The translations under genes and the position numbers were made by a program. Positions 1 to 64,000 of a DNA stretch of 64,000 bases are shown here, piece by piece. Below the pieces are notes generated by a model, which searched no databases, was not told the origin of the DNA, and saw only the letters and a list, made by a program, of their open reading frames with translations. Source of the DNA: Flavobacteriales bacterium (GTDB lineage Bacteria; Bacteroidota; Bacteroidia; Palsa-965); contig JBEIPA010000017.1 of the NCBI GenBank assembly GCA_040377305.1, forward strand, positions 32,001 through 96,000. The letters are read 5' to 3'. Position 1 is the stretch's first letter. Each line of letters opens with the position of its first letter.

Positions 1-94
1 GGTTAGTGGATTTATTGTCACCCCTGCGATTTTGTAGTCAGCGACCCCAGTTTTAACCACTGGATATTCCAAAATCAAAAGGAAAAATCAGTAA

Positions 95-3000
95 ATGAAG
101 AACAAGTCCGCACTCCCGAAGAAAAAAAAGTCTACTCCTGCAGAGAAAAAACTGACGCAGCCTATTGAAAGGATAGTTGCAATTGGCGCCTCCGCTGGCG
201 GTCTCGAAGCCGTTTCGACTTTATTAAAATACTTACCGCCAGACACGGGACTCTCTTTCATTTATATACAGCATTTAAGTCCGGATCATCCGAGCAACCT
301 GGTGACCTTGCTTTCCCGGTCTACCAAGATGATGGTTCAGGAAGCAAAAGACAATCTCCGCGTAGAGCGCAATCACGTATACGTGTGCACCCCTAATCAT
401 GAAATGACCTTAGCCAGAGGGATTATTAAATTAAAGCCAAGGGCCAGAGGAGTGCTTCCCTATTTGCCGATCGATGATTTTTTTAAATCGTTGGTGAAAA
501 CGTATAAAAAAGATACGCTAGGGATAGTTCTATCGGGCAACGCGACGGATGGTACGGAAGGTTTGCTCGCGATCAAAAATGCAGGAGGCATTACATTCGC
601 ACAGGATATTTCTGCGAAGTACGACAGCATGCCCAAGTCTGCGATTGATAGCAACGCTGCAACCTTCGTTATGTCGCCCAAGCAGATTGCGAGACAAATT
701 GTGACATTAAGCAAGAACGGATTCAAGAATCCAACGGTTAATTCCGACACTGAAATAAGCATACCAGACGATAGCGTCGATCTGAAGAAGCTGTTTTCAT
801 TGATGTATAAATCGACAGGAGTAGATTTCAGTTATTATAAACTGGCTGCTCTGAAACGTCGACTGAATTACCGGATGTTGCATTCCGGTGTCGATTCACT
901 GCATACATATACTCAGTTGTTAAGTGAAAAAAACGACGAGACAAGTTTATTGTTCAAAGACCTTCTGATTAATGTAACCAGCTTTTTCAGGGACCCGAAA
1001 GCATTTCGTTATCTCAAGAGTACATTCTTCCCTAAACTGCTGAAAAGCAAAGGTCAGGGTGAGCCTTTACGAATTTGGGTCGCGGCTTGTTCAACCGGTG
1101 AGGAAGTATATTCCATTGCCATGATCCTTGAGGAGCTACGCACTACGCTCAAGGGTAAAATTGCAGTCAAGATTTTTGCTTCCGATCTGAGTGAACAGGC
1201 GATTCACGTTGCCCGTATTGGTGAATACTCGAAGCAGAATCTTAAACAGGTTTCAAAAACCAGACTGAAAAGGTTTTTTACTCCATCCGGCGAGGGCTAT
1301 CGCGTGAATAAAGACCTCCGGGAAATGTGCGTATTCGCACCACATAATATTCTCAGTGATCCACCCTTTTCCCGGATCGATTTTGTAAGCTGTTGCAATC
1401 TGTTAATCTATTTTGATGCCGTTGCTCAGAAAAAAGCGCTTGCAACAATGAGCTTTGCACTCAATGATGGCGGATACCTGATGCTGGGCAAGTCGGAGTC
1501 AATCGGTAGTTCATCTCTTCTGTTTACTCAAGTCGATAGCAGTGCAAAGATCTATTCGCGCAAACATACTGTGGGTGTGCGCAAAATTCCGTTACTGATG
1601 AATCGGTTGCCCGGAACTTTATTGCCTAAGGAAGGCGTAAAGTCTTTACGACGGAAACCCACGCGTGATGAAGCCAACGATCTTGATCGTGTTATTGACA
1701 AACTTCTTTTGGATAAACACATGCCTGCATGTGCTATCATCAATAAGGATCTGGATATACTGAAGTTCAGAGGTTCGACATCTCTCTTTCTTACACATGG
1801 GTCGGGAAATGCGAGCCTGAATATTCTGAAGATGACCCGGCCCGAATTTGCTTTTGAACTCAGAAATGCAATTCATAAGGCGTTCAACACACAGCAGGCC
1901 ATTACTAAAACTGAGATTGAAATAAAAATTGGTTCTACGCTGAGGATTGTGTCACTTGAAGTTTCAGCACTTAAGACCGCCTGGGAAGAACCTTTGCTGG
2001 CTGTTGTTTTTAAGCTGCACGACAAAAAAGAACTGCGTTTGAACGCTTCATCGGGTAAGCAAGATAATTCGGATCAAAAAGTTCAGAAAATTAAAAAGCT
2101 GGCGCAGGAGTTGGTGACGACCCGTGCCGAAATGAATTCGGTTATTGAAATACAGGAGAGAGCTTTTGAAGAACTGCAGGCAGCGAATGAAGAAATTGTT
2201 TCCACTAATGAAGAGTTTCAAACGCTGAATGAAGAACTCGAAACATCCAAAGAGGAAATTGAAGCAACGAATGAAGAGTTGATTTCAACCAATCATGAGT
2301 TGCAAATGCGCAATGATCTTCTGACAGAATCGTATAAGTATTCGGAAGCCATTATCGCAACAATTCACGAGCCGTTGATCATTCTCGACAGTAATTTTCG
2401 CGTGCGTTCTGCCAGCAAAGCGTATTACACGAAATTCCTGACAACGAAAGAGGAAACTGAAGGCCAGCTTTTGTTTGAAATAGGCAACAAGCAATGGGAC
2501 CGTGTGCAACTACGCCGTTTGCTTGCAAGTACAGTTTCTAAAAATGCTGAATTCAGTAGTCTGGAAATAAGGCGCCACTTTAATGGAATTGGCGAAAAAA
2601 TACTTTTACTGAACGCACATCGGATCGTGCAGAAAACGCATGGAGAACAACTCATCCTTCTCGCAATAGAAGACATCACTGAACGAACGCATCTGCATCT
2701 CAAGGAAAAGGAAACCATGCAGAATGACATTAATCTTCACAAAGAAGACAACGTTGAACTCGAAAAAGCAGTTAAACGACGAACGAGGCAGCTGGAACTA
2801 AAAAATATTGAGTTGATTGAGGCTAACAAGGATTTGACTTCATTCACCTTCATATCGAGCCACGACTTGCAGGAACCACTTCGCAAAATCAAAAATTTTG
2901 TATCTGTCCTTATTGAAGAAGAAAAGAAAAAATTATCTCCGGACGGACGAGACTATTTACAGCGGACGTACGAAACGGCCAATCGGATGCAAACGCTACT

Positions 3001-3580
3001 TGAAGATCTATTGTTGTATTCACGCACCAAAAATCAACAGCGCCGGTTCGAAAGCACCGATCTGAATCAAGTCTTACGGGAAGTTGAACTCGAACACAAA
3101 GAGGAATTATCTGCCAAAAAAGCCGTGATTAAATCGAGTAAACTTCATCCGCTAAATGTCATCCGATTCCAGTTCCGGCAACTGTTCCATAATCTGATCA
3201 GCAATTCACTGAAATTTGCCAAGCCTAATATTCCGGCGCGAATATCAATCAAAAGTTCAATTGTTTCCGGAAGCAAACTCAATCTGCAAAAACGTTCCGT
3301 TGGCACTAATAAACTATTTCCTAAAATAGATTACTGCCACATCGCCTATACGGATAATGGAATTGGTTTCGATCCATACTATAACGAACGCATCTTCAAT
3401 GTATTTCAACGTCTGCACAGTCAGGATGAGTATCAGGGGACGGGAATGGGATTGGCTATTTGCCAGCGAATTGTAGAAATTCATAAAGGTGTGATTACTG
3501 CACAAGGCAAAATCAACCACGGCGTGAAGTTTGACATTTACATACCGTTTGTAAAACCTGAAGGTTTTGGTTCAACTTAA
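95..3580 (+). CDS. CheB methylesterase-CheR methyltransferase-coiled coil-PAS-histidine kinase fusion
   Basis: CheB motifs GASAGG, IQHL and ATDG; CheR motifs LLINVTSFFRD, WVAACSTGEE and CCNLLIYF; coiled coil EELQAANEE...NEELETSKEE; HisKA SHDLQEPLRKI; HATPase NLISNSLKF, DNGIG and GTGMGL. Confidence 0.92.
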   Translation: MKNKSALPKKKKSTPAEKKLTQPIERIVAIGASAGGLEAVSTLLKYLPPDTGLSFIYIQHLSPDHPSNLVTLLSRSTKMMVQEAKDNLRVERNHVYVCTPNHEMTLARGIIKLKPRARGVLPYLPIDDFFKSLVKTYKKDTLGIVLSGNATDGTEGLLAIKNAGGITFAQDISAKYDSMPKSAIDSNAATFVMSPKQIARQIVTLSKNGFKNPTVNSDTEISIPDDSVDLKKLFSLMYKSTGVDFSYYKLAALKRRLNYRMLHSGVDSLHTYTQLLSEKNDETSLLFKDLLINVTSFFRDPKAFRYLKSTFFPKLLKSKGQGEPLRIWVAACSTGEEVYSIAMILEELRTTLKGKIAVKIFASDLSEQAIHVARIGEYSKQNLKQVSKTRLKRFFTPSGEGYRVNKDLREMCVFAPHNILSDPPFSRIDFVSCCNLLIYFDAVAQKKALATMSFALNDGGYLMLGKSESIGSSSLLFTQVDSSAKIYSRKHTVGVRKIPLLMNRLPGTLLPKEGVKSLRRKPTRDEANDLDRVIDKLLLDKHMPACAIINKDLDILKFRGSTSLFLTHGSGNASLNILKMTRPEFAFELRNAIHKAFNTQQAITKTEIEIKIGSTLRIVSLEVSALKTAWEEPLLAVVFKLHDKKELRLNASSGKQDNSDQKVQKIKKLAQELVTTRAEMNSVIEIQERAFEELQAANEEIVSTNEEFQTLNEELETSKEEIEATNEELISTNHELQMRNDLLTESYKYSEAIIATIHEPLIILDSNFRVRSASKAYYTKFLTTKEETEGQLLFEIGNKQWDRVQLRRLLASTVSKNAEFSSLEIRRHFNGIGEKILLLNAHRIVQKTHGEQLILLAIEDITERTHLHLKEKETMQNDINLHKEDNVELEKAVKRRTRQLELKNIELIEANKDLTSFTFISSHDLQEPLRKIKNFVSVLIEEEKKKLSPDGRDYLQRTYETANRMQTLLEDLLLYSRTKNQQRRFESTDLNQVLREVELEHKEELSAKKAVIKSSKLHPLNVIRFQFRQLFHNLISNSLKFAKPNIPARISIKSSIVSGSKLNLQKRSVGTNKLFPKIDYCHIAYTDNGIGFDPYYNERIFNVFQRLHSQDEYQGTGMGLAICQRIVEIHKGVITAQGKINHGVKFDIYIPFVKPEGFGST

Positions 3581-3635
3581 GCAAGGCCGGTGCGCGTTGC
3601 ATCGTTGAACTGAGAACATTTTGTATCTTTTCACC

Positions 3636-4373
3636 ATGCGTTTTCTTCCTCTACTCCTATTACTGATCCTGCCGGGAATTCTTTCTGGCCAGAACAAAAA
3701 GCAAAAAAAGCTTTATACGTCTTATATAACCAGTGGCGATTCAGCATTCAACGCGAAGAATTATGCCTTTGCTAAGGATAAATACAAACTGGCGTCGGCA
3801 ATCAAACCCAAAGAAGGATATCCAACCGACCGAATTGGAATGTGCGATAAGTTGGCCATCACACAGGGTGTTGAATACAAAAAATGGATTCTGAAAGGCG
3901 ACTCTGCGTTCATGAAGCAGAATTGGAATGACGCAAAAACGTATTACCTCAAGGCAGTCGAGGCAAAACCATTTGAACAGTACGCTAACGACCAGGCGAA
4001 AAATTGCAACTACCAGATTGTAGCGAAGCAGGCCATGGAAGATTTGTACAAGGATCAGATCAGAAAGGCCGATTCCTGTTTCACTGCGAAAAGCTGGTCG
4101 TGTGCGAAAGCGAATTACGAAGCTGCCGCCCGTACAAAACCTGAACTTCAGTATGCGAAAACGCGTGCCTCCGAGTGCGATAAGAAAATTGCGCCTGCGG
4201 TCGATAAAGAACGTTACGACATTACGATTTCAGATGCCGACCGTCAATATGATGCTGGAAATTTCGCACGCGCAAAAGAACTTTACACAGAAGCGTTGGC
4301 TTTTAATCCAGGCGCGAAGTATGCTACAGATCGAATTGCACTTTGTGATCAGAAGTTGAACGCTCCTAAATAG
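3636..4373 (+). CDS. exported tetratricopeptide-repeat protein
   Basis: Signal peptide MRFLPLLLLLILPGILSG; four TPR-like units (GDSAF...AK..Y..A....P...Y); ATG 3636 chosen because TATCTTTT ends 4 nt upstream. Confidence 0.75.
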   Translation: MRFLPLLLLLILPGILSGQNKKQKKLYTSYITSGDSAFNAKNYAFAKDKYKLASAIKPKEGYPTDRIGMCDKLAITQGVEYKKWILKGDSAFMKQNWNDAKTYYLKAVEAKPFEQYANDQAKNCNYQIVAKQAMEDLYKDQIRKADSCFTAKSWSCAKANYEAAARTKPELQYAKTRASECDKKIAPAVDKERYDITISDADRQYDAGNFARAKELYTEALAFNPGAKYATDRIALCDQKLNAPK

Positions 4374-4392
4374 ATAGGAGTTGGCAGATGGG

Positions 4393-4483
4393 AGTCGGGT
4401 GCTTCAAACTTTTCCAATGTTGGACGATGGTGTGGAGTTGAATCCTCGGCAAACTTTGGAAAAGTTAGACCAGAATCCCGACT
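4393..4483. repeat. REP-like inverted doublet between convergent genes
   Basis: AACTTTTCCAATGTT (4407-4421) and AACTTTGGAAAAGTT (4452-4466) form an inverted pair with 1 mismatch; flanked by AGTCGGG / CCCGACT. Confidence 0.65.
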
Positions 4484-6950
4484 AGTTGGGATCTACGTCA
4501 ATCACAACGCGCAGTTTCTTAAAGTCGACGTGCACTTTGAATTCGGCAATGTAACGCGCGATAACTTCTTTCATCTTTCCTGAATTGCCTTCGCGCTCCA
4601 GTTTTATCAGAATATTCTTGTGATACTCATCCCGGATTCTTGCAACCGAAGGATATTCCGGACCCAGAATTCGTGCTCCCATGCTCAGTCGTAACTGTTG
4701 TGCGAGGTGATGTGCGCCCATGTCAACAATCGTCGCGTCTTTTCCGCGAATTGTAATTTTTATGAGGCGGTGAAAAGGCGGATAATGAAATTCCATTCTA
4801 TCCGCAAGTTCTGCGTAATAGACCGCGTGATAATCGTTCCTCACCACACACTCAATCACAAAATGCATTGGATTGAACGTCTGTACAACTACTTCGCCTT
4901 GTTTCTCCCTTCTTCCTGCGCGACCTGCAACCTGCGCCATCAGCTGGTACGCGCGTTCATGTGCCCGGAAGTCGGGATAATTCAGAACCTGGTCGGCACT
5001 GAGAATTCCTACGAGTGCTACATTTCCGAAATCCAAACCTTTGGTCACCATTTGTGTTCCGACAAGAATGTTGGTCTTTCCGGTTTCGAAATCGTTGATG
5101 ATCGTTTGCAAGCTGAACTTTCCTCGCGTCGTATCCAAATCCATACGCGCCACTTTCGCTTCCGGAAAAATAATTCCGATTTCCTCTTCAATCTTTTCCG
5201 TCCCGAAACCTTTCAGCTTGAGATCGGTCATGCCGCACGCTTCGCATTGTGAAGGAGTATCTGTACCGTAACCACAAATGTGACATTTCAACTGATTGGA
5301 ATGTTTGTGGTACGTTAATGAAACATCACAACGAACACAATGCGGAACGTGACCACACGACTGGCATTCTATACTCGGAGCAAATCCGCGACGGTTCTGA
5401 AAAAGAATAATTTGTTCGCCTTTCTCCAGCACAGCATTAATTTTTTCAACAAGCAGTGGTGAAAAATGCGACTTCATCAATTTCTTCTTGGTCGCTTCCT
5501 TCACATCGGTAATTGTGATTTCCGGAAGTACAGCACCACCGAATCGTTCATGGATTTCTGCAAGTCCATACAAATTGTGCTTCGCCAGAAAATAACTTTC
5601 CACGGAAGGTGTTGCAGAACCCAAAAGCGTTTTCGCACCGTACAGCTTCGCCAGCCAGATTGCACTTTCACGTGCATTGTAACGTGGAGCCGGATCCATC
5701 TGCTTGAATGAAGGATCGTGTTCTTCATCAATAATTACCAATCCGAGATTCTGATACGGAAGAAAAATTGCAGAACGTGCACCAATCACAATACATGGCT
5801 CCGCCTTGTGAACTTCACGCCACACTTCTACTCTTTCCTCTTCGTTGAAACGCGAGTGATAAACCAAAACAGATTCTCCGAAGTGCTTTCGCAAACGGAC
5901 AATCAACTGTGTAGTCAACGCAATTTCCGGAAGTAAATACAGAACCTGTTTGTTGTTCTGTATCTGCTCACGAATCAGCTTCGTGTAAATTTCGGTTTTG
6001 CCGCTCGATGTTACACCGTGAAGCAACACCACATTTTTATCTTCAAAATGCTTTCGAATAGTATTGTAAGCATTCAATTGGTGTTCGCTCAATTCTGCGT
6101 CCGTTTGCTTCGAAGCTTTCCGGTCAAGCCGTGAGACTTCCACTTCCTCCTGCACCAATGCGCCACGCTTGATTAGTCCGCTGATTCCGGATGTTTCATC
6201 CTTGCAAGCTTTGATCAGCGCTGCACGACTCACAGGAGTCTCCTTGCCCGTGTAACGTCCGTTGATATGCAGAAATGTCAGTAACACTTCGACTTGCTTA
6301 AACGCTCGTTTCTCCAGCACTGCGAAAAGTTCTTTGAGCTTCTCTTCGTTCTGGTACTCATCGCCAAGCCGAACGAATGTTTCAAATTTCGGACGATACC
6401 GTTGCTTGATTTCTTCAAAGATTGCAAGCACGTCAGCATCAATCAATTTTCTGATTAACGGCATGATGGTTTTGCGCCCAAGTACTTCCGAAATTTCATC
6501 GAGATTCAAAACGTTACGCACTTCAACGGCTTCCACCAGTGCATGGGTTTCCTCATCGAAATGATCGCGCATTCCATCCCAGGTAGGACTCAGAATTATT
6601 TTTGTCTCGCTGGACAAACGCAATCCAACAGGGACTGCAGCCGACATCACTTCGCCACGCGTACACATGTAGTACTGCGACATCCACTCCCAGAACTTCA
6701 GCTGTGTTTCGGTCACTTCCGCATGATCATCCAAAACGCCTTCAATAAACTTTGCAGCGTATTTCGGAACTTCTGTATGCAAACGGGAAACAATTGCGGA
6801 GTAAAGCTTGTTCCTTCCGAACTGAACAATGACACGAAAACCAACGTCGACACTACCATTGAATTCTTGCGGAACGCGGTACGTGTATAGATTCGGAAGC
6901 GCGAGTGGAAGGATTACATCCACAAAATAATCTACGCGCTGATCAGCCAT
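4482..6950 (-). CDS. priA: primosomal protein N' (replication restart helicase)
   Basis: Walker A GVTSSGKT, LLPEIALT, DEEH, GSATP, NRRGF, four CxxC zinc motifs, GTQMVTKGLDF, QVAGRAGR. Confidence 0.97.
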   Translation of the reverse strand: MADQRVDYFVDVILPLALPNLYTYRVPQEFNGSVDVGFRVIVQFGRNKLYSAIVSRLHTEVPKYAAKFIEGVLDDHAEVTETQLKFWEWMSQYYMCTRGEVMSAAVPVGLRLSSETKIILSPTWDGMRDHFDEETHALVEAVEVRNVLNLDEISEVLGRKTIMPLIRKLIDADVLAIFEEIKQRYRPKFETFVRLGDEYQNEEKLKELFAVLEKRAFKQVEVLLTFLHINGRYTGKETPVSRAALIKACKDETSGISGLIKRGALVQEEVEVSRLDRKASKQTDAELSEHQLNAYNTIRKHFEDKNVVLLHGVTSSGKTEIYTKLIREQIQNNKQVLYLLPEIALTTQLIVRLRKHFGESVLVYHSRFNEEERVEVWREVHKAEPCIVIGARSAIFLPYQNLGLVIIDEEHDPSFKQMDPAPRYNARESAIWLAKLYGAKTLLGSATPSVESYFLAKHNLYGLAEIHERFGGAVLPEITITDVKEATKKKLMKSHFSPLLVEKINAVLEKGEQIILFQNRRGFAPSIECQSCGHVPHCVRCDVSLTYHKHSNQLKCHICGYGTDTPSQCEACGMTDLKLKGFGTEKIEEEIGIIFPEAKVARMDLDTTRGKFSLQTIINDFETGKTNILVGTQMVTKGLDFGNVALVGILSADQVLNYPDFRAHERAYQLMAQVAGRAGRREKQGEVVVQTFNPMHFVIECVVRNDYHAVYYAELADRMEFHYPPFHRLIKITIRGKDATIVDMGAHHLAQQLRLSMGARILGPEYPSVARIRDEYHKNILIKLEREGNSGKMKEVIARYIAEFKVHVDFKKLRVVIDVDPN

Positions 6951-6955
6951 GGCAA

Positions 6956-8512
6956 TTAGTGTGTGATGTTAACAGAAACCACCGAAGTTGTTTTTCCTCT
7001 CAACGTGATCGTGTAATTACCGGCTGCGAATTTTTTCACAGGAACGACCACTGTGCCGATTCCGTTCTGTGTCGTTGTGTACACAAGCTGTCCGAGTGAA
7101 TTCCGCATCTCAATAATTGTTGAACCTTGCTCCTGCACATTCACAACGAGTTCATCACTTGCCGGATTCGGATAAACTCTTGCAGTCAACGAAGTATTCG
7201 ATGCAACGTTCAACAAGTTGAAATCGGGAGTGAGGTACACACGGAAAATTGTATCGTTTGCCACTGATGGCTGATCGTTTGGTCCGGTTGCCTGAATTCC
7301 TCCGTACAAATAACCTACGAGAATTCTTGATTGCACATCACGCAGGCGAACTACGTCGTTGTCGTACATCGGAACGGTATCCAGCGTAACAAATTTCATA
7401 TTACTTCCGAGCCAGGATGGAAATTGCAACTGCAACGGAACCTGAGCCCATTGTCCATTGTCAGCGTGAACCATTACAGAAACGTCGTGCACAAACGGAA
7501 CAAGTGAATCGTAGGTCAGATTTCCATTGGCGGGATTGTAATCGTACTGGCTGCAACCTCCGAACAATACGGTGTACATCGTGCCATGAACAGAATCAAA
7601 AATCGGAAGCAACGGACACGTGTAATTGTTCAGTTCCTGATCGAAAGTTGTATCAACCGTGTATGTTCCATTCGGGTTGTATTGAATAGGAGACAAGTAA
7701 GGTAAGTCTGCATCTTTTCTGAATACACCGCTGTATGCTGCCCACGATTCGTTGCCCTGCAAATCCATTGTTGGTCCTACGTTCAGATCGCGGCGGTGAA
7801 AATTATTCGTATCGGTAATTGCTCCGTGGTATGTAATACTCAGGTTTGTTCCGTCATCATTGATTACAAATTTCTTCACCTGATCCTGGTAAGTCTGAAC
7901 GAATACGGGTCCGGGCGTTTCCTGATAACGTCCGCGGAAATAATGTCCGAAAATGAGATAAGATGTATCAGCGATCGTAATCATTTCACCACCGGTAACC
8001 TGCAAATTCGGATTTGTGATCTGCCGGATGTGTGGCGCAATAGGTAACGCGTTCTGTACAGCGTTAATCATGCTGTCAATACGAATTGCAGTCAGGGTTG
8101 GATAAGTGTCGTATCGGTTCAGTGTACTATCCCATCCAAATCCGCCGGCGATGTAGAGGTAATCTCCAATCACGGAGTACTGCATGTTTGTTGATCGAAG
8201 CGGATCCTTGATGTTCATTGGCAAACCAAGAATACTCGCGGTAGAATAATTCCACGTTGTTGTGTCAACCACAACAATGTATTCATTTGCAAACATGACA
8301 TCGAAATTGTCGTTGGTCGAAAAACCGTGCAATCCGTTTGTGCGCCCACCAACTATCAGCCACTTACTTCCATGTTGCGCGAAAGCGAAAGAATGAATGG
8401 GAGGTACCGCTGCAGCGTTCACCACTTCAATTTCAACCTGAAAAGGAACCTGTTGTGCGGAAATTACAAATGGAAACAGGAATAATGCAGCGAGGTAGAG
8501 TAATCTGTTCAT
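6956..8512 (-). CDS. T9SS type A sorting domain-containing secreted protein (beta-rich, propeller/Kelch-like)
   Basis: Signal peptide; C-terminal VYPNPASDELVV...NSLGQLV...GNYTITL type A CTD; repeated GG motifs (IVGG, IAGG, VTGG, LFGG, LYGG). Confidence 0.8.
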   Translation of the reverse strand: MNRLLYLAALFLFPFVISAQQVPFQVEIEVVNAAAVPPIHSFAFAQHGSKWLIVGGRTNGLHGFSTNDNFDVMFANEYIVVVDTTTWNYSTASILGLPMNIKDPLRSTNMQYSVIGDYLYIAGGFGWDSTLNRYDTYPTLTAIRIDSMINAVQNALPIAPHIRQITNPNLQVTGGEMITIADTSYLIFGHYFRGRYQETPGPVFVQTYQDQVKKFVINDDGTNLSITYHGAITDTNNFHRRDLNVGPTMDLQGNESWAAYSGVFRKDADLPYLSPIQYNPNGTYTVDTTFDQELNNYTCPLLPIFDSVHGTMYTVLFGGCSQYDYNPANGNLTYDSLVPFVHDVSVMVHADNGQWAQVPLQLQFPSWLGSNMKFVTLDTVPMYDNDVVRLRDVQSRILVGYLYGGIQATGPNDQPSVANDTIFRVYLTPDFNLLNVASNTSLTARVYPNPASDELVVNVQEQGSTIIEMRNSLGQLVYTTTQNGIGTVVVPVKKFAAGNYTITLRGKTTSVVSVNITH

Positions 8513-8635
8513 GAGTGACTCAAAGATAGCCGTAATTCAATTTATAGAATTGCAATTGAACAATTTACTCATGAAAAAAAGCAATTCTTACTAGCACATG
8601 ACCAAATTAACCCATTAGCACATTAACTTCGGGTC

Positions 8636-10243
8636 ATGACAACAGAACAAATTTCTGACGCTTTGGATTTGACTTCCAAACTCATGGATTTGCATGGAGA
8701 AAATCCATTTAAAGTAAAGGGAACGGCATCTGCCGCATACCGTATTAGCAAATCGGGTCTTGATCTCGACGGGAAATCGCTGGAAGAGCTTGCGCAAATT
8801 GAAGGAATCAGTAAAAGTATTGCTCAGAAAATTTATGAGCTGAATACTACGGGCACTACACAGGAACTCACGAAGTTGATGGAAGTCACTCCTTCGGGCG
8901 TAATAGAAATGCTCGGCATCAAGGGAATTGGTCCGAAGAAAGTGGGACAACTTTGGAAGCAGCTTGAAGTTGAATCTCCGGGCGAATTGATGTACGCGTG
9001 CAAAGAGAACCGACTTGTTGAGCTGAAAGGTTTCGGAGAAAAAACGCAGAATTCGATCATGGCATCGATCGAATATATGCTGTCCAATAAAGGATGGTTT
9101 CAGTATGCAACAGTGGAGAAGTACGCGCTCAGTCTGGTGGACTTTGCCATGAAGCAATTGGACACTGAACTGGTTTCATTGACTGGTCAGGTTCGCAGAA
9201 AAGCAATTGTGCTTAATAAAATTGAATTGCTGGTCGCATCAGAAGAATTCGATATTACCGGGTTCAAAAATCCGCTTGAAATTCCGGTCGATGTGATTTG
9301 CTGTGAACCATTCGAATTTTACTCTGCGTTGTTCTCCACTACCGGAAGTGATTCGCACATGAAGCAGCTGGAGGCCGCAAACATTAAAGTGAAACCAGGG
9401 GCCCGTTCTGAAGAAGCAATTTTTGAAGCTGCCAACCTTGCATACATCGAACCTGAGTTGCGTGAAGGTTCTGGTGAAATATTACTTGCGCAACAGAACC
9501 AACTTCCAAAGCTGATCGAAGTTACCGACCTGCGCGGAATCCTGCACTGTCACACCACGTGGAGCGACGGATTGAATACGTTGGAACAGATGTCTATGCG
9601 TTGCAAGGAAATGGGTTACGAATACTTCGGTGTTTGTGATCACTCCAAGACGGCTAGCTATGCCGGTGGTTTGAAAGAAGATCGTGTTCTTGCTCAACAA
9701 AAAGAAGCCGATGAACTCAATACGAAATTCGGTGCGGAATTCAAGATCTTCAAAGGAATTGAAAGCGATATTCTTGTAAGCGGCGCACTCGACTACGAAG
9801 AAGATATTCTGAAGACGTTTGATTTCGTTGTTGCATCCGTACATTCCGTTTTGCGCATGGACAAAGAGAAAGCAACCAAACGTTTGCTTACTGCCATTGA
9901 AAATCCATACACCCGAATTCTCGGACATCCATCCGGACGATTGCTTTTATCGCGTGAAGGATATCCGCTCGATTATAAGAGAATCATTGATGCGTGTGCT
10001 GCAAACAATGTAGTGATAGAATTGAATGCGCATCCCTATCGTCTCGACATCGACTGGACATGGATTCCTTATTGCATGGAAAAGAATGTGATGATCAGCA
10101 TCAATCCTGACTCACATGAGAAAGAAGCAATGGCCGATGTAAAATGGGGAACGATTGCGGCGAGAAAAGGGATGTTAACGAAAGAGCTTTGTCTGAACAC
10201 AAAGTCCCTGGCCGAATTTGAAATCTGGACACACTCGAAATAG
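8636..10243 (+). CDS. polX: PolX-family / PHP domain protein with a degenerate polymerase site
   Basis: N-terminal GENPFK, HhH motif GIGPKK and YIEPELRE; intact PHP metal ligands HCHT, CDH, GIE, SVH, GHP and PDSH. Confidence 0.88.
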   Translation: MTTEQISDALDLTSKLMDLHGENPFKVKGTASAAYRISKSGLDLDGKSLEELAQIEGISKSIAQKIYELNTTGTTQELTKLMEVTPSGVIEMLGIKGIGPKKVGQLWKQLEVESPGELMYACKENRLVELKGFGEKTQNSIMASIEYMLSNKGWFQYATVEKYALSLVDFAMKQLDTELVSLTGQVRRKAIVLNKIELLVASEEFDITGFKNPLEIPVDVICCEPFEFYSALFSTTGSDSHMKQLEAANIKVKPGARSEEAIFEAANLAYIEPELREGSGEILLAQQNQLPKLIEVTDLRGILHCHTTWSDGLNTLEQMSMRCKEMGYEYFGVCDHSKTASYAGGLKEDRVLAQQKEADELNTKFGAEFKIFKGIESDILVSGALDYEEDILKTFDFVVASVHSVLRMDKEKATKRLLTAIENPYTRILGHPSGRLLLSREGYPLDYKRIIDACAANNVVIELNAHPYRLDIDWTWIPYCMEKNVMISINPDSHEKEAMADVKWGTIAARKGMLTKELCLNTKSLAEFEIWTHSK

Positions 10244-10245
10244 TG

Positions 10246-10311
10246 CTCGGTTCCCGGTTTTCGGTTTTCAACTCTTTCTAAACCGAGAACAGAGAACAGA
10301 GAACCTGAAAC
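10246..10311. repeat. 7-nt-period inverted tandem array
   Basis: (CGGTT..)n at 10246-10269 faces AAACCGAGAACAGAGAACAGAGAACC at 10280-10311. Confidence 0.55.
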
Positions 10312-10312
10312 T

Positions 10313-11827
10313 ATGCCGATACTCAACTCAATAGCAAGCTGGCTAATGGTGAAAAGACTTCACCAGATTGAACTATTCCGGAAACATCCGAGTGAAGTTC
10401 AGAAAGAGTGCTTCGATAAGCTGATTGAGTCGGGACGTGAAACAGAATTTGGTGAACACTTTGGGTTCAATGACATTCACAGTTATCAGGACTTTATTGG
10501 CAAAGTTCCAGTGCAAACTTATGATTCACTTAAACCGTGGATAGAACGTACACGCAATGGCGAGCAAGGTGTACTTTGGCCAACCGAAGTAAAATGGTTT
10601 GCGAAATCTTCGGGAACCACCAATGATAAGAGCAAACTTATTCCTGTCACGGAAGAATCTCTGAAAGATTGCCATTACCACGCTGGCAAAGACATGATCA
10701 CGCTGTATTGCAGCAATCACCCGGATCATCAACTCTTCACCGGAAAAAATCTCGCACTCGGTGGAAGTCACAGTACGGATGAACATGAATTTCACGAAAC
10801 CTATCAAGGTGATGTTTCTGCAATCGTAATTCAAAACCTCCCGATGTGGGCAGATTATTTCCGCGCCCCGAACGTGGAAATCGCTTTAATGAGTGAGTGG
10901 AATGAAAAACTGCGCAGCATAGCAGAGACAACGAAGGATGAAAACGTGGTGAGTCTGGCTGGTGTTCCATCGTGGATGATTGTTGTACTCCGAAAAGTTC
11001 TTGAACTCACCGGTAAGAAAACTATTGCGGAAGTTTGGCCGAACCTCGAAGTATATTTTCACGGTGGTGTGAGCTTGAATCCCTATCGTACACAGCTGAA
11101 AGAATTGTTGGGGAAGCAAATCAATTACCTCGAGCTCTACAATGCTTCTGAAGGTTTCTTCGGTATGCAGGATCAGAAGGAAAGCGGTGAATTGTTGCTG
11201 ATGCTCGATTACGGAATTTTCTATGAGTTCATTCCGCAAAGTGACTGGGGAAATGAAAATCCGAAAACGCTGGAACTTCACGAAACTGTTGTGGGTGAAC
11301 CTTACGCAATTCTGATCACCACGACTGGTGGATTGTGGCGCTACTCATTAGGTGATACCATTGAATTCACTTCAGTAATTCCTTATCGGTTCAAAATCAC
11401 CGGCAGGACAAAAAGCTTCATCAACGTTTTTGGAGAAGAACTCATGGAGGGAAATGCAGAGAAAGCACTCCAGATTGCCTGCGAAAAGACCGGGGCTGCA
11501 GTTAATGAGTATACGGCTACAGCAGTTTTCACTCCGGATAAAAAGCAGGCGTATCACGAGTGGGCAATTGAATTCACACGAGAGCCATCAGATCACAACT
11601 ACTTTGCAGAGGTGCTCGACAACACGCTGAAGTCGCTGAACTCCGATTATGAGGCGAAACGATATGGGAATTATATTTTGCTTCCGTTGAAAGTTTCAAA
11701 AGTGAGTCCTGGGACCTTCCTTCGCTGGTTCAAACACAAGGGTAAACAAGGCGGACAATTCAAAATTCCACGCTTGTCGAATGAACGTAAAGTTTTGGAC
11801 GAGGTATTGAAGCTCAATCACCAATAA
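10313..11827 (+). CDS. GH3 family acyl-acid amido synthetase-like protein
   Basis: WFAKSSGTT, YNASEGF, GGLWRY.LGD, ITGRTK and GGQFKIPRL are the GH3 adenylating-enzyme motifs. Confidence 0.92.
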   Translation: MPILNSIASWLMVKRLHQIELFRKHPSEVQKECFDKLIESGRETEFGEHFGFNDIHSYQDFIGKVPVQTYDSLKPWIERTRNGEQGVLWPTEVKWFAKSSGTTNDKSKLIPVTEESLKDCHYHAGKDMITLYCSNHPDHQLFTGKNLALGGSHSTDEHEFHETYQGDVSAIVIQNLPMWADYFRAPNVEIALMSEWNEKLRSIAETTKDENVVSLAGVPSWMIVVLRKVLELTGKKTIAEVWPNLEVYFHGGVSLNPYRTQLKELLGKQINYLELYNASEGFFGMQDQKESGELLLMLDYGIFYEFIPQSDWGNENPKTLELHETVVGEPYAILITTTGGLWRYSLGDTIEFTSVIPYRFKITGRTKSFINVFGEELMEGNAEKALQIACEKTGAAVNEYTATAVFTPDKKQAYHEWAIEFTREPSDHNYFAEVLDNTLKSLNSDYEAKRYGNYILLPLKVSKVSPGTFLRWFKHKGKQGGQFKIPRLSNERKVLDEVLKLNHQ

Positions 11828-11857
11828 CGGCGCGAAAATTGCGTTATCTTCATCATA

Positions 11858-12652
11858 ATGCATAAGCTAATCTTCATACTCTCTGTTTTTGTCATCTGCG
11901 CATTTGATAATGCCGATATCAATCCGGACTATAACGTGGAGATCAGTTCGAATGCGATGGTTACCGATAATCTTTCCAATGTTTACCTGATCAGCGATGA
12001 TCGGTTTCTGAAATACGACATGAAGCTGAAGCTGCAGAAAGAATTCAGCAACAAAAACTTCGGCAACATCACAACAGCCGATGTTACGAATCCGCTTAGA
12101 CCGCTACTCTTCTACCAGGAGTTCGGCCGCATTGTTTTTCTGGACAACACACTCAGTTTAAACGGTGAGCCGATTGCTTTGGAAAAACTGGGCTACCCAT
12201 TGGCAACTCTTGCCGCATCATCCTACGACAACAGCTTGTGGATTTATGATCAACCGTCATTTGAATTGATTCGCTTCAACACTGCGTTGGAGATTACAAA
12301 TCGCACGGGAAATCTTTCACAGATTCTGGGAATCGAGCTTCAACCAAATTTCATTCTCGAAAAAGACAATCGCTTGTTCGTGAACAATCCGAAAACAGGA
12401 ATTCTTGTGTTTGATGTCTTCGGAACTTACATCAAAACAATTCCGATTCTGGATCTTACCAATTTTCAGGTGGCCGATGATCAGATTTCCTATTTCAGAA
12501 TGTCGATTTTGAAAGCGTGGAATATTACGACTGCTGAAACTACAGATTACACACAACCGCAGAGCGCAACGGCACTAAACATGCGACTCGAACGCGAGGC
12601 AATCTTCGTTCAGGATTCCGCGAAAGTCTCCAGCTACATCCGAAAAAAATAA
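11858..12652 (+). CDS. exported hypothetical beta-propeller-like protein
   Basis: Signal peptide; 264-aa ORF with repeated beta-strand units (DVTNPL, LWIYD, ILVFDVFG). Confidence 0.7.
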   Translation: MHKLIFILSVFVICAFDNADINPDYNVEISSNAMVTDNLSNVYLISDDRFLKYDMKLKLQKEFSNKNFGNITTADVTNPLRPLLFYQEFGRIVFLDNTLSLNGEPIALEKLGYPLATLAASSYDNSLWIYDQPSFELIRFNTALEITNRTGNLSQILGIELQPNFILEKDNRLFVNNPKTGILVFDVFGTYIKTIPILDLTNFQVADDQISYFRMSILKAWNITTAETTDYTQPQSATALNMRLEREAIFVQDSAKVSSYIRKK

Positions 12653-12676
12653 GGGCCTCACTTTTGGTGAAGCCCT
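12643..12676 (-). terminator. intrinsic terminator for the DUF3127 gene
   Basis: Minus strand reads AGGGCTTCAC-CAAAA-GTGAGGCCCT followed by TATTTTTTT; lies between convergent genes. Confidence 0.7.
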
Positions 12677-12722
12677 CTATAGATCAATCGCGCGGTAGAT
12701 TTCTCTGTTCCGCCAGGATTAT

Positions 12723-13109
12723 TTAGAATGGTAAGTCATCGCTCTCGCTCGCAGCGCTGAACGTAGTAATATCCGGAGTTGGTGCTGCTTTCTGCATTGG
12801 AGCACTATTCTGAGCTCCGGCATTTGCATTCACACTTTCAATTTTCCACGCTTCAATAGTGTTGAAGTATTTCATTTGATTTGTTTTCGGATCATTCCAC
12901 TCACGTCCACGCAAGTTAAAGAACACGCGAATCTCATCACCAGGATTGTACTGATCGATCAAACCACACTTGTCTTGTGTAAGCTGCAATGTAATGTGTT
13001 GTGGATACTGAGACGAATTGTCTGTGATAACAATGTCTCTTTTACGAAAACGCTCAGAAACCTGTTGTTCCGGAAACTTAACCTTAAGGGTGCCTGTGAT
13101 GTTAAACAT
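12723..13109 (-). CDS. DUF3127 family OB-fold protein with an SSB-like acidic tail
   Basis: FRKRD.V, QYPQ.I, NLRGREW, YFN.IEAWKI and the C-terminal DDLPF. Confidence 0.88.
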   Translation of the reverse strand: MFNITGTLKVKFPEQQVSERFRKRDIVITDNSSQYPQHITLQLTQDKCGLIDQYNPGDEIRVFFNLRGREWNDPKTNQMKYFNTIEAWKIESVNANAGAQNSAPMQKAAPTPDITTFSAASESDDLPF

Positions 13110-13195
13110 GATAAAATGGTTTTAAAATTAAACGTGATTAATTATTACAAAAATAATCCAAATCGCCCGCCTCTATTTCAGTTATTAACGATTGT

Positions 13196-14074
13196 TCATA
13201 ACTCTGACAGCAACACTTTCCATGCCTCTTCCACCTTGCCATTGTTCAGCAAATCAGCAGCGATAACGTGTAAATTATTGTCTCCCCGTGCTTTCTGTAA
13301 CTCGGTGATTACACCTGTTTTAACAAACGCCTCAATTTCCTCTTTGCCCGGCAGCTTTTCCACGTTTCCCAGCATGCCAAGATGATTACCAGTCAATGTG
13401 TTGCTGTTACGAATCGCGTGTGGAATTCCATCAACTCCGATTCCAATTGTAATCAATGGTTTTGGCACTTTGAACATTGCGTTCCCGGATGCACGACAAT
13501 ACCAGTCGCCACCCATGCGCGCCACGAGATCAATCTTATTCTGATCAATCATTTTGGTTTCCGGATCGAGAATATCGTCTGCAATGTGAATCATTACGAT
13601 TTCTGCAATCACCAGATTTCCCGCGCCACCTTGCGTGCCCAACTCTATTACTTCCCGAACGATACATTCCAGTTGCACGGGCGATTCTTTAACACGGGAA
13701 GGGCGGATTTTTACCGAAGGAATTTCTGTCAATCCGGCTTTCACAAACTCATTCGTTCCCTTCGGATATTCTGTGCTGCTCAATGAAGCTTGTTGCACCA
13801 AATCGTAGTTCACAATGTTGATTACAACTTCAGGAACTTCCCGCACATTGTCGAGTGTGTTCTTCGTTGCACCCGTTCTTCCGCTTCGTGCAGGTGAAAA
13901 AATTGCAATCGGCGGATTCGCAGAAAACACATTGAAGAAACTGAATGGTGCGAGATTCGCGTTTCCTTCTGCATCGATAGTGCTCGCCCATGCGATTGGA
14001 CGTGGAGCAACTGCGTGAAGAAGATACTGGTGAATCTGGGCTGTTTTTAATTCTTTAGGATCGAGAGAAAGCAT
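13196..14074 (-). CDS. flavin reductase family protein
   Basis: VAPRPIAWAST, NLAPFSFFN, KNTLDN, RVKESP, VARMGGDWY. Confidence 0.9.
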   Translation of the reverse strand: MLSLDPKELKTAQIHQYLLHAVAPRPIAWASTIDAEGNANLAPFSFFNVFSANPPIAIFSPARSGRTGATKNTLDNVREVPEVVINIVNYDLVQQASLSSTEYPKGTNEFVKAGLTEIPSVKIRPSRVKESPVQLECIVREVIELGTQGGAGNLVIAEIVMIHIADDILDPETKMIDQNKIDLVARMGGDWYCRASGNAMFKVPKPLITIGIGVDGIPHAIRNSNTLTGNHLGMLGNVEKLPGKEEIEAFVKTGVITELQKARGDNNLHVIAADLLNNGKVEEAWKVLLSEL

Positions 14075-14090
14075 TCAGCAAAGATAGTAT

Positions 14091-14183
14091 GCAGTGCTCA
14101 GTACGCAGTAGGTTGCAGCAAGTTATTTCTTGCAGCCGAGCTAAATTATTACTGCAAACTGCGTACTGTGTACTGCGCACTGC
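14091..14183. repeat. 7-nt-period inverted array between two divergent promoters
   Basis: GCAGTGCTCAGTACGCAGT faces ACTGCGTACTGTGTACTGCGCACTGC; bounded by -7 boxes at 14079-14086 (minus) and 14186-14193 (plus). Confidence 0.65.
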
Positions 14184-14197
14184 TCTATCTTCGCTTC

Positions 14198-14968
14198 ATG
14201 TCAAAAACAGCTCTTATCACCGGCTCCACCAGCGGAATCGGTCTCGGTATTGCAAAAGAATTTGCTAAAGCCGGTTACAATATCTCATTCAATGGTCTCG
14301 AAAAGAACGGACAGGAAATTGCAGATGCAGTTGGAAAAGAATTCGGCGTGAAAGTATTTTTCTCCGGCGCCAATCTTCTCGACCCTGTTGCGATTGAAAA
14401 TTTCATTCGTGAAACGGAAAAAAATCTTGGAGGAGTTGATATACTCGTGAACAATGCAGGAATGCAGTTCGTTGCACCGATTGATGAATTTCCTAAAGAG
14501 AAGTGGGACATGATCATTGCGCTGAATCTCACTGCCGCTTTTCACACGACCAAGCATGCACTCGCAGGAATGAAATCACGCAAGTGGGGGCGTATCATCA
14601 ATATTGCATCTGCTCACGGATTAGTTGCATCCGAATTCAAAGGCGCCTACGTTGCCGCGAAACACGGACTTGTTGGATTCACAAAAGTGACCGCGCTTGA
14701 AGGTGCTCCTTTCGGAATTACAGCGAATGCCGTTTGTCCAGGATATGTAGACACTCCACTTGTTCGCGGACAAATTGCTGATCAGGCGAAAACGCACAAC
14801 ATGAGTGAAGCTGATGTGATTTCGAAAGTCATGTTAGCGAAACATGCCGTGAAGAAATTTGTGACCACCGAAGCACTTGGCGCTCTTTGCGTTTTCCTTG
14901 CAAGCGATCATGCCGAAGTGATGACTGGAAATGCGATTCCGGTAGATGGTGGATGGAATGCTCAATAA
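14198..14968 (+). CDS. bdhA: D-3-hydroxybutyrate dehydrogenase
   Basis: SDR motifs TGSTSGIG, NNAG-Q and YVAAKHG; Bdh-specific IASAHGLVAS..K.AY, CPGYV.TPLV..QI and DGGWNAQ; ATG 14198. Confidence 0.93.
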   Translation: MSKTALITGSTSGIGLGIAKEFAKAGYNISFNGLEKNGQEIADAVGKEFGVKVFFSGANLLDPVAIENFIRETEKNLGGVDILVNNAGMQFVAPIDEFPKEKWDMIIALNLTAAFHTTKHALAGMKSRKWGRIINIASAHGLVASEFKGAYVAAKHGLVGFTKVTALEGAPFGITANAVCPGYVDTPLVRGQIADQAKTHNMSEADVISKVMLAKHAVKKFVTTEALGALCVFLASDHAEVMTGNAIPVDGGWNAQ

Positions 14969-15038
14969 GATTTAACAACATTTCAACAAATGGCCCAAGA
15001 TCACAGCAAACCGGAAACTGTTATTACCTTTAGCGCTC

Positions 15039-16076
15039 TTGAATCCGCGACATCACTTTGATAAGAAACATGTTTCCCTCGCACTGCAAGGTGGCGGAGC
15101 GCATGGTGCCTTTACATGGGGCGTACTTGATCGCCTGCTGGAAGTTGAAGAATTAGTAGCCGAAGGAATTTGCGGTACAAGCGCAGGTGCCGTAAATGCA
15201 GTTGCACTCGCATACGGTTTACACATGGGCGGTCCTGCAAAGGCAAAAGAACTTCTGGAAGCATTGTGGAAGAAGATTTCGGTGTATGGTGGCAGCATGT
15301 TTAAGCCATCATCCTGGGACAGCGCCATGAATTTTGGGAATCTCTACAATTCTCCGGGATACATCTGGTACAATGCAATTTCACAAACGCTGTCTCCATA
15401 CGAACTGAATCCTTTCAATTACAATCCGCTGCGTGATGTATTGGAAAGTATTATTGACTTCAAAGAACTTCAGCATTACAGCACGAAGAAGCTTTTCATT
15501 TGTGCAACCAATGTAAAAACCAACCGTGCAAAGGTTTTTCACAACCACGAAATCACAGTTGAAGCTGTCCTTGCTTCCACGTGTCTTCCGATGTTGTTCC
15601 AGGCTGTGAAAATCGGTGATGAATATTTTTGGGATGGTGGCTACATGGGAAATCCACCGTTGACGCCATTGATCGCTGAAACAGAATCGCATGATGTGCT
15701 ATTGGTGAAAATCAACTCAATCAATATTCCGAAAGTTCCGACGCATGCGCGTGATATTCAGGAACGAATGAATGAGATCAGTTTTAATTCGAGCCTGATC
15801 AATGAAATGCACATGGTTCACTACCGCAATGAATTGATTCGCCGTGGTGTAAATCTTCCGGAACAAAATCGTGAAATATTTGTGCACTGTATTTCCGGTT
15901 ATGATGTACTCGACAAGCTCTCTTATTCCAGTAAGCTGAATACATCCTGGGATTTTCTTATGCACCTGAAAGAAGAAGGTCGTCGTGTTGCTGAGAAGTG
16001 GCTGGAAGAGGAATATGATCAGGTAGGCGTTCGCTCTACATTCGATATCGAAGAGCATTTCCTGAATAGATACTAG
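15039..16076 (+). CDS. patatin-like phospholipase family protein, candidate intracellular PHB depolymerase
   Basis: LQGGGAHGAF oxyanion loop, GTSAG nucleophile, WDGG catalytic Asp; directly follows bdhA; start uncertain (TTG 15039, or a frameshift from ATG 14990). Confidence 0.88.
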   Translation: MNPRHHFDKKHVSLALQGGGAHGAFTWGVLDRLLEVEELVAEGICGTSAGAVNAVALAYGLHMGGPAKAKELLEALWKKISVYGGSMFKPSSWDSAMNFGNLYNSPGYIWYNAISQTLSPYELNPFNYNPLRDVLESIIDFKELQHYSTKKLFICATNVKTNRAKVFHNHEITVEAVLASTCLPMLFQAVKIGDEYFWDGGYMGNPPLTPLIAETESHDVLLVKINSINIPKVPTHARDIQERMNEISFNSSLINEMHMVHYRNELIRRGVNLPEQNREIFVHCISGYDVLDKLSYSSKLNTSWDFLMHLKEEGRRVAEKWLEEEYDQVGVRSTFDIEEHFLNRY

Positions 16077-16120
16077 ATTTTCTCTCCAGGAAGGACTTCA
16101 GTTATCTGAAACTTTCGGCG

Positions 16121-16239
16121 TCGGATTTCGGAGATAAACTCAAACGTATCTCATAAAATCCAAGAGCTATGCATTGATCTTTACCGCGATGATCCGAGAG
16201 ATTCCCTAACAACACACACATATCAGAATCCGCGTTCCA
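16121..16239. repeat. nested palindromic element, copy C (core plus right arm only)
   Basis: GGATTTCGGAGATA-10 nt-TATCTCATAAAATCC, then TTACC-N4-TGATCCGAG-N-GAT, then AATCCGCGTTCCA; matches the copies at 46283 and 56512. Confidence 0.8.
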
Positions 16240-16256
16240 AAATCCGACTCCAATTT

Positions 16257-17093
16257 CTACGCAATATTCTTCTCCAGGTACTCACTAATCAATCCCGATA
16301 TCTGCGGAATCGCTTCGAGATTTAGTGTATGCCCTACTCCATTCAGTACAATAAATTCGGATTCCGGAATGTTCTCATTCACTTGTTGAGCAATTGCAAC
16401 CGGGATCAGCAAATCTTCCTCGCCGTGAATTATCATCACCGGAGCTTTCACCTTCATCAGCTGCGCACGGTAATCGCCTCGTGTTTCAGTTGCCTGCATG
16501 AGCTTGAATAAATTGTCAGCCGATAAATTATTACTGATCCGCAATTCCTTCAGAGTCTGAATTGGAATAAGTGGTTTCTCGAAATAAGTTGCACCCAATA
16601 CCACAGGCAACATCACATCGAGCAACAAGGGATAGCCCCCAACCCGCAACGCCGATTTCCAGCTTTCTCCCATTGCCGTAAATATTTCGGCGTTGTGCGC
16701 GAATGTCGACATCAGAACAGCACCCACATATTTCTCCGGAAACAATACTAAGGCGTGTTGCGCAACAGCACTTCCGTAAGAAAGTCCGCAGAGAACCGGT
16801 TTTTTAATTTCGAGCGCGGCCACAAGTGCAGTCACATCATTCGCATGTTGGTCATACGATCTGAATTCGCCTTGCGCAGTTGACTTTCCCTGAAACACGA
16901 GATCGAGCAACAACACGTTGCATTTCCCGATGAATTTCGGAGTAACCGCCGCCCACGACAATGTGCTCTGCGATAAACCATTCAGAAAAATGACAGTTGG
17001 TAATTCTTCACCGATAAAATGGTGTTGATAGAATAAGTTGTTGCCATCCTGCAATTCAAATAAATTCTCTTGTATTCCCGGTGCCGTGTCCAT
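16257..17093 (-). CDS. alpha/beta-fold hydrolase (enol-lactonase-like)
   Basis: FLNG, GLSYG nucleophile elbow, HGEED, GVGH. Confidence 0.88.
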   Translation of the reverse strand: MDTAPGIQENLFELQDGNNLFYQHHFIGEELPTVIFLNGLSQSTLSWAAVTPKFIGKCNVLLLDLVFQGKSTAQGEFRSYDQHANDVTALVAALEIKKPVLCGLSYGSAVAQHALVLFPEKYVGAVLMSTFAHNAEIFTAMGESWKSALRVGGYPLLLDVMLPVVLGATYFEKPLIPIQTLKELRISNNLSADNLFKLMQATETRGDYRAQLMKVKAPVMIIHGEEDLLIPVAIAQQVNENIPESEFIVLNGVGHTLNLEAIPQISGLISEYLEKNIA

Positions 17094-17130
17094 ATAATCG
17101 GTAATTTTCCTCTGGGAAAGATAGAATTAT

Positions 17131-18600
17131 TTGAAGGGAAATTCGGCACTATTTACAAACCCTACTCCGCTGGACCAGCTTGGTGACATACTTGATAACC
17201 TTCCGATCGGAATTGTAATTGTAAACAGTTCCGGCACGATTGTTTACCACAACAACTGTATTACAAGTCAATATGGTGAATTCAAAGGGAACAACATTGC
17301 AAACTTACTCGCAGGATTTCCACAACACCTTTTCACTGCAGCAGATAATTCCTTCCCATTTAATTACAACGATAGCCTTCATAACGGTGCAATCAATGTT
17401 CAGTGCAAAATCAAACGCGATAAGAATGGAAATCTTCTTGTAAGTGTTGTGGAAGGTGATGTTCAACTCAAGCAGTTACGCGACATTGAAGCCAAAAAAA
17501 ATGCCGCTGAAAATTTGTTACGGTCTGCGATTCTGGGAACAGGAACATTGGAACAAGCATTGACAGAAGTTTGTCGCATTGCATCTGCTGCAATGGAAGT
17601 ATCGCGTGTCAACATCTGGGAGTTCGGTGATGGAATTACATCAATTACGGGTCTTGTTAACTATGATAATCGTTTCACCGAATTACTTCCGAATGCAACG
17701 TTATACCGCTACCAGATTCCGAGATACTTCAGCCTATTCGAAACCGAAGAAATTATTCCAACCTCTGACGCACTGAATCATCCGAGTACTGCCGAGCTGA
17801 AAGAAAGTTATCTCGAAGTAAACGGAATTCGTTCATTGATGGACGTGCCGGTTCGAATCGGAGGAAAGATGATCGGACTTGTTTGCTTCGAAGACACGAA
17901 GAAAATGCGTGATTGGGATCCGGGTGAACAAAAATTCGGTCTCTTTATCTCGCAAGTGATTGCGCTTACAATTGAGTCAACACGCAGAAAGAAAACGCAG
18001 AATGACCTCGAGCTGATTCTGGATGAGAAGCGTATTCTGCTCAATGAAATTCACCGTCGGGTTCGCAACAACTTTGCATTGATTCAGGATTTGCTTCGTG
18101 CTGAGTCAGGTCGTGCGCAAGACGATTATCACAAAGAACTTTTTTCTGATCTCCGAAACCGGATCAATAGCCTTGATATGCTGCAAAGACAGCTTTATCA
18201 ATCGGAGAAAGTTGATCGTGTTAACTTCCGTGATCTGATACTTGACCTTGTTGCCGGTTACCGTTCCACGTTCTCCGGTTCGCAAACAGATTTCATCACT
18301 ACGCTCGACCAGTGTGAGTTGAATGTGGCAAAGGCCTCAATATCCGGTCTGTTTGTGAATGAAATCATGATGATGTTGATGAGTGAAGCTGGCCGATTGA
18401 AATCGAAAGAGCAAATTTCAATTCGTCTGAAGAAAGTAAACTCTCGTGTGAACATTGCGATAGGTTCATCGATAAACATTGATTCACGCAGCGAAAGAGA
18501 ACGCATGCTCACATCATTCGAATTGGCTCAAAAACTGGGAAGCAAGCTCGAGATCGATCGGTCAAAAGGCACCGGCTATTCGCTGAGTTTCGACGCTTAG
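17131..18600 (+). CDS. PAS-like/GAF/HisKA_2 sensor kinase-like protein (degenerate, probable pseudokinase)
   Basis: GAF motifs VSRVNIW, GIRSLMDVPV and R.W...EQ.F; HisKA_2-like EIHRRVRNN; HATPase boxes eroded; TTG start uncertain. Confidence 0.78.
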   Translation: MKGNSALFTNPTPLDQLGDILDNLPIGIVIVNSSGTIVYHNNCITSQYGEFKGNNIANLLAGFPQHLFTAADNSFPFNYNDSLHNGAINVQCKIKRDKNGNLLVSVVEGDVQLKQLRDIEAKKNAAENLLRSAILGTGTLEQALTEVCRIASAAMEVSRVNIWEFGDGITSITGLVNYDNRFTELLPNATLYRYQIPRYFSLFETEEIIPTSDALNHPSTAELKESYLEVNGIRSLMDVPVRIGGKMIGLVCFEDTKKMRDWDPGEQKFGLFISQVIALTIESTRRKKTQNDLELILDEKRILLNEIHRRVRNNFALIQDLLRAESGRAQDDYHKELFSDLRNRINSLDMLQRQLYQSEKVDRVNFRDLILDLVAGYRSTFSGSQTDFITTLDQCELNVAKASISGLFVNEIMMMLMSEAGRLKSKEQISIRLKKVNSRVNIAIGSSINIDSRSERERMLTSFELAQKLGSKLEIDRSKGTGYSLSFDA

Positions 18601-18709
18601 TCAACTGATTTTCTCCTTTTCATTGTTACTTCTTTGTGAATGAAATATTTTGATTCGCACCTGCATTGGCGTATTTTTCTTGTGGCAAAAACACACTTAA
18701 ACCCATTGC

Positions 18710-21700
18710 ATGATGAAGAGAACTCTACTCCTACTACTTCTCTCCGTGTTTGTTTTCTCAACTCATTATTTATCAGCACAGGCGTCTGCTTGTCCTCAGG
18801 TAAATGCCGGAGTGGATCAAACAATCTGTCCGGGCCAATGCGTGAATCTTACAGCAACCATTCAAGGTCCGCATGCCACAACATCGTACATAGGTAATGC
18901 GATTCCTTATAGCCCGTATTCTTATACAACAGGCACTCCGGTTCTCGTTAACATAGACGACGTTTGGACGCCGGTGATTAACATGCCATTCTGCTTCCAG
19001 TTTTATGGTAACACATACAACCAACTTGTTATTGGTTCGAATGGACTGATTTCATTTAACCTCGCTTACGCAGGTGCATTTTGTCAGTGGTCATTCGTAA
19101 ATCCGATTCCAACCAATACATGCCCGATCAATTCGATCATGGCACCGTACCATGATATTGATCCTTCGATCGGTGCAACTTCAGATACGCGTTACGCAAC
19201 TTATGGAACTGCACCATGCCGCGAGTTTGTAGTGAGCTGGTATAACGTTCCGATGTTCAGCGGAGCGTGTAACTCCCAACTTGCAAGTCAGCAGATTGTT
19301 TTGCATGAGAACACCAACATCATTGACATTTACATTGCCAACAAGCCTTTGTGCGCAAGTTGGAATGGTGGTCGCGCCACAGAGGGAATTCAGAATGCTG
19401 CGGGTACCGCTGCTAACTTTGTTCCCGGACGTAATGCGTCACAGTGGGTTGCCGCAAACGATGGTTATCGTTTCACACCGAGTGGTGCTGCGCAGTATGT
19501 GTTGACATGGTTCGGACCTAGCGGAAGTTTAGGTAGTGCAAATCCCATTACGGTTTGTCCCTCAACAACTACAACATACACTGCTCAGGTTGTAAATACG
19601 ACATGCGCCGGTAACGTAACTGTTTCTGATCAGGTAACAGTTAATACTACTTCAGGAGGAATAACTACAACAGGATCGCAAACAGATATTTTGTGTAACG
19701 GACTTTGCACCGGATCCGCAACTGTTAATATCACGGCGGGAACAGGACCGTTTACTTACGTCTGGGCGCCAGCACCCGGAGCGGGACAAGGAACTGCAAG
19801 CGCCAGTGGATTGTGCCCCGGTATATACACATGCATCGTGTCGAATGCCGCCGGGTGTACCGCATCACAAACATTCAACATCACCCAAGTCCCCGTCATA
19901 ACAGCAACACAAACACAAACGAATGTATTGTGTAACGGAAGTTGTACGGGACAAGCCAACGTTGCCGCCGGTGGAGGAACCGGTACATACAGCTACAACT
20001 GGGCACCAGCACCGGGTGGCGGACAAGGAACCGCTACAGCAACCGGACTCTGTGCGGGGGTTTATGTGTGTACAATCACATCCGGTCCTGCTGGTTGTAC
20101 GATTACAAGAACATTTACAATTACTGCGCCGCCTGCAATTACATCGACGATGGCCATGACACCAGCAACGTGTGGAGCATTCAACGGCACTGCAAGTATT
20201 ACTCCGAGTGGCGGGGCAGGTGGATACACTTACAATTGGACTCCTGGAAATCCGACGGGTGATGGAACAAATACTATTTCCGCTTTAGCGCCGGGTGCAT
20301 GGGTTTGCACTGTAACTGATGCCAACGGATGTACGCACACGAACACGATCAACGTAACGTCAACTACCGGGATCACTGGAACATTTACTGCAACTAACGC
20401 AGCGTGTTTCGGTGGAACAGGAACTGCAACTGCTGTGCCTACCGGCGGAACCGGACCGTACACTTATGCATGGGCACCATCAGGTGGTAACAATGCAATA
20501 GCAACAGTGCCTGCAGGTGTTTACACCTGTACGATTACCGATGTTCCAACCGGATGCACCGTTGTAATTACTGTGACAATCACTCAACCACCCGCACTGA
20601 GCGTTACCCCTACACAAACGAATATCACGTGTAATGCACTTTGTAATGGTGCTGCATCTGTAAACGTTTCAGGAGGAACTGCAGGTTACACGTACAATTG
20701 GTCACCTGCACCGGGCGCGGGACAAGGAACAGCGAATGCAAGTTCTTTGTGTGTTGGAACCTACACATGCACTACTACCGATGCGAACGGTTGTACGATC
20801 ACTCAATCATTCAACATCACCCAACCTCCTGCACTCACACTTGTCATGTCAATGACTCAAGCAACGTGTGGCAATGCGAACGGTCAGGCATGCGTTGTGG
20901 CATCGGGAGGATCACCGGGTTACACGTATGCGTGGTTACCAGGTGGAGGAACTGGTGCTTGTGCAACTGGATTGCTCTCGAACATTTATACCGTGACTGT
21001 TACAGATCTCAATGGTTGCACAGCTACGAACTCAATCAATGTCACAAACGCAGCTGCACCTTCTGCAACAATTACGGCATTCACAAACGTTAGCTGCTTC
21101 GGTGGCAATAATGGATCTGCAACTGTTGCTGCGAGCGGGGGAACAGGTCCTTATACATACACATGGTCACCGGTTGGCGGAAACACAACCGTCGGAACTC
21201 CTCTCACTGCGCAGAATTATACAGTGACTGTTGCGGATGCAAACGGATGTACAACTACAGCTACCGTTGCAATAACACAACCGCCGGTATTAACCGCAAC
21301 TGCTGCAGGATCAAATGTATTGTGTAACGGTGCTTCTACAGGATCTGTTACCATCACAGCTGGTGGTGGCGTTGGTCCTTACACTTACGCATGGACTCCA
21401 AGTGGTGGACCAGGGAATACAGCAGCGAATGTTCCTGCAGCGCTATATTCATGCACAGTTACGGATGTAAATGGTTGTACGGTTACTGCAACATTCAATG
21501 TAACCCAACCAACGGCACTTAGCGTAACAACATCCTTTACTCAGTCAACATGTGGTTTGCCTAACGGTAGCGCGTGTGTGAATGCATCGGGTGGAGCTGG
21601 TGGATATACTTACGCGTGGAGTCCGGTTGCTGGTGCCGGAAACTGTCTCAACAATATTGTAGGTGGAATATATACCTGTACCGTCACGGATGTGAATGGA

Positions 21701-23908
21701 TGTACAATAACAACTACAGTTAACGTCCCAAGCGCAAATACTCCTGTGGTATCGATTATTTCTTTCACGAACGTAACATGCTTCGGCGGAACTGACGGTG
21801 GTGCAACTGCATCTTCAACCGGAGGAACCACACCATATGCTTACGTGTGGAGCAACGGAGATCCGGATTCAGTGCTTAGTACTGTAGGAATGGGGACCTA
21901 TATCGTGACCGTTACAGATGCCAATAGTTGTTCAGACACAACGCAGGTAACGATCACAGAACCACCACAGCTTACAGCAACAATTTCTGGAGTTGATATT
22001 TTGTGCTTTGGAAACACAACAGGATCTGCAACTGTCACACCTTCCGGCGGAACCGGTGCTTACTCCTATGTGTGGAATCCTTCAGCACAAATCACACAAA
22101 CGGCAACGAACCTTGGTGCAGGAACTTATAGTTGTACCATTACAGATGCGAACGGATGTACAACAATGGTTTCAGTCACGCTTACTGAACCACCGTTACT
22201 CACTGTTGCATCAGCAGGATTCAATGTAACGTGTTTCGGTGCATGCGACGGACAGCTTGTTTCCATTCCGGGCGGTGGCGTTCCGAACTACACATTCAAC
22301 TGGTCATCGGGATGCATTACTCCCGCATGTAGCAACGTGTGTACCGGAATTTACACCGTAACTGTTACAGACATGAATGGTTGCACAGCGTCGGATACAG
22401 CGCTGGTAACTGAACCAACTGCAATTGTTATTAATACATCTGCGGTAGATGCACATTGCAACCAGGCTGATGGTTCTGCTTCTGCAAATGCTAATGGCGG
22501 AACCGGACTGTTAACTTATCAATGGATTAGTGGTCCGGCGAATCAGAATTACAACAACATTGTTGCCAATACTTATTCGGTGATCGTAACGGATGCAAAT
22601 GGTTGTGCAGATACAGCGACAGCAGTAGTGAACAATCTGAATGGAGTAACAGCAACGTTGAATGCGTCCGTTGATCTTTCCTGCTTCCAATCGAATGATG
22701 GATCTATCGACATTGATGCAAGTGGCGGAACACCGGGCTATACATACACATGGTCGCCTAACGTTTCTGCAACCGACATCGGATCGAATCTATCAGCTCA
22801 ACCTTACGCTATTACTGTTACTGATGCTGCTGGTTGTACATCTGTTGTGAATGTGATCCTGACTGAACCTCCCGTGCTAACGCTTGCGGCAACTGCAACA
22901 CCAGCTGCAGTTTGCGCCGGATCACCGGTAACGTTGAATGCTATTGCAAATGGAGGAACTCCGGCTTATACATACACATGGAATCCGGGTGCCATGATTG
23001 GTGCAACGCAAAACATTACTCCACCGGCAACTCAAACGTATACTGTTGATGTGACTGACGCGAATGGCTGCACAGCATCTGCACCCGTTCTTGTTACTGT
23101 AAATGATTTGCCTGTCTCAACATTTACATCAGATCTGGTTTCAGGTTGCGCACCACTCACCGTTAATTTCACTGACTCAAGTACTGTATTAGCTCCGGGT
23201 ACTATTACAGGATGGACCTGGGATTTCGGTGATAATAACACCTCAACACAGCAAAGTCCTTCGCACACGTACACCACACCTGGTGTTTATACAGTGATTC
23301 TTACTGCAACAACCAGCGCAGGATGTACGCAAACCATTACGATGAACAATTACATCAATGTGTTTGCCGTACCCGTTGCAGCATTTATAGCCGGCCCACA
23401 ACCGACAACGATTCTGAATCCCGACATTTCATTCACCGATGCTTCTACCAATGCGGCGTCGTGGCATTGGACTTTCGGTGATGCAACAACACCATCAAGC
23501 TCTACAGACCAGAATCCAACGTTCACGTATGATGAACCATCCTGTTACAATGTGGTGCTGGAAGTAACTTCCATTGACGGTTGCGTAGATGTTGACTCAC
23601 AACAAGTATGCATTGACCCAGACGTAATTATTTATGTACCGAATGCATTCACGCCGAATGACGATGGAGTCAATGATGAATTCATTCCTATGATGGAAGG
23701 AATTGATCCTGATAACTATCAGTTGTGGGTATTCGATCGTTGGGGAAATATGATCTGGTACACGGATGATATAGATGAAGGTTGGAATGGTATCGTACTT
23801 GGCGGAACGGAATTATGTCAGATCGACACGTATGTCTGGAAACTGAAGTGTAAAGATATTCTCGACAAACGCCACGAATTGATTGGGCGTGTAAGCTTAA
23901 TTAGGTAG
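18710..23908 (+). CDS. SprB-repeat / PKD adhesin with T9SS type B (gliding-motility-associated) CTD, 1732 aa
   Basis: Signal peptide; ~76-aa modules C...GSA.V...GG.GPYTY.W...YTVTVTDANGC; PKD WDFGD; CTD YVPNAFTPNDDGVND...VFDRWG. Confidence 0.92.
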   Translation: MMKRTLLLLLLSVFVFSTHYLSAQASACPQVNAGVDQTICPGQCVNLTATIQGPHATTSYIGNAIPYSPYSYTTGTPVLVNIDDVWTPVINMPFCFQFYGNTYNQLVIGSNGLISFNLAYAGAFCQWSFVNPIPTNTCPINSIMAPYHDIDPSIGATSDTRYATYGTAPCREFVVSWYNVPMFSGACNSQLASQQIVLHENTNIIDIYIANKPLCASWNGGRATEGIQNAAGTAANFVPGRNASQWVAANDGYRFTPSGAAQYVLTWFGPSGSLGSANPITVCPSTTTTYTAQVVNTTCAGNVTVSDQVTVNTTSGGITTTGSQTDILCNGLCTGSATVNITAGTGPFTYVWAPAPGAGQGTASASGLCPGIYTCIVSNAAGCTASQTFNITQVPVITATQTQTNVLCNGSCTGQANVAAGGGTGTYSYNWAPAPGGGQGTATATGLCAGVYVCTITSGPAGCTITRTFTITAPPAITSTMAMTPATCGAFNGTASITPSGGAGGYTYNWTPGNPTGDGTNTISALAPGAWVCTVTDANGCTHTNTINVTSTTGITGTFTATNAACFGGTGTATAVPTGGTGPYTYAWAPSGGNNAIATVPAGVYTCTITDVPTGCTVVITVTITQPPALSVTPTQTNITCNALCNGAASVNVSGGTAGYTYNWSPAPGAGQGTANASSLCVGTYTCTTTDANGCTITQSFNITQPPALTLVMSMTQATCGNANGQACVVASGGSPGYTYAWLPGGGTGACATGLLSNIYTVTVTDLNGCTATNSINVTNAAAPSATITAFTNVSCFGGNNGSATVAASGGTGPYTYTWSPVGGNTTVGTPLTAQNYTVTVADANGCTTTATVAITQPPVLTATAAGSNVLCNGASTGSVTITAGGGVGPYTYAWTPSGGPGNTAANVPAALYSCTVTDVNGCTVTATFNVTQPTALSVTTSFTQSTCGLPNGSACVNASGGAGGYTYAWSPVAGAGNCLNNIVGGIYTCTVTDVNGCTITTTVNVPSANTPVVSIISFTNVTCFGGTDGGATASSTGGTTPYAYVWSNGDPDSVLSTVGMGTYIVTVTDANSCSDTTQVTITEPPQLTATISGVDILCFGNTTGSATVTPSGGTGAYSYVWNPSAQITQTATNLGAGTYSCTITDANGCTTMVSVTLTEPPLLTVASAGFNVTCFGACDGQLVSIPGGGVPNYTFNWSSGCITPACSNVCTGIYTVTVTDMNGCTASDTALVTEPTAIVINTSAVDAHCNQADGSASANANGGTGLLTYQWISGPANQNYNNIVANTYSVIVTDANGCADTATAVVNNLNGVTATLNASVDLSCFQSNDGSIDIDASGGTPGYTYTWSPNVSATDIGSNLSAQPYAITVTDAAGCTSVVNVILTEPPVLTLAATATPAAVCAGSPVTLNAIANGGTPAYTYTWNPGAMIGATQNITPPATQTYTVDVTDANGCTASAPVLVTVNDLPVSTFTSDLVSGCAPLTVNFTDSSTVLAPGTITGWTWDFGDNNTSTQQSPSHTYTTPGVYTVILTATTSAGCTQTITMNNYINVFAVPVAAFIAGPQPTTILNPDISFTDASTNAASWHWTFGDATTPSSSTDQNPTFTYDEPSCYNVVLEVTSIDGCVDVDSQQVCIDPDVIIYVPNAFTPNDDGVNDEFIPMMEGIDPDNYQLWVFDRWGNMIWYTDDIDEGWNGIVLGGTELCQIDTYVWKLKCKDILDKRHELIGRVSLIR

Positions 23909-23982
23909 TGTCTCTTCGTTTGAAAGTATGGAACCCCGTTTAAGTATTCAGGCTTTCTTGCCCATTAATTTTCAACACAATT

Positions 23983-24035
23983 TTCAACGAAAGCGCGTTA
24001 AACTTCGACCAGACCTGACAATTGTTAGACGAATC
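23983..24035 (+). promoter_or_regulatory. candidate LytTR-type triple direct repeat
   Basis: TTCAACGAA, TTCGACCAG and TTAGACGAA at an exact 21-nt period upstream of the giant adhesin. Confidence 0.4.
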
Positions 24036-24135
24036 TGAGCTTTTGCACATTTCCGGGAAAACTGTTGCCAACTTGCTGTATTTCACTAAATTGTGCATGG
24101 CAAATTAACCCAGAGTACCCCTTACACGACTCAAA

Positions 24136-27100
24136 ATGGCACAACCTCTACACGCACGACGGGTGAAGTCCGCACATACTTCACGCGTATTAATTTTTGT
24201 AGTAGTCTCCTTCCTGTTTTTTGGATTCCAAAACCTTCTCGCACAAGCAACAGGTCCTGTTGTTTGTCCAGTGAATGCCGGAGCAGATGTCAGCATTTGT
24301 GCACCGAACTGTGCACCACTTTCAGGAACCTACACGCAGGTGAATGCACCGACTAACTACGCTGTAAGTTCAATCCCTTACGCTCCGGATCCATTTACTA
24401 CAGGAACTAACGTGGCATTGTTTGATGACCAGTGGTCTGCTGCGATCAATATCGGTTTCCCTTTTTGTTTTTACGGTAACACATACACACAGGTTTTGAT
24501 CGGCTCCAATGGCTTGATCTCATTCAACGTTGCGTTAGCGGGTGGTTATTGTCAGTGGCCGATCAACGCAGCAGTGCCAAGTGCAGCTGACCCAATGAAT
24601 ACTGTAATGGGTCCGTGGCAGGATCTATATCCTCCAGGCGGTGGGACAATACGTTATACAATTTACGGTACTGCTCCATGCCGTCGTTTCGTAGTGAGCT
24701 GGAACCAAATGCCAATGTATTCATGTACCTCAACCCTTTGTACGCAACAGATCACGCTCTACGAAACCTCAAACGTCATTGATAACTACATTCAGACAAA
24801 ACCGTTGTGTACAGGTTGGAACGCAGGGACTGCAATTCAAGCCGTTCACAATGCTGCCGGTACTGCCGCGGTTGCAGTTGCTGGTCGCAACTATCCAACA
24901 CAGTGGACAACAACAAACGATGCACGTCGTTGGACACCAAGTGGAGCAAACATGACTTCTATTGGTTGGTATATTGGTGCTGCTTTACAAAGCACTGCGC
25001 AGAACTACACACCATGCCCTACTGCAACTACTACTTATAACTTCACAGCGACGTATACCAATTGTAACGGTACTACTGTTCAGCAAACTGATCAGGTTGT
25101 TGTAACTGTAAGCTCACTCACGGTTACTGCAACGCAAACAAACTTAACGTGCTTCAACAATTGTACAGGAAGTTCGACTGTTACAGCATCAGGAGGCGGA
25201 CCATACAGCTACAACTGGTCTCCCGCTCCGGGTGGTGGTCAAGGAACAGCAACTGCCACGGGATTATGTGCCCAGTCGTACACGTGTGTCGTTACGGGTG
25301 CTGGAGGTTGTACGGGGCAAGTCGTCGTCAACATCACTCAGCCTCCGCAGATTGCATTAGTACCAACGCAAACGAACGTCCTATGCAATGGAGTGTGTAA
25401 CGGAGCCGCTTCAGTCGTCGCCTCGGGTGGTACAGGAGTCTATACTTATGTTTGGGCGCCAGCTCCCGGAGGAGGACAAGGAACCGCAAATGCAACAGGT
25501 CTTTGCGCAGGTACATATACGGTGACAGTTTCTTCGCCAGCAGGTTGTACACGAACACAAGCATTCACGATTACGCAACCGCCGGCGTTAGCTTCAACCG
25601 GATCACACACAAATATTCTATGTAATGGAGCGTGTACTGGTGCTGCTTCTGTAACGCCTTCCGGAGGTGTTGGACCTTACACTTATTCATGGGCTCCCTC
25701 CGGTGGTACGGCTTCCTCAACTACAGGTAGATGCGTGGGTACTTACACGGTCACATTTACGGATGCAAACGGTTGCACGGGAACCCGAGTATTCAACATT
25801 ACACAACCGACTGCGGTTACAACTACAGGTGGACAAACCAACGTAACCTGTAACGGGGCTTGTACCGGTTCTGCAACTGTCACTCCATCTGGTGGCGTTG
25901 GACCTTACACTTACGTTTGGTCGCCAGCACCTGGTGGTGGACAAGGAACTGCAATTGCAACAGGATTGTGTGCCAACACATACACTGTAACTGTAACTGA
26001 TGCTAACGGATGTACCGCAACCAGAATATATACAATCACACAACCTCCCGTAATTGCATTAGTCCCTACGCAAACAAACGTTTTGTGTAACGGACAATGC
26101 AATGGAGCCGCTTCAGTTGTTGCATCAGGTGGAACGGGAACTTATACATACGTGTGGGCTCCGGCGCCGGGTGCGGGACAGGGAACTGCGAACGCTACGG
26201 GTCTGTGTGCTGGTAACTACACAGTGACAGTATCATCACCTGCTGGTTGTACAAGAACACAGATATTCAATATTACCGCGCCACCTGCACTTACATCAAC
26301 TGGTTCACACACCAACATATTATGTAATGGTGCGTGTACAGGGGCTGCAACAGTAACCCCATCAGGAGGTGTAGGTCCTTACACTTATTCATGGGCTCCG
26401 TCCGGCGGAACTGCTGCAACAACAACCGGTCGATGTGCTGGTACTTACACTGTAACGTTTACAGATGCGAACGGTTGTACGGGTACGCGTACGTTCAACA
26501 TTACTGCTCCACCTGCCTTGACTTCGACTGGATCACAAACAAACATTCTTTGTAATGGTGCATGTACTGGTGCGGCTTCAGTTACTCCTTCGGGTGGTGT
26601 TGGTCCGTACACCTATTCATGGGCTCCGTCTGGTGGTACTGCATCATCGACTACAGGTCGATGCGTTGGTACTTACACTGTAACATTTACAGATGCAAAC
26701 GGATGTACAGGTACACGCATTTATAATATCACTCAACCACCTGCTCTTACATCAACAACATCGTTCACACAGGCAACGTGTAACATGTCGAATGGACTTG
26801 CTTCGGTAACTCCTTCGGGAGGTGTTGGTCCGTATACTTATCTGTGGGCGCCATCAGGCGGAACAGGTGCAACTACAACGCCAAGACCTGCCGGTATTTA
26901 CACCGTAACATTCACAGATGCGAACGGATGTACTGGAACTGCAACGGTAAACATTCCTAACGCTGCTGCACCAACAGCAACGATCACAGCAGTAGTAAAC
27001 GTTACCTGTTTTGGTGCAAGCACGGGAAGTGCAACAGTTGCCGCTTCAGGTGGAACTGGTCCGTACACATATGCATGGACGCCATCCGGTGGAACAGGAA

Positions 27101-30100
27101 CTACAACAACTCCTCGTCCTGCCGGCAACTACACAGTTACCGTTACCGATGCAAACGGATGTACCGTGCAACAAACAGTTGCAATCACACAACCACCGGC
27201 AATTACACTCACTCCAACTCAGACAAACGTTTTATGTAACGGTGGCTTAACAGGAAGTGCATCAGTTGTTGCATCAGGTGGTACTGGTACATTTACTTAT
27301 GCATGGGCTCCGTCTGGCGGAACAGGTGCAACAGCAACAGGACTTGGTGCTGGTACTTATACAGTAACAGTTTCTTCTCCGGCGGGATGTACTGCAACTC
27401 AAACTTACACGATCACTGCTCCTCCTGCATTGACATCAACCGGAACACAAACAAACATTTTGTGTAACGCTGCATGTACAGGTGCTGCTTCAGTAACAGT
27501 TACAGGAGGTGTTGGACCATATACTTATCTATGGGCTCCTTCTGGTGGTACTGCTGCCGGAACAACAGGTCGTTGTGTTGGTACTTACACAGTAACATTC
27601 ACGGATGCAAACGGATGTACAGGAACTCGTTCATTCACTATTACACAGCCAACCGCGCTTGCTGCAACAACATCATTTACTCAGGCAACTTGTAACATGT
27701 CGAATGGTTCGGCATCCGTTTCGGTTTCTGGTGGTGTTGGTCCTTATACATATCTGTGGGCTCCGCTCGGCGGAACAACAGCGACGGTGACTGGTCGTCC
27801 TGCAGGTACATATACAGTAACTTATACTGATGCTAACGGATGTACAGGTACTGCTACAGTAACTATTCCAAATGCTGCTGCTCCAACTGCAACAATCACT
27901 GCAACAGTTAACGTGACATGTTTCGGTGCTTCAACAGGCGGTGCTACAGTAGCTGCTTCAGGTGGAACTGGTCCATACACTTACGCATGGACTCCGTCAG
28001 GTGGAACCGGTTCATCAACAACCGGTCGTCCTGCAGGCACATATACTGTAACAGTTACAGATGCGAACGGATGTACTGTGCAAGCAACAGTAACAATAAC
28101 ACAACCACCAGCCATCACCCTCACTCCTACTCAGACAAACGTTCTGTGTAATGGTGGCTTAACAGGAAGTGCTTCCGTTGTTGCATCAGGTGGAACTGGT
28201 ACATATACTTATGCATGGGCTCCGTCAGGCGGAACAGGTGCAACAGCAACAGGACTTGGTGCAGGAACTTACACGGTGACTGTTTCTTCACCTGCCGGCT
28301 GCACTGCAACGCAAATATTCAACATCACTGCTCCTCCTGTATTGACGACTACGGGTGCACAAACGAACGTGTTGTGTAATGGTGGAACAACAGGATCTGC
28401 AACAGTTACTCCTTCAGGAGGAGTTGGACCATACACGTATTCATGGGCTCCTACAGGTGGAACTGCAGCCATTGCGACAGGATTAACAGCACAGACTTAC
28501 ACGGTAACAGTTACTGATGCAAACGGATGTACTGCTACGCGAACGTTCACTATCACACAACCACCTGCACTTACTTCCACAACATCATTCACGCAGGCTA
28601 CCTGTAACATGTCTAACGGTTCGGCATCCGTTGCAGTTTCCGGTGGTGTAGGTCCTTACACATATTCATGGGCTCCTACAGGTGGAACCGGCGCAACCGC
28701 ATCAGGTCAACCTTCAGGAATATACACGGTAACATTCACAGATGCGAACGGATGTACAGGTACGGCAACAGTGAACATTCCGAATGCTGCTGCACCTTCT
28801 GCAACAATCACTGCAACTACTCCAGTTGTATGTTTCGGTGGTAACACAGGTTCCGCGACGGTTGCTGCATCTGGTGGTACCGGCCCTTATACGTATGCCT
28901 GGGCTCCAATCGGTGGAACAGGAACAACAGGAACCAACCTCACTGCTCAGACTTACACCGTCACAGTTACTGATGTCAACGGATGTACAGCAACAGCAAC
29001 TACAACGATCACGCAACCAACAGCTGTTACTGCAACTGCTGCTTCTTCACCAGTTCTTTGTAATGGTGGATCAACCGGAAGTGCAACTGTTACACCTGCT
29101 GGTGGAATTGGCCCTTACACGTATGCGTGGGCGCCAAGTGGCGGTACTGCTGCAACTGCAACAGGATTGAACGCAACTACATATACTGTTACTGTTACAG
29201 ATGCGAATGGTTGTACAACCACGGCGATGACAACCGTAACTCAACCTACCGCTGTAACTGCAACTGCTGCTTCATCACCTGTCCTTTGTAACGGTGGTAC
29301 AACAGGATCTGCAACCGTAACTCCTGTTGGCGGAACAGGTCCATACACCTTTGCGTGGGCTCCTACTGGTGGAACCGCTGCGATTGCGACAGGATTAAAT
29401 GCGAATACATATACGGTAACGGTTACCGATGCTAACGGTTGTACAATCACAGCAATTACAACCGTTACTCAACCACCGGCACTTTCTGCTACTACATCAT
29501 TCACGCAAGCTACATGCGGAGCCTCTAACGGTTCAGCATCGGTTGCTGTTACTGGTGGTGTTGGTCCTTATACGTATGCATGGGCACCTGCGGGTGGAAC
29601 AGGCGCAACTGCAACCGGACTTGCAGCGAATACTTACACAGTAACTTTCACAGATGCGAACGGATGTACAGGAACTGCTTCTGTAACTGTTCCAAACGCT
29701 GCTTCACCATCAGCAACAATCACTGCAACAACAAACGTTTCCTGCTTCGGTGGTAACAACGGTTCTGCAACTGTAGCTGCATCGGGTGGTACAGGACCTT
29801 ACACTTATGCATGGACACCAATCGGTGGTACAGGTACTGTAGGAACTAATCTCACTGCGCAGATTTACACCGTAACAGTAACTGATGCTAACGGATGTTC
29901 CACTACAGCCACTGCAACAATCACTGAACCTCCGCTGTTAACAGCTACTGCTACTTCATCTCCGGTATTATGTTTTGGTGGAACAACAGGCAGCGCAACA
30001 GTAACTGCTTCAGGTGGTGTTGCTCCTTATACCTATGCGTGGTCGCCAACCGGCGGCACTGCAACAACTGCTACCGGTCTTAACGCAACGACCTACACGG

Positions 30101-33100
30101 TAACAGTTACGGATGCGAACGGTTGTACAACAACTGCAATGACCACCGTAACTGAACCAACTGCTGTTACTGCAACTGCAGTCATGACTCCGGTTCTCTG
30201 TAATGGTGGGAACACAGGTACTGCAACTGCAACTCCAGGTGGTGGCGTCGGACCATATACGTATTCATGGTCACCATCCGGTCAAACAACAGCAACCGCA
30301 ACGAACCTCACCGCACAATCTTATACCGTAACTGTAACTGATGCTAACGGATGTACTGTTACAGCATCGGTAACTGTAACTGAACCGCCTGCACTTGCTG
30401 CAACCACTTCGTTCACGCAAGCTACGTGCGGTGCAACGAACGGTTCTGCTTCTGTTAACGTAACAGGCGGTGTCGGTCCTTACACCTATTCATGGTCACC
30501 ATCCGGTGGAACCGGATCAACTGCAACAGGACTTGGTGCTAACGTTTACACAGTGACATTTACTGATGCGAATGGTTGCACAGGAACCGCAACAGTAAAC
30601 GTTCCGAACGCTGCTGCACCTTCTATCACTATAACAGGTACAACTGCGGTAACATGCTTCGGCGGAAACGATGGCACTGCAAGTACTTCTGCATCGGGAG
30701 GAACAGCTCCATACACATACTCTTGGGCGCTCACCGGTGGTACTGGTGCAACCGGAATAGGAATGATCGCAGGTAACTACACCGTAACTGTTACTGATGC
30801 GAACGGATGTACTGCAACAGCAACTACAACAATCACCGAACCTACTCAGGTAACAGCGACGTCATCAACTACGGATGTGATCTGTAACGGCAATGCAACA
30901 GGAACTGCAACAGCAGTTGGTGCAGGCGGTATCGCTCCTTACACTTACCTCTGGTCATCAGGTGGAACGAATGCACTTGAAACCGGATTGCTCGCAGGCT
31001 CATACACATGCACAGTTACTGATGCTAACGGTTGTACAACAACTACAATTGCAACTGTAGTTGAACCAACACAGGTTACTTCGACAATCTCCGGAGTAGA
31101 CATCCTTTGCAACGGTGGCAATAACGGTTCTGCAACAGTAATTCCGGCTGGTGGTATCGGACCATATACCTATTTGTGGACACCAACTGCACAGACAACT
31201 GCAACTGCATCAACACTTACAGCAGGTACATATTCATGCGATATTACAGATGCGAACGGTTGTTCAATCACAGTGACCATCACGCTGACTGAACCAGCTG
31301 CACTTACAGCTACAACTTCATTCACCCAGGCTACGTGCGGAGCGGCGAACGGTTCTGCAGTTGTAACTGTGAATGGTGGTATATCACCTTACACCTACCT
31401 ATGGTCTTCTGGCGGAACAGCCGCTCTCGAGACGGGACTCGCTGCCAATACTTACACTGTAACATTCACAGACGCGAACGGATGTTCAGATACTGCACAG
31501 GTCACTGTACCTAATGCTGCTTCACCAGTAATTACCGTAACAGGTACTACCCCGGTAACATGTTTTGGCGGCAACGACGGAACGGCTTCCACTAACACAA
31601 CAGGCGGAACTGCTCCTTACACGTATGCATGGGCGCTTACTGGTGGTACTGGTGCAACCGGAACAGGAATGGTCGCTGGTAACTACACAGTGACTGTTAC
31701 TGATGCAAACGGATGTACTTCCACCGCTACTACAACAATCACGGAACCAACTTTGGTGACAGCGACTTCAACCACAACAGATGTAATCTGTAATGGTAAT
31801 GCAACCGGAACTGCAACTGCAGTTGGCGCGGGTGGTATTGCTCCTTACACTTACCTCTGGTCATCAGGTGGAACGAATGCACTTGAAACCGGATTGCTCG
31901 CAGGTTCTTACACGTGCACGGTTACAGATGCGAACGGTTGTACAACAACTACAATTGCAACTGTAGTTGAACCAACACAGGTTACTTCAACAATCTCCGG
32001 AGTAGACATCTTGTGTAACGGTGGCAACAACGGTTCTGCAACAGTAGTTCCTGCTGGTGGTATCGGTCCATATACATACTTGTGGACACCAACTGCACAG
32101 ACAACTGCAACTGCAACAACTCTGCTTGCTGGTACATACTCATGCGATATTACAGATGCGAACGGATGTTCAATCACAGTAACCATCACATTGACTGAAC
32201 CTGCTGCACTTACTGCAACAACTTCGTTCACGCAGGCGACCTGCAGTCAGGCGAATGGTTCTGCTGATGTAACCGTATCAGGTGGTATCGGACCATATAC
32301 TTATTCATGGTCATCCGGAGGAACTGCCGCACTCGAAACCGGTCTCGCTGCGAATACGTACACCGTAACATTCACAGACGCGAACGGATGCTCAGATACA
32401 GCCCAGGTAACAGTTCCTAACGCTGCTTCTCCTGCAATCGTTGTTTCAGGTACAACAGCCGTAACCTGCTTCGGTGGTGCCGACGGAACTGCAACAACGG
32501 TTACAACAGGCGGTACTGCTCCATACACGTATGCATGGGCACTCACTGGCGGAACAGGTTCAGTTGGTACGGGAATGATCGCAGGTAACTACACAGTAAC
32601 AGTTACTGATGCAAACGGATGTACTGCAACTGCAACAACAACCATCACAGAGCCAACTTTAGTAACTGCAACCTCATCTACCACAGATGTAATCTGTAAT
32701 GGTGATGCAACCGGAACAGCAACAGCAGTTGGTGCTGGTGGTATCGCTCCTTACACTTACCTCTGGTCATCAGGCGGAACGAACGCACTGGAAACAGGAT
32801 TGGCTGCAGGTTCTTACACGTGTACAGTAACTGATGCGAACGGATGTACAACTACAACTTCTGTAACTGTTGTCGAGCCTACACAGGTTACTTCAACAAT
32901 CTCCGGAGTTGACATTCTTTGCTTCGGTGGTAACAACGGCTCCGCAACAGTAACTCCTGCGGGAGGTATAGGACCATACACGTACTTGTGGTCACCATCT
33001 GCTCAAACAACTGCAACAGCAACTACGTTGACCGCACAGACTTACTCTTGTGATATCACAGATGCAAACGGATGTTCAATCACGTTGACAATCACATTGA

Positions 33101-35520
33101 CAGAGCCACCTGCACTTGCAGCTACAACTTCGTTCACGCAATCAACTTGTTCTCAGGCAAACGGTTCTGCTGATGTAACAGTAACGGGTGGTACGGGTCC
33201 AGGAACTTACACGTACGTGTGGGCTCCTTCAGGCGGAACTGCTGCACTTGAAACGAACCTCGCTGCCGGTACTTACACAGTAACATTTACAGATGCTAAC
33301 GGATGTATCGATACAGCACAAGTAACTGTACCGAACGCTGCTTCTCCTGCAATCGTTGTTTCAGGTACAACAGCCGTAACATGCTTCGGTGGTGCCGACG
33401 GAACTGCAACAACGGTTACAACAGGCGGTACTGCTCCATATACGTATGCTTGGGCACTCACTGGCGGAACAGGTTCAGTGGGCACAGGAATGATCGCAGG
33501 TAACTACACAGTAACTGTTACTGATGCGAACGGATGTACTGCAACTGCAACTACAATTATCACAGAGCCTACGTTGGTAACTGCAACGTCATCTACAACA
33601 GATGTAATCTGTAATGCAGGTGCAACAGGAACTGCAACTGCTGTTGGTGCCGGTGGTATCGGACCTTACACGTATAGCTGGAGTACTGTTCCTGTTCAAA
33701 CGACAGCAACTGCAACGGCTCTCCTTGCTGGATCTTATACGTGCACAGTAACTGATGCAAACGGATGTTCAACTACAACTTCAGTAACAGTTGTTGAACC
33801 TACACAGGTTACTTCAACGATCTCCGGAGTTGATATCCTTTGCTTCGGTGGTAACAACGGTTCTGCAACGGTAACTCCTGCGGGTGGTATCGGACCATAC
33901 ACGTACATGTGGTCACCATCTGCTCAGACAACGCAGACTGCAACTACATTGACAGCGCAGACTTACTCATGTGATATCACAGATGCGAACGGATGTTCAA
34001 TCACAATCACGATTACGTTGACTGAGCCACCAGCACTTTCTGCGGTGACTTCATTCACACAGTCGACTTGTGGTGCTTCAAACGGTACAGCTGATGTAGT
34101 CGTATCGGGTGGTGCTGGTCCTTACACCTACTTGTGGAATCCTTCAGGAGGAACCAGTTCAACAGAGCCGAACATTCCTGCAGGTCCTTACACAGTATTG
34201 ATTACAGATTCTAATATGTGTACACTCACTGCTTCCGTAACGGTTCCAAGTGCACCAGGACCAGTTGCAGTGATTGCACCTCCGAGCAATGTACTTTGCT
34301 TCGGCGGTAACACAGGCTCAGCATTAGCAAGTGTTTCATCGGGTGGTACTGGTCCATTCAGTTATGTGTGGAGCAACAACGATCTGGATTCTCTTGCAGG
34401 AAACCTCATTGCAGGTAACTACTCGGTAGTAATTACAGATGCGAACGGTTGTACTTCATCGGCTTCTGTTCTGATTACGGAGCCACCACTACTCACAGTT
34501 CAGGCAAATGCTAACCCGAATACGATTTGTGCGGGTACAGTAGTTGCACTTTCTTCGAACGCGGGCGGTGGAGTTCCGGCATATACTTTCGATTGGACTC
34601 CAGGTCCGTTGAGTGGAGCTAACCAGAACGTGACACCAATGGTTTCAACAACATTCGTAGTGACTGTTACTGATGCGAACGGATGTACAACAACACAAAA
34701 CGTACCGGTGACGGTGAATCCGCTTCCGGTAGCTGTTGTGGGTGCAGACGTAACACAAGGTTGTGCACCAGTTTGTGTGAACTTCGCTGATCTTTCAACG
34801 ATCGCGTCAGGTACTATCACGAGCTGGGCGTGGGACTTCGGTGATGGCAACACATCGAACGTGCAGAATCCACCACTCCACTGCTACGACAGCGCAGGTG
34901 TTTACACGGTAACGTTGTTTGTAACCAGCTCTGACGGATGTTCGCAAACGATTGTGATGAACAACTACATCACCGTATTTGCAAATCCAGTTGCGGCGTT
35001 CGGTGCTGGTCCATTGCCAACTACGATTCTGAATCCTGAAATCTTCTTCACAGATTCATCGACACTGGCAGCTGAATGGAACTGGAACTTCGGCGACTTC
35101 CTGAATTCTGCTTCAACAGATCAGAATCCATCATTCACTTACAACGAAGCCGATTGTTACCTGGTAACATTAGAGGTAACATCATCTGATGGATGTGTTG
35201 ATACTGCGACTCAGGAAATCTGTATCGGACCAGATGTATCAATCTATGTTCCGAATACGTTCACGCCAAACGGAAACGGATTGAACGATGTGTTCATCCC
35301 AATTACAATCGGTATAGATCCGGAACAGTATGAACTTTGGATCTTCGATCGTTGGGGCAACATGATTTTCTACACGAACGATCTCGATGAAGGTTGGGAT
35401 GGACGTGTTCAGGGTATGACAGAAATCGTACAGCAGGACACGTATGTCTGGAAGATTGTTGCGAAAGATTTGGTGGGTAACCAGCATAATTTGATTGGAC
35501 ATATTAACGTGATCAAATAG
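24136..35520 (+). CDS. giant SprB-repeat / PKD adhesin with T9SS type B CTD, 3794 aa
   Basis: Signal peptide; N-terminal domain paralogous to the upstream gene; about 41 SprB-type modules; two PKD domains; CTD YVPNTFTPNGNGLND...IFDRWG. Confidence 0.93.
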   Translation: MAQPLHARRVKSAHTSRVLIFVVVSFLFFGFQNLLAQATGPVVCPVNAGADVSICAPNCAPLSGTYTQVNAPTNYAVSSIPYAPDPFTTGTNVALFDDQWSAAINIGFPFCFYGNTYTQVLIGSNGLISFNVALAGGYCQWPINAAVPSAADPMNTVMGPWQDLYPPGGGTIRYTIYGTAPCRRFVVSWNQMPMYSCTSTLCTQQITLYETSNVIDNYIQTKPLCTGWNAGTAIQAVHNAAGTAAVAVAGRNYPTQWTTTNDARRWTPSGANMTSIGWYIGAALQSTAQNYTPCPTATTTYNFTATYTNCNGTTVQQTDQVVVTVSSLTVTATQTNLTCFNNCTGSSTVTASGGGPYSYNWSPAPGGGQGTATATGLCAQSYTCVVTGAGGCTGQVVVNITQPPQIALVPTQTNVLCNGVCNGAASVVASGGTGVYTYVWAPAPGGGQGTANATGLCAGTYTVTVSSPAGCTRTQAFTITQPPALASTGSHTNILCNGACTGAASVTPSGGVGPYTYSWAPSGGTASSTTGRCVGTYTVTFTDANGCTGTRVFNITQPTAVTTTGGQTNVTCNGACTGSATVTPSGGVGPYTYVWSPAPGGGQGTAIATGLCANTYTVTVTDANGCTATRIYTITQPPVIALVPTQTNVLCNGQCNGAASVVASGGTGTYTYVWAPAPGAGQGTANATGLCAGNYTVTVSSPAGCTRTQIFNITAPPALTSTGSHTNILCNGACTGAATVTPSGGVGPYTYSWAPSGGTAATTTGRCAGTYTVTFTDANGCTGTRTFNITAPPALTSTGSQTNILCNGACTGAASVTPSGGVGPYTYSWAPSGGTASSTTGRCVGTYTVTFTDANGCTGTRIYNITQPPALTSTTSFTQATCNMSNGLASVTPSGGVGPYTYLWAPSGGTGATTTPRPAGIYTVTFTDANGCTGTATVNIPNAAAPTATITAVVNVTCFGASTGSATVAASGGTGPYTYAWTPSGGTGTTTTPRPAGNYTVTVTDANGCTVQQTVAITQPPAITLTPTQTNVLCNGGLTGSASVVASGGTGTFTYAWAPSGGTGATATGLGAGTYTVTVSSPAGCTATQTYTITAPPALTSTGTQTNILCNAACTGAASVTVTGGVGPYTYLWAPSGGTAAGTTGRCVGTYTVTFTDANGCTGTRSFTITQPTALAATTSFTQATCNMSNGSASVSVSGGVGPYTYLWAPLGGTTATVTGRPAGTYTVTYTDANGCTGTATVTIPNAAAPTATITATVNVTCFGASTGGATVAASGGTGPYTYAWTPSGGTGSSTTGRPAGTYTVTVTDANGCTVQATVTITQPPAITLTPTQTNVLCNGGLTGSASVVASGGTGTYTYAWAPSGGTGATATGLGAGTYTVTVSSPAGCTATQIFNITAPPVLTTTGAQTNVLCNGGTTGSATVTPSGGVGPYTYSWAPTGGTAAIATGLTAQTYTVTVTDANGCTATRTFTITQPPALTSTTSFTQATCNMSNGSASVAVSGGVGPYTYSWAPTGGTGATASGQPSGIYTVTFTDANGCTGTATVNIPNAAAPSATITATTPVVCFGGNTGSATVAASGGTGPYTYAWAPIGGTGTTGTNLTAQTYTVTVTDVNGCTATATTTITQPTAVTATAASSPVLCNGGSTGSATVTPAGGIGPYTYAWAPSGGTAATATGLNATTYTVTVTDANGCTTTAMTTVTQPTAVTATAASSPVLCNGGTTGSATVTPVGGTGPYTFAWAPTGGTAAIATGLNANTYTVTVTDANGCTITAITTVTQPPALSATTSFTQATCGASNGSASVAVTGGVGPYTYAWAPAGGTGATATGLAANTYTVTFTDANGCTGTASVTVPNAASPSATITATTNVSCFGGNNGSATVAASGGTGPYTYAWTPIGGTGTVGTNLTAQIYTVTVTDANGCSTTATATITEPPLLTATATSSPVLCFGGTTGSATVTASGGVAPYTYAWSPTGGTATTATGLNATTYTVTVTDANGCTTTAMTTVTEPTAVTATAVMTPVLCNGGNTGTATATPGGGVGPYTYSWSPSGQTTATATNLTAQSYTVTVTDANGCTVTASVTVTEPPALAATTSFTQATCGATNGSASVNVTGGVGPYTYSWSPSGGTGSTATGLGANVYTVTFTDANGCTGTATVNVPNAAAPSITITGTTAVTCFGGNDGTASTSASGGTAPYTYSWALTGGTGATGIGMIAGNYTVTVTDANGCTATATTTITEPTQVTATSSTTDVICNGNATGTATAVGAGGIAPYTYLWSSGGTNALETGLLAGSYTCTVTDANGCTTTTIATVVEPTQVTSTISGVDILCNGGNNGSATVIPAGGIGPYTYLWTPTAQTTATASTLTAGTYSCDITDANGCSITVTITLTEPAALTATTSFTQATCGAANGSAVVTVNGGISPYTYLWSSGGTAALETGLAANTYTVTFTDANGCSDTAQVTVPNAASPVITVTGTTPVTCFGGNDGTASTNTTGGTAPYTYAWALTGGTGATGTGMVAGNYTVTVTDANGCTSTATTTITEPTLVTATSTTTDVICNGNATGTATAVGAGGIAPYTYLWSSGGTNALETGLLAGSYTCTVTDANGCTTTTIATVVEPTQVTSTISGVDILCNGGNNGSATVVPAGGIGPYTYLWTPTAQTTATATTLLAGTYSCDITDANGCSITVTITLTEPAALTATTSFTQATCSQANGSADVTVSGGIGPYTYSWSSGGTAALETGLAANTYTVTFTDANGCSDTAQVTVPNAASPAIVVSGTTAVTCFGGADGTATTVTTGGTAPYTYAWALTGGTGSVGTGMIAGNYTVTVTDANGCTATATTTITEPTLVTATSSTTDVICNGDATGTATAVGAGGIAPYTYLWSSGGTNALETGLAAGSYTCTVTDANGCTTTTSVTVVEPTQVTSTISGVDILCFGGNNGSATVTPAGGIGPYTYLWSPSAQTTATATTLTAQTYSCDITDANGCSITLTITLTEPPALAATTSFTQSTCSQANGSADVTVTGGTGPGTYTYVWAPSGGTAALETNLAAGTYTVTFTDANGCIDTAQVTVPNAASPAIVVSGTTAVTCFGGADGTATTVTTGGTAPYTYAWALTGGTGSVGTGMIAGNYTVTVTDANGCTATATTIITEPTLVTATSSTTDVICNAGATGTATAVGAGGIGPYTYSWSTVPVQTTATATALLAGSYTCTVTDANGCSTTTSVTVVEPTQVTSTISGVDILCFGGNNGSATVTPAGGIGPYTYMWSPSAQTTQTATTLTAQTYSCDITDANGCSITITITLTEPPALSAVTSFTQSTCGASNGTADVVVSGGAGPYTYLWNPSGGTSSTEPNIPAGPYTVLITDSNMCTLTASVTVPSAPGPVAVIAPPSNVLCFGGNTGSALASVSSGGTGPFSYVWSNNDLDSLAGNLIAGNYSVVITDANGCTSSASVLITEPPLLTVQANANPNTICAGTVVALSSNAGGGVPAYTFDWTPGPLSGANQNVTPMVSTTFVVTVTDANGCTTTQNVPVTVNPLPVAVVGADVTQGCAPVCVNFADLSTIASGTITSWAWDFGDGNTSNVQNPPLHCYDSAGVYTVTLFVTSSDGCSQTIVMNNYITVFANPVAAFGAGPLPTTILNPEIFFTDSSTLAAEWNWNFGDFLNSASTDQNPSFTYNEADCYLVTLEVTSSDGCVDTATQEICIGPDVSIYVPNTFTPNGNGLNDVFIPITIGIDPEQYELWIFDRWGNMIFYTNDLDEGWDGRVQGMTEIVQQDTYVWKIVAKDLVGNQHNLIGHINVIK

Positions 35521-35563
35521 ACGACAGGCTTCAGTCGGGAGACTGGAGTAAATGATAAATGTA

Positions 35564-35592
35564 AAAGGGCGATTCATTGTGAATCGCCCTTT
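35564..35592. terminator. bidirectional intrinsic terminator
   Basis: AAAGGGCGATTCA-TTG-TGAATCGCCCTTT is a perfect stem between convergent genes; it is nested in an outer inverted repeat (35536-35550 / 35618-35632). Confidence 0.85.
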
Positions 35593-35654
35593 CTCTTTCT
35601 AACGTACTGAATTCGCGTACTCCCGTCTCCCGCCTGTAGTATGTCATCCAACAA

Positions 35655-36356
35655 CTATGCGCCTGTCAACAGCACATGCTTTATTTCCCCATTCCCATAT
35701 TGCTTCACATCTTTCACGTTGGCATCTCCTGAATAGTGAATGAATCCGCTTCCGTAATGTGACATACTGATGTTCTCGTTCGCGTGAAGCAAAATATTTC
35801 CAACGGCCATGTTGCTGATCGTGACATCTCCTGCCTGCACTTGTGATGCATCAAAGTTTCCTGTGCTCTGATTTTTGATCTCCAGTTTCTCACAACTGCC
35901 TTTGAGTGTGATATTGCCGACGGCTTGCGCGAATATCTTCAAAGAGGGACAAACAATATTCAGTTCAGAGTCTGCCACGCTTTGAATTTTTACATCGAGC
36001 GGCTCCTTCAAAACGAGTTGTTTCGGGCAAAATGTTCTGCCGTCGTGATTTCGCAGAATAATTTTGTTGAGCTGACGAAAAAACACTTTGACAGTGCAGG
36101 ATGTGAACACCGGCTTTCGCAGATTGCCTTCATTTGAAACGTAAAGTGTTCTACCGGCATTGGTGGCTGCGAAATATTCCATCAGGTTTTCGTCCGCTTC
36201 CATCGTTACTTTTTCTTCATCGCTTTGATGCAATTCGATTGTTCCCGTACAGCCGAGATGCAATCGTATATAAGTGCTCACACTTATTTCACGGGAAACA
36301 ATGTTTCCATTTCCTTGTACTTCTACCATTTTCCTAAGATTTTTAAAACTGACCAT
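35655..36356 (-). CDS. GIN/DUF2807 head-domain protein
   Basis: VQGNGNIVS, EADENLM, beta-helix repeats, GSGFIHYSG and GNGEIK; no signal peptide. Confidence 0.82.
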   Translation of the reverse strand: MVSFKNLRKMVEVQGNGNIVSREISVSTYIRLHLGCTGTIELHQSDEEKVTMEADENLMEYFAATNAGRTLYVSNEGNLRKPVFTSCTVKVFFRQLNKIILRNHDGRTFCPKQLVLKEPLDVKIQSVADSELNIVCPSLKIFAQAVGNITLKGSCEKLEIKNQSTGNFDASQVQAGDVTISNMAVGNILLHANENISMSHYGSGFIHYSGDANVKDVKQYGNGEIKHVLLTGA

Positions 36357-36366
36357 GTGCTTTGTC

Positions 36367-36585
36367 TTAATCGTTAAACACTTCGCAAGAAAATCCTTGT
36401 TGCTTCACAAGTTCAATGATCTGCTGAGTAGGTACGGGCGCCCACGCTCCTACTACGCGCAACATTTTGTCGTTATCGTCCAGTTCCAGCGTTGCAACGA
36501 CACCCGGAATCTGTTCCCGGATAGCCATAAGTACCTGTTTTTTAGCTCCTTTGTGCTGAATGTTGGTTCTGAACAATTCGATCAT
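36367..36585 (-). CDS. small HMA-like fold hypothetical protein
   Basis: MIELFRTNI...LELDDNDKMLRV...GFSCEV pattern; ATG 36585 chosen; TACTTTTG -7 box upstream. Confidence 0.7.
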   Translation of the reverse strand: MIELFRTNIQHKGAKKQVLMAIREQIPGVVATLELDDNDKMLRVVGAWAPVPTQQIIELVKQQGFSCEVFND

Positions 36586-36639
36586 GCGTATGAGTGTTTG
36601 AATTTGTTGAAGCAAAAGTAGACGAGAACAAATCCCGCC

Positions 36640-36670
36640 ATATTATATTATAAGTAGCATATATTATATT
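36640..36670. promoter_or_regulatory. candidate AraC-family operator
   Basis: ATATTATATT at 36640-36649 and 36661-36670 (21-nt period), between the AraC gene and the divergent promoter. Confidence 0.55.
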
Positions 36671-36679
36671 TACAGTATT

Positions 36680-37432
36680 ATGGGAATTCGGATTATTCGA
36701 CAAAATTCACAGGAGATGCTGGTGCAACCCTTCGCGCGCAGCGGAAAACGCACGCGTACCCTGCAGTTGTGGTTCGATGTGCAGAAGCATAACCTCAATC
36801 TGGTTTGCGCGAACAAAAAACTGAAGCAAAATTTTGTCGTTGAGTTTTCACTGAGTTCGTTTGAATTGATTGCATCAACAGGAATTGACGCGCTAAAGTC
36901 ATTCGCGCATAAATTAAAGAGCGCGGGAACTCATTCCTTTTCGAAGCAAGCGTTACCGATGGATGCGGCCATGCATCAGTGCATCTATAGAATCACCCAC
37001 TATAGCGGAGAAGAAAGTGTGAAGAACATGTATCTCTACGGACAAGTTGTTGAATTGCTTGTTCTCATGCAGATGTGTTACATCAGACACACAACAACAC
37101 AACCTGTTCACATCCGAAATGAATATGATAAGGAACGAATTCTCTATGCGCGTGATTATTTGCTCACTCATATGGATGCACCACCCGGATTGCCACAGCT
37201 CGCCGCGATTGTTGGCATCAACGAGTTCAAACTGAAATGCGGATTCAAAGAAATGTTCGGTCAGCCCCCGTTCACATACTTAGCCGATGTGCGGTTGGAA
37301 ATGGGGAGAACTGCTTTGCAGAAAAAAGAAAAGACGATTACGCAAATTGCATTCGAGCTGGGATATGCCTCGCTGCAACATTTTAGTATGGCGTTCAAGA
37401 AGAAGTTCGGAATGTCGCCGGGGAAAGTCTGA
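36680..37432 (+). CDS. AraC family transcriptional regulator
   Basis: LAAIVGINEFKLKCGFKEMFG...IAFELGY...HFSMAFKKKFGMSP double HTH. Confidence 0.93.
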   Translation: MGIRIIRQNSQEMLVQPFARSGKRTRTLQLWFDVQKHNLNLVCANKKLKQNFVVEFSLSSFELIASTGIDALKSFAHKLKSAGTHSFSKQALPMDAAMHQCIYRITHYSGEESVKNMYLYGQVVELLVLMQMCYIRHTTTQPVHIRNEYDKERILYARDYLLTHMDAPPGLPQLAAIVGINEFKLKCGFKEMFGQPPFTYLADVRLEMGRTALQKKEKTITQIAFELGYASLQHFSMAFKKKFGMSPGKV

Positions 37433-37558
37433 AATTTCACGGCTTATTTTCAACACAGAAAAAAACTGATGCAACGGATTAACACGGATTTAGTGGTAGT
37501 GACAAAAACAAAACGTGCCATACTTTTTAGCACATTATCCCATTAGCACACTAGCACA

Positions 37559-37966
37559 TTAAATCCGATTGACATTCATCACCGTCGCTTCTCCGTTGAT
37601 GACAACATCGCCGGTTGCTTTGTCAACGATTACGGTCTCCACATTCGCGCGATGTTTCTCTTTGTTTACTTCTTTCACCGTCATACGAACTTCGTAAGCA
37701 ACGTTCACAAACATCGGGCGCATGAAGGCCATGGACTGTTTCATGTAAATCGTTCCTTCACCTGGAAAAAGTGTTCCGAAAACTTTTGAAAAAACCGATC
37801 CTCCGAGAAATCCGTGCATGATTGGTTTCTTGAACATGGTGTTCGCAGCATAAGCTTCATCAAGGTGAACAGGATTTTTGTCGCCTGTTACGTTTGCGAA
37901 TTGCACTACTTCGTCTTGCGTGAAAGAAAATTCGTGCGTGTAGGTTGTTCCGGCTTCGATAGTCAT
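37559..37966 (-). CDS. phaJ: MaoC-family (R)-specific enoyl-CoA hydratase
   Basis: Hydratase-2 motif FANVTGDKNPVHLD..YA, PIMHG and PG.GTIY..Q...F.RP; divergent from phaEC; ATG 37966. Confidence 0.82.
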   Translation of the reverse strand: MTIEAGTTYTHEFSFTQDEVVQFANVTGDKNPVHLDEAYAANTMFKKPIMHGFLGGSVFSKVFGTLFPGEGTIYMKQSMAFMRPMFVNVAYEVRMTVKEVNKEKHRANVETVIVDKATGDVVINGEATVMNVNRI

Positions 37967-38042
37967 GATCTTCTTTTTTCTCGGTGTGAACGCGAACTTA
38001 CAATAAAAAGTGAGACGTGCTTTTTCGTTACGCCTTCGGCGT

Positions 38043-38149
38043 TTTGCCACAGATTCGCAGATTACGCTGATCTCGCAGATTAAAATATTCGCGGATAACG
38101 TTAAGAAATGAATTTGCGCAATCTGAGAAATCTGCGAATCTGCGGCAAA
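38043..38149. repeat. 8-9-nt-period inverted array (GCAGATT family)
   Basis: TTTGCCACAGATTCGCAGATT... at 38043-38081 pairs with ...AATCTGCGAATCTGCGGCAAA at 38111-38149. Confidence 0.75.
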
Positions 38150-38234
38150 GCGCGTTTACGCGCAAGGGAAAGAAACATGAGGATTTGATAACAACAAGGA
38201 CACTTGAAATTCAGCCGAGATGCCGATTTTTGCC

Positions 38235-38264
38235 ACGAATAAGGGTTATCGGTCGACGAATAAG
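38235..38264 (+). promoter_or_regulatory. candidate LytTR-type operator upstream of phaE
   Basis: ACGAATAAG-N12-ACGAATAAG, a perfect 9-bp direct repeat. Confidence 0.55.
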
Positions 38265-38282
38265 ATTTTTTTACCTGTTTAA

Positions 38283-38313
38283 TTGACTTGAGCCTCCTTT
38301 TCACGTACCTTTG
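38283..38313 (+). promoter_or_regulatory. Bacteroidota sigma-A promoter of phaEC
   Basis: TTG (38283) - 20 nt - TACCTTTG (38306-38313) matches the -33/-7 consensus. Confidence 0.7.
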
Positions 38314-38375
38314 CACCCGTTAAACCCAAGAACAAACCATTTAACTGAAAATCAACAAGTTACAAGCAAATAATC

Positions 38376-39773
38376 ATGGAAAACAAGAATTTCTTCGAGG
38401 CGTGGTTGGAAACACAGAAACAATTGATGGACAACTGGACTGAAAGCAACAACAAATTGCAGGAGTCGGTAAAGTCTGGAAATGCTTCTAAAGACGGTTT
38501 CTCTATCTACCAGGAGTGGTTGAGCAAACAAGCGGAGATCACGAAGAAAGCAACTGAGAATGCTACGGTAGATGCAAAAGCATCTTTCGAAAAAGCTTCT
38601 GAGTCGTTCAAGAACCAGGCGAACCTTGGTGACATCTACAACAACTGGGTGAAAGCACAGCAAGAGAATGCTGCAAAAGCATTTGATGCTTACAAAGGAT
38701 TCACACCTTCATTCAACGGATTTAATGGTTTTAACGGATTCAACGGCTTCAATAATTTCAACAATCCAGCTGACATGACGAAGAACTGGATGGAGACGTC
38801 TAAAAATTTCTACGAGCAGTACGCGAAAAACTTTGGACAGGCGAACAATCCGTTTGCTGAGTGGACAAAGAATTTCAACAACGATACTACGAAAGATGCG
38901 TGGGCTAAAATGACTGAAGCGAACAAAGGTTTCTTTGCTTTCTTCGAACAGTGGAAGCCAGCATTCGACGCTGCACAGAACAACACGTTCAACACGGAGT
39001 GGTTCAAGAATTCTTTCAATCCGTCTTCTTTCCGTGAACTTATGGACAAGACTTTGGAGCAGATTTCTCCTTCACACATGAGTGAATTGGTTTCTCAGTA
39101 CAAGAACTGGTCTGAGATGGCAACTAACTACAGCAAGAATGCATACAATCAGTGGGTGAACCAACTTCCTGAGAACATGCGTACTTCTACACCATTCACT
39201 TTCTGGCAGAACATCCAGGAGCAGTCTGGCAATAATCCTTTCACAGCATTCCAGAAATCGGTAATGCCTGTTTTCTCTTTCTTCAATCAGGGGAAAGAAG
39301 GTGAAGTGCAGGAGTTGACAGTTTCTGTTCTTGAGAAGACAGCAGACTACGGACAGAAGCTCAACGAAATGCAGCGTATCCTTTACGTGAACGGTGCTAA
39401 ACTTTGGGAGACTTTTGTAACTGAGAACGCTGATAAAATGCGTAAAGGAACAGACCTGAGCAACACGCAGGAAGTATTCCAGAAATGGGTTGCTTATTGC
39501 GAAGAGTCTTTCATCGGAATCTATCGCGGTGAAGAGTACTCGAAAATTCAGGCTGAGCTTCTTGATCTTTCTCTCGAGATTCGTCAGAAAAATGAGAAGA
39601 TCCAGGAAATTGCTCTTGCAAACACTCCTGTAGTTCTTCGCAGCGAAGCAGATGAGCTTTACGAAACAATTTACGAATTGCGTAAGCGCGTTTCTTCTCT
39701 TGAGAAACAACTCGGAGCTGAAGAAGTAAAAGAAAGCAAACCAACTTCTACTAAGAAGAAGGCAACTGCTTAA
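38376..39773 (+). CDS. phaE: class III PHA synthase subunit PhaE, extended
   Basis: C-terminal FQKWV..CEE.F......EEY...Q..L and P.V.RSE.DEL...IYELRKRV..LE PhaE signature; lies directly upstream of phaC. Confidence 0.82.
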   Translation: MENKNFFEAWLETQKQLMDNWTESNNKLQESVKSGNASKDGFSIYQEWLSKQAEITKKATENATVDAKASFEKASESFKNQANLGDIYNNWVKAQQENAAKAFDAYKGFTPSFNGFNGFNGFNGFNNFNNPADMTKNWMETSKNFYEQYAKNFGQANNPFAEWTKNFNNDTTKDAWAKMTEANKGFFAFFEQWKPAFDAAQNNTFNTEWFKNSFNPSSFRELMDKTLEQISPSHMSELVSQYKNWSEMATNYSKNAYNQWVNQLPENMRTSTPFTFWQNIQEQSGNNPFTAFQKSVMPVFSFFNQGKEGEVQELTVSVLEKTADYGQKLNEMQRILYVNGAKLWETFVTENADKMRKGTDLSNTQEVFQKWVAYCEESFIGIYRGEEYSKIQAELLDLSLEIRQKNEKIQEIALANTPVVLRSEADELYETIYELRKRVSSLEKQLGAEEVKESKPTSTKKKATA

Positions 39774-39774
39774 A

Positions 39775-39882
39775 CCGATTAGTTGATTACCGATTAGTTG
39801 ATTAGTTGATGGCAAACACCACTAGCCCAACTAATCGGTACTTCTACAATTAACTAATTGGAAATCGGAAATCTACTAATCG
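39775..39882. repeat. 7-8-nt-period inverted array between phaE and phaC
   Basis: CCGATTAGTTGATTA repeats face CAACTAATCGG, AACTAATTGG and CTACTAATCG. Confidence 0.7.
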
Positions 39883-39889
39883 TATTTGC

Positions 39890-40936
39890 ATGTCACAGAA
39901 GAACGTTGTAAAGGAATGGAGCGAAACCACAGCCAAGATGGTTGCTGGTTATGACAATCTGTTGAAGATCGACAAAGTTGAAGTTGCAACGACTCCAAAA
40001 GAGCTCGTACACAAAGTTGACAAGATCAAGTTGTATCGTTACACACGCGAAACACCAGCGAAGTTCAAGACTCCGATTGTGATTTCTTATGCGCTTGTGA
40101 ATCGTCACGACATGCTCGATATTCAGCCCGATCGCAGTTTCGTTCGCAATCTGCTCGGACTCGGTTTCGATATCTACATCATCGACTGGGGATATCCAAC
40201 AAAAGCAGACAAGTTCGTTACGCTTGACGATTATGTGAACTGGTATCTCGATGATATCGTTGATTTCGTTCGCAAGAATAACGACGTTGAGAAAGTAAAC
40301 CTGATGGGAATCTGTCAAGGCGGAACAATCAGCGTTATTTACTCGTGCCTGCACAACGAGAAAGTTCAGAACATCGTTACGCTTGTTACACCAATTGATT
40401 TCTCTACGAACGACGGATTACTTTTCCGCTGGTCGAAGAACATTAACTTCGATCGTTTGGTAGACACGTATCGCACAGTTCCCGGTGACTTCATGAACAA
40501 TGGTTTCGCAATGCTGAAGCCGATGATGAAAGTTCAGAAGTACATGAACATTCTCGACATCATGCAGGACAAAGAGAAGACATTGAACTTCCTCCGCATG
40601 GAGAAATGGATCAACGATTCTCCTTCACAGGCCGGAGAATGTTTCCGCCAGTTCATGAAAGACCTTTACCAGGACAACAAGCTGATCAAAGGTGAACTTG
40701 TTCTCGGTGGAAAGAAAGTGAACCTGAAAGATTTGAAAATGCCATTGCTGAATATTTATGCATCGGAAGATCACCTTGTTCCGCCTGCGGCAACTATTCC
40801 GTTGAACGATCACGTTGGCACAAAAGATAGTGAGCTCTATAAATTCCCCGGTGGACACATTGGTGTGTTCGTAGGTGGACGCTCACAGAAAGAATTGGCT
40901 CCGGCTGTTGCGAAATTTTTGGGCAACAGAGATTAG
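39890..40936 (+). CDS. phaC: class III poly(R)-hydroxyalkanoate synthase PhaC
   Basis: 348 aa; YALVNR..LD.QPDRS, IDWGYP, lipase-box GICQGG (catalytic Cys), FLRMEKWI.DSP, EDHLVPP (Asp), GGHIG (His). Confidence 0.96.
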   Translation: MSQKNVVKEWSETTAKMVAGYDNLLKIDKVEVATTPKELVHKVDKIKLYRYTRETPAKFKTPIVISYALVNRHDMLDIQPDRSFVRNLLGLGFDIYIIDWGYPTKADKFVTLDDYVNWYLDDIVDFVRKNNDVEKVNLMGICQGGTISVIYSCLHNEKVQNIVTLVTPIDFSTNDGLLFRWSKNINFDRLVDTYRTVPGDFMNNGFAMLKPMMKVQKYMNILDIMQDKEKTLNFLRMEKWINDSPSQAGECFRQFMKDLYQDNKLIKGELVLGGKKVNLKDLKMPLLNIYASEDHLVPPAATIPLNDHVGTKDSELYKFPGGHIGVFVGGRSQKELAPAVAKFLGNRD

Positions 40937-41025
40937 GAGCGTGTCATCCAGACGAGCTTACGCTGTCGGGATGACATCACGGAACTGACCAGCTTGCTCA
41001 TGAAGCTGATTGGTGTGCTTGTTTG

Positions 41026-41052
41026 AGCCCGGGTTGGTCCCCGGGCTTTTTT
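41026..41052 (+). terminator. intrinsic terminator after phaC
   Basis: AGCCCGGG-TTGGTC-CCCGGGCT followed by a T-tract. Confidence 0.85.
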
Positions 41053-41110
41053 GTTGAACATTGAACATTTGCAGTTTGGCGTTGTGCGTTCCTGATTTAA
41101 CTTTACCTGA

Positions 41111-42085
41111 ATGCGTTTCTTAATAGCCATATTATTATCCTCGTCGACGCTTGCTGGCCAAGTGCCAGATTGGGATATTTTGAACCTGGATAGTTTTCCG
41201 ACTAATGTTCGATCAGTCAAGATTGTCAATCAGCAATTCTCAGTAAACGAGGATTCCGAAGAGCCGGATACTACGTTTACCCCAAGAAACGTTAAGCTCA
41301 TGAGATTTGATCGGGACGGTCGGAAAATTTCGGAGCGTTACTGGCTTGAAGATGAGGTTACGTATGACACCATTTGGTATTCGAAAGATGGGTTGATCCG
41401 TTATGAGAAGACTAAAAGTTCGTTCGACATAACACTAACCACTACCATATTCAATATGAATGGAACTATCATAAGCGAGATGTACGACGCGACATATCAT
41501 GGAGATGTTTTCACTCAATACGAATATAATGAGGTGAACGCGCCCATTCGAAAGACCGTAACGTATTCAGAATACAAAACGGTTGAGGAAATCACTTATG
41601 ACGTCAACGGACAACCAATGATTGTCACATACAATTCAAGTGAAACCACAGAACCGCTGATGACTAAACGATGGGAGAAAGTGCTTAGATACAACGACGC
41701 TGGTCTTTGTGATACTGCCATAAAAACAGTTTTCAGATCTAATGGCGAAATATTCCAAGATACAACGTGGTTTAATTATGATACATTGGGCAAGATTCGG
41801 TCACAGAAAGATTCAAAGTACGATGGAAAACAAACGACTGTGTTCATATACGACGCCCAAAACCGAATTACCAGTGTATTTCATAATCAATATGACAATA
41901 CACGATACAGATTCGATGATCATGGGAATTGGCGCTCGGTCAGTATCACTTCGAATTCATTCTCCAATTCGGAAGATGAGGAATGGTCCACGACGTATAA
42001 TGATAAAGGCTTACCCATAAGGTGTGTTCATAGACACGGCGAGGAAACAACTATCTATACATGGAAATACCAGTATTGGAAATAG
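41111..42085 (+). CDS. exported hypothetical protein with YD/RHS-like beta-hairpin repeats
   Basis: Signal peptide; recurring (Y/F)D..G motifs (FDRDGR, YDVNGQ, YNDAGL, YDTLGK, FDDHGN, YNDKGL). Confidence 0.7.
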   Translation: MRFLIAILLSSSTLAGQVPDWDILNLDSFPTNVRSVKIVNQQFSVNEDSEEPDTTFTPRNVKLMRFDRDGRKISERYWLEDEVTYDTIWYSKDGLIRYEKTKSSFDITLTTTIFNMNGTIISEMYDATYHGDVFTQYEYNEVNAPIRKTVTYSEYKTVEEITYDVNGQPMIVTYNSSETTEPLMTKRWEKVLRYNDAGLCDTAIKTVFRSNGEIFQDTTWFNYDTLGKIRSQKDSKYDGKQTTVFIYDAQNRITSVFHNQYDNTRYRFDDHGNWRSVSITSNSFSNSEDEEWSTTYNDKGLPIRCVHRHGEETTIYTWKYQYWK

Positions 42086-42100
42086 TGATATTAAATTACG

Positions 42101-42889
42101 GTGGATACAACTTACTCTGATAGCGGCAGTCGTAATTCAACCCTCGTATTCCTTCACGGTCTAGGTCTGAATCGGAATTTCTGGTCGTCAACAATTGCGA
42201 ATCTTCATTCACACCGTTGTATCGCGATTGATCTTCCGGGTCATGGAGAATCACACCACATCGCGACAAACGGATCAATGACATATTACGTTGCAGCAGT
42301 TCGTGAAGTAATCGAGAAACAGAATCTCACAGAAGTCACGCTCGTTGGTCATTCCATGGGAGGACAAATCGCGATGATTCTTGCCTTGCAAATGCCATCA
42401 GTCGTTTCGAAACTCGTGCTCGTATGTGCTGCAGGAATAGAGACGTTCACAACTGATGAAGCAGAGAAACTGAAATCAATCACCAACCAGATTTACGCGA
42501 ACCCAATTTCGGATGATGTCCTGAGTCGTACGTTCTATCACGCGAACGCGGAAATACGCGCTCTACTCATGCACGAACACGTGGTACATCAACGCGGAAA
42601 TTTCAGGCATCTCTCAACGCTCATTACTTCATCAGTTGCCGGAATGCTCAATGAACCCGTGTTTCCATTTCTGAAACAGATTACACAACCGGTATTGATG
42701 ATCAACGGTGCAATGGACACGGCAATTCCGAATCGCTGGTTGCATCCTCAGTTAACCTTAATGGAATTGCAGGCGACAGCGAAAAGAGAAATTAAAAATT
42801 GTGAATCGGTGCTTATGCCTATGGCGGGACATTATCTTGCAGTCGATCAACCAAACGATCTCGCGCAGAAAATAATAAGCTTCGTATGA
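42101..42889 (+). CDS. alpha/beta-fold hydrolase
   Basis: FLHG, DLPGHGES, GHSMGG, GAMD, AGH. Confidence 0.9.
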   Translation: MDTTYSDSGSRNSTLVFLHGLGLNRNFWSSTIANLHSHRCIAIDLPGHGESHHIATNGSMTYYVAAVREVIEKQNLTEVTLVGHSMGGQIAMILALQMPSVVSKLVLVCAAGIETFTTDEAEKLKSITNQIYANPISDDVLSRTFYHANAEIRALLMHEHVVHQRGNFRHLSTLITSSVAGMLNEPVFPFLKQITQPVLMINGAMDTAIPNRWLHPQLTLMELQATAKREIKNCESVLMPMAGHYLAVDQPNDLAQKIISFV

Positions 42890-44109
42890 CCACATCAATA
42901 ATCATTACGATATGCATTTTGCTTTTGCTTGCGTATGTTTTCGACATCAGTTCCGCTAAGACAAAAATTCCCTCTGTCATTCTGTTATTGCTCCTCGGAT
43001 GGGTTGTAGGACAGCTTACCACATTATCAGGTGTTCAGCTTCCTGATCTCACTCCCGCCCTTCCGTTATTAGGCACAGTCGGACTTATTCTGATCGTCCT
43101 CGAAGGTTCGTTGGAACTTGAACTTAATCGTTCGAAGTTGCCCCTGGTTGGAAAATCGTTTATCATGGCCATTGTTCCTCTGGTCGCAATAAGTTTTGGA
43201 CTGGCATATTGCTTTCAGTATTTCGGTGGCGTGCCGCTTAAAACCGGATTAGCCAATGCCATTCCTCTTGCAATCATCAGCAGTGCAATCGCAATTCCAA
43301 GCGCGCGCAACCTGGGAAAAGCATCAAGCGACTTCGTTGTTTATGAAAGTAGTTTGTCCGATATTTTTGGCGTCCTGTTCTTCAACTTCATCACATTGAA
43401 CGATACGATCAATTCACATTCGGTACTGGACTTCTTCATTGAACTTGGTCTGCTGCTTGCCATAACATTGGTAGCCACACTCGGACTTGCATTTCTCCTC
43501 AGCAAAATTACGCACCACGTTAAATTCATGCCGATCATTTTAATCACGGTATTGATCTATGGAATTTCAAAAGTTTATCACCTTCCCGGATTATTATTCA
43601 TTCTCATACTTGGTCTCTTCATCGGCAATCTCGACGAACTAAAAAGATTCCGCATCATACAGCGTCTCCATCCTGAAGTGCTGAACCGTGAAGCGAAAAA
43701 ATTCAAGGAACTCATCACGGAATTCACTTTCCTTATCCGTGCACTATTCTTTCTGCTTTTTGGTTATCTCATTCAGACCAGCGAAATCATTAATCCAAAA
43801 ACACTCGTTTGGTCGATTGGAATTACCGCCGGAATTTTTATTCTGCGGTATATCTTATTGAAAATAGTGCGGATGCCCGTGCGTCCACTCATGTACATCG
43901 CACCGCGCGGACTCATAACGATTCTTCTCTTTCTCGCAATTCCGGTTACGCAGTCGATTGAATTAGTCAACAAATCGCTCATCATTCAGGTTGTGATTCT
44001 CTCTGCCTTGATGATGATGTTCGGTATGATGACCACTCGCCGCGAAAAGGAAACAGTGTTTTCAAACGACGAATCCAACGAACCGGATACTCAGCAGGAA
44101 TCAGTATGA
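42886..44109 (+). CDS. cation:proton antiporter family protein
   Basis: About 12 TM segments; GTVGLILIVLEG, ISSAIAIP, YESSLSDIFG, APRGLITILL. Confidence 0.88.
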   Translation: MTTSIIITICILLLLAYVFDISSAKTKIPSVILLLLLGWVVGQLTTLSGVQLPDLTPALPLLGTVGLILIVLEGSLELELNRSKLPLVGKSFIMAIVPLVAISFGLAYCFQYFGGVPLKTGLANAIPLAIISSAIAIPSARNLGKASSDFVVYESSLSDIFGVLFFNFITLNDTINSHSVLDFFIELGLLLAITLVATLGLAFLLSKITHHVKFMPIILITVLIYGISKVYHLPGLLFILILGLFIGNLDELKRFRIIQRLHPEVLNREAKKFKELITEFTFLIRALFFLLFGYLIQTSEIINPKTLVWSIGITAGIFILRYILLKIVRMPVRPLMYIAPRGLITILLFLAIPVTQSIELVNKSLIIQVVILSALMMMFGMMTTRREKETVFSNDESNEPDTQQESV

Positions 44110-44792
44110 GTACGAATCTTGAAACGCTGAATTCATCGGGCTATGTGATTGTTCCCGAAATCTATTCTGAAGCAGAATTGGAATCAATCCACACACGCAT
44201 TGCGCAAGTTCACGGTAAAGTTGAGTTGTTCGGCACGCGGCAATTTCTAATGCGCACATCGGGTCTTCAGGATTTGCTGCTGAACGAGAGAATGAAAAAT
44301 CTACTCGCTGAAGTTGCTCCGAACTACTTCATCATCAAATCCATTTACTTCGATAAGCCTCCGGGTGCAAACTGGTTTGTTTCTTTTCACCGCGATCAAA
44401 CCATTTTCGTGAAGGAGAAAATGGACGCATTCGGTTTCAAAAACTGGACGCAGAAGGAGAATGAATTCGGTGTGCAACCACCTGCAGAATATCTGGGCGA
44501 CATCGTTACGGTGAGAATTCATCTTGATGATGCCGATGAAACCAACGGTGCGCTCAAAGTAATTCCATACACCCACAGTGAAGCCAGTGTTCGTCCTGCT
44601 GCCATGTCGTTTTCCGATTCCGATTCGGTTTTGTGTCCTGTTAAAGCCGGTGGCGTGATGCTGATGAAACCTTTGTTGTTTCACGCTTCATCAAAGTCTA
44701 CGTCAGAGAAACCACGTCGTGTGATTCACCTGGAGTTGTGTAGTTTGGAATTGCCGGAAGGAATGGGGTGGTCGCAGAAATCGGTTATCTAA
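44106..44792 (+). CDS. phytanoyl-CoA dioxygenase family protein
   Basis: FDKP..NW.V.FHRD (HxD), RIHLDD...NGAL.VIP..H, PLLFHAS, RRVIH. Confidence 0.88.
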   Translation: MSTNLETLNSSGYVIVPEIYSEAELESIHTRIAQVHGKVELFGTRQFLMRTSGLQDLLLNERMKNLLAEVAPNYFIIKSIYFDKPPGANWFVSFHRDQTIFVKEKMDAFGFKNWTQKENEFGVQPPAEYLGDIVTVRIHLDDADETNGALKVIPYTHSEASVRPAAMSFSDSDSVLCPVKAGGVMLMKPLLFHASSKSTSEKPRRVIHLELCSLELPEGMGWSQKSVI

Positions 44793-44807
44793 ATTAACCG
44801 AACTCCT

Positions 44808-45224
44808 CTATTTCATATACGTCACTCGCCCTGTAAACACAACCTTATCTTGTTTGGTGTCGTGCAGGTGAGCAATTTTCGGGTAGAAGCTTTCCAATCC
44901 AGGTTCTACACCAATTGTACAATTCGCATTGTCGCCGGAAGTTTCAATCATAGAAACCGGGTACGAACGACGTTTTGATTCTACACCTGAGAATTCGCCA
45001 CCGATCTGAAGTTCAACTCCTGCATCAGCACCTTTAACACACTGCAGGTGGATATTAATACGCGAATATTCCTTCTCGCCAGCCGGAACTTCTAAGCCGT
45101 AATTCTTCTTCAACAAACTGATCAGTTCAGTTTGCTCATCACCACCCAGAATTTCATTCGGAAAGCGTTTCCGTAAATCCTGAAGGTCAATTTCCCATGT
45201 AAAGCGTGGTCCGGCTGTGATCAT
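44808..45224 (-). CDS. hypothetical protein
   Basis: 138-aa ORF filling the gap between the dioxygenase and the tRNA terminator; no motif recognised. Confidence 0.55.
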   Translation of the reverse strand: MITAGPRFTWEIDLQDLRKRFPNEILGGDEQTELISLLKKNYGLEVPAGEKEYSRINIHLQCVKGADAGVELQIGGEFSGVESKRRSYPVSMIETSGDNANCTIGVEPGLESFYPKIAHLHDTKQDKVVFTGRVTYMK

Positions 45225-45268
45225 TTACTTTCTATTTGCGATATAAACTTTTCCCTAAACACTCAGAG

Positions 45269-45300
45269 AAAAAATAAAGACCAGCCATTAGCTGGTCTTT
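45269..45300 (-). terminator. terminator of tRNA-Leu
   Basis: Minus strand AAAGACCAGC-TAATG-GCTGGTCTTT followed by ATTTTTT. Confidence 0.8.
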
Positions 45301-45302
45301 TG

Positions 45303-45383
45303 TGCGGACGGGGGGACTCGAACCCACACGCCTCTCGGCACCAGATCCTAAGTCTGGCTTGGCTACCATTACAACACGTCCGC
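45303..45383 (-). tRNA. tRNA-Leu (anticodon TAG)
   Basis: Acceptor GCGGACG/CGTCCGC, D-loop TGGTA, anticodon arm CCAGA-CTTAGGA-TCTGG, long variable arm, GGTTCGAGTCC; CCA not encoded. Confidence 0.96.
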
Positions 45384-45576
45384 ATAAACGGTATTCGGTA
45401 GCGGTGCAAAGATCGCATTTTTACTACAATTTCAAACTCTTTCAAAGGTTTAACGCTACCCCCAACTATTTATTTTCTGCGAAATTATCGCGTTCTGGCA
45501 CATGACCGTTTGCTGGCATACCAGTTGATTCCCTAAGGCATCCTTGACCAAAAAGTCAAACCTAAAAAATCTAACT

Positions 45577-46275
45577 ATGAAATGCTCAGGTTTCAATGTG
45601 CTTAAAGGAATTGTTGTTCTCTTTATTGCAGTTACGTTTACAAGTTGCGCAAATGAAGATTCTTCCGGCGTAAACCAGGACAGAATTTATGCGGAGTACG
45701 AATTGTTTTACGATGCGAATACAGACAAAACCTACGCATCGGCAATTTTCAGATTTGGTCACGCTTCAGGAACGCAGCTCGAACTAACTGCACCGAGTGA
45801 AGTGAAATTCAACGGCGATGTAATTCCATTCGACGGAACATTTTCCTACTATAGAAAAGAGTATGCCGGAAGAATCACCACAGGTACGTTTGTGTTTACG
45901 GATACAGATGGAAATTCATTCACGAATACAGTGAGTTCAACGCGTACCATTGCGTTCCCAGCCGGTCTTGACACCATTCACAATACATCAAGTTATTCAT
46001 TGACCTGGATCGGCGACAGTATTGTGCAGGACGAACGTGTGGATGTTTGGATGGATGGACCATTGCAGAATAACGCTGAGTTCTTCACGCAGTATTTGGT
46101 AAATACGAATTCAATTGTACTTGCCGCGAACAAATTGCAGGCTCTTGGATTGGGAACAACCACATGTACAATGGAACGTATCTGGGAACAGAATGCAGTT
46201 GGTGTGACTGGTGCCGGTGGAAAAGTGAGAACGAAATACAAGGCGGTCAACCTAGCAATTCAGGTGGTGCAATAG
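45577..46275 (+). CDS. hypothetical lipoprotein
   Basis: Lipobox VTFTSC followed by an acidic export-signal-like ANEDS; ATG 45577 in an A-rich context. Confidence 0.75.
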   Translation: MKCSGFNVLKGIVVLFIAVTFTSCANEDSSGVNQDRIYAEYELFYDANTDKTYASAIFRFGHASGTQLELTAPSEVKFNGDVIPFDGTFSYYRKEYAGRITTGTFVFTDTDGNSFTNTVSSTRTIAFPAGLDTIHNTSSYSLTWIGDSIVQDERVDVWMDGPLQNNAEFFTQYLVNTNSIVLAANKLQALGLGTTTCTMERIWEQNAVGVTGAGGKVRTKYKAVNLAIQVVQ

Positions 46276-46282
46276 ACGAAAT

Positions 46283-46477
46283 TGGAACGCGGATTTTGAT
46301 GGGTGTGGCATATTAGTCCTACACTCGGATCACCAGGTGTATTATACATTGCGCAATCGGATTTTATGAGATAAGCTTAGCAAATCTATCTCATGAAATC
46401 CGATTCCCGCTTTTCTATTTACCACACTGATCCGAGCGATTGAATAGAAAACAATGAGCATCAAAATCCGCGTTCCA
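46283..46477. repeat. nested palindromic element, copy A (complete)
   Basis: 19-bp perfect outer IR, 9-bp middle IR CTCGGATCA/TGATCCGAG, 19-bp inner IR with 1 mismatch, four 22-nt non-complementary spacers. Confidence 0.9.
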
Positions 46478-46497
46478 TTTTGCCGTAATTTAGTGGA

Positions 46498-47871
46498 ATG
46501 CGATCGCTAGGCTCACTCCTGCTCTGCTTACTTCTTCTTGCAGGTTGCGGCGATCCTGTTCCTCAAACAACACATCAACTGGTAATCACAAACGCATCCG
46601 TGCTCAACACACTTACGGGTGAAGTGGAATTACACAAAACAATTGTTGTCGACAGCGGATACATTGTTGCTGTTCTGGATTCTGTAGAAGAAATTCTTGC
46701 CGACACAATTATCGATGCGCAAGACAAAATTGTTGTTCCTGGATTCATTGATGCAGTCGGACATCTCGATGATGTGTTCGGTGATCGTCCGGATACACTG
46801 AAGTCGTCGGTAGAAGATTGCATGAAGCAGTTTTCGGAAACGTATTTGCCTTATGGTGTAACAACTGTCCGCAGCTCCGGTGATGGAACAGGCTATTATG
46901 CAATCGCCAATTACATGTGCCAGTTTGCTTCTGAAACTTCTCCCGATTTCTATTTTTCCGGCGGAAGTATTGCAGGTTGGTACGACGGAACTCCGTATGT
47001 CAATCACTTGCTCGTTCAGGATTCATCGGAAGCTGACTACTGGGTTTCTGAATTGAACAAAACCGGAACAGTAAGCTCGATCAAGCTGTACTGCAATGGT
47101 GCAATGAACTATTCCATTTTTAAATCGGGATTGAACAAAGCACAGGAATACAACCTGAATGTGACAGCACAAGTACAGAATGAAATTACAATTGATAGTG
47201 CATTGAGCCTGGGTTTGCGAAATTTCGAACACGCATCAACACTCGTGTATCAACGAAATCTTTTTCACTTCACTGACGACCGATCATTCACCGATACGTT
47301 GAATCACTATTACAACGAACAGGAAGAAGGCTCGCGTATTTATCCCTACATGGAAGCTGCATTGAAAACCGGAGCAAATAATCCGGAAGTGCTTGCAACT
47401 ATTGCCAACATGAAAGCGCACAACGCAACGATGACCACGTCTCTGCACTTCTTTGCGCAGTGGATGTACCTCAGTTATTTCCGTTCCACACCTAAAGGAG
47501 ACCGTTTTGTGACGAGTCATTTCACGGAAGAACAGATGTCGCGTTGCAAGAAAGGCTTTTCTATTCTTTCGGGTTATGTGAAACAGATGTACGATTCAGG
47601 CATTATTCTGGCAATCGGAACTGATCACAAAGACGGAGGCAAAGCAGTGCTATCCGAGATTTTATTGTTGCACGAAGCTGGAATTCCGTTGAACGATTGT
47701 TTCCGCATTGCGACAATCAATACAGCGAAAGTAATTGCACAGGAAGATCGTTACGGGAGTATTACTGCGGGTAAACGTGCAAACCTGGTGATGTTTGATC
47801 ATAATCCGTTTGAGAATCCGGAGAATGTGCTGAAGGAGAAGACGGTCATCAAAGACGGAGTGATCTATTAA
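46498..47871 (+). CDS. amidohydrolase-superfamily lipoprotein with degenerate metal ligands
   Basis: Lipobox LLAGC; IIDA..K.VVPGFID, GVTTVR, EH, GTD, ATIN.A, GSI..GKRANLV. Confidence 0.85.
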   Translation: MRSLGSLLLCLLLLAGCGDPVPQTTHQLVITNASVLNTLTGEVELHKTIVVDSGYIVAVLDSVEEILADTIIDAQDKIVVPGFIDAVGHLDDVFGDRPDTLKSSVEDCMKQFSETYLPYGVTTVRSSGDGTGYYAIANYMCQFASETSPDFYFSGGSIAGWYDGTPYVNHLLVQDSSEADYWVSELNKTGTVSSIKLYCNGAMNYSIFKSGLNKAQEYNLNVTAQVQNEITIDSALSLGLRNFEHASTLVYQRNLFHFTDDRSFTDTLNHYYNEQEEGSRIYPYMEAALKTGANNPEVLATIANMKAHNATMTTSLHFFAQWMYLSYFRSTPKGDRFVTSHFTEEQMSRCKKGFSILSGYVKQMYDSGIILAIGTDHKDGGKAVLSEILLLHEAGIPLNDCFRIATINTAKVIAQEDRYGSITAGKRANLVMFDHNPFENPENVLKEKTVIKDGVIY

Positions 47872-47905
47872 GTGCACCGCTTGACCTTTCTTTCCGAGGT
47901 ATGAC

Positions 47906-47936
47906 AAAAAAAGCCGCAACATTTCTGCCGCGGCTT
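47906..47936 (-). terminator. minus-strand intrinsic terminator with no adjacent minus-strand gene
   Basis: Minus strand AAGCCGCGGCA-GAAA-TGTTGCGGCTT followed by a T-tract. Confidence 0.7.
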
Positions 47937-48111
47937 CTCTCAATACGTGATGTTGAAATACATTGTTCAAAAAACAATGTAGCTTTTACCAACCGAACAT
48001 CACACCTACTCTATTCTTGAATTTCTCTGATTTTCGTGCGTCTGCTTTACAAATACGTAGCTCTTGAAATTCCGGATTTAAGACAAAGAAGAATTTAACT
48101 AACTTGACCGT

Positions 48112-48603
48112 ATGTGGAAATACGGACTGTTACTTTTTGCCCTGCTCGCAGCCTGTGGCGGGGAAAATATTCCGCATGAGAACAGCGATACGGTGAATGA
48201 CACATCGGCAACCGTATCCATTCCTCAATTAGATATCAGCGGAGAATTCGAAGCCGGATTCCTGAAGGGAGAAACCGAAATGTTTTTCGATAAAAACCTA
48301 TCTACGCTTTCAATTACAGATCTGCAAGACGACGATTCGCTTTACATCCGATACAAAGCCACATTTCCATGCGAAGAGTGCCGGGTGGAATTTCAAATAT
48401 GGCGTAACGACAAGTATGTTGAAATTGTCCGTGATACTGGTTTTGGCGGCGAACCCGTTTACATTCCCGCGTCAATGCTTTTAGAGGCCAGTAAATTCGG
48501 AACACCTGAATATTCGGAACTAGGAATTTATATGTCGGTGCGACAATATCATCCTGTAGAAACAGGTAACAAACGTTTCTTGTTTTATGTCAGCCTGAAA
48601 TAA
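48112..48603 (+). CDS. hypothetical lipoprotein
   Basis: Lipobox LLAAC; a CEEC motif. Confidence 0.7.
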   Translation: MWKYGLLLFALLAACGGENIPHENSDTVNDTSATVSIPQLDISGEFEAGFLKGETEMFFDKNLSTLSITDLQDDDSLYIRYKATFPCEECRVEFQIWRNDKYVEIVRDTGFGGEPVYIPASMLLEASKFGTPEYSELGIYMSVRQYHPVETGNKRFLFYVSLK

Positions 48604-48655
48604 ACGCTTCGTTGTGTTGTTCGGCAAACAGTTCAACTCGTCCTTCCGCGTTAGC

Positions 48656-49240
48656 CTAATTCTGTTTCGAGAGCTTCTGCAGATGCTCTCCCGTGTAGAA
48701 TGCAACCTGATGTACGAATTTCACATCAGCCTCCTTGAACCACGCAGGATTCTTGTGTTCAGAGTCAATGATCATCACAACCACTCCATTTGATATTACC
48801 GGCACCGACAATTCAGAATAACGTACGTCATCGTCGGGAACGTAACGCGGATCTTTGCTCGTGTCACCTATCCACTCTGATTTTCCGCTTACAGCAACGT
48901 GACCAACAATCCCGCGTCCAAATGGAATATTGATGGGATTCAGAATACTCTGTTTGTCTGGATTCTTAGGACCATAAGCTGCAATCTGTCTGCACACTTT
49001 GTCGGTCTGATCAACTTTGTACACCACACAATCCTGATATCCGGCTGCACCCATAACATCATGCGCCACAAACCAGGAAAGTTCATCTTCCGATTTGAAA
49101 CTGCTTTTGATTAAATGGGTAATGAGTTTATTCTTGCGATTCCCTTTTGCTTCTTTGCGTAAGTAGACAATGAGAATAATAATTCCTACCAGAGGAATGG
49201 TGAGATAAACCGATTGTTCACCAAGCTTAACGTAATCCAT
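48656..49240 (-). CDS. membrane-anchored GAF domain protein
   Basis: One N-terminal TM; DCVVY, AAYGPK, G.GIVG.VA..G, D.RY..DD..R.SELSVP, IDSEH. Confidence 0.85.
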   Translation of the reverse strand: MDYVKLGEQSVYLTIPLVGIIILIVYLRKEAKGNRKNKLITHLIKSSFKSEDELSWFVAHDVMGAAGYQDCVVYKVDQTDKVCRQIAAYGPKNPDKQSILNPINIPFGRGIVGHVAVSGKSEWIGDTSKDPRYVPDDDVRYSELSVPVISNGVVVMIIDSEHKNPAWFKEADVKFVHQVAFYTGEHLQKLSKQN

Positions 49241-50040
49241 CAGTCATTTTTTTTCGCACGTTCCCAATACACATCCATCTCCGCCAGAGTCATTTCACCC
49301 ATCTTCTTTCCGTCATTCTGCGATTCACGTTCAAGATACTGAAAACGTCGGATAAATTTCTTATTCGTTCGCTCTAATGCATCCTCAGGATTAACACCTA
49401 AAAAACGTGCGTAATTAATTAACGCAAACATTACATCACCAAATTCATCCTCCAGTTTCTCAACCTTGCTTCCTTGTTTAACCTCTACGAGCAATTCTTC
49501 CATCTCCTCGTACACTTTCCCCCACACCTGTTCCGGTTTTTCCCAATCAAATCCAACTGCACGCGCTTTCTCTTGTATGCGTGTAGACTTTACCATTGCG
49601 GGCAGTGAAACCGGGACGCCGGTTAACACCGAACGAAATCCGTCAGCGGTAATACTATCCTTTTCCTTCAGCTTGATCTTCTCCCAATTCTCCTTCACCT
49701 GTTCTTCATTCTCGACTTTCACATCGCCGTAAATGTGCGGATGGCGATTAATTAATTTATCGCACTCTGCATGAATTACGTCCGCTATATCGAAATCCTT
49801 CGTTTCACTTCCGATACGGGCATAGAAAACAATGTGCAACAGTACATCGCCCAGCTCTTTCTTAATTCCGTCCATATTCTTGTCGAGAATCGCATCCCCC
49901 AGCTCATACATTTCCTCAATGGTAAGATGACGGAGACTTTCGAAGGTTTGTTTTTTATCCCACGGACATTGCTCACGCAGTTCATCCATGATTTGCAACA
50001 TTCTTCCGAATGCTTCCTTTTGCGCCGTATAATCCTTCAT
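49240..50040 (-). CDS. mazG: nucleoside triphosphate pyrophosphohydrolase
   Basis: LREQCPWD..QT, EE.YEL.DAI, ELGDVLL, RHPH, GFDW, EFGD..F, N.KF..RF. Confidence 0.96.
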   Translation of the reverse strand: MKDYTAQKEAFGRMLQIMDELREQCPWDKKQTFESLRHLTIEEMYELGDAILDKNMDGIKKELGDVLLHIVFYARIGSETKDFDIADVIHAECDKLINRHPHIYGDVKVENEEQVKENWEKIKLKEKDSITADGFRSVLTGVPVSLPAMVKSTRIQEKARAVGFDWEKPEQVWGKVYEEMEELLVEVKQGSKVEKLEDEFGDVMFALINYARFLGVNPEDALERTNKKFIRRFQYLERESQNDGKKMGEMTLAEMDVYWERAKKND

Positions 50041-50107
50041 GAATTCACAATTTTTCGGCTTCGAAGTTAGCCATTAGAACCAGTGAAACTATTCTTATTT
50101 TCGCAGA

Positions 50108-51235
50108 ATGTCGCTGCGCCGATTTTCACTGTTAATTACCGCTATTCTGGCACCCTTGTTTTTGTTCTCGCAAACGGAAACAGTGATTAGTACGCCTGCA
50201 GGCTATTACCTCGGCATTGGTGGTGGCTATGGATTTCTATGGGCGCACCGACCTACAATGTCGCACCTCGTAAACAAACACATTCCTGCATTGGAAGTAA
50301 GTCTTTCGAAAACGACCAATCAAACCCAGTGTTGGCATCTGCCTTACAAAAATCCGCAGAGTGGTGCTTCATTTACCGTTATTCCATTGGGAGATGATCG
50401 GCTCGGCACAGCTTACGGGCTCTATCCGTTTGTGATGTTGCCCTTACGTGAGAATGCAAAGAAACTCAATCTCAATATTCAACTTGGCTGGGGAATTGGT
50501 TGGATCACCAACAAGTTTGATCCGCTTGAGAATCACAAGAACAATGCAATTGGTTCCAATCTCAACACCTGTATTCTCATTCGCGGTACGCTGAAATACG
50601 AGTGTTCCGATAAACTGCAGTTCGAGGCCGGAGTTGGAATGACACATTTCTCCAATGGTGCAATGTCTCTGCCGAATCTGGGTTTGAATATTCCCATGAT
50701 TGCAGCAGGATTCCATTACCGAATCGGATTAGTGAATGAACAATGTGATCAATCTGTAAAAGACCGCGTCTTGCGCACAGATTCACTGGTCAATGACAGA
50801 CATTGGCACTTAACCATGACCGCGAATCTTGGCATGAATGACATTGCTGCACCCGGCGGAAATCGTTTCGGTATCGCGAACGTACAGTTTACGTACATGA
50901 AAAACACCGCACGTAAACATCGGTTTGGTGGAGGACTTGATGTGATGTACAGCCAGGGCGTTCGACACATCATGGTGTACAACGATGATCCAACAACAAC
51001 ACTACAAGCCGTTCAGGTAGGTGTAAAATTCAGTTATGAATTAGTATTCGGCAGATTTTACATGCCCTACGAAATGGGGGTATATGTACTTTCCAAATAC
51101 AAAGAAGCGGGACCCGTGTATAATCGGATCGGTGCGCGATACCTGATTAATGATCATCTCATTGCAAGTATTACGCTGAAAACACATTTAGCGCGGGCAG
51201 AACATTGGGAAATCGGATTCGGTTGGAGAATATGA
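50108..51235 (+). CDS. outer-membrane beta-barrel, acyloxyacyl hydrolase / PagL-like
   Basis: Signal peptide; N..NNAIGS, HFSNG...PNLG.N; C-terminal GFGWRI. Confidence 0.78.
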   Translation: MSLRRFSLLITAILAPLFLFSQTETVISTPAGYYLGIGGGYGFLWAHRPTMSHLVNKHIPALEVSLSKTTNQTQCWHLPYKNPQSGASFTVIPLGDDRLGTAYGLYPFVMLPLRENAKKLNLNIQLGWGIGWITNKFDPLENHKNNAIGSNLNTCILIRGTLKYECSDKLQFEAGVGMTHFSNGAMSLPNLGLNIPMIAAGFHYRIGLVNEQCDQSVKDRVLRTDSLVNDRHWHLTMTANLGMNDIAAPGGNRFGIANVQFTYMKNTARKHRFGGGLDVMYSQGVRHIMVYNDDPTTTLQAVQVGVKFSYELVFGRFYMPYEMGVYVLSKYKEAGPVYNRIGARYLINDHLIASITLKTHLARAEHWEIGFGWRI

Positions 51236-51990
51236 ACAGAGCAAAATACATACCGTTAGCAATTTGTTTGCTCGTTGTAATCCTGAGTGGAATTCAGGGA
51301 TGCAAGAAGGAGAACATGTGCGATTGCATCAAACGTACTGGTGACGTTATAACGGAAACGCGTACGATCGAACCATTCACTGCACTATTCATTGAAGATA
51401 AAGTGAATGTCATTCTTACAGAAAATGCAGCACTTACAACAGAACTGAAAGTTGAAGCCGGAGAAAATCTTATTCCGCTCATCAAAACCGAAGTTGTAAA
51501 TGGTATCCTGCGAATCAAAAATGCCAACAAGTGCGACTTCATGCGCAAGTATGATGTTCCGGTAAACATCTATGTAAATTACAATCCGAACATTGTTCGT
51601 ATAACAAACAAGGGTACGGGCTTAGTATCGAACACCGATACATGTACTGCTTCAAATGTCGATCTGGAAACTATCAGCGCAGGAGATATCAAGCTCAACG
51701 TTGATGCAGGAACCATTCTTACACATCAACACAGTGCGGGCGATGTGGAACTTTACGGAACCGCGAATGAAGTGATCATCTACAACACGGGCAACGGATT
51801 CACACTTACCGACGAATGCCAGGTTGATTACGCCTGGGTGTACACGCGTACCACCGGAAAAATTACAGTCCATACAACCGGCTTGCTTATCAGTGAAATT
51901 GAAGGTCCGGGCAATGTATACTATCGAGGTGAGCCTACGGAAATCAACTCTACAGAGAACGGAGAAGGCCGCCTTTTACCATTGCAGTAA
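51232..51990 (+). CDS. GIN/DUF2807 head-domain lipoprotein
   Basis: Lipobox IQGC; G.VITETR, VEAGENL, GPGNVYYRG, GEGRL; ATGA overlap with the upstream gene. Confidence 0.82.
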   Translation: MNRAKYIPLAICLLVVILSGIQGCKKENMCDCIKRTGDVITETRTIEPFTALFIEDKVNVILTENAALTTELKVEAGENLIPLIKTEVVNGILRIKNANKCDFMRKYDVPVNIYVNYNPNIVRITNKGTGLVSNTDTCTASNVDLETISAGDIKLNVDAGTILTHQHSAGDVELYGTANEVIIYNTGNGFTLTDECQVDYAWVYTRTTGKITVHTTGLLISEIEGPGNVYYRGEPTEINSTENGEGRLLPLQ

Positions 51991-52051
51991 GACGCAACTT
52001 TTTGAAGATTTTGCGTCTATAGGGCACAGTTCTTGCCATCTTTGTACAGTT

Positions 52052-53341
52052 ATGACACGGAATTTCCTTTTCACAGCAGTCCTTGCAATTTTTTCAACGT
52101 GTGTTTTTGCTCAGGGAGCAGATTACGTTTCCGAAAAAGTGATCCGTTACGACGATCGCGTCTATGAGCCTACAATTGCAACCGTGCTTCTCAGCCCTGA
52201 TCTGCCAAGCATGCTGCCACCAATCATTGCATTGAATTCCGAAGAGCAATTGTTTTTCTCCTTCGATGATCTCACCGGCGACATGAGGCAACTTTCGTAC
52301 ACGGTTGTGCATTGCAACGCAAAATGGGAACCATCTGATTGCAGCGTGAGTGACTACCTCGACGGATTTTACGAGCAGGAAATTTCCTCATACAATTATT
52401 CCAGGAACACCTTGCAGCGATACATTCACTACAACTCTACTTTCCCGCATGATAATTTCAAAATTCTTATCTCCGGAAATTATGTGCTGAAAGTTTTTGA
52501 AACCGGTAGTCAGGACAGTCTCGTGCTCACGAAACGATTCATGGTGTATGAGAAAAAAGTGGAACTCTCCGGAGATGTTCATGCTCCAACAATTGTTGCC
52601 GACCGCAATTACAAACAGGAAATAGATTTCATCGTATCCTACTCGACTCCTGATATTACAAATCCCTTCCAGGAAATCTACCCGGTAATTCTTCAGAATG
52701 GTCGCTGGGACAATGCGATTACTGGCTTGCAACCTCAGTTTCTCATGGACAAAGAGCTGCGTTACGATTACGAAGATGTGAACGTGTTCAAAGGCGGTAA
52801 AGAATTTCGTTGGTTCGACACGCGTACATTGCGTTTGAATACAGAGCGCGTAGAGAAAATCACCAAGGATTCAACCTACCATGTTTACCTGCTCGCCGAT
52901 GAACGCAGAACGTTTAAACGGTACATGAACAATGCCGACATCAACGGAAAATATCTCGTAAAGACGCAGGATAATGAAGATGATGAAATTGAAGCTGAGT
53001 ATAGTTACGTTCACTTTTTTCTCGCGTGGCCCGTTCAGGAAATGGGAGGCAACATGTACGTCATGGGTTCTATGACCGACTGGCAATGCACATCGAAAAA
53101 CAAAATGACTTATGATAAAGTTAAACGCGGGTACGAATGCGTTCTCTATCTCAAGCAGGGTTACTACAATTACCAGTATGCATTTCTCAAAGACGGAGAA
53201 GTTGCAGCCGACGAATACACGGCCGAGGGTATGAACCAAGAGACCGAAAACGACTATTGGATTCTGATCTATCTGAGAAAACCGGGTGCGAGAACAGATG
53301 AGTTAATAGCGGTAAAGCGCCTCAATTCACGCATTCACTAG
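52052..53341 (+). CDS. T9SS plug protein (DUF5103 family)
   Basis: Signal peptide from ATG 52052; FSFDDL, HCN..W..S, SGNY, QNGRW, GG.EFR.FD, LKQGYYNY.Y, ETENDY. Confidence 0.8.
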   Translation: MTRNFLFTAVLAIFSTCVFAQGADYVSEKVIRYDDRVYEPTIATVLLSPDLPSMLPPIIALNSEEQLFFSFDDLTGDMRQLSYTVVHCNAKWEPSDCSVSDYLDGFYEQEISSYNYSRNTLQRYIHYNSTFPHDNFKILISGNYVLKVFETGSQDSLVLTKRFMVYEKKVELSGDVHAPTIVADRNYKQEIDFIVSYSTPDITNPFQEIYPVILQNGRWDNAITGLQPQFLMDKELRYDYEDVNVFKGGKEFRWFDTRTLRLNTERVEKITKDSTYHVYLLADERRTFKRYMNNADINGKYLVKTQDNEDDEIEAEYSYVHFFLAWPVQEMGGNMYVMGSMTDWQCTSKNKMTYDKVKRGYECVLYLKQGYYNYQYAFLKDGEVAADEYTAEGMNQETENDYWILIYLRKPGARTDELIAVKRLNSRIH

Positions 53342-53477
53342 TGCCGGTTTCGACCATTGGTCAGAAACCCAAGGAGAAATCTGTTAAAATGGTCGTTTTC
53401 AGCAGTGTCATGTTGAGAAAGAGTCGACGAATAAATTGTTTTTCCAGTGATACTGCTCTAAACTTGTAGACGATATC

Positions 53478-53864
53478 ATGGTAACACGCATCACAAAAGG
53501 CATTCGGATTAGTGTAACCTGTAGGTATCAGGAATTATATTCCCGTCCTGAGAGCAAACACTTTTTCTTTTCGTACCGCGTGCGCATAGAAAACACGTCG
53601 AGTCACACCGTGCAACTCATGCGTCGCCATTGGTTTATTTTCGATGCTGCAACTCAAAAGCAGGAAGTTGAAGGCGAAGGAGTAATCGGACAACAGCCTG
53701 TGCTTTCTCCCGGCGAAGCTTATGAATACGAATCGGCATGTAACCTGACTTCAGAATTAGGAAGTATGCACGGAACGTATTTGTTCAAAAGCATTGAAGA
53801 TGAAACGGAATTCAAAGTGGCAATCCCTCGTTTTGAACTTTCGACTCCGTATCGTCTCAACTAA
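53478..53864 (+). CDS. apaG: ApaG protein
   Basis: F.Y...I.N, VQL..RHW.I.D, EVEGEGVIGQQP.L.PG, GSM.G.Y, IPRF.L. Confidence 0.95.
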   Translation: MVTRITKGIRISVTCRYQELYSRPESKHFFFSYRVRIENTSSHTVQLMRRHWFIFDAATQKQEVEGEGVIGQQPVLSPGEAYEYESACNLTSELGSMHGTYLFKSIEDETEFKVAIPRFELSTPYRLN

Positions 53865-53867
53865 AGC

Positions 53868-53957
53868 GTTGTCATCCCCATAACTATCGGGACGAGTAAA
53901 CTCGAAATTCTGCGGAGCAGTTTGTGTATGGAATACGCTATACCGAGGAATGACAAC
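53868..53957. repeat. GTCAT-ended REP-like element
   Basis: GTTGTCATCCC ... GGAATGACAAC terminal IR with an internal near-palindrome TCCCCATAACTATCGGGA. Confidence 0.55.
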
Positions 53958-54039
53958 CGCCTGAACTAATTCTCTCCCGCTTAACACATTTTAGCGCTTC
54001 CTGACATTCACGCAAAACCATCGTCGTACATTTGCAGCA

Positions 54040-56499
54040 ATGAAATTTTCCCTACCATTCTTTGTATTCATTTGCTTCGTCTTATTCGCGACGAATTCAT
54101 TTGCACAAGCTCCAGCGCAGCAATCTCCTCCACAAATCGGAACAGTTATCGGAATTGTTTCGGACTCTCTGACAGGGCAAAAAATCGAGTATGCTGCGGT
54201 CGCAATTATTGCTGTAACTGATTCAACAGTGAAAGGCGGAGGCATTACGGGTGCGGACGGATCTTTCTCCGTGTCGAAACTTCCTCCGGGGAAATTTATG
54301 GTGCGCATTACATTCATGGGCTACAAGGAATGGTATTCAGCCCCATTCACGATTTCCATGATGAATGTGCAACACGATGCAGGCGCAATCAAACTCAGAG
54401 CGTCTGATGCACAACTCAACACGGTTGTGATCGAAGAGCAACGCAGCGATTACTCGAACAGCATCGACAAGAAAGTGTACGATGTCAATCAGAATATCAC
54501 GAACACAGGTGGCACGGCTACAGAAGTACTGCAAAATATTCCGTCGGTAACAGTTGATATAGACGGCAATGTAAGTTTACGGGGATCTGCAAACGTTACG
54601 ATTCTCATTGACGGAAAGCCTTCGGGCATGACCGGCGACGACCGTCAGGCTGTCCTAGCTCAAATTCCTGCAAGTATGATTGAGCGCATTGAAGTGATTA
54701 CGAATCCTTCTGCGAAATATGATGCGCAGGGAATGGCCGGTATCATCAACATCGTGCTGAAAAAAGAAAAAGGTAAAGGCTACAATGGCACCATTGGCGG
54801 CGGTGTCGGGACAGGAAATAAATACAACGGTAGTGTCAATCTCAATTTGCGCCGTGAGAAAGCAAATTTCTTCGGCAGTTATTCGTATCGGTATGAAGAT
54901 CGCTGGGGAAATTCGTTCGGCGAGCAGAGTACAACAACACCAGATTCTTCATTCCGCTACAACAGTGATGGCGGCAACCTCAGCAGCAGCTATTTTCACA
55001 GCGGAAGAATCGGCACCGACATCTATCTTAATCCGTACAATGCGCTCTCCATTTCCACGGGATACACGTTCAGAAATGAACTGAAAGATGACAGCACACA
55101 TTATTATTTCTACAATGAAGATGATTCACTGACCAGCGACTTTTCTCGCCGTACTGGTGGTTTCGACAAGACCAGCACAATTGATGCGGCCCTCGATTTT
55201 CGTAAGACTTTCCCGGGAAGCAAAAACACATTTTCCTCTGCAGCGTCCTTCACCACGAATCAAAGAAGCGTTCAGAATAATTTCAAGCTCAACTCGTACG
55301 GATTTGAAAATGCACCCTATCAGACGAACAAAGCGAATAACGAATATTACAACGCCATTGTGCAGGCCGATTATAGCCATCCATTCTCCGATTCATTCCG
55401 TATCGAAACGGGTGTGAAATACAACTACCGTCAGTACAGCAATCTTCAGTCAGGTTACCAATATAATTACAGCGACGAGATGTACATTTCTGATCCGCGC
55501 TTTGCCGATCACTTTCAGTACTCCGAAAATGTTGGAGCAGCTTATGTACAAATGAGCATGCATCGCAAGAAACTCGATTACCTTGCCGGTGTGCGCGCAG
55601 AATACACGTACCTCACTGGAACGTCTTCATCACAAGACACGAGCTTCGTGAAAAATTACCTTAACCTGTTTCCGAATGTTGCGGTTCGATACACAACATC
55701 AGGCGGCACAGAAATGCAACTCAGCTATGGACGACGCCTGAACCGTCCGGGGAACTGGCACCTGAATCCATACATCGACTACAGTGATTCGATTAACCTG
55801 CGTACCGGAAATCCATACCTCAATCCGGAGTTTATTCACTCGTTTGACTTCACCATTACGCGTGCACAAATGAAGTACATGTGGTCATTCACATTCTACT
55901 ACCGTCATAGCGACGATGTGATTACGCATGTCAGAACATTTGATCCGGAAACAAACCGTGGACTTATGATGCCGATGAATTATACTTCGGCAGAAAATTA
56001 TGGTGTAGAATACGTGTTACGCGTTCCGTTCAAAAAGAAAGGAAATGTCATGTTGAGCGGTTCTGCATACCTCAATCAGGTGAACGGAGATAACATTGAT
56101 GCTGCACTACAAAGCTCTGCCTTTCACTATAACGCGCGCTTGTCGTTCACGTATAAAATTTTCAAGACAACAACGGCTCAGCTTTCCGGAATGTACTTCT
56201 CACCATTCATTAATCCAATTGGATCTTTCTGGATGAAAGGTGGAGTTGACCTCGGTATTCGTCAGGATATTTTCAAAGGAAAAGCGCAGTTGAGCGCGAA
56301 CCTTACTGACGTATTCAACACCCGCGCATTTGAGGCGACGAATGTTACTCCGCAATACAATTTCAAAGGCGGACGTAAGCGGGAATCGATGGTGCTGATG
56401 CTTTCATTCTCATGGCGCTTCGGAAGCAACGATGAAATATCGAAACGCAAAACGCAACTGAGCGCGCCAAGTGATGAAATGCCGAGTGGCGGATTTTAG
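54040..56499 (+). CDS. TonB-dependent receptor / outer-membrane beta-barrel with carboxypeptidase-regulatory-like N domain
   Basis: Signal peptide; plug L.NIPSV.VD.DGN.SLRG, IEVITNPSAKYDA.G.AGIINI; GNP.L.PE; terminal FSWRFG. Confidence 0.9.
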   Translation: MKFSLPFFVFICFVLFATNSFAQAPAQQSPPQIGTVIGIVSDSLTGQKIEYAAVAIIAVTDSTVKGGGITGADGSFSVSKLPPGKFMVRITFMGYKEWYSAPFTISMMNVQHDAGAIKLRASDAQLNTVVIEEQRSDYSNSIDKKVYDVNQNITNTGGTATEVLQNIPSVTVDIDGNVSLRGSANVTILIDGKPSGMTGDDRQAVLAQIPASMIERIEVITNPSAKYDAQGMAGIINIVLKKEKGKGYNGTIGGGVGTGNKYNGSVNLNLRREKANFFGSYSYRYEDRWGNSFGEQSTTTPDSSFRYNSDGGNLSSSYFHSGRIGTDIYLNPYNALSISTGYTFRNELKDDSTHYYFYNEDDSLTSDFSRRTGGFDKTSTIDAALDFRKTFPGSKNTFSSAASFTTNQRSVQNNFKLNSYGFENAPYQTNKANNEYYNAIVQADYSHPFSDSFRIETGVKYNYRQYSNLQSGYQYNYSDEMYISDPRFADHFQYSENVGAAYVQMSMHRKKLDYLAGVRAEYTYLTGTSSSQDTSFVKNYLNLFPNVAVRYTTSGGTEMQLSYGRRLNRPGNWHLNPYIDYSDSINLRTGNPYLNPEFIHSFDFTITRAQMKYMWSFTFYYRHSDDVITHVRTFDPETNRGLMMPMNYTSAENYGVEYVLRVPFKKKGNVMLSGSAYLNQVNGDNIDAALQSSAFHYNARLSFTYKIFKTTTAQLSGMYFSPFINPIGSFWMKGGVDLGIRQDIFKGKAQLSANLTDVFNTRAFEATNVTPQYNFKGGRKRESMVLMLSFSWRFGSNDEISKRKTQLSAPSDEMPSGGF

Positions 56500-56511
56500 G
56501 AACGAGGAATT

Positions 56512-56704
56512 GGAACGCGGATTTCCAAGTCTGTTGGTTGCTAGTCTCTCGCCCGGATGAATCTACTAAATTTCAAATATCGTATTTGGATTTTATGAGA
56601 TAAACTCAAGCCTATCTCATAAAATCAAATTTCACACAGCTGCTAATTACCGGAGTGATCCGAGTGATCGGCTAACACGCCTCGGACATAGAAATCCGCG
56701 TTCC
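56512..56704. repeat. nested palindromic element, copy B (complete)
   Basis: 14-bp perfect outer IR GGAACGCGGATTTC; middle CCCGGATGA/TGATCCGAG; inner GATTTTATGAGATA-10 nt-TATCTCATAAAATC. Confidence 0.88.
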
Positions 56705-56720
56705 CTTTTCGCGTTCCTTT

Positions 56721-57107
56721 TTAGTTGTGATTTCCGCGCTGTTCCAGCAACCACTTACACGCATTCTCCTCATTCGAAAACATCCTGAACGGAGTTGCTG
56801 GACGAAAAATTCTCAGAAAGAGATTCAGCGAAATTTTTGAAAAAGGATTCGGATTGATCACCGCGGTTGCCAGTCGGTTGCTCACATTCTGCGCAGCGAA
56901 TTCCTGTGCTTCTTTTGTAACGGTGTGACTGGATGTCGCATCAATGAGCACAAGAATTTTTCCTTCGCCGCATAAACGACGAATAGTTTCGAACTGCAGC
57001 CTGGCCTGCGGAAGACCTATGACCGCACTTTCGTTGATCTTAATGCGAAGAATTCCATCGTCGCCATAAGACATTATAACTGTTTCAAGAACCGCCTCTT
57101 TCGCCAT
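56721..57107 (-). CDS. small STAS/SpoIIAA-like hypothetical protein
   Basis: VLID......TKEA..F, A.A.I, N.FL....P..P.RMF..E..A..WL pattern; TACTTTTG upstream. Confidence 0.7.
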   Translation of the reverse strand: MAKEAVLETVIMSYGDDGILRIKINESAVIGLPQARLQFETIRRLCGEGKILVLIDATSSHTVTKEAQEFAAQNVSNRLATAVINPNPFSKISLNLFLRIFRPATPFRMFSNEENACKWLLEQRGNHN

Positions 57108-57194
57108 ACTCAGTAACCGGGGGATGTACTAACAGACGCAAAAGTAGACCCATTCTGTATGCCCTCCGGTGAGCTTTATACAAGTGGCAGGAAT

Positions 57195-57316
57195 CAGTAG
57201 GCAGTCGGCAGTTTGGCAGTTGGCAGTCAAATTCGCCTAAAAAGTACCAAAGCGGTCGATTTAGTTGACAAATTATCCCATTTACTGCCTATTGCTTACT
57301 GCCCTACTGCCTACTG
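57195..57316. repeat. 7-nt-period inverted array (GGCAGT family) upstream of tig
   Basis: CAGTAGGCAGTCGGCAGTTTGGCAGTTGGCAGT faces ACTGCCTATTGCTTACTGCCCTACTGCCTACTG. Confidence 0.75.
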
Positions 57317-57321
57317 TTTCT

Positions 57322-57329
57322 TATCTTTG
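57322..57329 (+). promoter_or_regulatory. -7 promoter element of tig-clpP
   Basis: TATCTTTG is a perfect TAnnTTTG, 58 nt before the ATG. Confidence 0.7.
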
Positions 57330-57387
57330 CCCGCTTAATTAATCCTCCAAAATCCTTCAAAAACGGACTGCGGAACAATCTGATAAC

Positions 57388-58731
57388 ATGGATATTACAA
57401 AAGAATCAATCGACGAGTTAAATGCGGTTGTGAAACTGAAAGTTACGCCTGCTGATTACACAGACAAGGTGGAGAATGCATTGAAGTCTTACCAGAAGAA
57501 AGTGAGCATGCCTGGATTCCGTCCTGGAAAAGTTCCTGCTTCGCTCGTGCGTAAGATGTACGGCAAATCTGTTCTCGCTGAAGAGCTCAACAGAATTCTA
57601 TCCGATTCACTTTACAATTACATCAAAGAAAATAATCTCGAAGTACTCGGCAATCCACTTCCTAAACCGGAGAACGATAACGTAGACATCGAGAACGCGA
57701 AAGAATTTGAATTTTCTTTCGACATGGCACTCGCACCACAGTTCAGCCTGAACCTCGACGAGAAAACAACCTTCACTGAAATGCAGGTTGCTGCCGATGA
57801 GAAAATCATCAACGAATACGTGAGCGATATCACACGTCGTTACGGACAAATTGTTCCTGCTGAAGTTTCTTCAGAAGGCGATTTGCTTTACGGTGAATTT
57901 GTTGAGTTGAATGATGCTGGTGAGATAGTTCCGGGAGGAATTTTCAAATCATCGTCTATGTTCCTCGACAAGCCTGTGAAAGAAAACCACACCCTTCTTG
58001 TTGGTTTGAAAGCAGACGACAAAGTTGACCTGGATCCTATTCAGGTTTCAGACAACGTGAACGATCGCGCACAGAAACTTGGAATCACTCCGGAACAGGC
58101 TGAAGCATGGAACAACAAATTCCGTTTCACTGTGAAGAGCATCAACACGCTTATTCCTGCTGAACTCACGCAGGATTTGTTTGACAAAGTTTACGGACCC
58201 GGAAACGTTACCAACGAAGCTGAATTCCGCACTCGCATTGCGCAGGAACTTGAGAAAATGTTCTCACGCGACACCGAAGAGCGTTTACGCAGCGACATTG
58301 TGAATACACTTCTTGGTAAAACAAATTTGTCGTTGCCTGATACTTTCCTCAAGCGTTGGCTCGTAGCTGCGAATGAAAAGCCGGTAACCATGGAACAGGT
58401 TGAAGCGGAATACCCGATGTATGCGCGTCAATTGCGCTGGCAGCTTATCGAAAACAAGCTCATCAAAGACAATAATCTCACAGTGACTCCCGACGAAGCA
58501 AAAGAGCACGTGAAAGAAATTCTGAAGGACAACTTCCGCAAGTATGGCAGAAACCCCGACGAAGTGTCTGAGAACGAGTTGAACGATACCGCTGCTCGTG
58601 TGTTGGGCAAAGAAGATGAAGCGAAGAAGATTTTTGAGAATTTATACGCTCAGAAACTCATGACGCTGTATCGTACGAAGTTTAACATCGGAACGAAGAA
58701 AGTTTCTTACGAAGAATTCATCAAAGGCTGA
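57388..58731 (+). CDS. tig: trigger factor
   Basis: MPGFRPGKVP ribosome-binding motif; tig-clpP-clpX synteny. Confidence 0.95.
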   Translation: MDITKESIDELNAVVKLKVTPADYTDKVENALKSYQKKVSMPGFRPGKVPASLVRKMYGKSVLAEELNRILSDSLYNYIKENNLEVLGNPLPKPENDNVDIENAKEFEFSFDMALAPQFSLNLDEKTTFTEMQVAADEKIINEYVSDITRRYGQIVPAEVSSEGDLLYGEFVELNDAGEIVPGGIFKSSSMFLDKPVKENHTLLVGLKADDKVDLDPIQVSDNVNDRAQKLGITPEQAEAWNNKFRFTVKSINTLIPAELTQDLFDKVYGPGNVTNEAEFRTRIAQELEKMFSRDTEERLRSDIVNTLLGKTNLSLPDTFLKRWLVAANEKPVTMEQVEAEYPMYARQLRWQLIENKLIKDNNLTVTPDEAKEHVKEILKDNFRKYGRNPDEVSENELNDTAARVLGKEDEAKKIFENLYAQKLMTLYRTKFNIGTKKVSYEEFIKG

Positions 58732-58800
58732 CCAATTGTCAGTGAATAATCGCTGGCACTGAAGTTGACCCAACCAAAGCATAACCGTAATTTCTAAACT

Positions 58801-59481
58801 ATGTTTGACAACAACGAATTCCGCAAATACGCAACAAAACATGCTGGCATCAACAGCATGGTTTACGATCAGTATACTTCAATGTATGGTGTTCGCAACA
58901 TGACCCCACAGATTGTGGAAGATCGCCCTGTACAGGGAACAGTGATGTCGGTGTTTGACCGACTCATGATTGATCGTATTATTTTCCTGGGAACTGGAAT
59001 CAACGATCAGATCGCGAACATCGTTCAGGCTCAGTTATTGTTTCTTGAATCTGCTGACTCGAAAAAAGACATTCAGATTTATGTAAACTCTCCGGGCGGA
59101 TCTGTTTACGCAGGTCTTGGAATCTATGACACCATGCAGTTGATTCAGCCCGACGTTGCAACGATCTGCACAGGAATGGCCGCTTCAATGGGTGCAGTTC
59201 TTCAGTGCGCAGGTACAAAAGGAAAACGCACAGCGCTTCCGCATGCACGCGTAATGATTCACCAGCCACTTGGTGGTGCAGAAGGTCAGGCTTCAGATAT
59301 CGAAATCACAGCACGTGAAATTCAGAAGCTGAAGAAGGAACTTTACGAGATTATCGCAAATCACTCCGGACAAACCTTTGACAAAGTGTGGGCAGATAGC
59401 GATCGTGACTACTGGATGACCGCTGCAGAAGCGAAAGAATACGGCATGATTGACGAAATTTTGGAGCGTCGCATTAAATAA
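58801..59481 (+). CDS. clpP: ATP-dependent Clp protease proteolytic subunit
   Basis: DRIIFLG, YVNSPGGSV, GMAASMG (Ser), MIHQP (His), DRD. Confidence 0.97.
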   Translation: MFDNNEFRKYATKHAGINSMVYDQYTSMYGVRNMTPQIVEDRPVQGTVMSVFDRLMIDRIIFLGTGINDQIANIVQAQLLFLESADSKKDIQIYVNSPGGSVYAGLGIYDTMQLIQPDVATICTGMAASMGAVLQCAGTKGKRTALPHARVMIHQPLGGAEGQASDIEITAREIQKLKKELYEIIANHSGQTFDKVWADSDRDYWMTAAEAKEYGMIDEILERRIK

Positions 59482-59593
59482 CAGTTTTCCACACTGTGGA
59501 GGACAAGGTAATTTGTAACTTAGAGTATAAGGAAACAGTCTAAGAATAGAAGTCAGGTGTTAAAGCCTGACTTCATCTTTAAACAAAAACAAA

Positions 59594-60841
59594 ATGGCCG
59601 GGAAGGAAACAAACATTCATTGCTCGTTTTGCGGGAGAGATAAGCAGGACACATTAGTCCTGATAGCGGGGATACAGGGCCACATTTGTGATCAGTGTAT
59701 ACAACAGGCATATCGAATTGTGAAGGAGGAACAGGACGCGAAGAAGAATCAGGCGATATCTTCAGCGCTTACACTGTTAAAGCCACAGGAAATTAAAAAG
59801 TCGCTCGACGAGTATGTGATCGGGCAAGACACTGCGAAGAAAGTTCTTTCGGTTGCAGTTTACAATCACTACAAACGTATTGCGCAGAAGCCTTCGAAGA
59901 AGAACGTAGAGGAAATTGAGATTGAGAAATCCAATATCATTCTCGTTGGAGAAACAGGTACAGGAAAAACTTTATTGGCGCGCACAATCGCGAAGCTGCT
60001 GAATGTTCCTTTCTGTATTGCTGATGCAACGGTTCTAACCGAAGCAGGATATGTTGGAGAAGACGTGGAGAGCATTCTCGTTCGTCTCTTACAGGCTGCT
60101 GACTATGACGTAAACGCTGCAGAGCGCGGAATCGTTTTCATCGACGAGCTTGACAAGATCGCACGCAAGAGCGACAATCCGTCTATCACACGTGACGTAT
60201 CCGGTGAAGGTGTACAACAGGCACTTTTGAAATTGCTTGAAGGAAGTGTTGTAAACGTTCCACCGCAAGGCGGACGTAAGCATCCGGAACAGAAAATGAT
60301 CCAGGTGAACACACGCAACATTCTTTTCATCTGCGGTGGTGCATTCGACGGCATTGATAAGAAAATTGCACGTCGTATGAAATCGCAAACGATGGGTTAC
60401 ACGGCAAGTGTTGAGGATACACACGTTGACAAGAACAACTTGTTGCAGTACATCGTTCCCCAGGATTTGAAATCATTCGGATTGATTCCGGAATTGATCG
60501 GACGATTGCCAGTACTTACTCACCTCGATCCGCTCGACAAAGAAACATTACGCAGCATCCTAACGGAGCCGAAGAACGCACTCATGAAACAGTACGTTCG
60601 CTTGTTCGAAATGGATAACGTGAAGTTGACATTCGACGCTGAAGTATACGACACCATTGTAGACAAAGCAATGGAGTACAAACTCGGCGCTCGCGGATTG
60701 CGTTCTATCTGCGAAGCCATCATGGTCGATGCCATGTTTGAGATTCCTTCCGACAATGCGCTGAAGAAACTCAACATCACGCTCGACTATGCAACAGAGA
60801 AACTGAATAAGGCGAAGATTGAGAAACTGAGAGTGGCATAG
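59594..60841 (+). CDS. clpX: ATP-dependent Clp protease ATP-binding subunit
   Basis: CSFCG...ICDQC zinc domain, [41 protein letters not shown]. Confidence 0.97.
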
Positions 60842-60863
60842 AGATTAACCACCAGAAACACGT

Positions 60864-60895
60864 AGAGCACGGACATTCATCTGTGCTCTTTTTTT
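60864..60895 (+). terminator. terminator after clpX
   Basis: AGAGCACGGA-CATTCA-TCTGTGCTCT followed by a T-tract. Confidence 0.8.
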
Positions 60896-61089
60896 ATTCG
60901 TCAACATCTTAGCGGTCCTTTGCGGCTTGGCGCCTTTGTAGTTGCTGACCATGAAGATTTAGGTCTCACGACAAAGCCGAAATCCCGGTCCTCATATCCA
61001 TGTGTTGATAGGGGAAAGCTGAGAAATTAGTTATTCACATATAATGTATCTATTCACTTTTTCTTTATACTTGTATAAAATACTGTGAA

Positions 61090-61293
61090 ATGGCAAGAAT
61101 CGTAGTAAACGTGCCCGATGAAAAACTCGCAGAGTTCAATCAGGCCATGAGCAAACTGGGCTTTCAACCCAAGGAAGAAGATTTCGTTGTGCCGGAGTGG
61201 CATAAGGAGATTGTGCGGGAAAGTATCCGGAACACAAAAGAGGAAGACTACATCCCTTTCGAAGAGATCAAAAAGAAATACGGAATCAAGTGA
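61090..61293 (+). CDS. addiction-module antitoxin
   Basis: 67 aa; VPEWHKEIV..., YIPFEEIK; overlaps the toxin start (GTGATG). Confidence 0.75.
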   Translation: MARIVVNVPDEKLAEFNQAMSKLGFQPKEEDFVVPEWHKEIVRESIRNTKEEDYIPFEEIKKKYGIK

Positions 61294-61664
61294 TGGAATT
61301 TATAATTGAGTTTAGCCCTTCGGCAGATTCATGCATGGAGGAACAGCAAGAATATTATAACAATCTCGTTCCTGGCTTAGGCGACAAATTTGTCAGGCGA
61401 GTCATTGAACACGGCAACGCGCTCGCTAAATTCCCAAAGATGCAATTGAGATATGAAGGTATACGTTGCATTCCGCTGAATGGATTTCCATTCATGATTC
61501 ACTTCTCCGTTTTGGAAGACAGAAATCTTGTACGGATACACGAAGTAATTCACACCTCACGAAATCCTTCAGAAAACTGGAACAAGAATGATTGGATGGT
61601 TAGTGAACCGTTCCCAGCCTATGGAGTTCACGCGTATGATCTGGAGTATTATTATGCGGCGTAA
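61290..61664 (+). CDS. RelE/ParE family toxin with C-terminal extension
   Basis: YY....GLG..F, IR...L..FPF.IHF, V.I..V.H.SR.P..W. Confidence 0.8.
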   Translation: MMEFIIEFSPSADSCMEEQQEYYNNLVPGLGDKFVRRVIEHGNALAKFPKMQLRYEGIRCIPLNGFPFMIHFSVLEDRNLVRIHEVIHTSRNPSENWNKNDWMVSEPFPAYGVHAYDLEYYYAA

Positions 61665-61703
61665 AAATCCGCGTACATCCGCTTGATCCGCTCGATCCGC
61701 GTC
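61664..61703. repeat. 9-10-nt-period ATCCG tandem array
   Basis: ATCCG at 61667, 61677, 61686 and 61695, between convergent genes. Confidence 0.7.
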
Positions 61704-61706
61704 CTA

Positions 61707-62213
61707 TTAAGCCTTGATTCTCTCATACCTGATAAATGTAAAATCATACGCATGCTTCTCATCCGCCTTATGCTCTTCTCTCCACGTTTCCTTCCACACT
61801 TGCGGATCAATCACCGGAAAAAATGTATCAGCAATAAATGAGTGATGTACTTTGGTATAAAGAATCTCATCGGTAATCTTCAATGTCTGCTTGTAGATTT
61901 CCCCGCCACCAATAATGCACAAACGCTCTTCTCCCCTACTCTTCGCGTATTCAATTGCTTCTTCAACACTCGCAACAACAACTGCACCCGGCGCGACATA
62001 ATCTTTCTGTCGTGTGATCACAATGTTCGTACGTTCAGGCAGCGGACGGAATTTATCGGGAATGGACTCGTAGTTCTTTCTTCCCGTCACGATACAATGT
62101 CCCACCGTCTGATCCTTGAAGAACTTCATGTCATTCGGCAAACGCCACAGAAGACGATTGTCTTTCCCAATGGCATTGTTCTCAGCAACAGCGACTACAG
62201 CAACTATTTTCAT
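61707..62213 (-). CDS. folA: dihydrofolate reductase
   Basis: IGKDN.L.W.LP.D..FF, GRKNYES, RPLP.R.NIV.TR, IIGGGEIY, DTFFP. Confidence 0.97.
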   Translation of the reverse strand: MKIVAVVAVAENNAIGKDNRLLWRLPNDMKFFKDQTVGHCIVTGRKNYESIPDKFRPLPERTNIVITRQKDYVAPGAVVVASVEEAIEYAKSRGEERLCIIGGGEIYKQTLKITDEILYTKVHHSFIADTFFPVIDPQVWKETWREEHKADEKHAYDFTFIRYERIKA

Positions 62214-62301
62214 AATCTCACTAACAATTAATGTTTATCTAGCGGCTAACACTAACGGCATCTGCACATTTGCATATCTGCAGATCGACCGCGGTGATGT
62301 T

Positions 62302-63096
62302 TTATACCGCGACTGCCGCCTTAATATGCGGATGCGGATCATAACCCTCGAGCACAAAATCCTCATACTTGAAATCAAAAATACTCTTCACCGCCGGATT
62401 AATCTTCATCGTTGGCAATGCACGAAAATCCCGCGACAGCTGCAGCTTCGTCTGCTCGATGTGATTCGAATACAAATGCGCATCTCCCAACGTGTGAACA
62501 AAATCTCCCGGCTTGAGATCACAAACCTGTGCAATCATCATCGTCAGCAATGCATACGATGCAATGTTGAACGGCACGCCGAGAAAAATATCCGCGCTGC
62601 GCTGGTACAACTGACAGCTCAGTTTTCCATCAGCAACATAAAACTGAAAGAACGCATGACACGGTGGCAATTTCATCTTGTCAATTTCCCCAACATTCCA
62701 TGCACTCACAATCATGCGGCGTGAATCCGGATTCTTCTTGATCTGATCAATCACTTGCGTAATCTGATCAATGTGTCTTCCGTCTGCAGTCGGCCATGAG
62801 CGCCATTGTGATCCATACACAGGACCGAGATTTCCGTTTTCGTCTGCCCATTCATCCCAGATGCTCACACCATTCTCTTTCAGATAAGCGATGTTTGTTT
62901 CACCTTTCAGAAACCACAGCAATTCGTGAATGATAGAACGCGTGTGTACTTTCTTCGTGGTCAGAATCGGGAAACCTTCTTCGAGATTAAATCGCATCTG
63001 GTAACCAAAAACAGAAATAGTTCCTGTTCCTGTGCGGTCTGTTTTTGTTGCGCCGTGCTCGAGCACGTGACGCATGAGGTCGTGGTATTGTTTCAT
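62302..63096 (-). CDS. thyA: thymidylate synthase
   Basis: DRTGTGT, ELLWFL.G, LGPVYG.QWR, LPPCH, YQRSAD.FLG.PFN. Confidence 0.98.
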
Positions 63097-63098
63097 TG

Positions 63099-64000
63099 TT
63101 ATTCTACGAATAATTTTTTCTGAATGGATTCTTCAACCGATTGGTAGATGTTCTTTTGAATAACGGTCATACGAATCATCATTTCCATAGCCGTGATGTG
63201 GTAAAAATTGTCTTTAACCCACTGGTCTTTATATTCAGGTGTATCGCCAATCGGAATTGCGAATTTAATATCCGGATGCAGCTTAATGTTACGATATACT
63301 GCAAGATAGCCGTATAGAATAATGCCCTTCCCATTTGGTACTGCAGGATTTTCACCAACCATCATTAAGGTTGAAACATCAACATCATTCGGATTATCTA
63401 CCCGATAAGCCTTCTCAGTACCGTCGCAGTAGTAATTGTCATTGAGCCTCGACAAGAATCCACATTTCAATTCTTCGATGTTCGAAACAACCTCCAACGC
63501 ATCGGTAAAATATTCTGTCGCTGCAGAATCAATGTCGTGGTTCATTGAATCTGAATGAAACTCAACTATCATACTATCCACACGATTTTTCAGTATTACA
63601 TAATCAGAAAGTTCTTGCGTGAAGATTCCGGACTTGTCTTCTATCTCGCTTGTCTTTTCCTTTGCTGACCAACAACCCACACCCAGTGAAGCAACCACCA
63701 ACAATGCAAGCACAGAGAAATTCGAAATACTTCTTGTTTTAACGTCAGGTTTTCGAAAGTTTGCGAGGAAAATGATCAGGAATACAACTTGCCCCGCTGC
63801 ACCGACGTAAATCATATTCATTTCACCGGGCCAACGCTGAACACAGAATAACAAACCAACCTGCAAGACAGCAAAACTAAATCCGCAAAGTTTTATTGCA
63901 AACTGCATCGCCTTCTCTGTTTCCACTTTACTAAGAGAAAACAGATACAGAGGCATCGCAGCAACAGAAAAAAGCGTTGTGAACAGAACCAACAGAATTC
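63099..64000 (-). CDS. membrane protein with GldM-N-terminal-like helical domain (5' end outside the window)
   Basis: Frame stays open to the window edge; several TM helices, then a helical domain ending W...NF.H......I..IQ.NI, reminiscent of the GldM D1 domain. Confidence 0.6.

Follow-up and report, generated by a model that had tools for sequence, protein, structure and literature searches.

The window, a 64,000-nucleotide stretch of genomic DNA, contains three intergenic copies of a palindromic repeat at 16121, 46283 and 56512, as the original prediction had stated. Copy A is composed of a 90-bp left arm on the forward strand (46284..46373), in which an outer motif GGAACGCGGATTT, a first filler, a GGAT core, a second filler and an inner motif GGATTTTATGAGATA follow one another, a 13-nt loop (46374..46386), and a right arm on the reverse strand (46387..46476) that carries a variant of a common filler allele, allele A, and is 0.69 identical to its partner. 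In copy B, the left arm (56512..56602, forward strand) comes after an additional, degenerate outer unit (56499-56511) and is followed by a 10-nt loop (56603..56612), the commonest loop length (34 of 59), and by a right arm on the reverse strand (56613..56704) with 0.68 identity to its partner. Both values lie at the upper end of the arm identities in the family (mean 0.61, range 0.51-0.71, n = 83). Copy C retains a single complete arm on the reverse strand (16147..16238), next to a decayed remnant of the left arm, its inner end, and a 10-nt loop (16121..16146, forward strand). The core spacings are those originally given: 36 and 32 nt for GGAT and 32 and 36 nt for ATCC at 46283, 36 and 33 followed by (34) and 36 at 56512, and 34 and 36 at 16121. 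Folding of copy A gave z = -9.2 relative to 200 shuffles. The CGGAT array with a 9-10-nt period, previously noted for words shared with the element, is present at 61664..61703 (reverse strand) and is part of another, related family with 15 genome matches; similar short repeats lie beside most homologues of the nuclease described below.

The three copies belong to a much larger family than had been recognized. A genome-wide scan of G000 identified the unit as an arm of ~91 bp and gave 145 arm matches in 67 clusters, most of which (47 of 67) are inverted arm pairs about a 10-13-nt loop. The 51 arm pairs span 189-202 bp, 20 of them exactly 193 bp, and the resulting element of ~193 bp is non-coding, intergenic and palindromic over its full length. 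Each arm carries three invariant blocks at fixed spacing, which likely form a candidate phased scaffold for protein binding. The genome contains 106 occurrences of the 13-nt outer motif, where base composition predicts 0.1, and 49 of the 15-nt inner motif; the middle motif, predicted to be conserved, is invariant at GGAT but not beyond it, the left side of copy B reading CCCGGATGA. The spacers, here called fillers, are of fixed length as proposed: of 128 arms, 91 have an outer filler of 29 nt and 120 an inner filler of 29-30 nt. The fillers are variants of one degenerate consensus common to both arms and to a second species (G015). The TGATG/CATCA bases, originally considered copy-specific, prove to be the majority bases of columns 14-18 (T118, G80, A122, T101 and G107 among 137 arms). 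Linkage within arms falls off by ~7 nt, and conservation peaks near a 16-17-nt period, with no signal of a 3-nt codon-like period. Allele A recurs across three distinct scaffolds, and of the genomes compared only G000 and G015 are enriched for it (44 and 67 matches, versus five or fewer in the others). It is strongly conserved and common to unrelated scaffolds, an observation that we count against the explanation preferred below.

Marks of insertion were sought at the level of the whole family. At offsets 0-6, direct repeats of 2-8 nt, the mark of a target-site duplication, were not consistently overrepresented in the 51 elements, and the cross-species comparison of loci yielded no clean empty site. 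Comparison with Rfam 15 at gathering score, where a match would have counted against the original prediction, matched the element to no described family, and the window gave only a tRNA.

A check proposed with the original prediction, for a nuclease or transposase gene flanked by the element, was successful. At G000:C60:144399-145289 the arms bracket a gene encoding a GxxExxY (TIGR04256) nuclease, assigned to the PD-(D/E)XK fold, and the nuclease also lies between arms at the orthologous locus in two other lineages, L031 (G015, 79% amino acid identity) and L148 (a metagenome, 78%). All three gene-carrying loci adjoin a PA0069-family radical SAM gene, and the C60 locus is the sole +/- arm pair of 59 with a gene-sized gap. 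The partner protein has 132 amino acids and scores 131 bits against a profile cut-off of 35 (TIGR04256 / PF13366). A catalytic-residue check of 52 sequences found E33, E82, K84 and Q96/Y100 invariant and D72 in at least 90%, and a sequence search of the PDB returned no match. The available part of PMC3424549 gives the function of the GxxExxY family as unknown. G000 contains 8 GxxExxY and 10 Y1-transposase (PF01797) matches, so another enzyme could act in trans; none of the 10 lies between arms, and no transposase was noted between the arms of the clusters. The loop of copy A is similar, by eye, to the joined inner flanks of the gene-carrying form. Since the nuclease is bracketed by the same arms in three lineages, the ~193-bp element is a version of a nuclease cassette that lacks the gene, comparable to a REPIN but with another enzyme.

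The arm pattern is present in 2 of 61 genomes, and the close ortholog of the nuclease occurs in the same two, every other match being at most 59%. Of 65 homologue loci, 25 are flanked by the outer motif at both ends, and the core spacing of the homologues' repeats is 9-10 nt in 133 of 175 intervals. These short-array cassettes share with the element the protein family, the outer GAAC(A/G)CGGAT motif and the existence of occupied and empty forms. Here, in contrast, the cores are 36 and 32-34 nt apart, with fillers of ~29 nt, and the form is clade-restricted and shows partner-specific anti-pairing. The stretching of the usual 9-nt-period repeat by two ~29-nt fillers is a new feature. Endonuclease genes flanked by tandem inverted repeats have reportedly been treated in a paper of the Di Nocera group, which may cover the short form; neither GxxExxY genes enclosed by inverted repeats nor anti-paired arms were described in the literature searched.

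The original option of a REPIN- or MITE-like mobile unit thus gains support from the partner gene. As in the REPIN-RAYT systems described in the available part of PMC3116915, the elements are inverted hairpin doublets at a preferred distance, dispersed, extragenic and found in tandem clusters, with one repeat class beside each partner gene and a partner apparently fixed at one locus. The differences are that the REPIN partner is an HUH/Y1 transposase, the RAYT, whereas the only gene between inverted arms here encodes the PD-(D/E)XK protein; that the arms are 91 bp with three invariant blocks; and that compensatory hairpin changes are common in REPINs, whereas partners here pair below chance. 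TIRtrons (TIRYT), as far as the available text of PMC3733652 describes them, likewise have a gene enclosed by long terminal inverted repeats, which are also found without the gene, as singles, as dimers or in clusters. G000:C60, L031 and L148 show this arrangement, and the arms form a dispersed family (145 in G000). Their genes, however, encode tyrosine transposases (HUH + Y), and the arm consensus here has no GGGGWSAS motif or GTAG/CGTC tag. Bacterial MITEs, which the same text describes as 70-300 bp long with 15-30-bp terminal inverted repeats, are similar in size, in being non-coding, in having terminal inverted repeats and in their coding-sequence neighbours, but the present element is palindromic along its whole length, its copies are highly divergent, no target-site duplication was found, and the gene noted between its inverted arms encodes the nuclease rather than a DDE transposase.

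The paired extensions of the repeats had been taken to imply selection on pairing, and this is contradicted in both species. Partner arms of G000 scored 0.430, versus 0.498 ± 0.009 for random pairing (2000 of 2000 shuffles higher, n = 51), and those of G015 0.428 versus 0.480 ± 0.011 (0 of 2000 shuffles as low, n = 36). Each arm differs specifically from its own partner, and this partner-specific anti-pairing is new. Allele A was found on both arms in 0 of 97 elements, against 11.6 expected. Class-preserving shuffles of columns 34-77 left the deficit in place (0 of 5000); in columns 14-33 of G015 the A/non-A split alone accounts for it (2533 of 5000 shuffles at or below), and columns 34-43 of G000 show little deficit. 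Real pairs fold less stably than chimeras, both as DNA (-32.5 versus -38.0 kcal/mol) and as RNA (-64.0 versus -72.8 kcal/mol). Across 97 pairs from three lineages, arm identity stays under a ceiling near 70%, and a single global identity filter fits the G000 data imperfectly (chi2 84.5 over 58 columns; predicted SD 4.0 versus 3.3 observed). Inner-stem mismatches have no predictive value for filler identity (r = 0.10). Loss of well-paired copies during assembly was considered and rejected: arms lie at 9 of 120 contig ends, the one scored pair there gave 0.42, and the other contig-end arms read were tandem arrays or ordinary mismatched pairs. The longest identical runs of random pairs average 13.6 nt, too short for assembly collapse. 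Nor do the data show hypermutation of fillers. Fillers of orthologous copies come close to random similarity (0.54 in the best orientation versus a null of 0.50 ± 0.05, n = 12), but the genes flanking these copies share only ~67-84% identity, and most of copy A is retained in a near-identical strain (6 differences in ~806 letters). A search for a reverse transcriptase as filler source found none in G000 and one in G015.

The asymmetry could have been inherited from an ancestral cassette with a left-type and a right-type arm, whose block sides were then scrambled by inversions, making selection against pairing unneeded. Filler 1 indeed comes in two types, with the type on one arm anti-correlated with that on its partner (r = -0.71) regardless of loop direction, a second family has clear A and B arm types, some orthologous copies (L061, L055 and L041) seem inverted between species, and there is weak co-descent of whole elements (r = 0.14 versus -0.01 ± 0.05). 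We nevertheless consider such an origin unlikely: after the best two-class orientation, identity within elements remains below cross-class identity in every block (0.413 versus 0.458, and 0.415 versus 0.460), three-allele columns are depleted of matches too (column 26, 4 versus 16.5), the gene-carrying G000 copy is without an A arm, and the three gene-carrying pairs score 0.43-0.50.

A constraint acting on RNA, in which mismatches in 3' or intercistronic elements stop transcripts from folding into extended duplexes that RNase III would cleave, or adjust the stability of mRNA, is in our judgement rather improbable. The location of the elements fits, 45 of 51 lying downstream of at least one gene and, by crude ORF calls, convergent gaps holding 15 of 51 versus 320 of 1984 background gaps. 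G-U pairs on the transcribed strand are slightly fewer than A-C mismatches (188 versus 221), the direction expected if RNA pairing were avoided, but the deficit is weak (z about -1.6). The stranded RNA originally envisaged is, moreover, not supported by loop direction and allele side, which are random relative to transcription, and the missing Rfam match is accompanied by a lack of helix-level covariation inside the arms (191 arms), where isolated column pairs reach z = 5.3 with no helix-forming run.

Still less credible is a host-useful DNA-binding platform, with phased sites for a nucleoid or regulatory protein and the nuclease gene as a bystander. The tightly fixed spacing of the invariant blocks (arm length 90-92 bp in 126 of 135 arms), the recurrence of allele A in three scaffolds and its enrichment in these two genomes alone, and the occupation of 15 of 28 syntenic sites in both species are consistent with it. 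However, it leaves unaccounted for the arms bracketing the nuclease at three orthologous loci, their co-distribution and the anti-pairing, and 13 of the 28 sites are without an arm, those read usually holding a different palindrome family.

Guide arrays such as CRISPR and TIGR consist of head-to-tail repeats with unrelated acquired spacers and an adjacent Cas or Tas effector gene. The guide-type RNA once proposed, a constant scaffold with variable targeting loops, is very unlikely: at either position 125 of 128 fillers are distinct, and filler length is constant, but the clusters are mainly inverted, the fillers share one consensus and have no strand polarity, their mean best score against the arm-masked genome was 13.7 versus 13.4 for column-shuffled controls, most of copy A persists in the near-identical strain, and target searches with two copies found no meaningful phage or plasmid match (one 29-nt phage match at E = 0.6 and no plasmid match, one copy each) and none in viral contigs.

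Our best reading is of a selfish palindrome family held below a hairpin-stability ceiling, in which we infer a role for the nuclease. This enzyme has probably helped to spread and maintain the gene-less palindromes, a part that RAYT plays for REPINs, and over-paired copies are probably destroyed, which would keep the arms mismatched. The nuclease may recognize the invariant GGAT-core blocks, which would be a stretched version of the repeat with a 9-nt period seen in its relatives, and the 15-bp inner stem may nucleate a hairpin or cruciform. Copies with fillers that extend this stem would be cut or deleted, while short-patch recombination would reshuffle arms among the ~145 copies. Under arm reshuffling and loss of well-paired copies, only sub-threshold pairs would persist.

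Closely spaced inverted Alu pairs are depleted in the human genome. According to the available part of PMC10164571, yeast inverted repeats are no longer unstable at 65-75% identity, and the arm-identity penalty of close Alu pairs eases with spacer length. The long-spacer pairs of our family (n = 14), of which 10 come from one genome and which could be chimeras, similarly shift towards the random level (stratified p = 0.0007), as expected from the dependence of instability on spacer and divergence described there. Those repeats, however, are eukaryotic and 320 bp long, whereas the present arms are bacterial and ~61% identical, at or below the yeast limit, so ordinary hairpin fragility may be too weak. 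SbcCD was rejected as the culling agent, since neither SbcC nor SbcD turned up in G000 or G015 (they are present in 1 of 34 family members); candidates are therefore the element's own nuclease, replication slippage and processing of double-stranded RNA. More tentatively, the nuclease may police its own repeats, cutting copies that pair beyond the scaffold, with repair from other copies bringing in new filler patches. If this holds, the element would be a selfish palindrome that diversifies itself, its arms pushed apart one site at a time in the opposite way to REPINs, and this in a host in which neither SbcC nor SbcD was found; several nuclease-repeat families of one genome would exchange filler modules.

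These findings give a widespread nuclease family whose function is unknown a concrete candidate substrate, and point to REPIN-like spreading based on a PD-(D/E)XK enzyme. With one 132-amino-acid protein and arms carrying natural or matched fillers, both the activity of the enzyme and the identity ceiling are directly testable. The arms provide a rare natural read-out of the self-complementarity tolerated by a bacterial chromosome.

The three palindrome copies of the original prediction (A at 46283, B at 56512 and C at 16121) and its short array were found in the window (G000:C43:32001-96000 of the source genome, G000, a 5.18-Mb assembly of 60 contigs), and the predicted core spacings were right on rechecking. 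A check named beforehand, for an Rfam family covering the element, gave no match. There are 106 occurrences of the 13-nt outer motif in the genome, against 0.1 expected; the palindrome family is real. Its building block is a single arm of about 91 bp, and a profile trained on 135 motif-picked arms gave 145 matches in G000. These group into 67 clusters, of which 47 are plain inverted pairs and 10 are single matches; the other 10 are mixed or tandem, their period being about 101-118 bp. Among 59 inverted pairs, 34 have a 10-nt loop and 10 a 13-nt loop. By crude ORF calls, 45 of 51 elements follow the 3' end of one gene or more. A tRNA gene is located on the minus strand at window positions 45303-45383, and copy A starts 900 bp beyond it. 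Tandem arms at G000:C60:144923-145289 and C45:252165-252482 have near-identical linkers, with neighbouring arms differing in patches, a pattern that suggests arm replacement following duplication. In composite copies (L040, L047, L057, L062, L065, L073 and G000:C38:64-313), the central loop is invaded or replaced by another repeat family.

Only one of the 59 inverted arm pairs has a gene-sized gap. In this cassette (G000:C60:144399-145289), a 132-aa gene lies between one arm and three arms of the opposite orientation. The gene product is a GxxExxY protein (PF13366; TIGR04256, 131 bits), a family whose function is given as unknown in the accessible text of PMC3424549. Residues G28, G30, E33, Y36, E82, K84, Q96 and Y100 are invariant in 52 GxxExxY sequences, and D72 nearly so. 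The confidently predicted structure (pLDDT 92.3) resembles PD-(D/E)XK nucleases. The top Foldseek match of the model was the Cas4 protein SSO0001 (E 7.5e-5), and the top VIA-align rows were BpuSI (Z 8.1, rmsd 3.2, 96 aligned) and SSO0001 (Z 7.4, rmsd 5.8, 106 aligned). Such values denote a common fold and say nothing of function. On visual comparison, the two inner flanks of the C60 gene, if joined, would resemble the short loop that gene-less copies have, and seven of the eight GxxExxY genes in G000 have inverted flanks of their own, the eighth lying amid repeats.

Among 61 genomes searched, the arm pattern was present in G000 and in a second species, G015; the remaining 59, including the unpublished G012, gave no match. 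A close ortholog of the nuclease is confined to the same two genomes (79%), all other matches being at 59% or less. The nuclease gene is also bracketed by arms at the orthologous locus of G015 (L031) and of a metagenome population (L148; the seven metagenome loci are all from one sample). Of 66 homologous loci in the genome collection, L077 alone has long arms, and it was not counted as an independent case. The outer motif flanks both sides in 25 of the remaining 65, which carry short repeats with a core spacing of 9-10 nt in 133 of 175 intervals. A GxxExxY short-repeat form may, reportedly, already be described. In a quick, unfinished tree (69 rows, L031 and L077 omitted), loci L002 and L148 cluster with support 96 amid the short-repeat homologues, and the long arm is therefore most simply a stretched short repeat. 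The window array at 61664-61703 belongs to a separate short family with 15 matches. A ParE-like toxin ORF (PF05016, E 9.7e-6; window 61290-61664), convergent with folA, ends at this array.

Alignment of 137 full-length arms of the 145 matches revealed near-invariant blocks (columns 1-13, 44-47 and 78-91) separated by two fillers of about 29 nt each. The spacers had been predicted to be variable, and 125 of 128 are indeed distinct at either position, but they are not free: both arms and both species share a single degenerate consensus in which each column favours two or three letters. Linkage between columns within arms is lost by about 7 nt (125 arms, near-duplicates removed). Filler matches in the arm-masked genome, a check named beforehand, were no better than column-shuffled controls, and fillers of the one copy each tried had no meaningful phage or plasmid matches. 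No helix-level covariation was detected inside arms (191 of 226 arms left after near-duplicate removal). In 30 elements read on the transcribed strand, 188 G-U pairs stand against 221 A-C mismatches, and loop direction has no relation to transcription.

The two arms of an element are less alike than shuffled partners. Partner identity is 0.430 in G000 against 0.498±0.009 at random (60 variable columns, n=51; 2000 of 2000 shuffles higher), and 0.428 against 0.480±0.011 in G015 (n=36; 0 of 2000 shuffles as low), where the pattern has 69 matches and the set was drawn from 40 fetched regions and eight nuclease loci. Over whole arms, identity is 0.61 (0.51-0.71, n=83), a maximum that 15% of random pairs exceed. 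Whether folded as RNA or as DNA, real pairs are less stable than chimeric ones. Of 97 elements, 67 carry allele A, the commonest filler allele, on a single arm, against an expectation of 43.9, and not one carries it on both arms, where 11.6 would be expected; the side bearing it has no relation to loop direction or transcription. An ancestral difference between left and right arms, followed by inversions, would explain part of this mismatch. In G015, A/non-A classes account for the whole deficit in columns 14-33 (2533 of 5000 shuffles). However, the deficit remains in columns 34-77, where no class-preserving shuffle of 5000 reproduced it in either species, and even in the best two-class orientation the arms of one element match each other less well than arms compared across the classes (0.413 vs 0.458, n=48; 0.415 vs 0.460, n=27; the second member of each of two tandem duplicates left out). 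In G000 the deficit is slight in columns 34-43; this and G015 columns 14-33 speak against a uniform anti-pairing rule. In every lineage, pairs spaced by more than 16 nt come close to random identity (n=14, three gene-carrying; stratified p=0.0007), with identities of 0.467, 0.464 and 0.491 against 0.409, 0.414 and 0.404 at shorter spacing. Loss of well-paired copies during assembly is an unlikely cause.

Among 28 G015 loci syntenic on both sides, G000 has arms at 15 and none at 13. Another palindrome family or the short array occupies most of the vacant sites listed, and for this reason the comparison named beforehand yielded no clean empty site among them. No consistent target-site duplication was found in 51 elements. 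A palindrome of another kind, with arms at 4404-4427 and 4446-4469, occupies window positions 4366-4490, where G015 has four long-family arms (L050); repeat families replace one another at shared intergenic sites. Orthologous fillers are barely more alike than random (0.54 vs 0.50±0.05, n=12), and some orthologous copies look inverted between species. Most of copy A is preserved in a near-identical strain, which differs at 6 of about 806 letters, their positions not given; fast, programmed variation of arms is not indicated.

A second long palindrome family in G000 (outer AACCACATAG, 80 arms, 32 pairs; for example C7:81977-82123 and C53:26239, L006) adjoins another GxxExxY gene, and has an unrelated scaffold with the same filler alleles. 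Most copies combine one A-type and one B-type arm; anti-pairing runs in the same direction (0.20 vs 0.316±0.036, 32 pairs), the two arm types being obvious. A third family (outer TTTACACGGCG; C11:48853, L004, C6:177567 and C19:147930) has allele A on one arm. Of 61 genomes, only G000 and G015 are enriched in the allele A motif. Palindromes of the CACAGATT type, at window 38039-38153 and 48990, match the flanks of a GxxExxY gene at G000:C56, and intergenic palindromes of short tandem units lie at 57191-57320 and 14086-14181.

The family works like REPIN-RAYT systems and TIRtrons as portrayed in the accessible text of PMC3116915 and PMC3733652, but its partner is GxxExxY rather than the transposase by which those are recognised, and its mismatched arms are the reverse of the compensatory pairing that the same portion of PMC3116915 gives for REPINs. 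Further flanking repeats are, according to that text of PMC3733652, listed in its supplements. A literature search largely confined to main texts outside subscription journals turned up no report of anti-paired arms or of inverted repeats enclosing a GxxExxY gene.

Our account builds on what was observed: arms shared with the cassette, its conserved locus, the co-distribution of arms and nuclease ortholog, a fixed scaffold, and a partner-specific mismatch that eases with distance. The ~193-bp elements are very probably the gene-less form of the GxxExxY cassette; that account together with culling of copies that pair too well is somewhat favoured. The nuclease would recognise the GGAT-core blocks and may help copying or upkeep of gene-less elements. 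Fold-back would start at the 15-bp inner stem, copies pairing beyond it would be cut or deleted, and fillers would be renewed by short-patch exchange between copies. By analogy, the dependence on spacer and divergence is consistent with that of inverted-repeat instability, as summarised in the available part of PMC10164571, where instability is gone at 65-75% identity. Given that threshold, and since SbcC and SbcD were not found in G000 or G015, the candidate culling agents are the GxxExxY nuclease itself, replication slippage and processing of RNA. In G000's family, sbcD was found in just one of 34 members, a scarcity that may be permissive for many long palindrome families.
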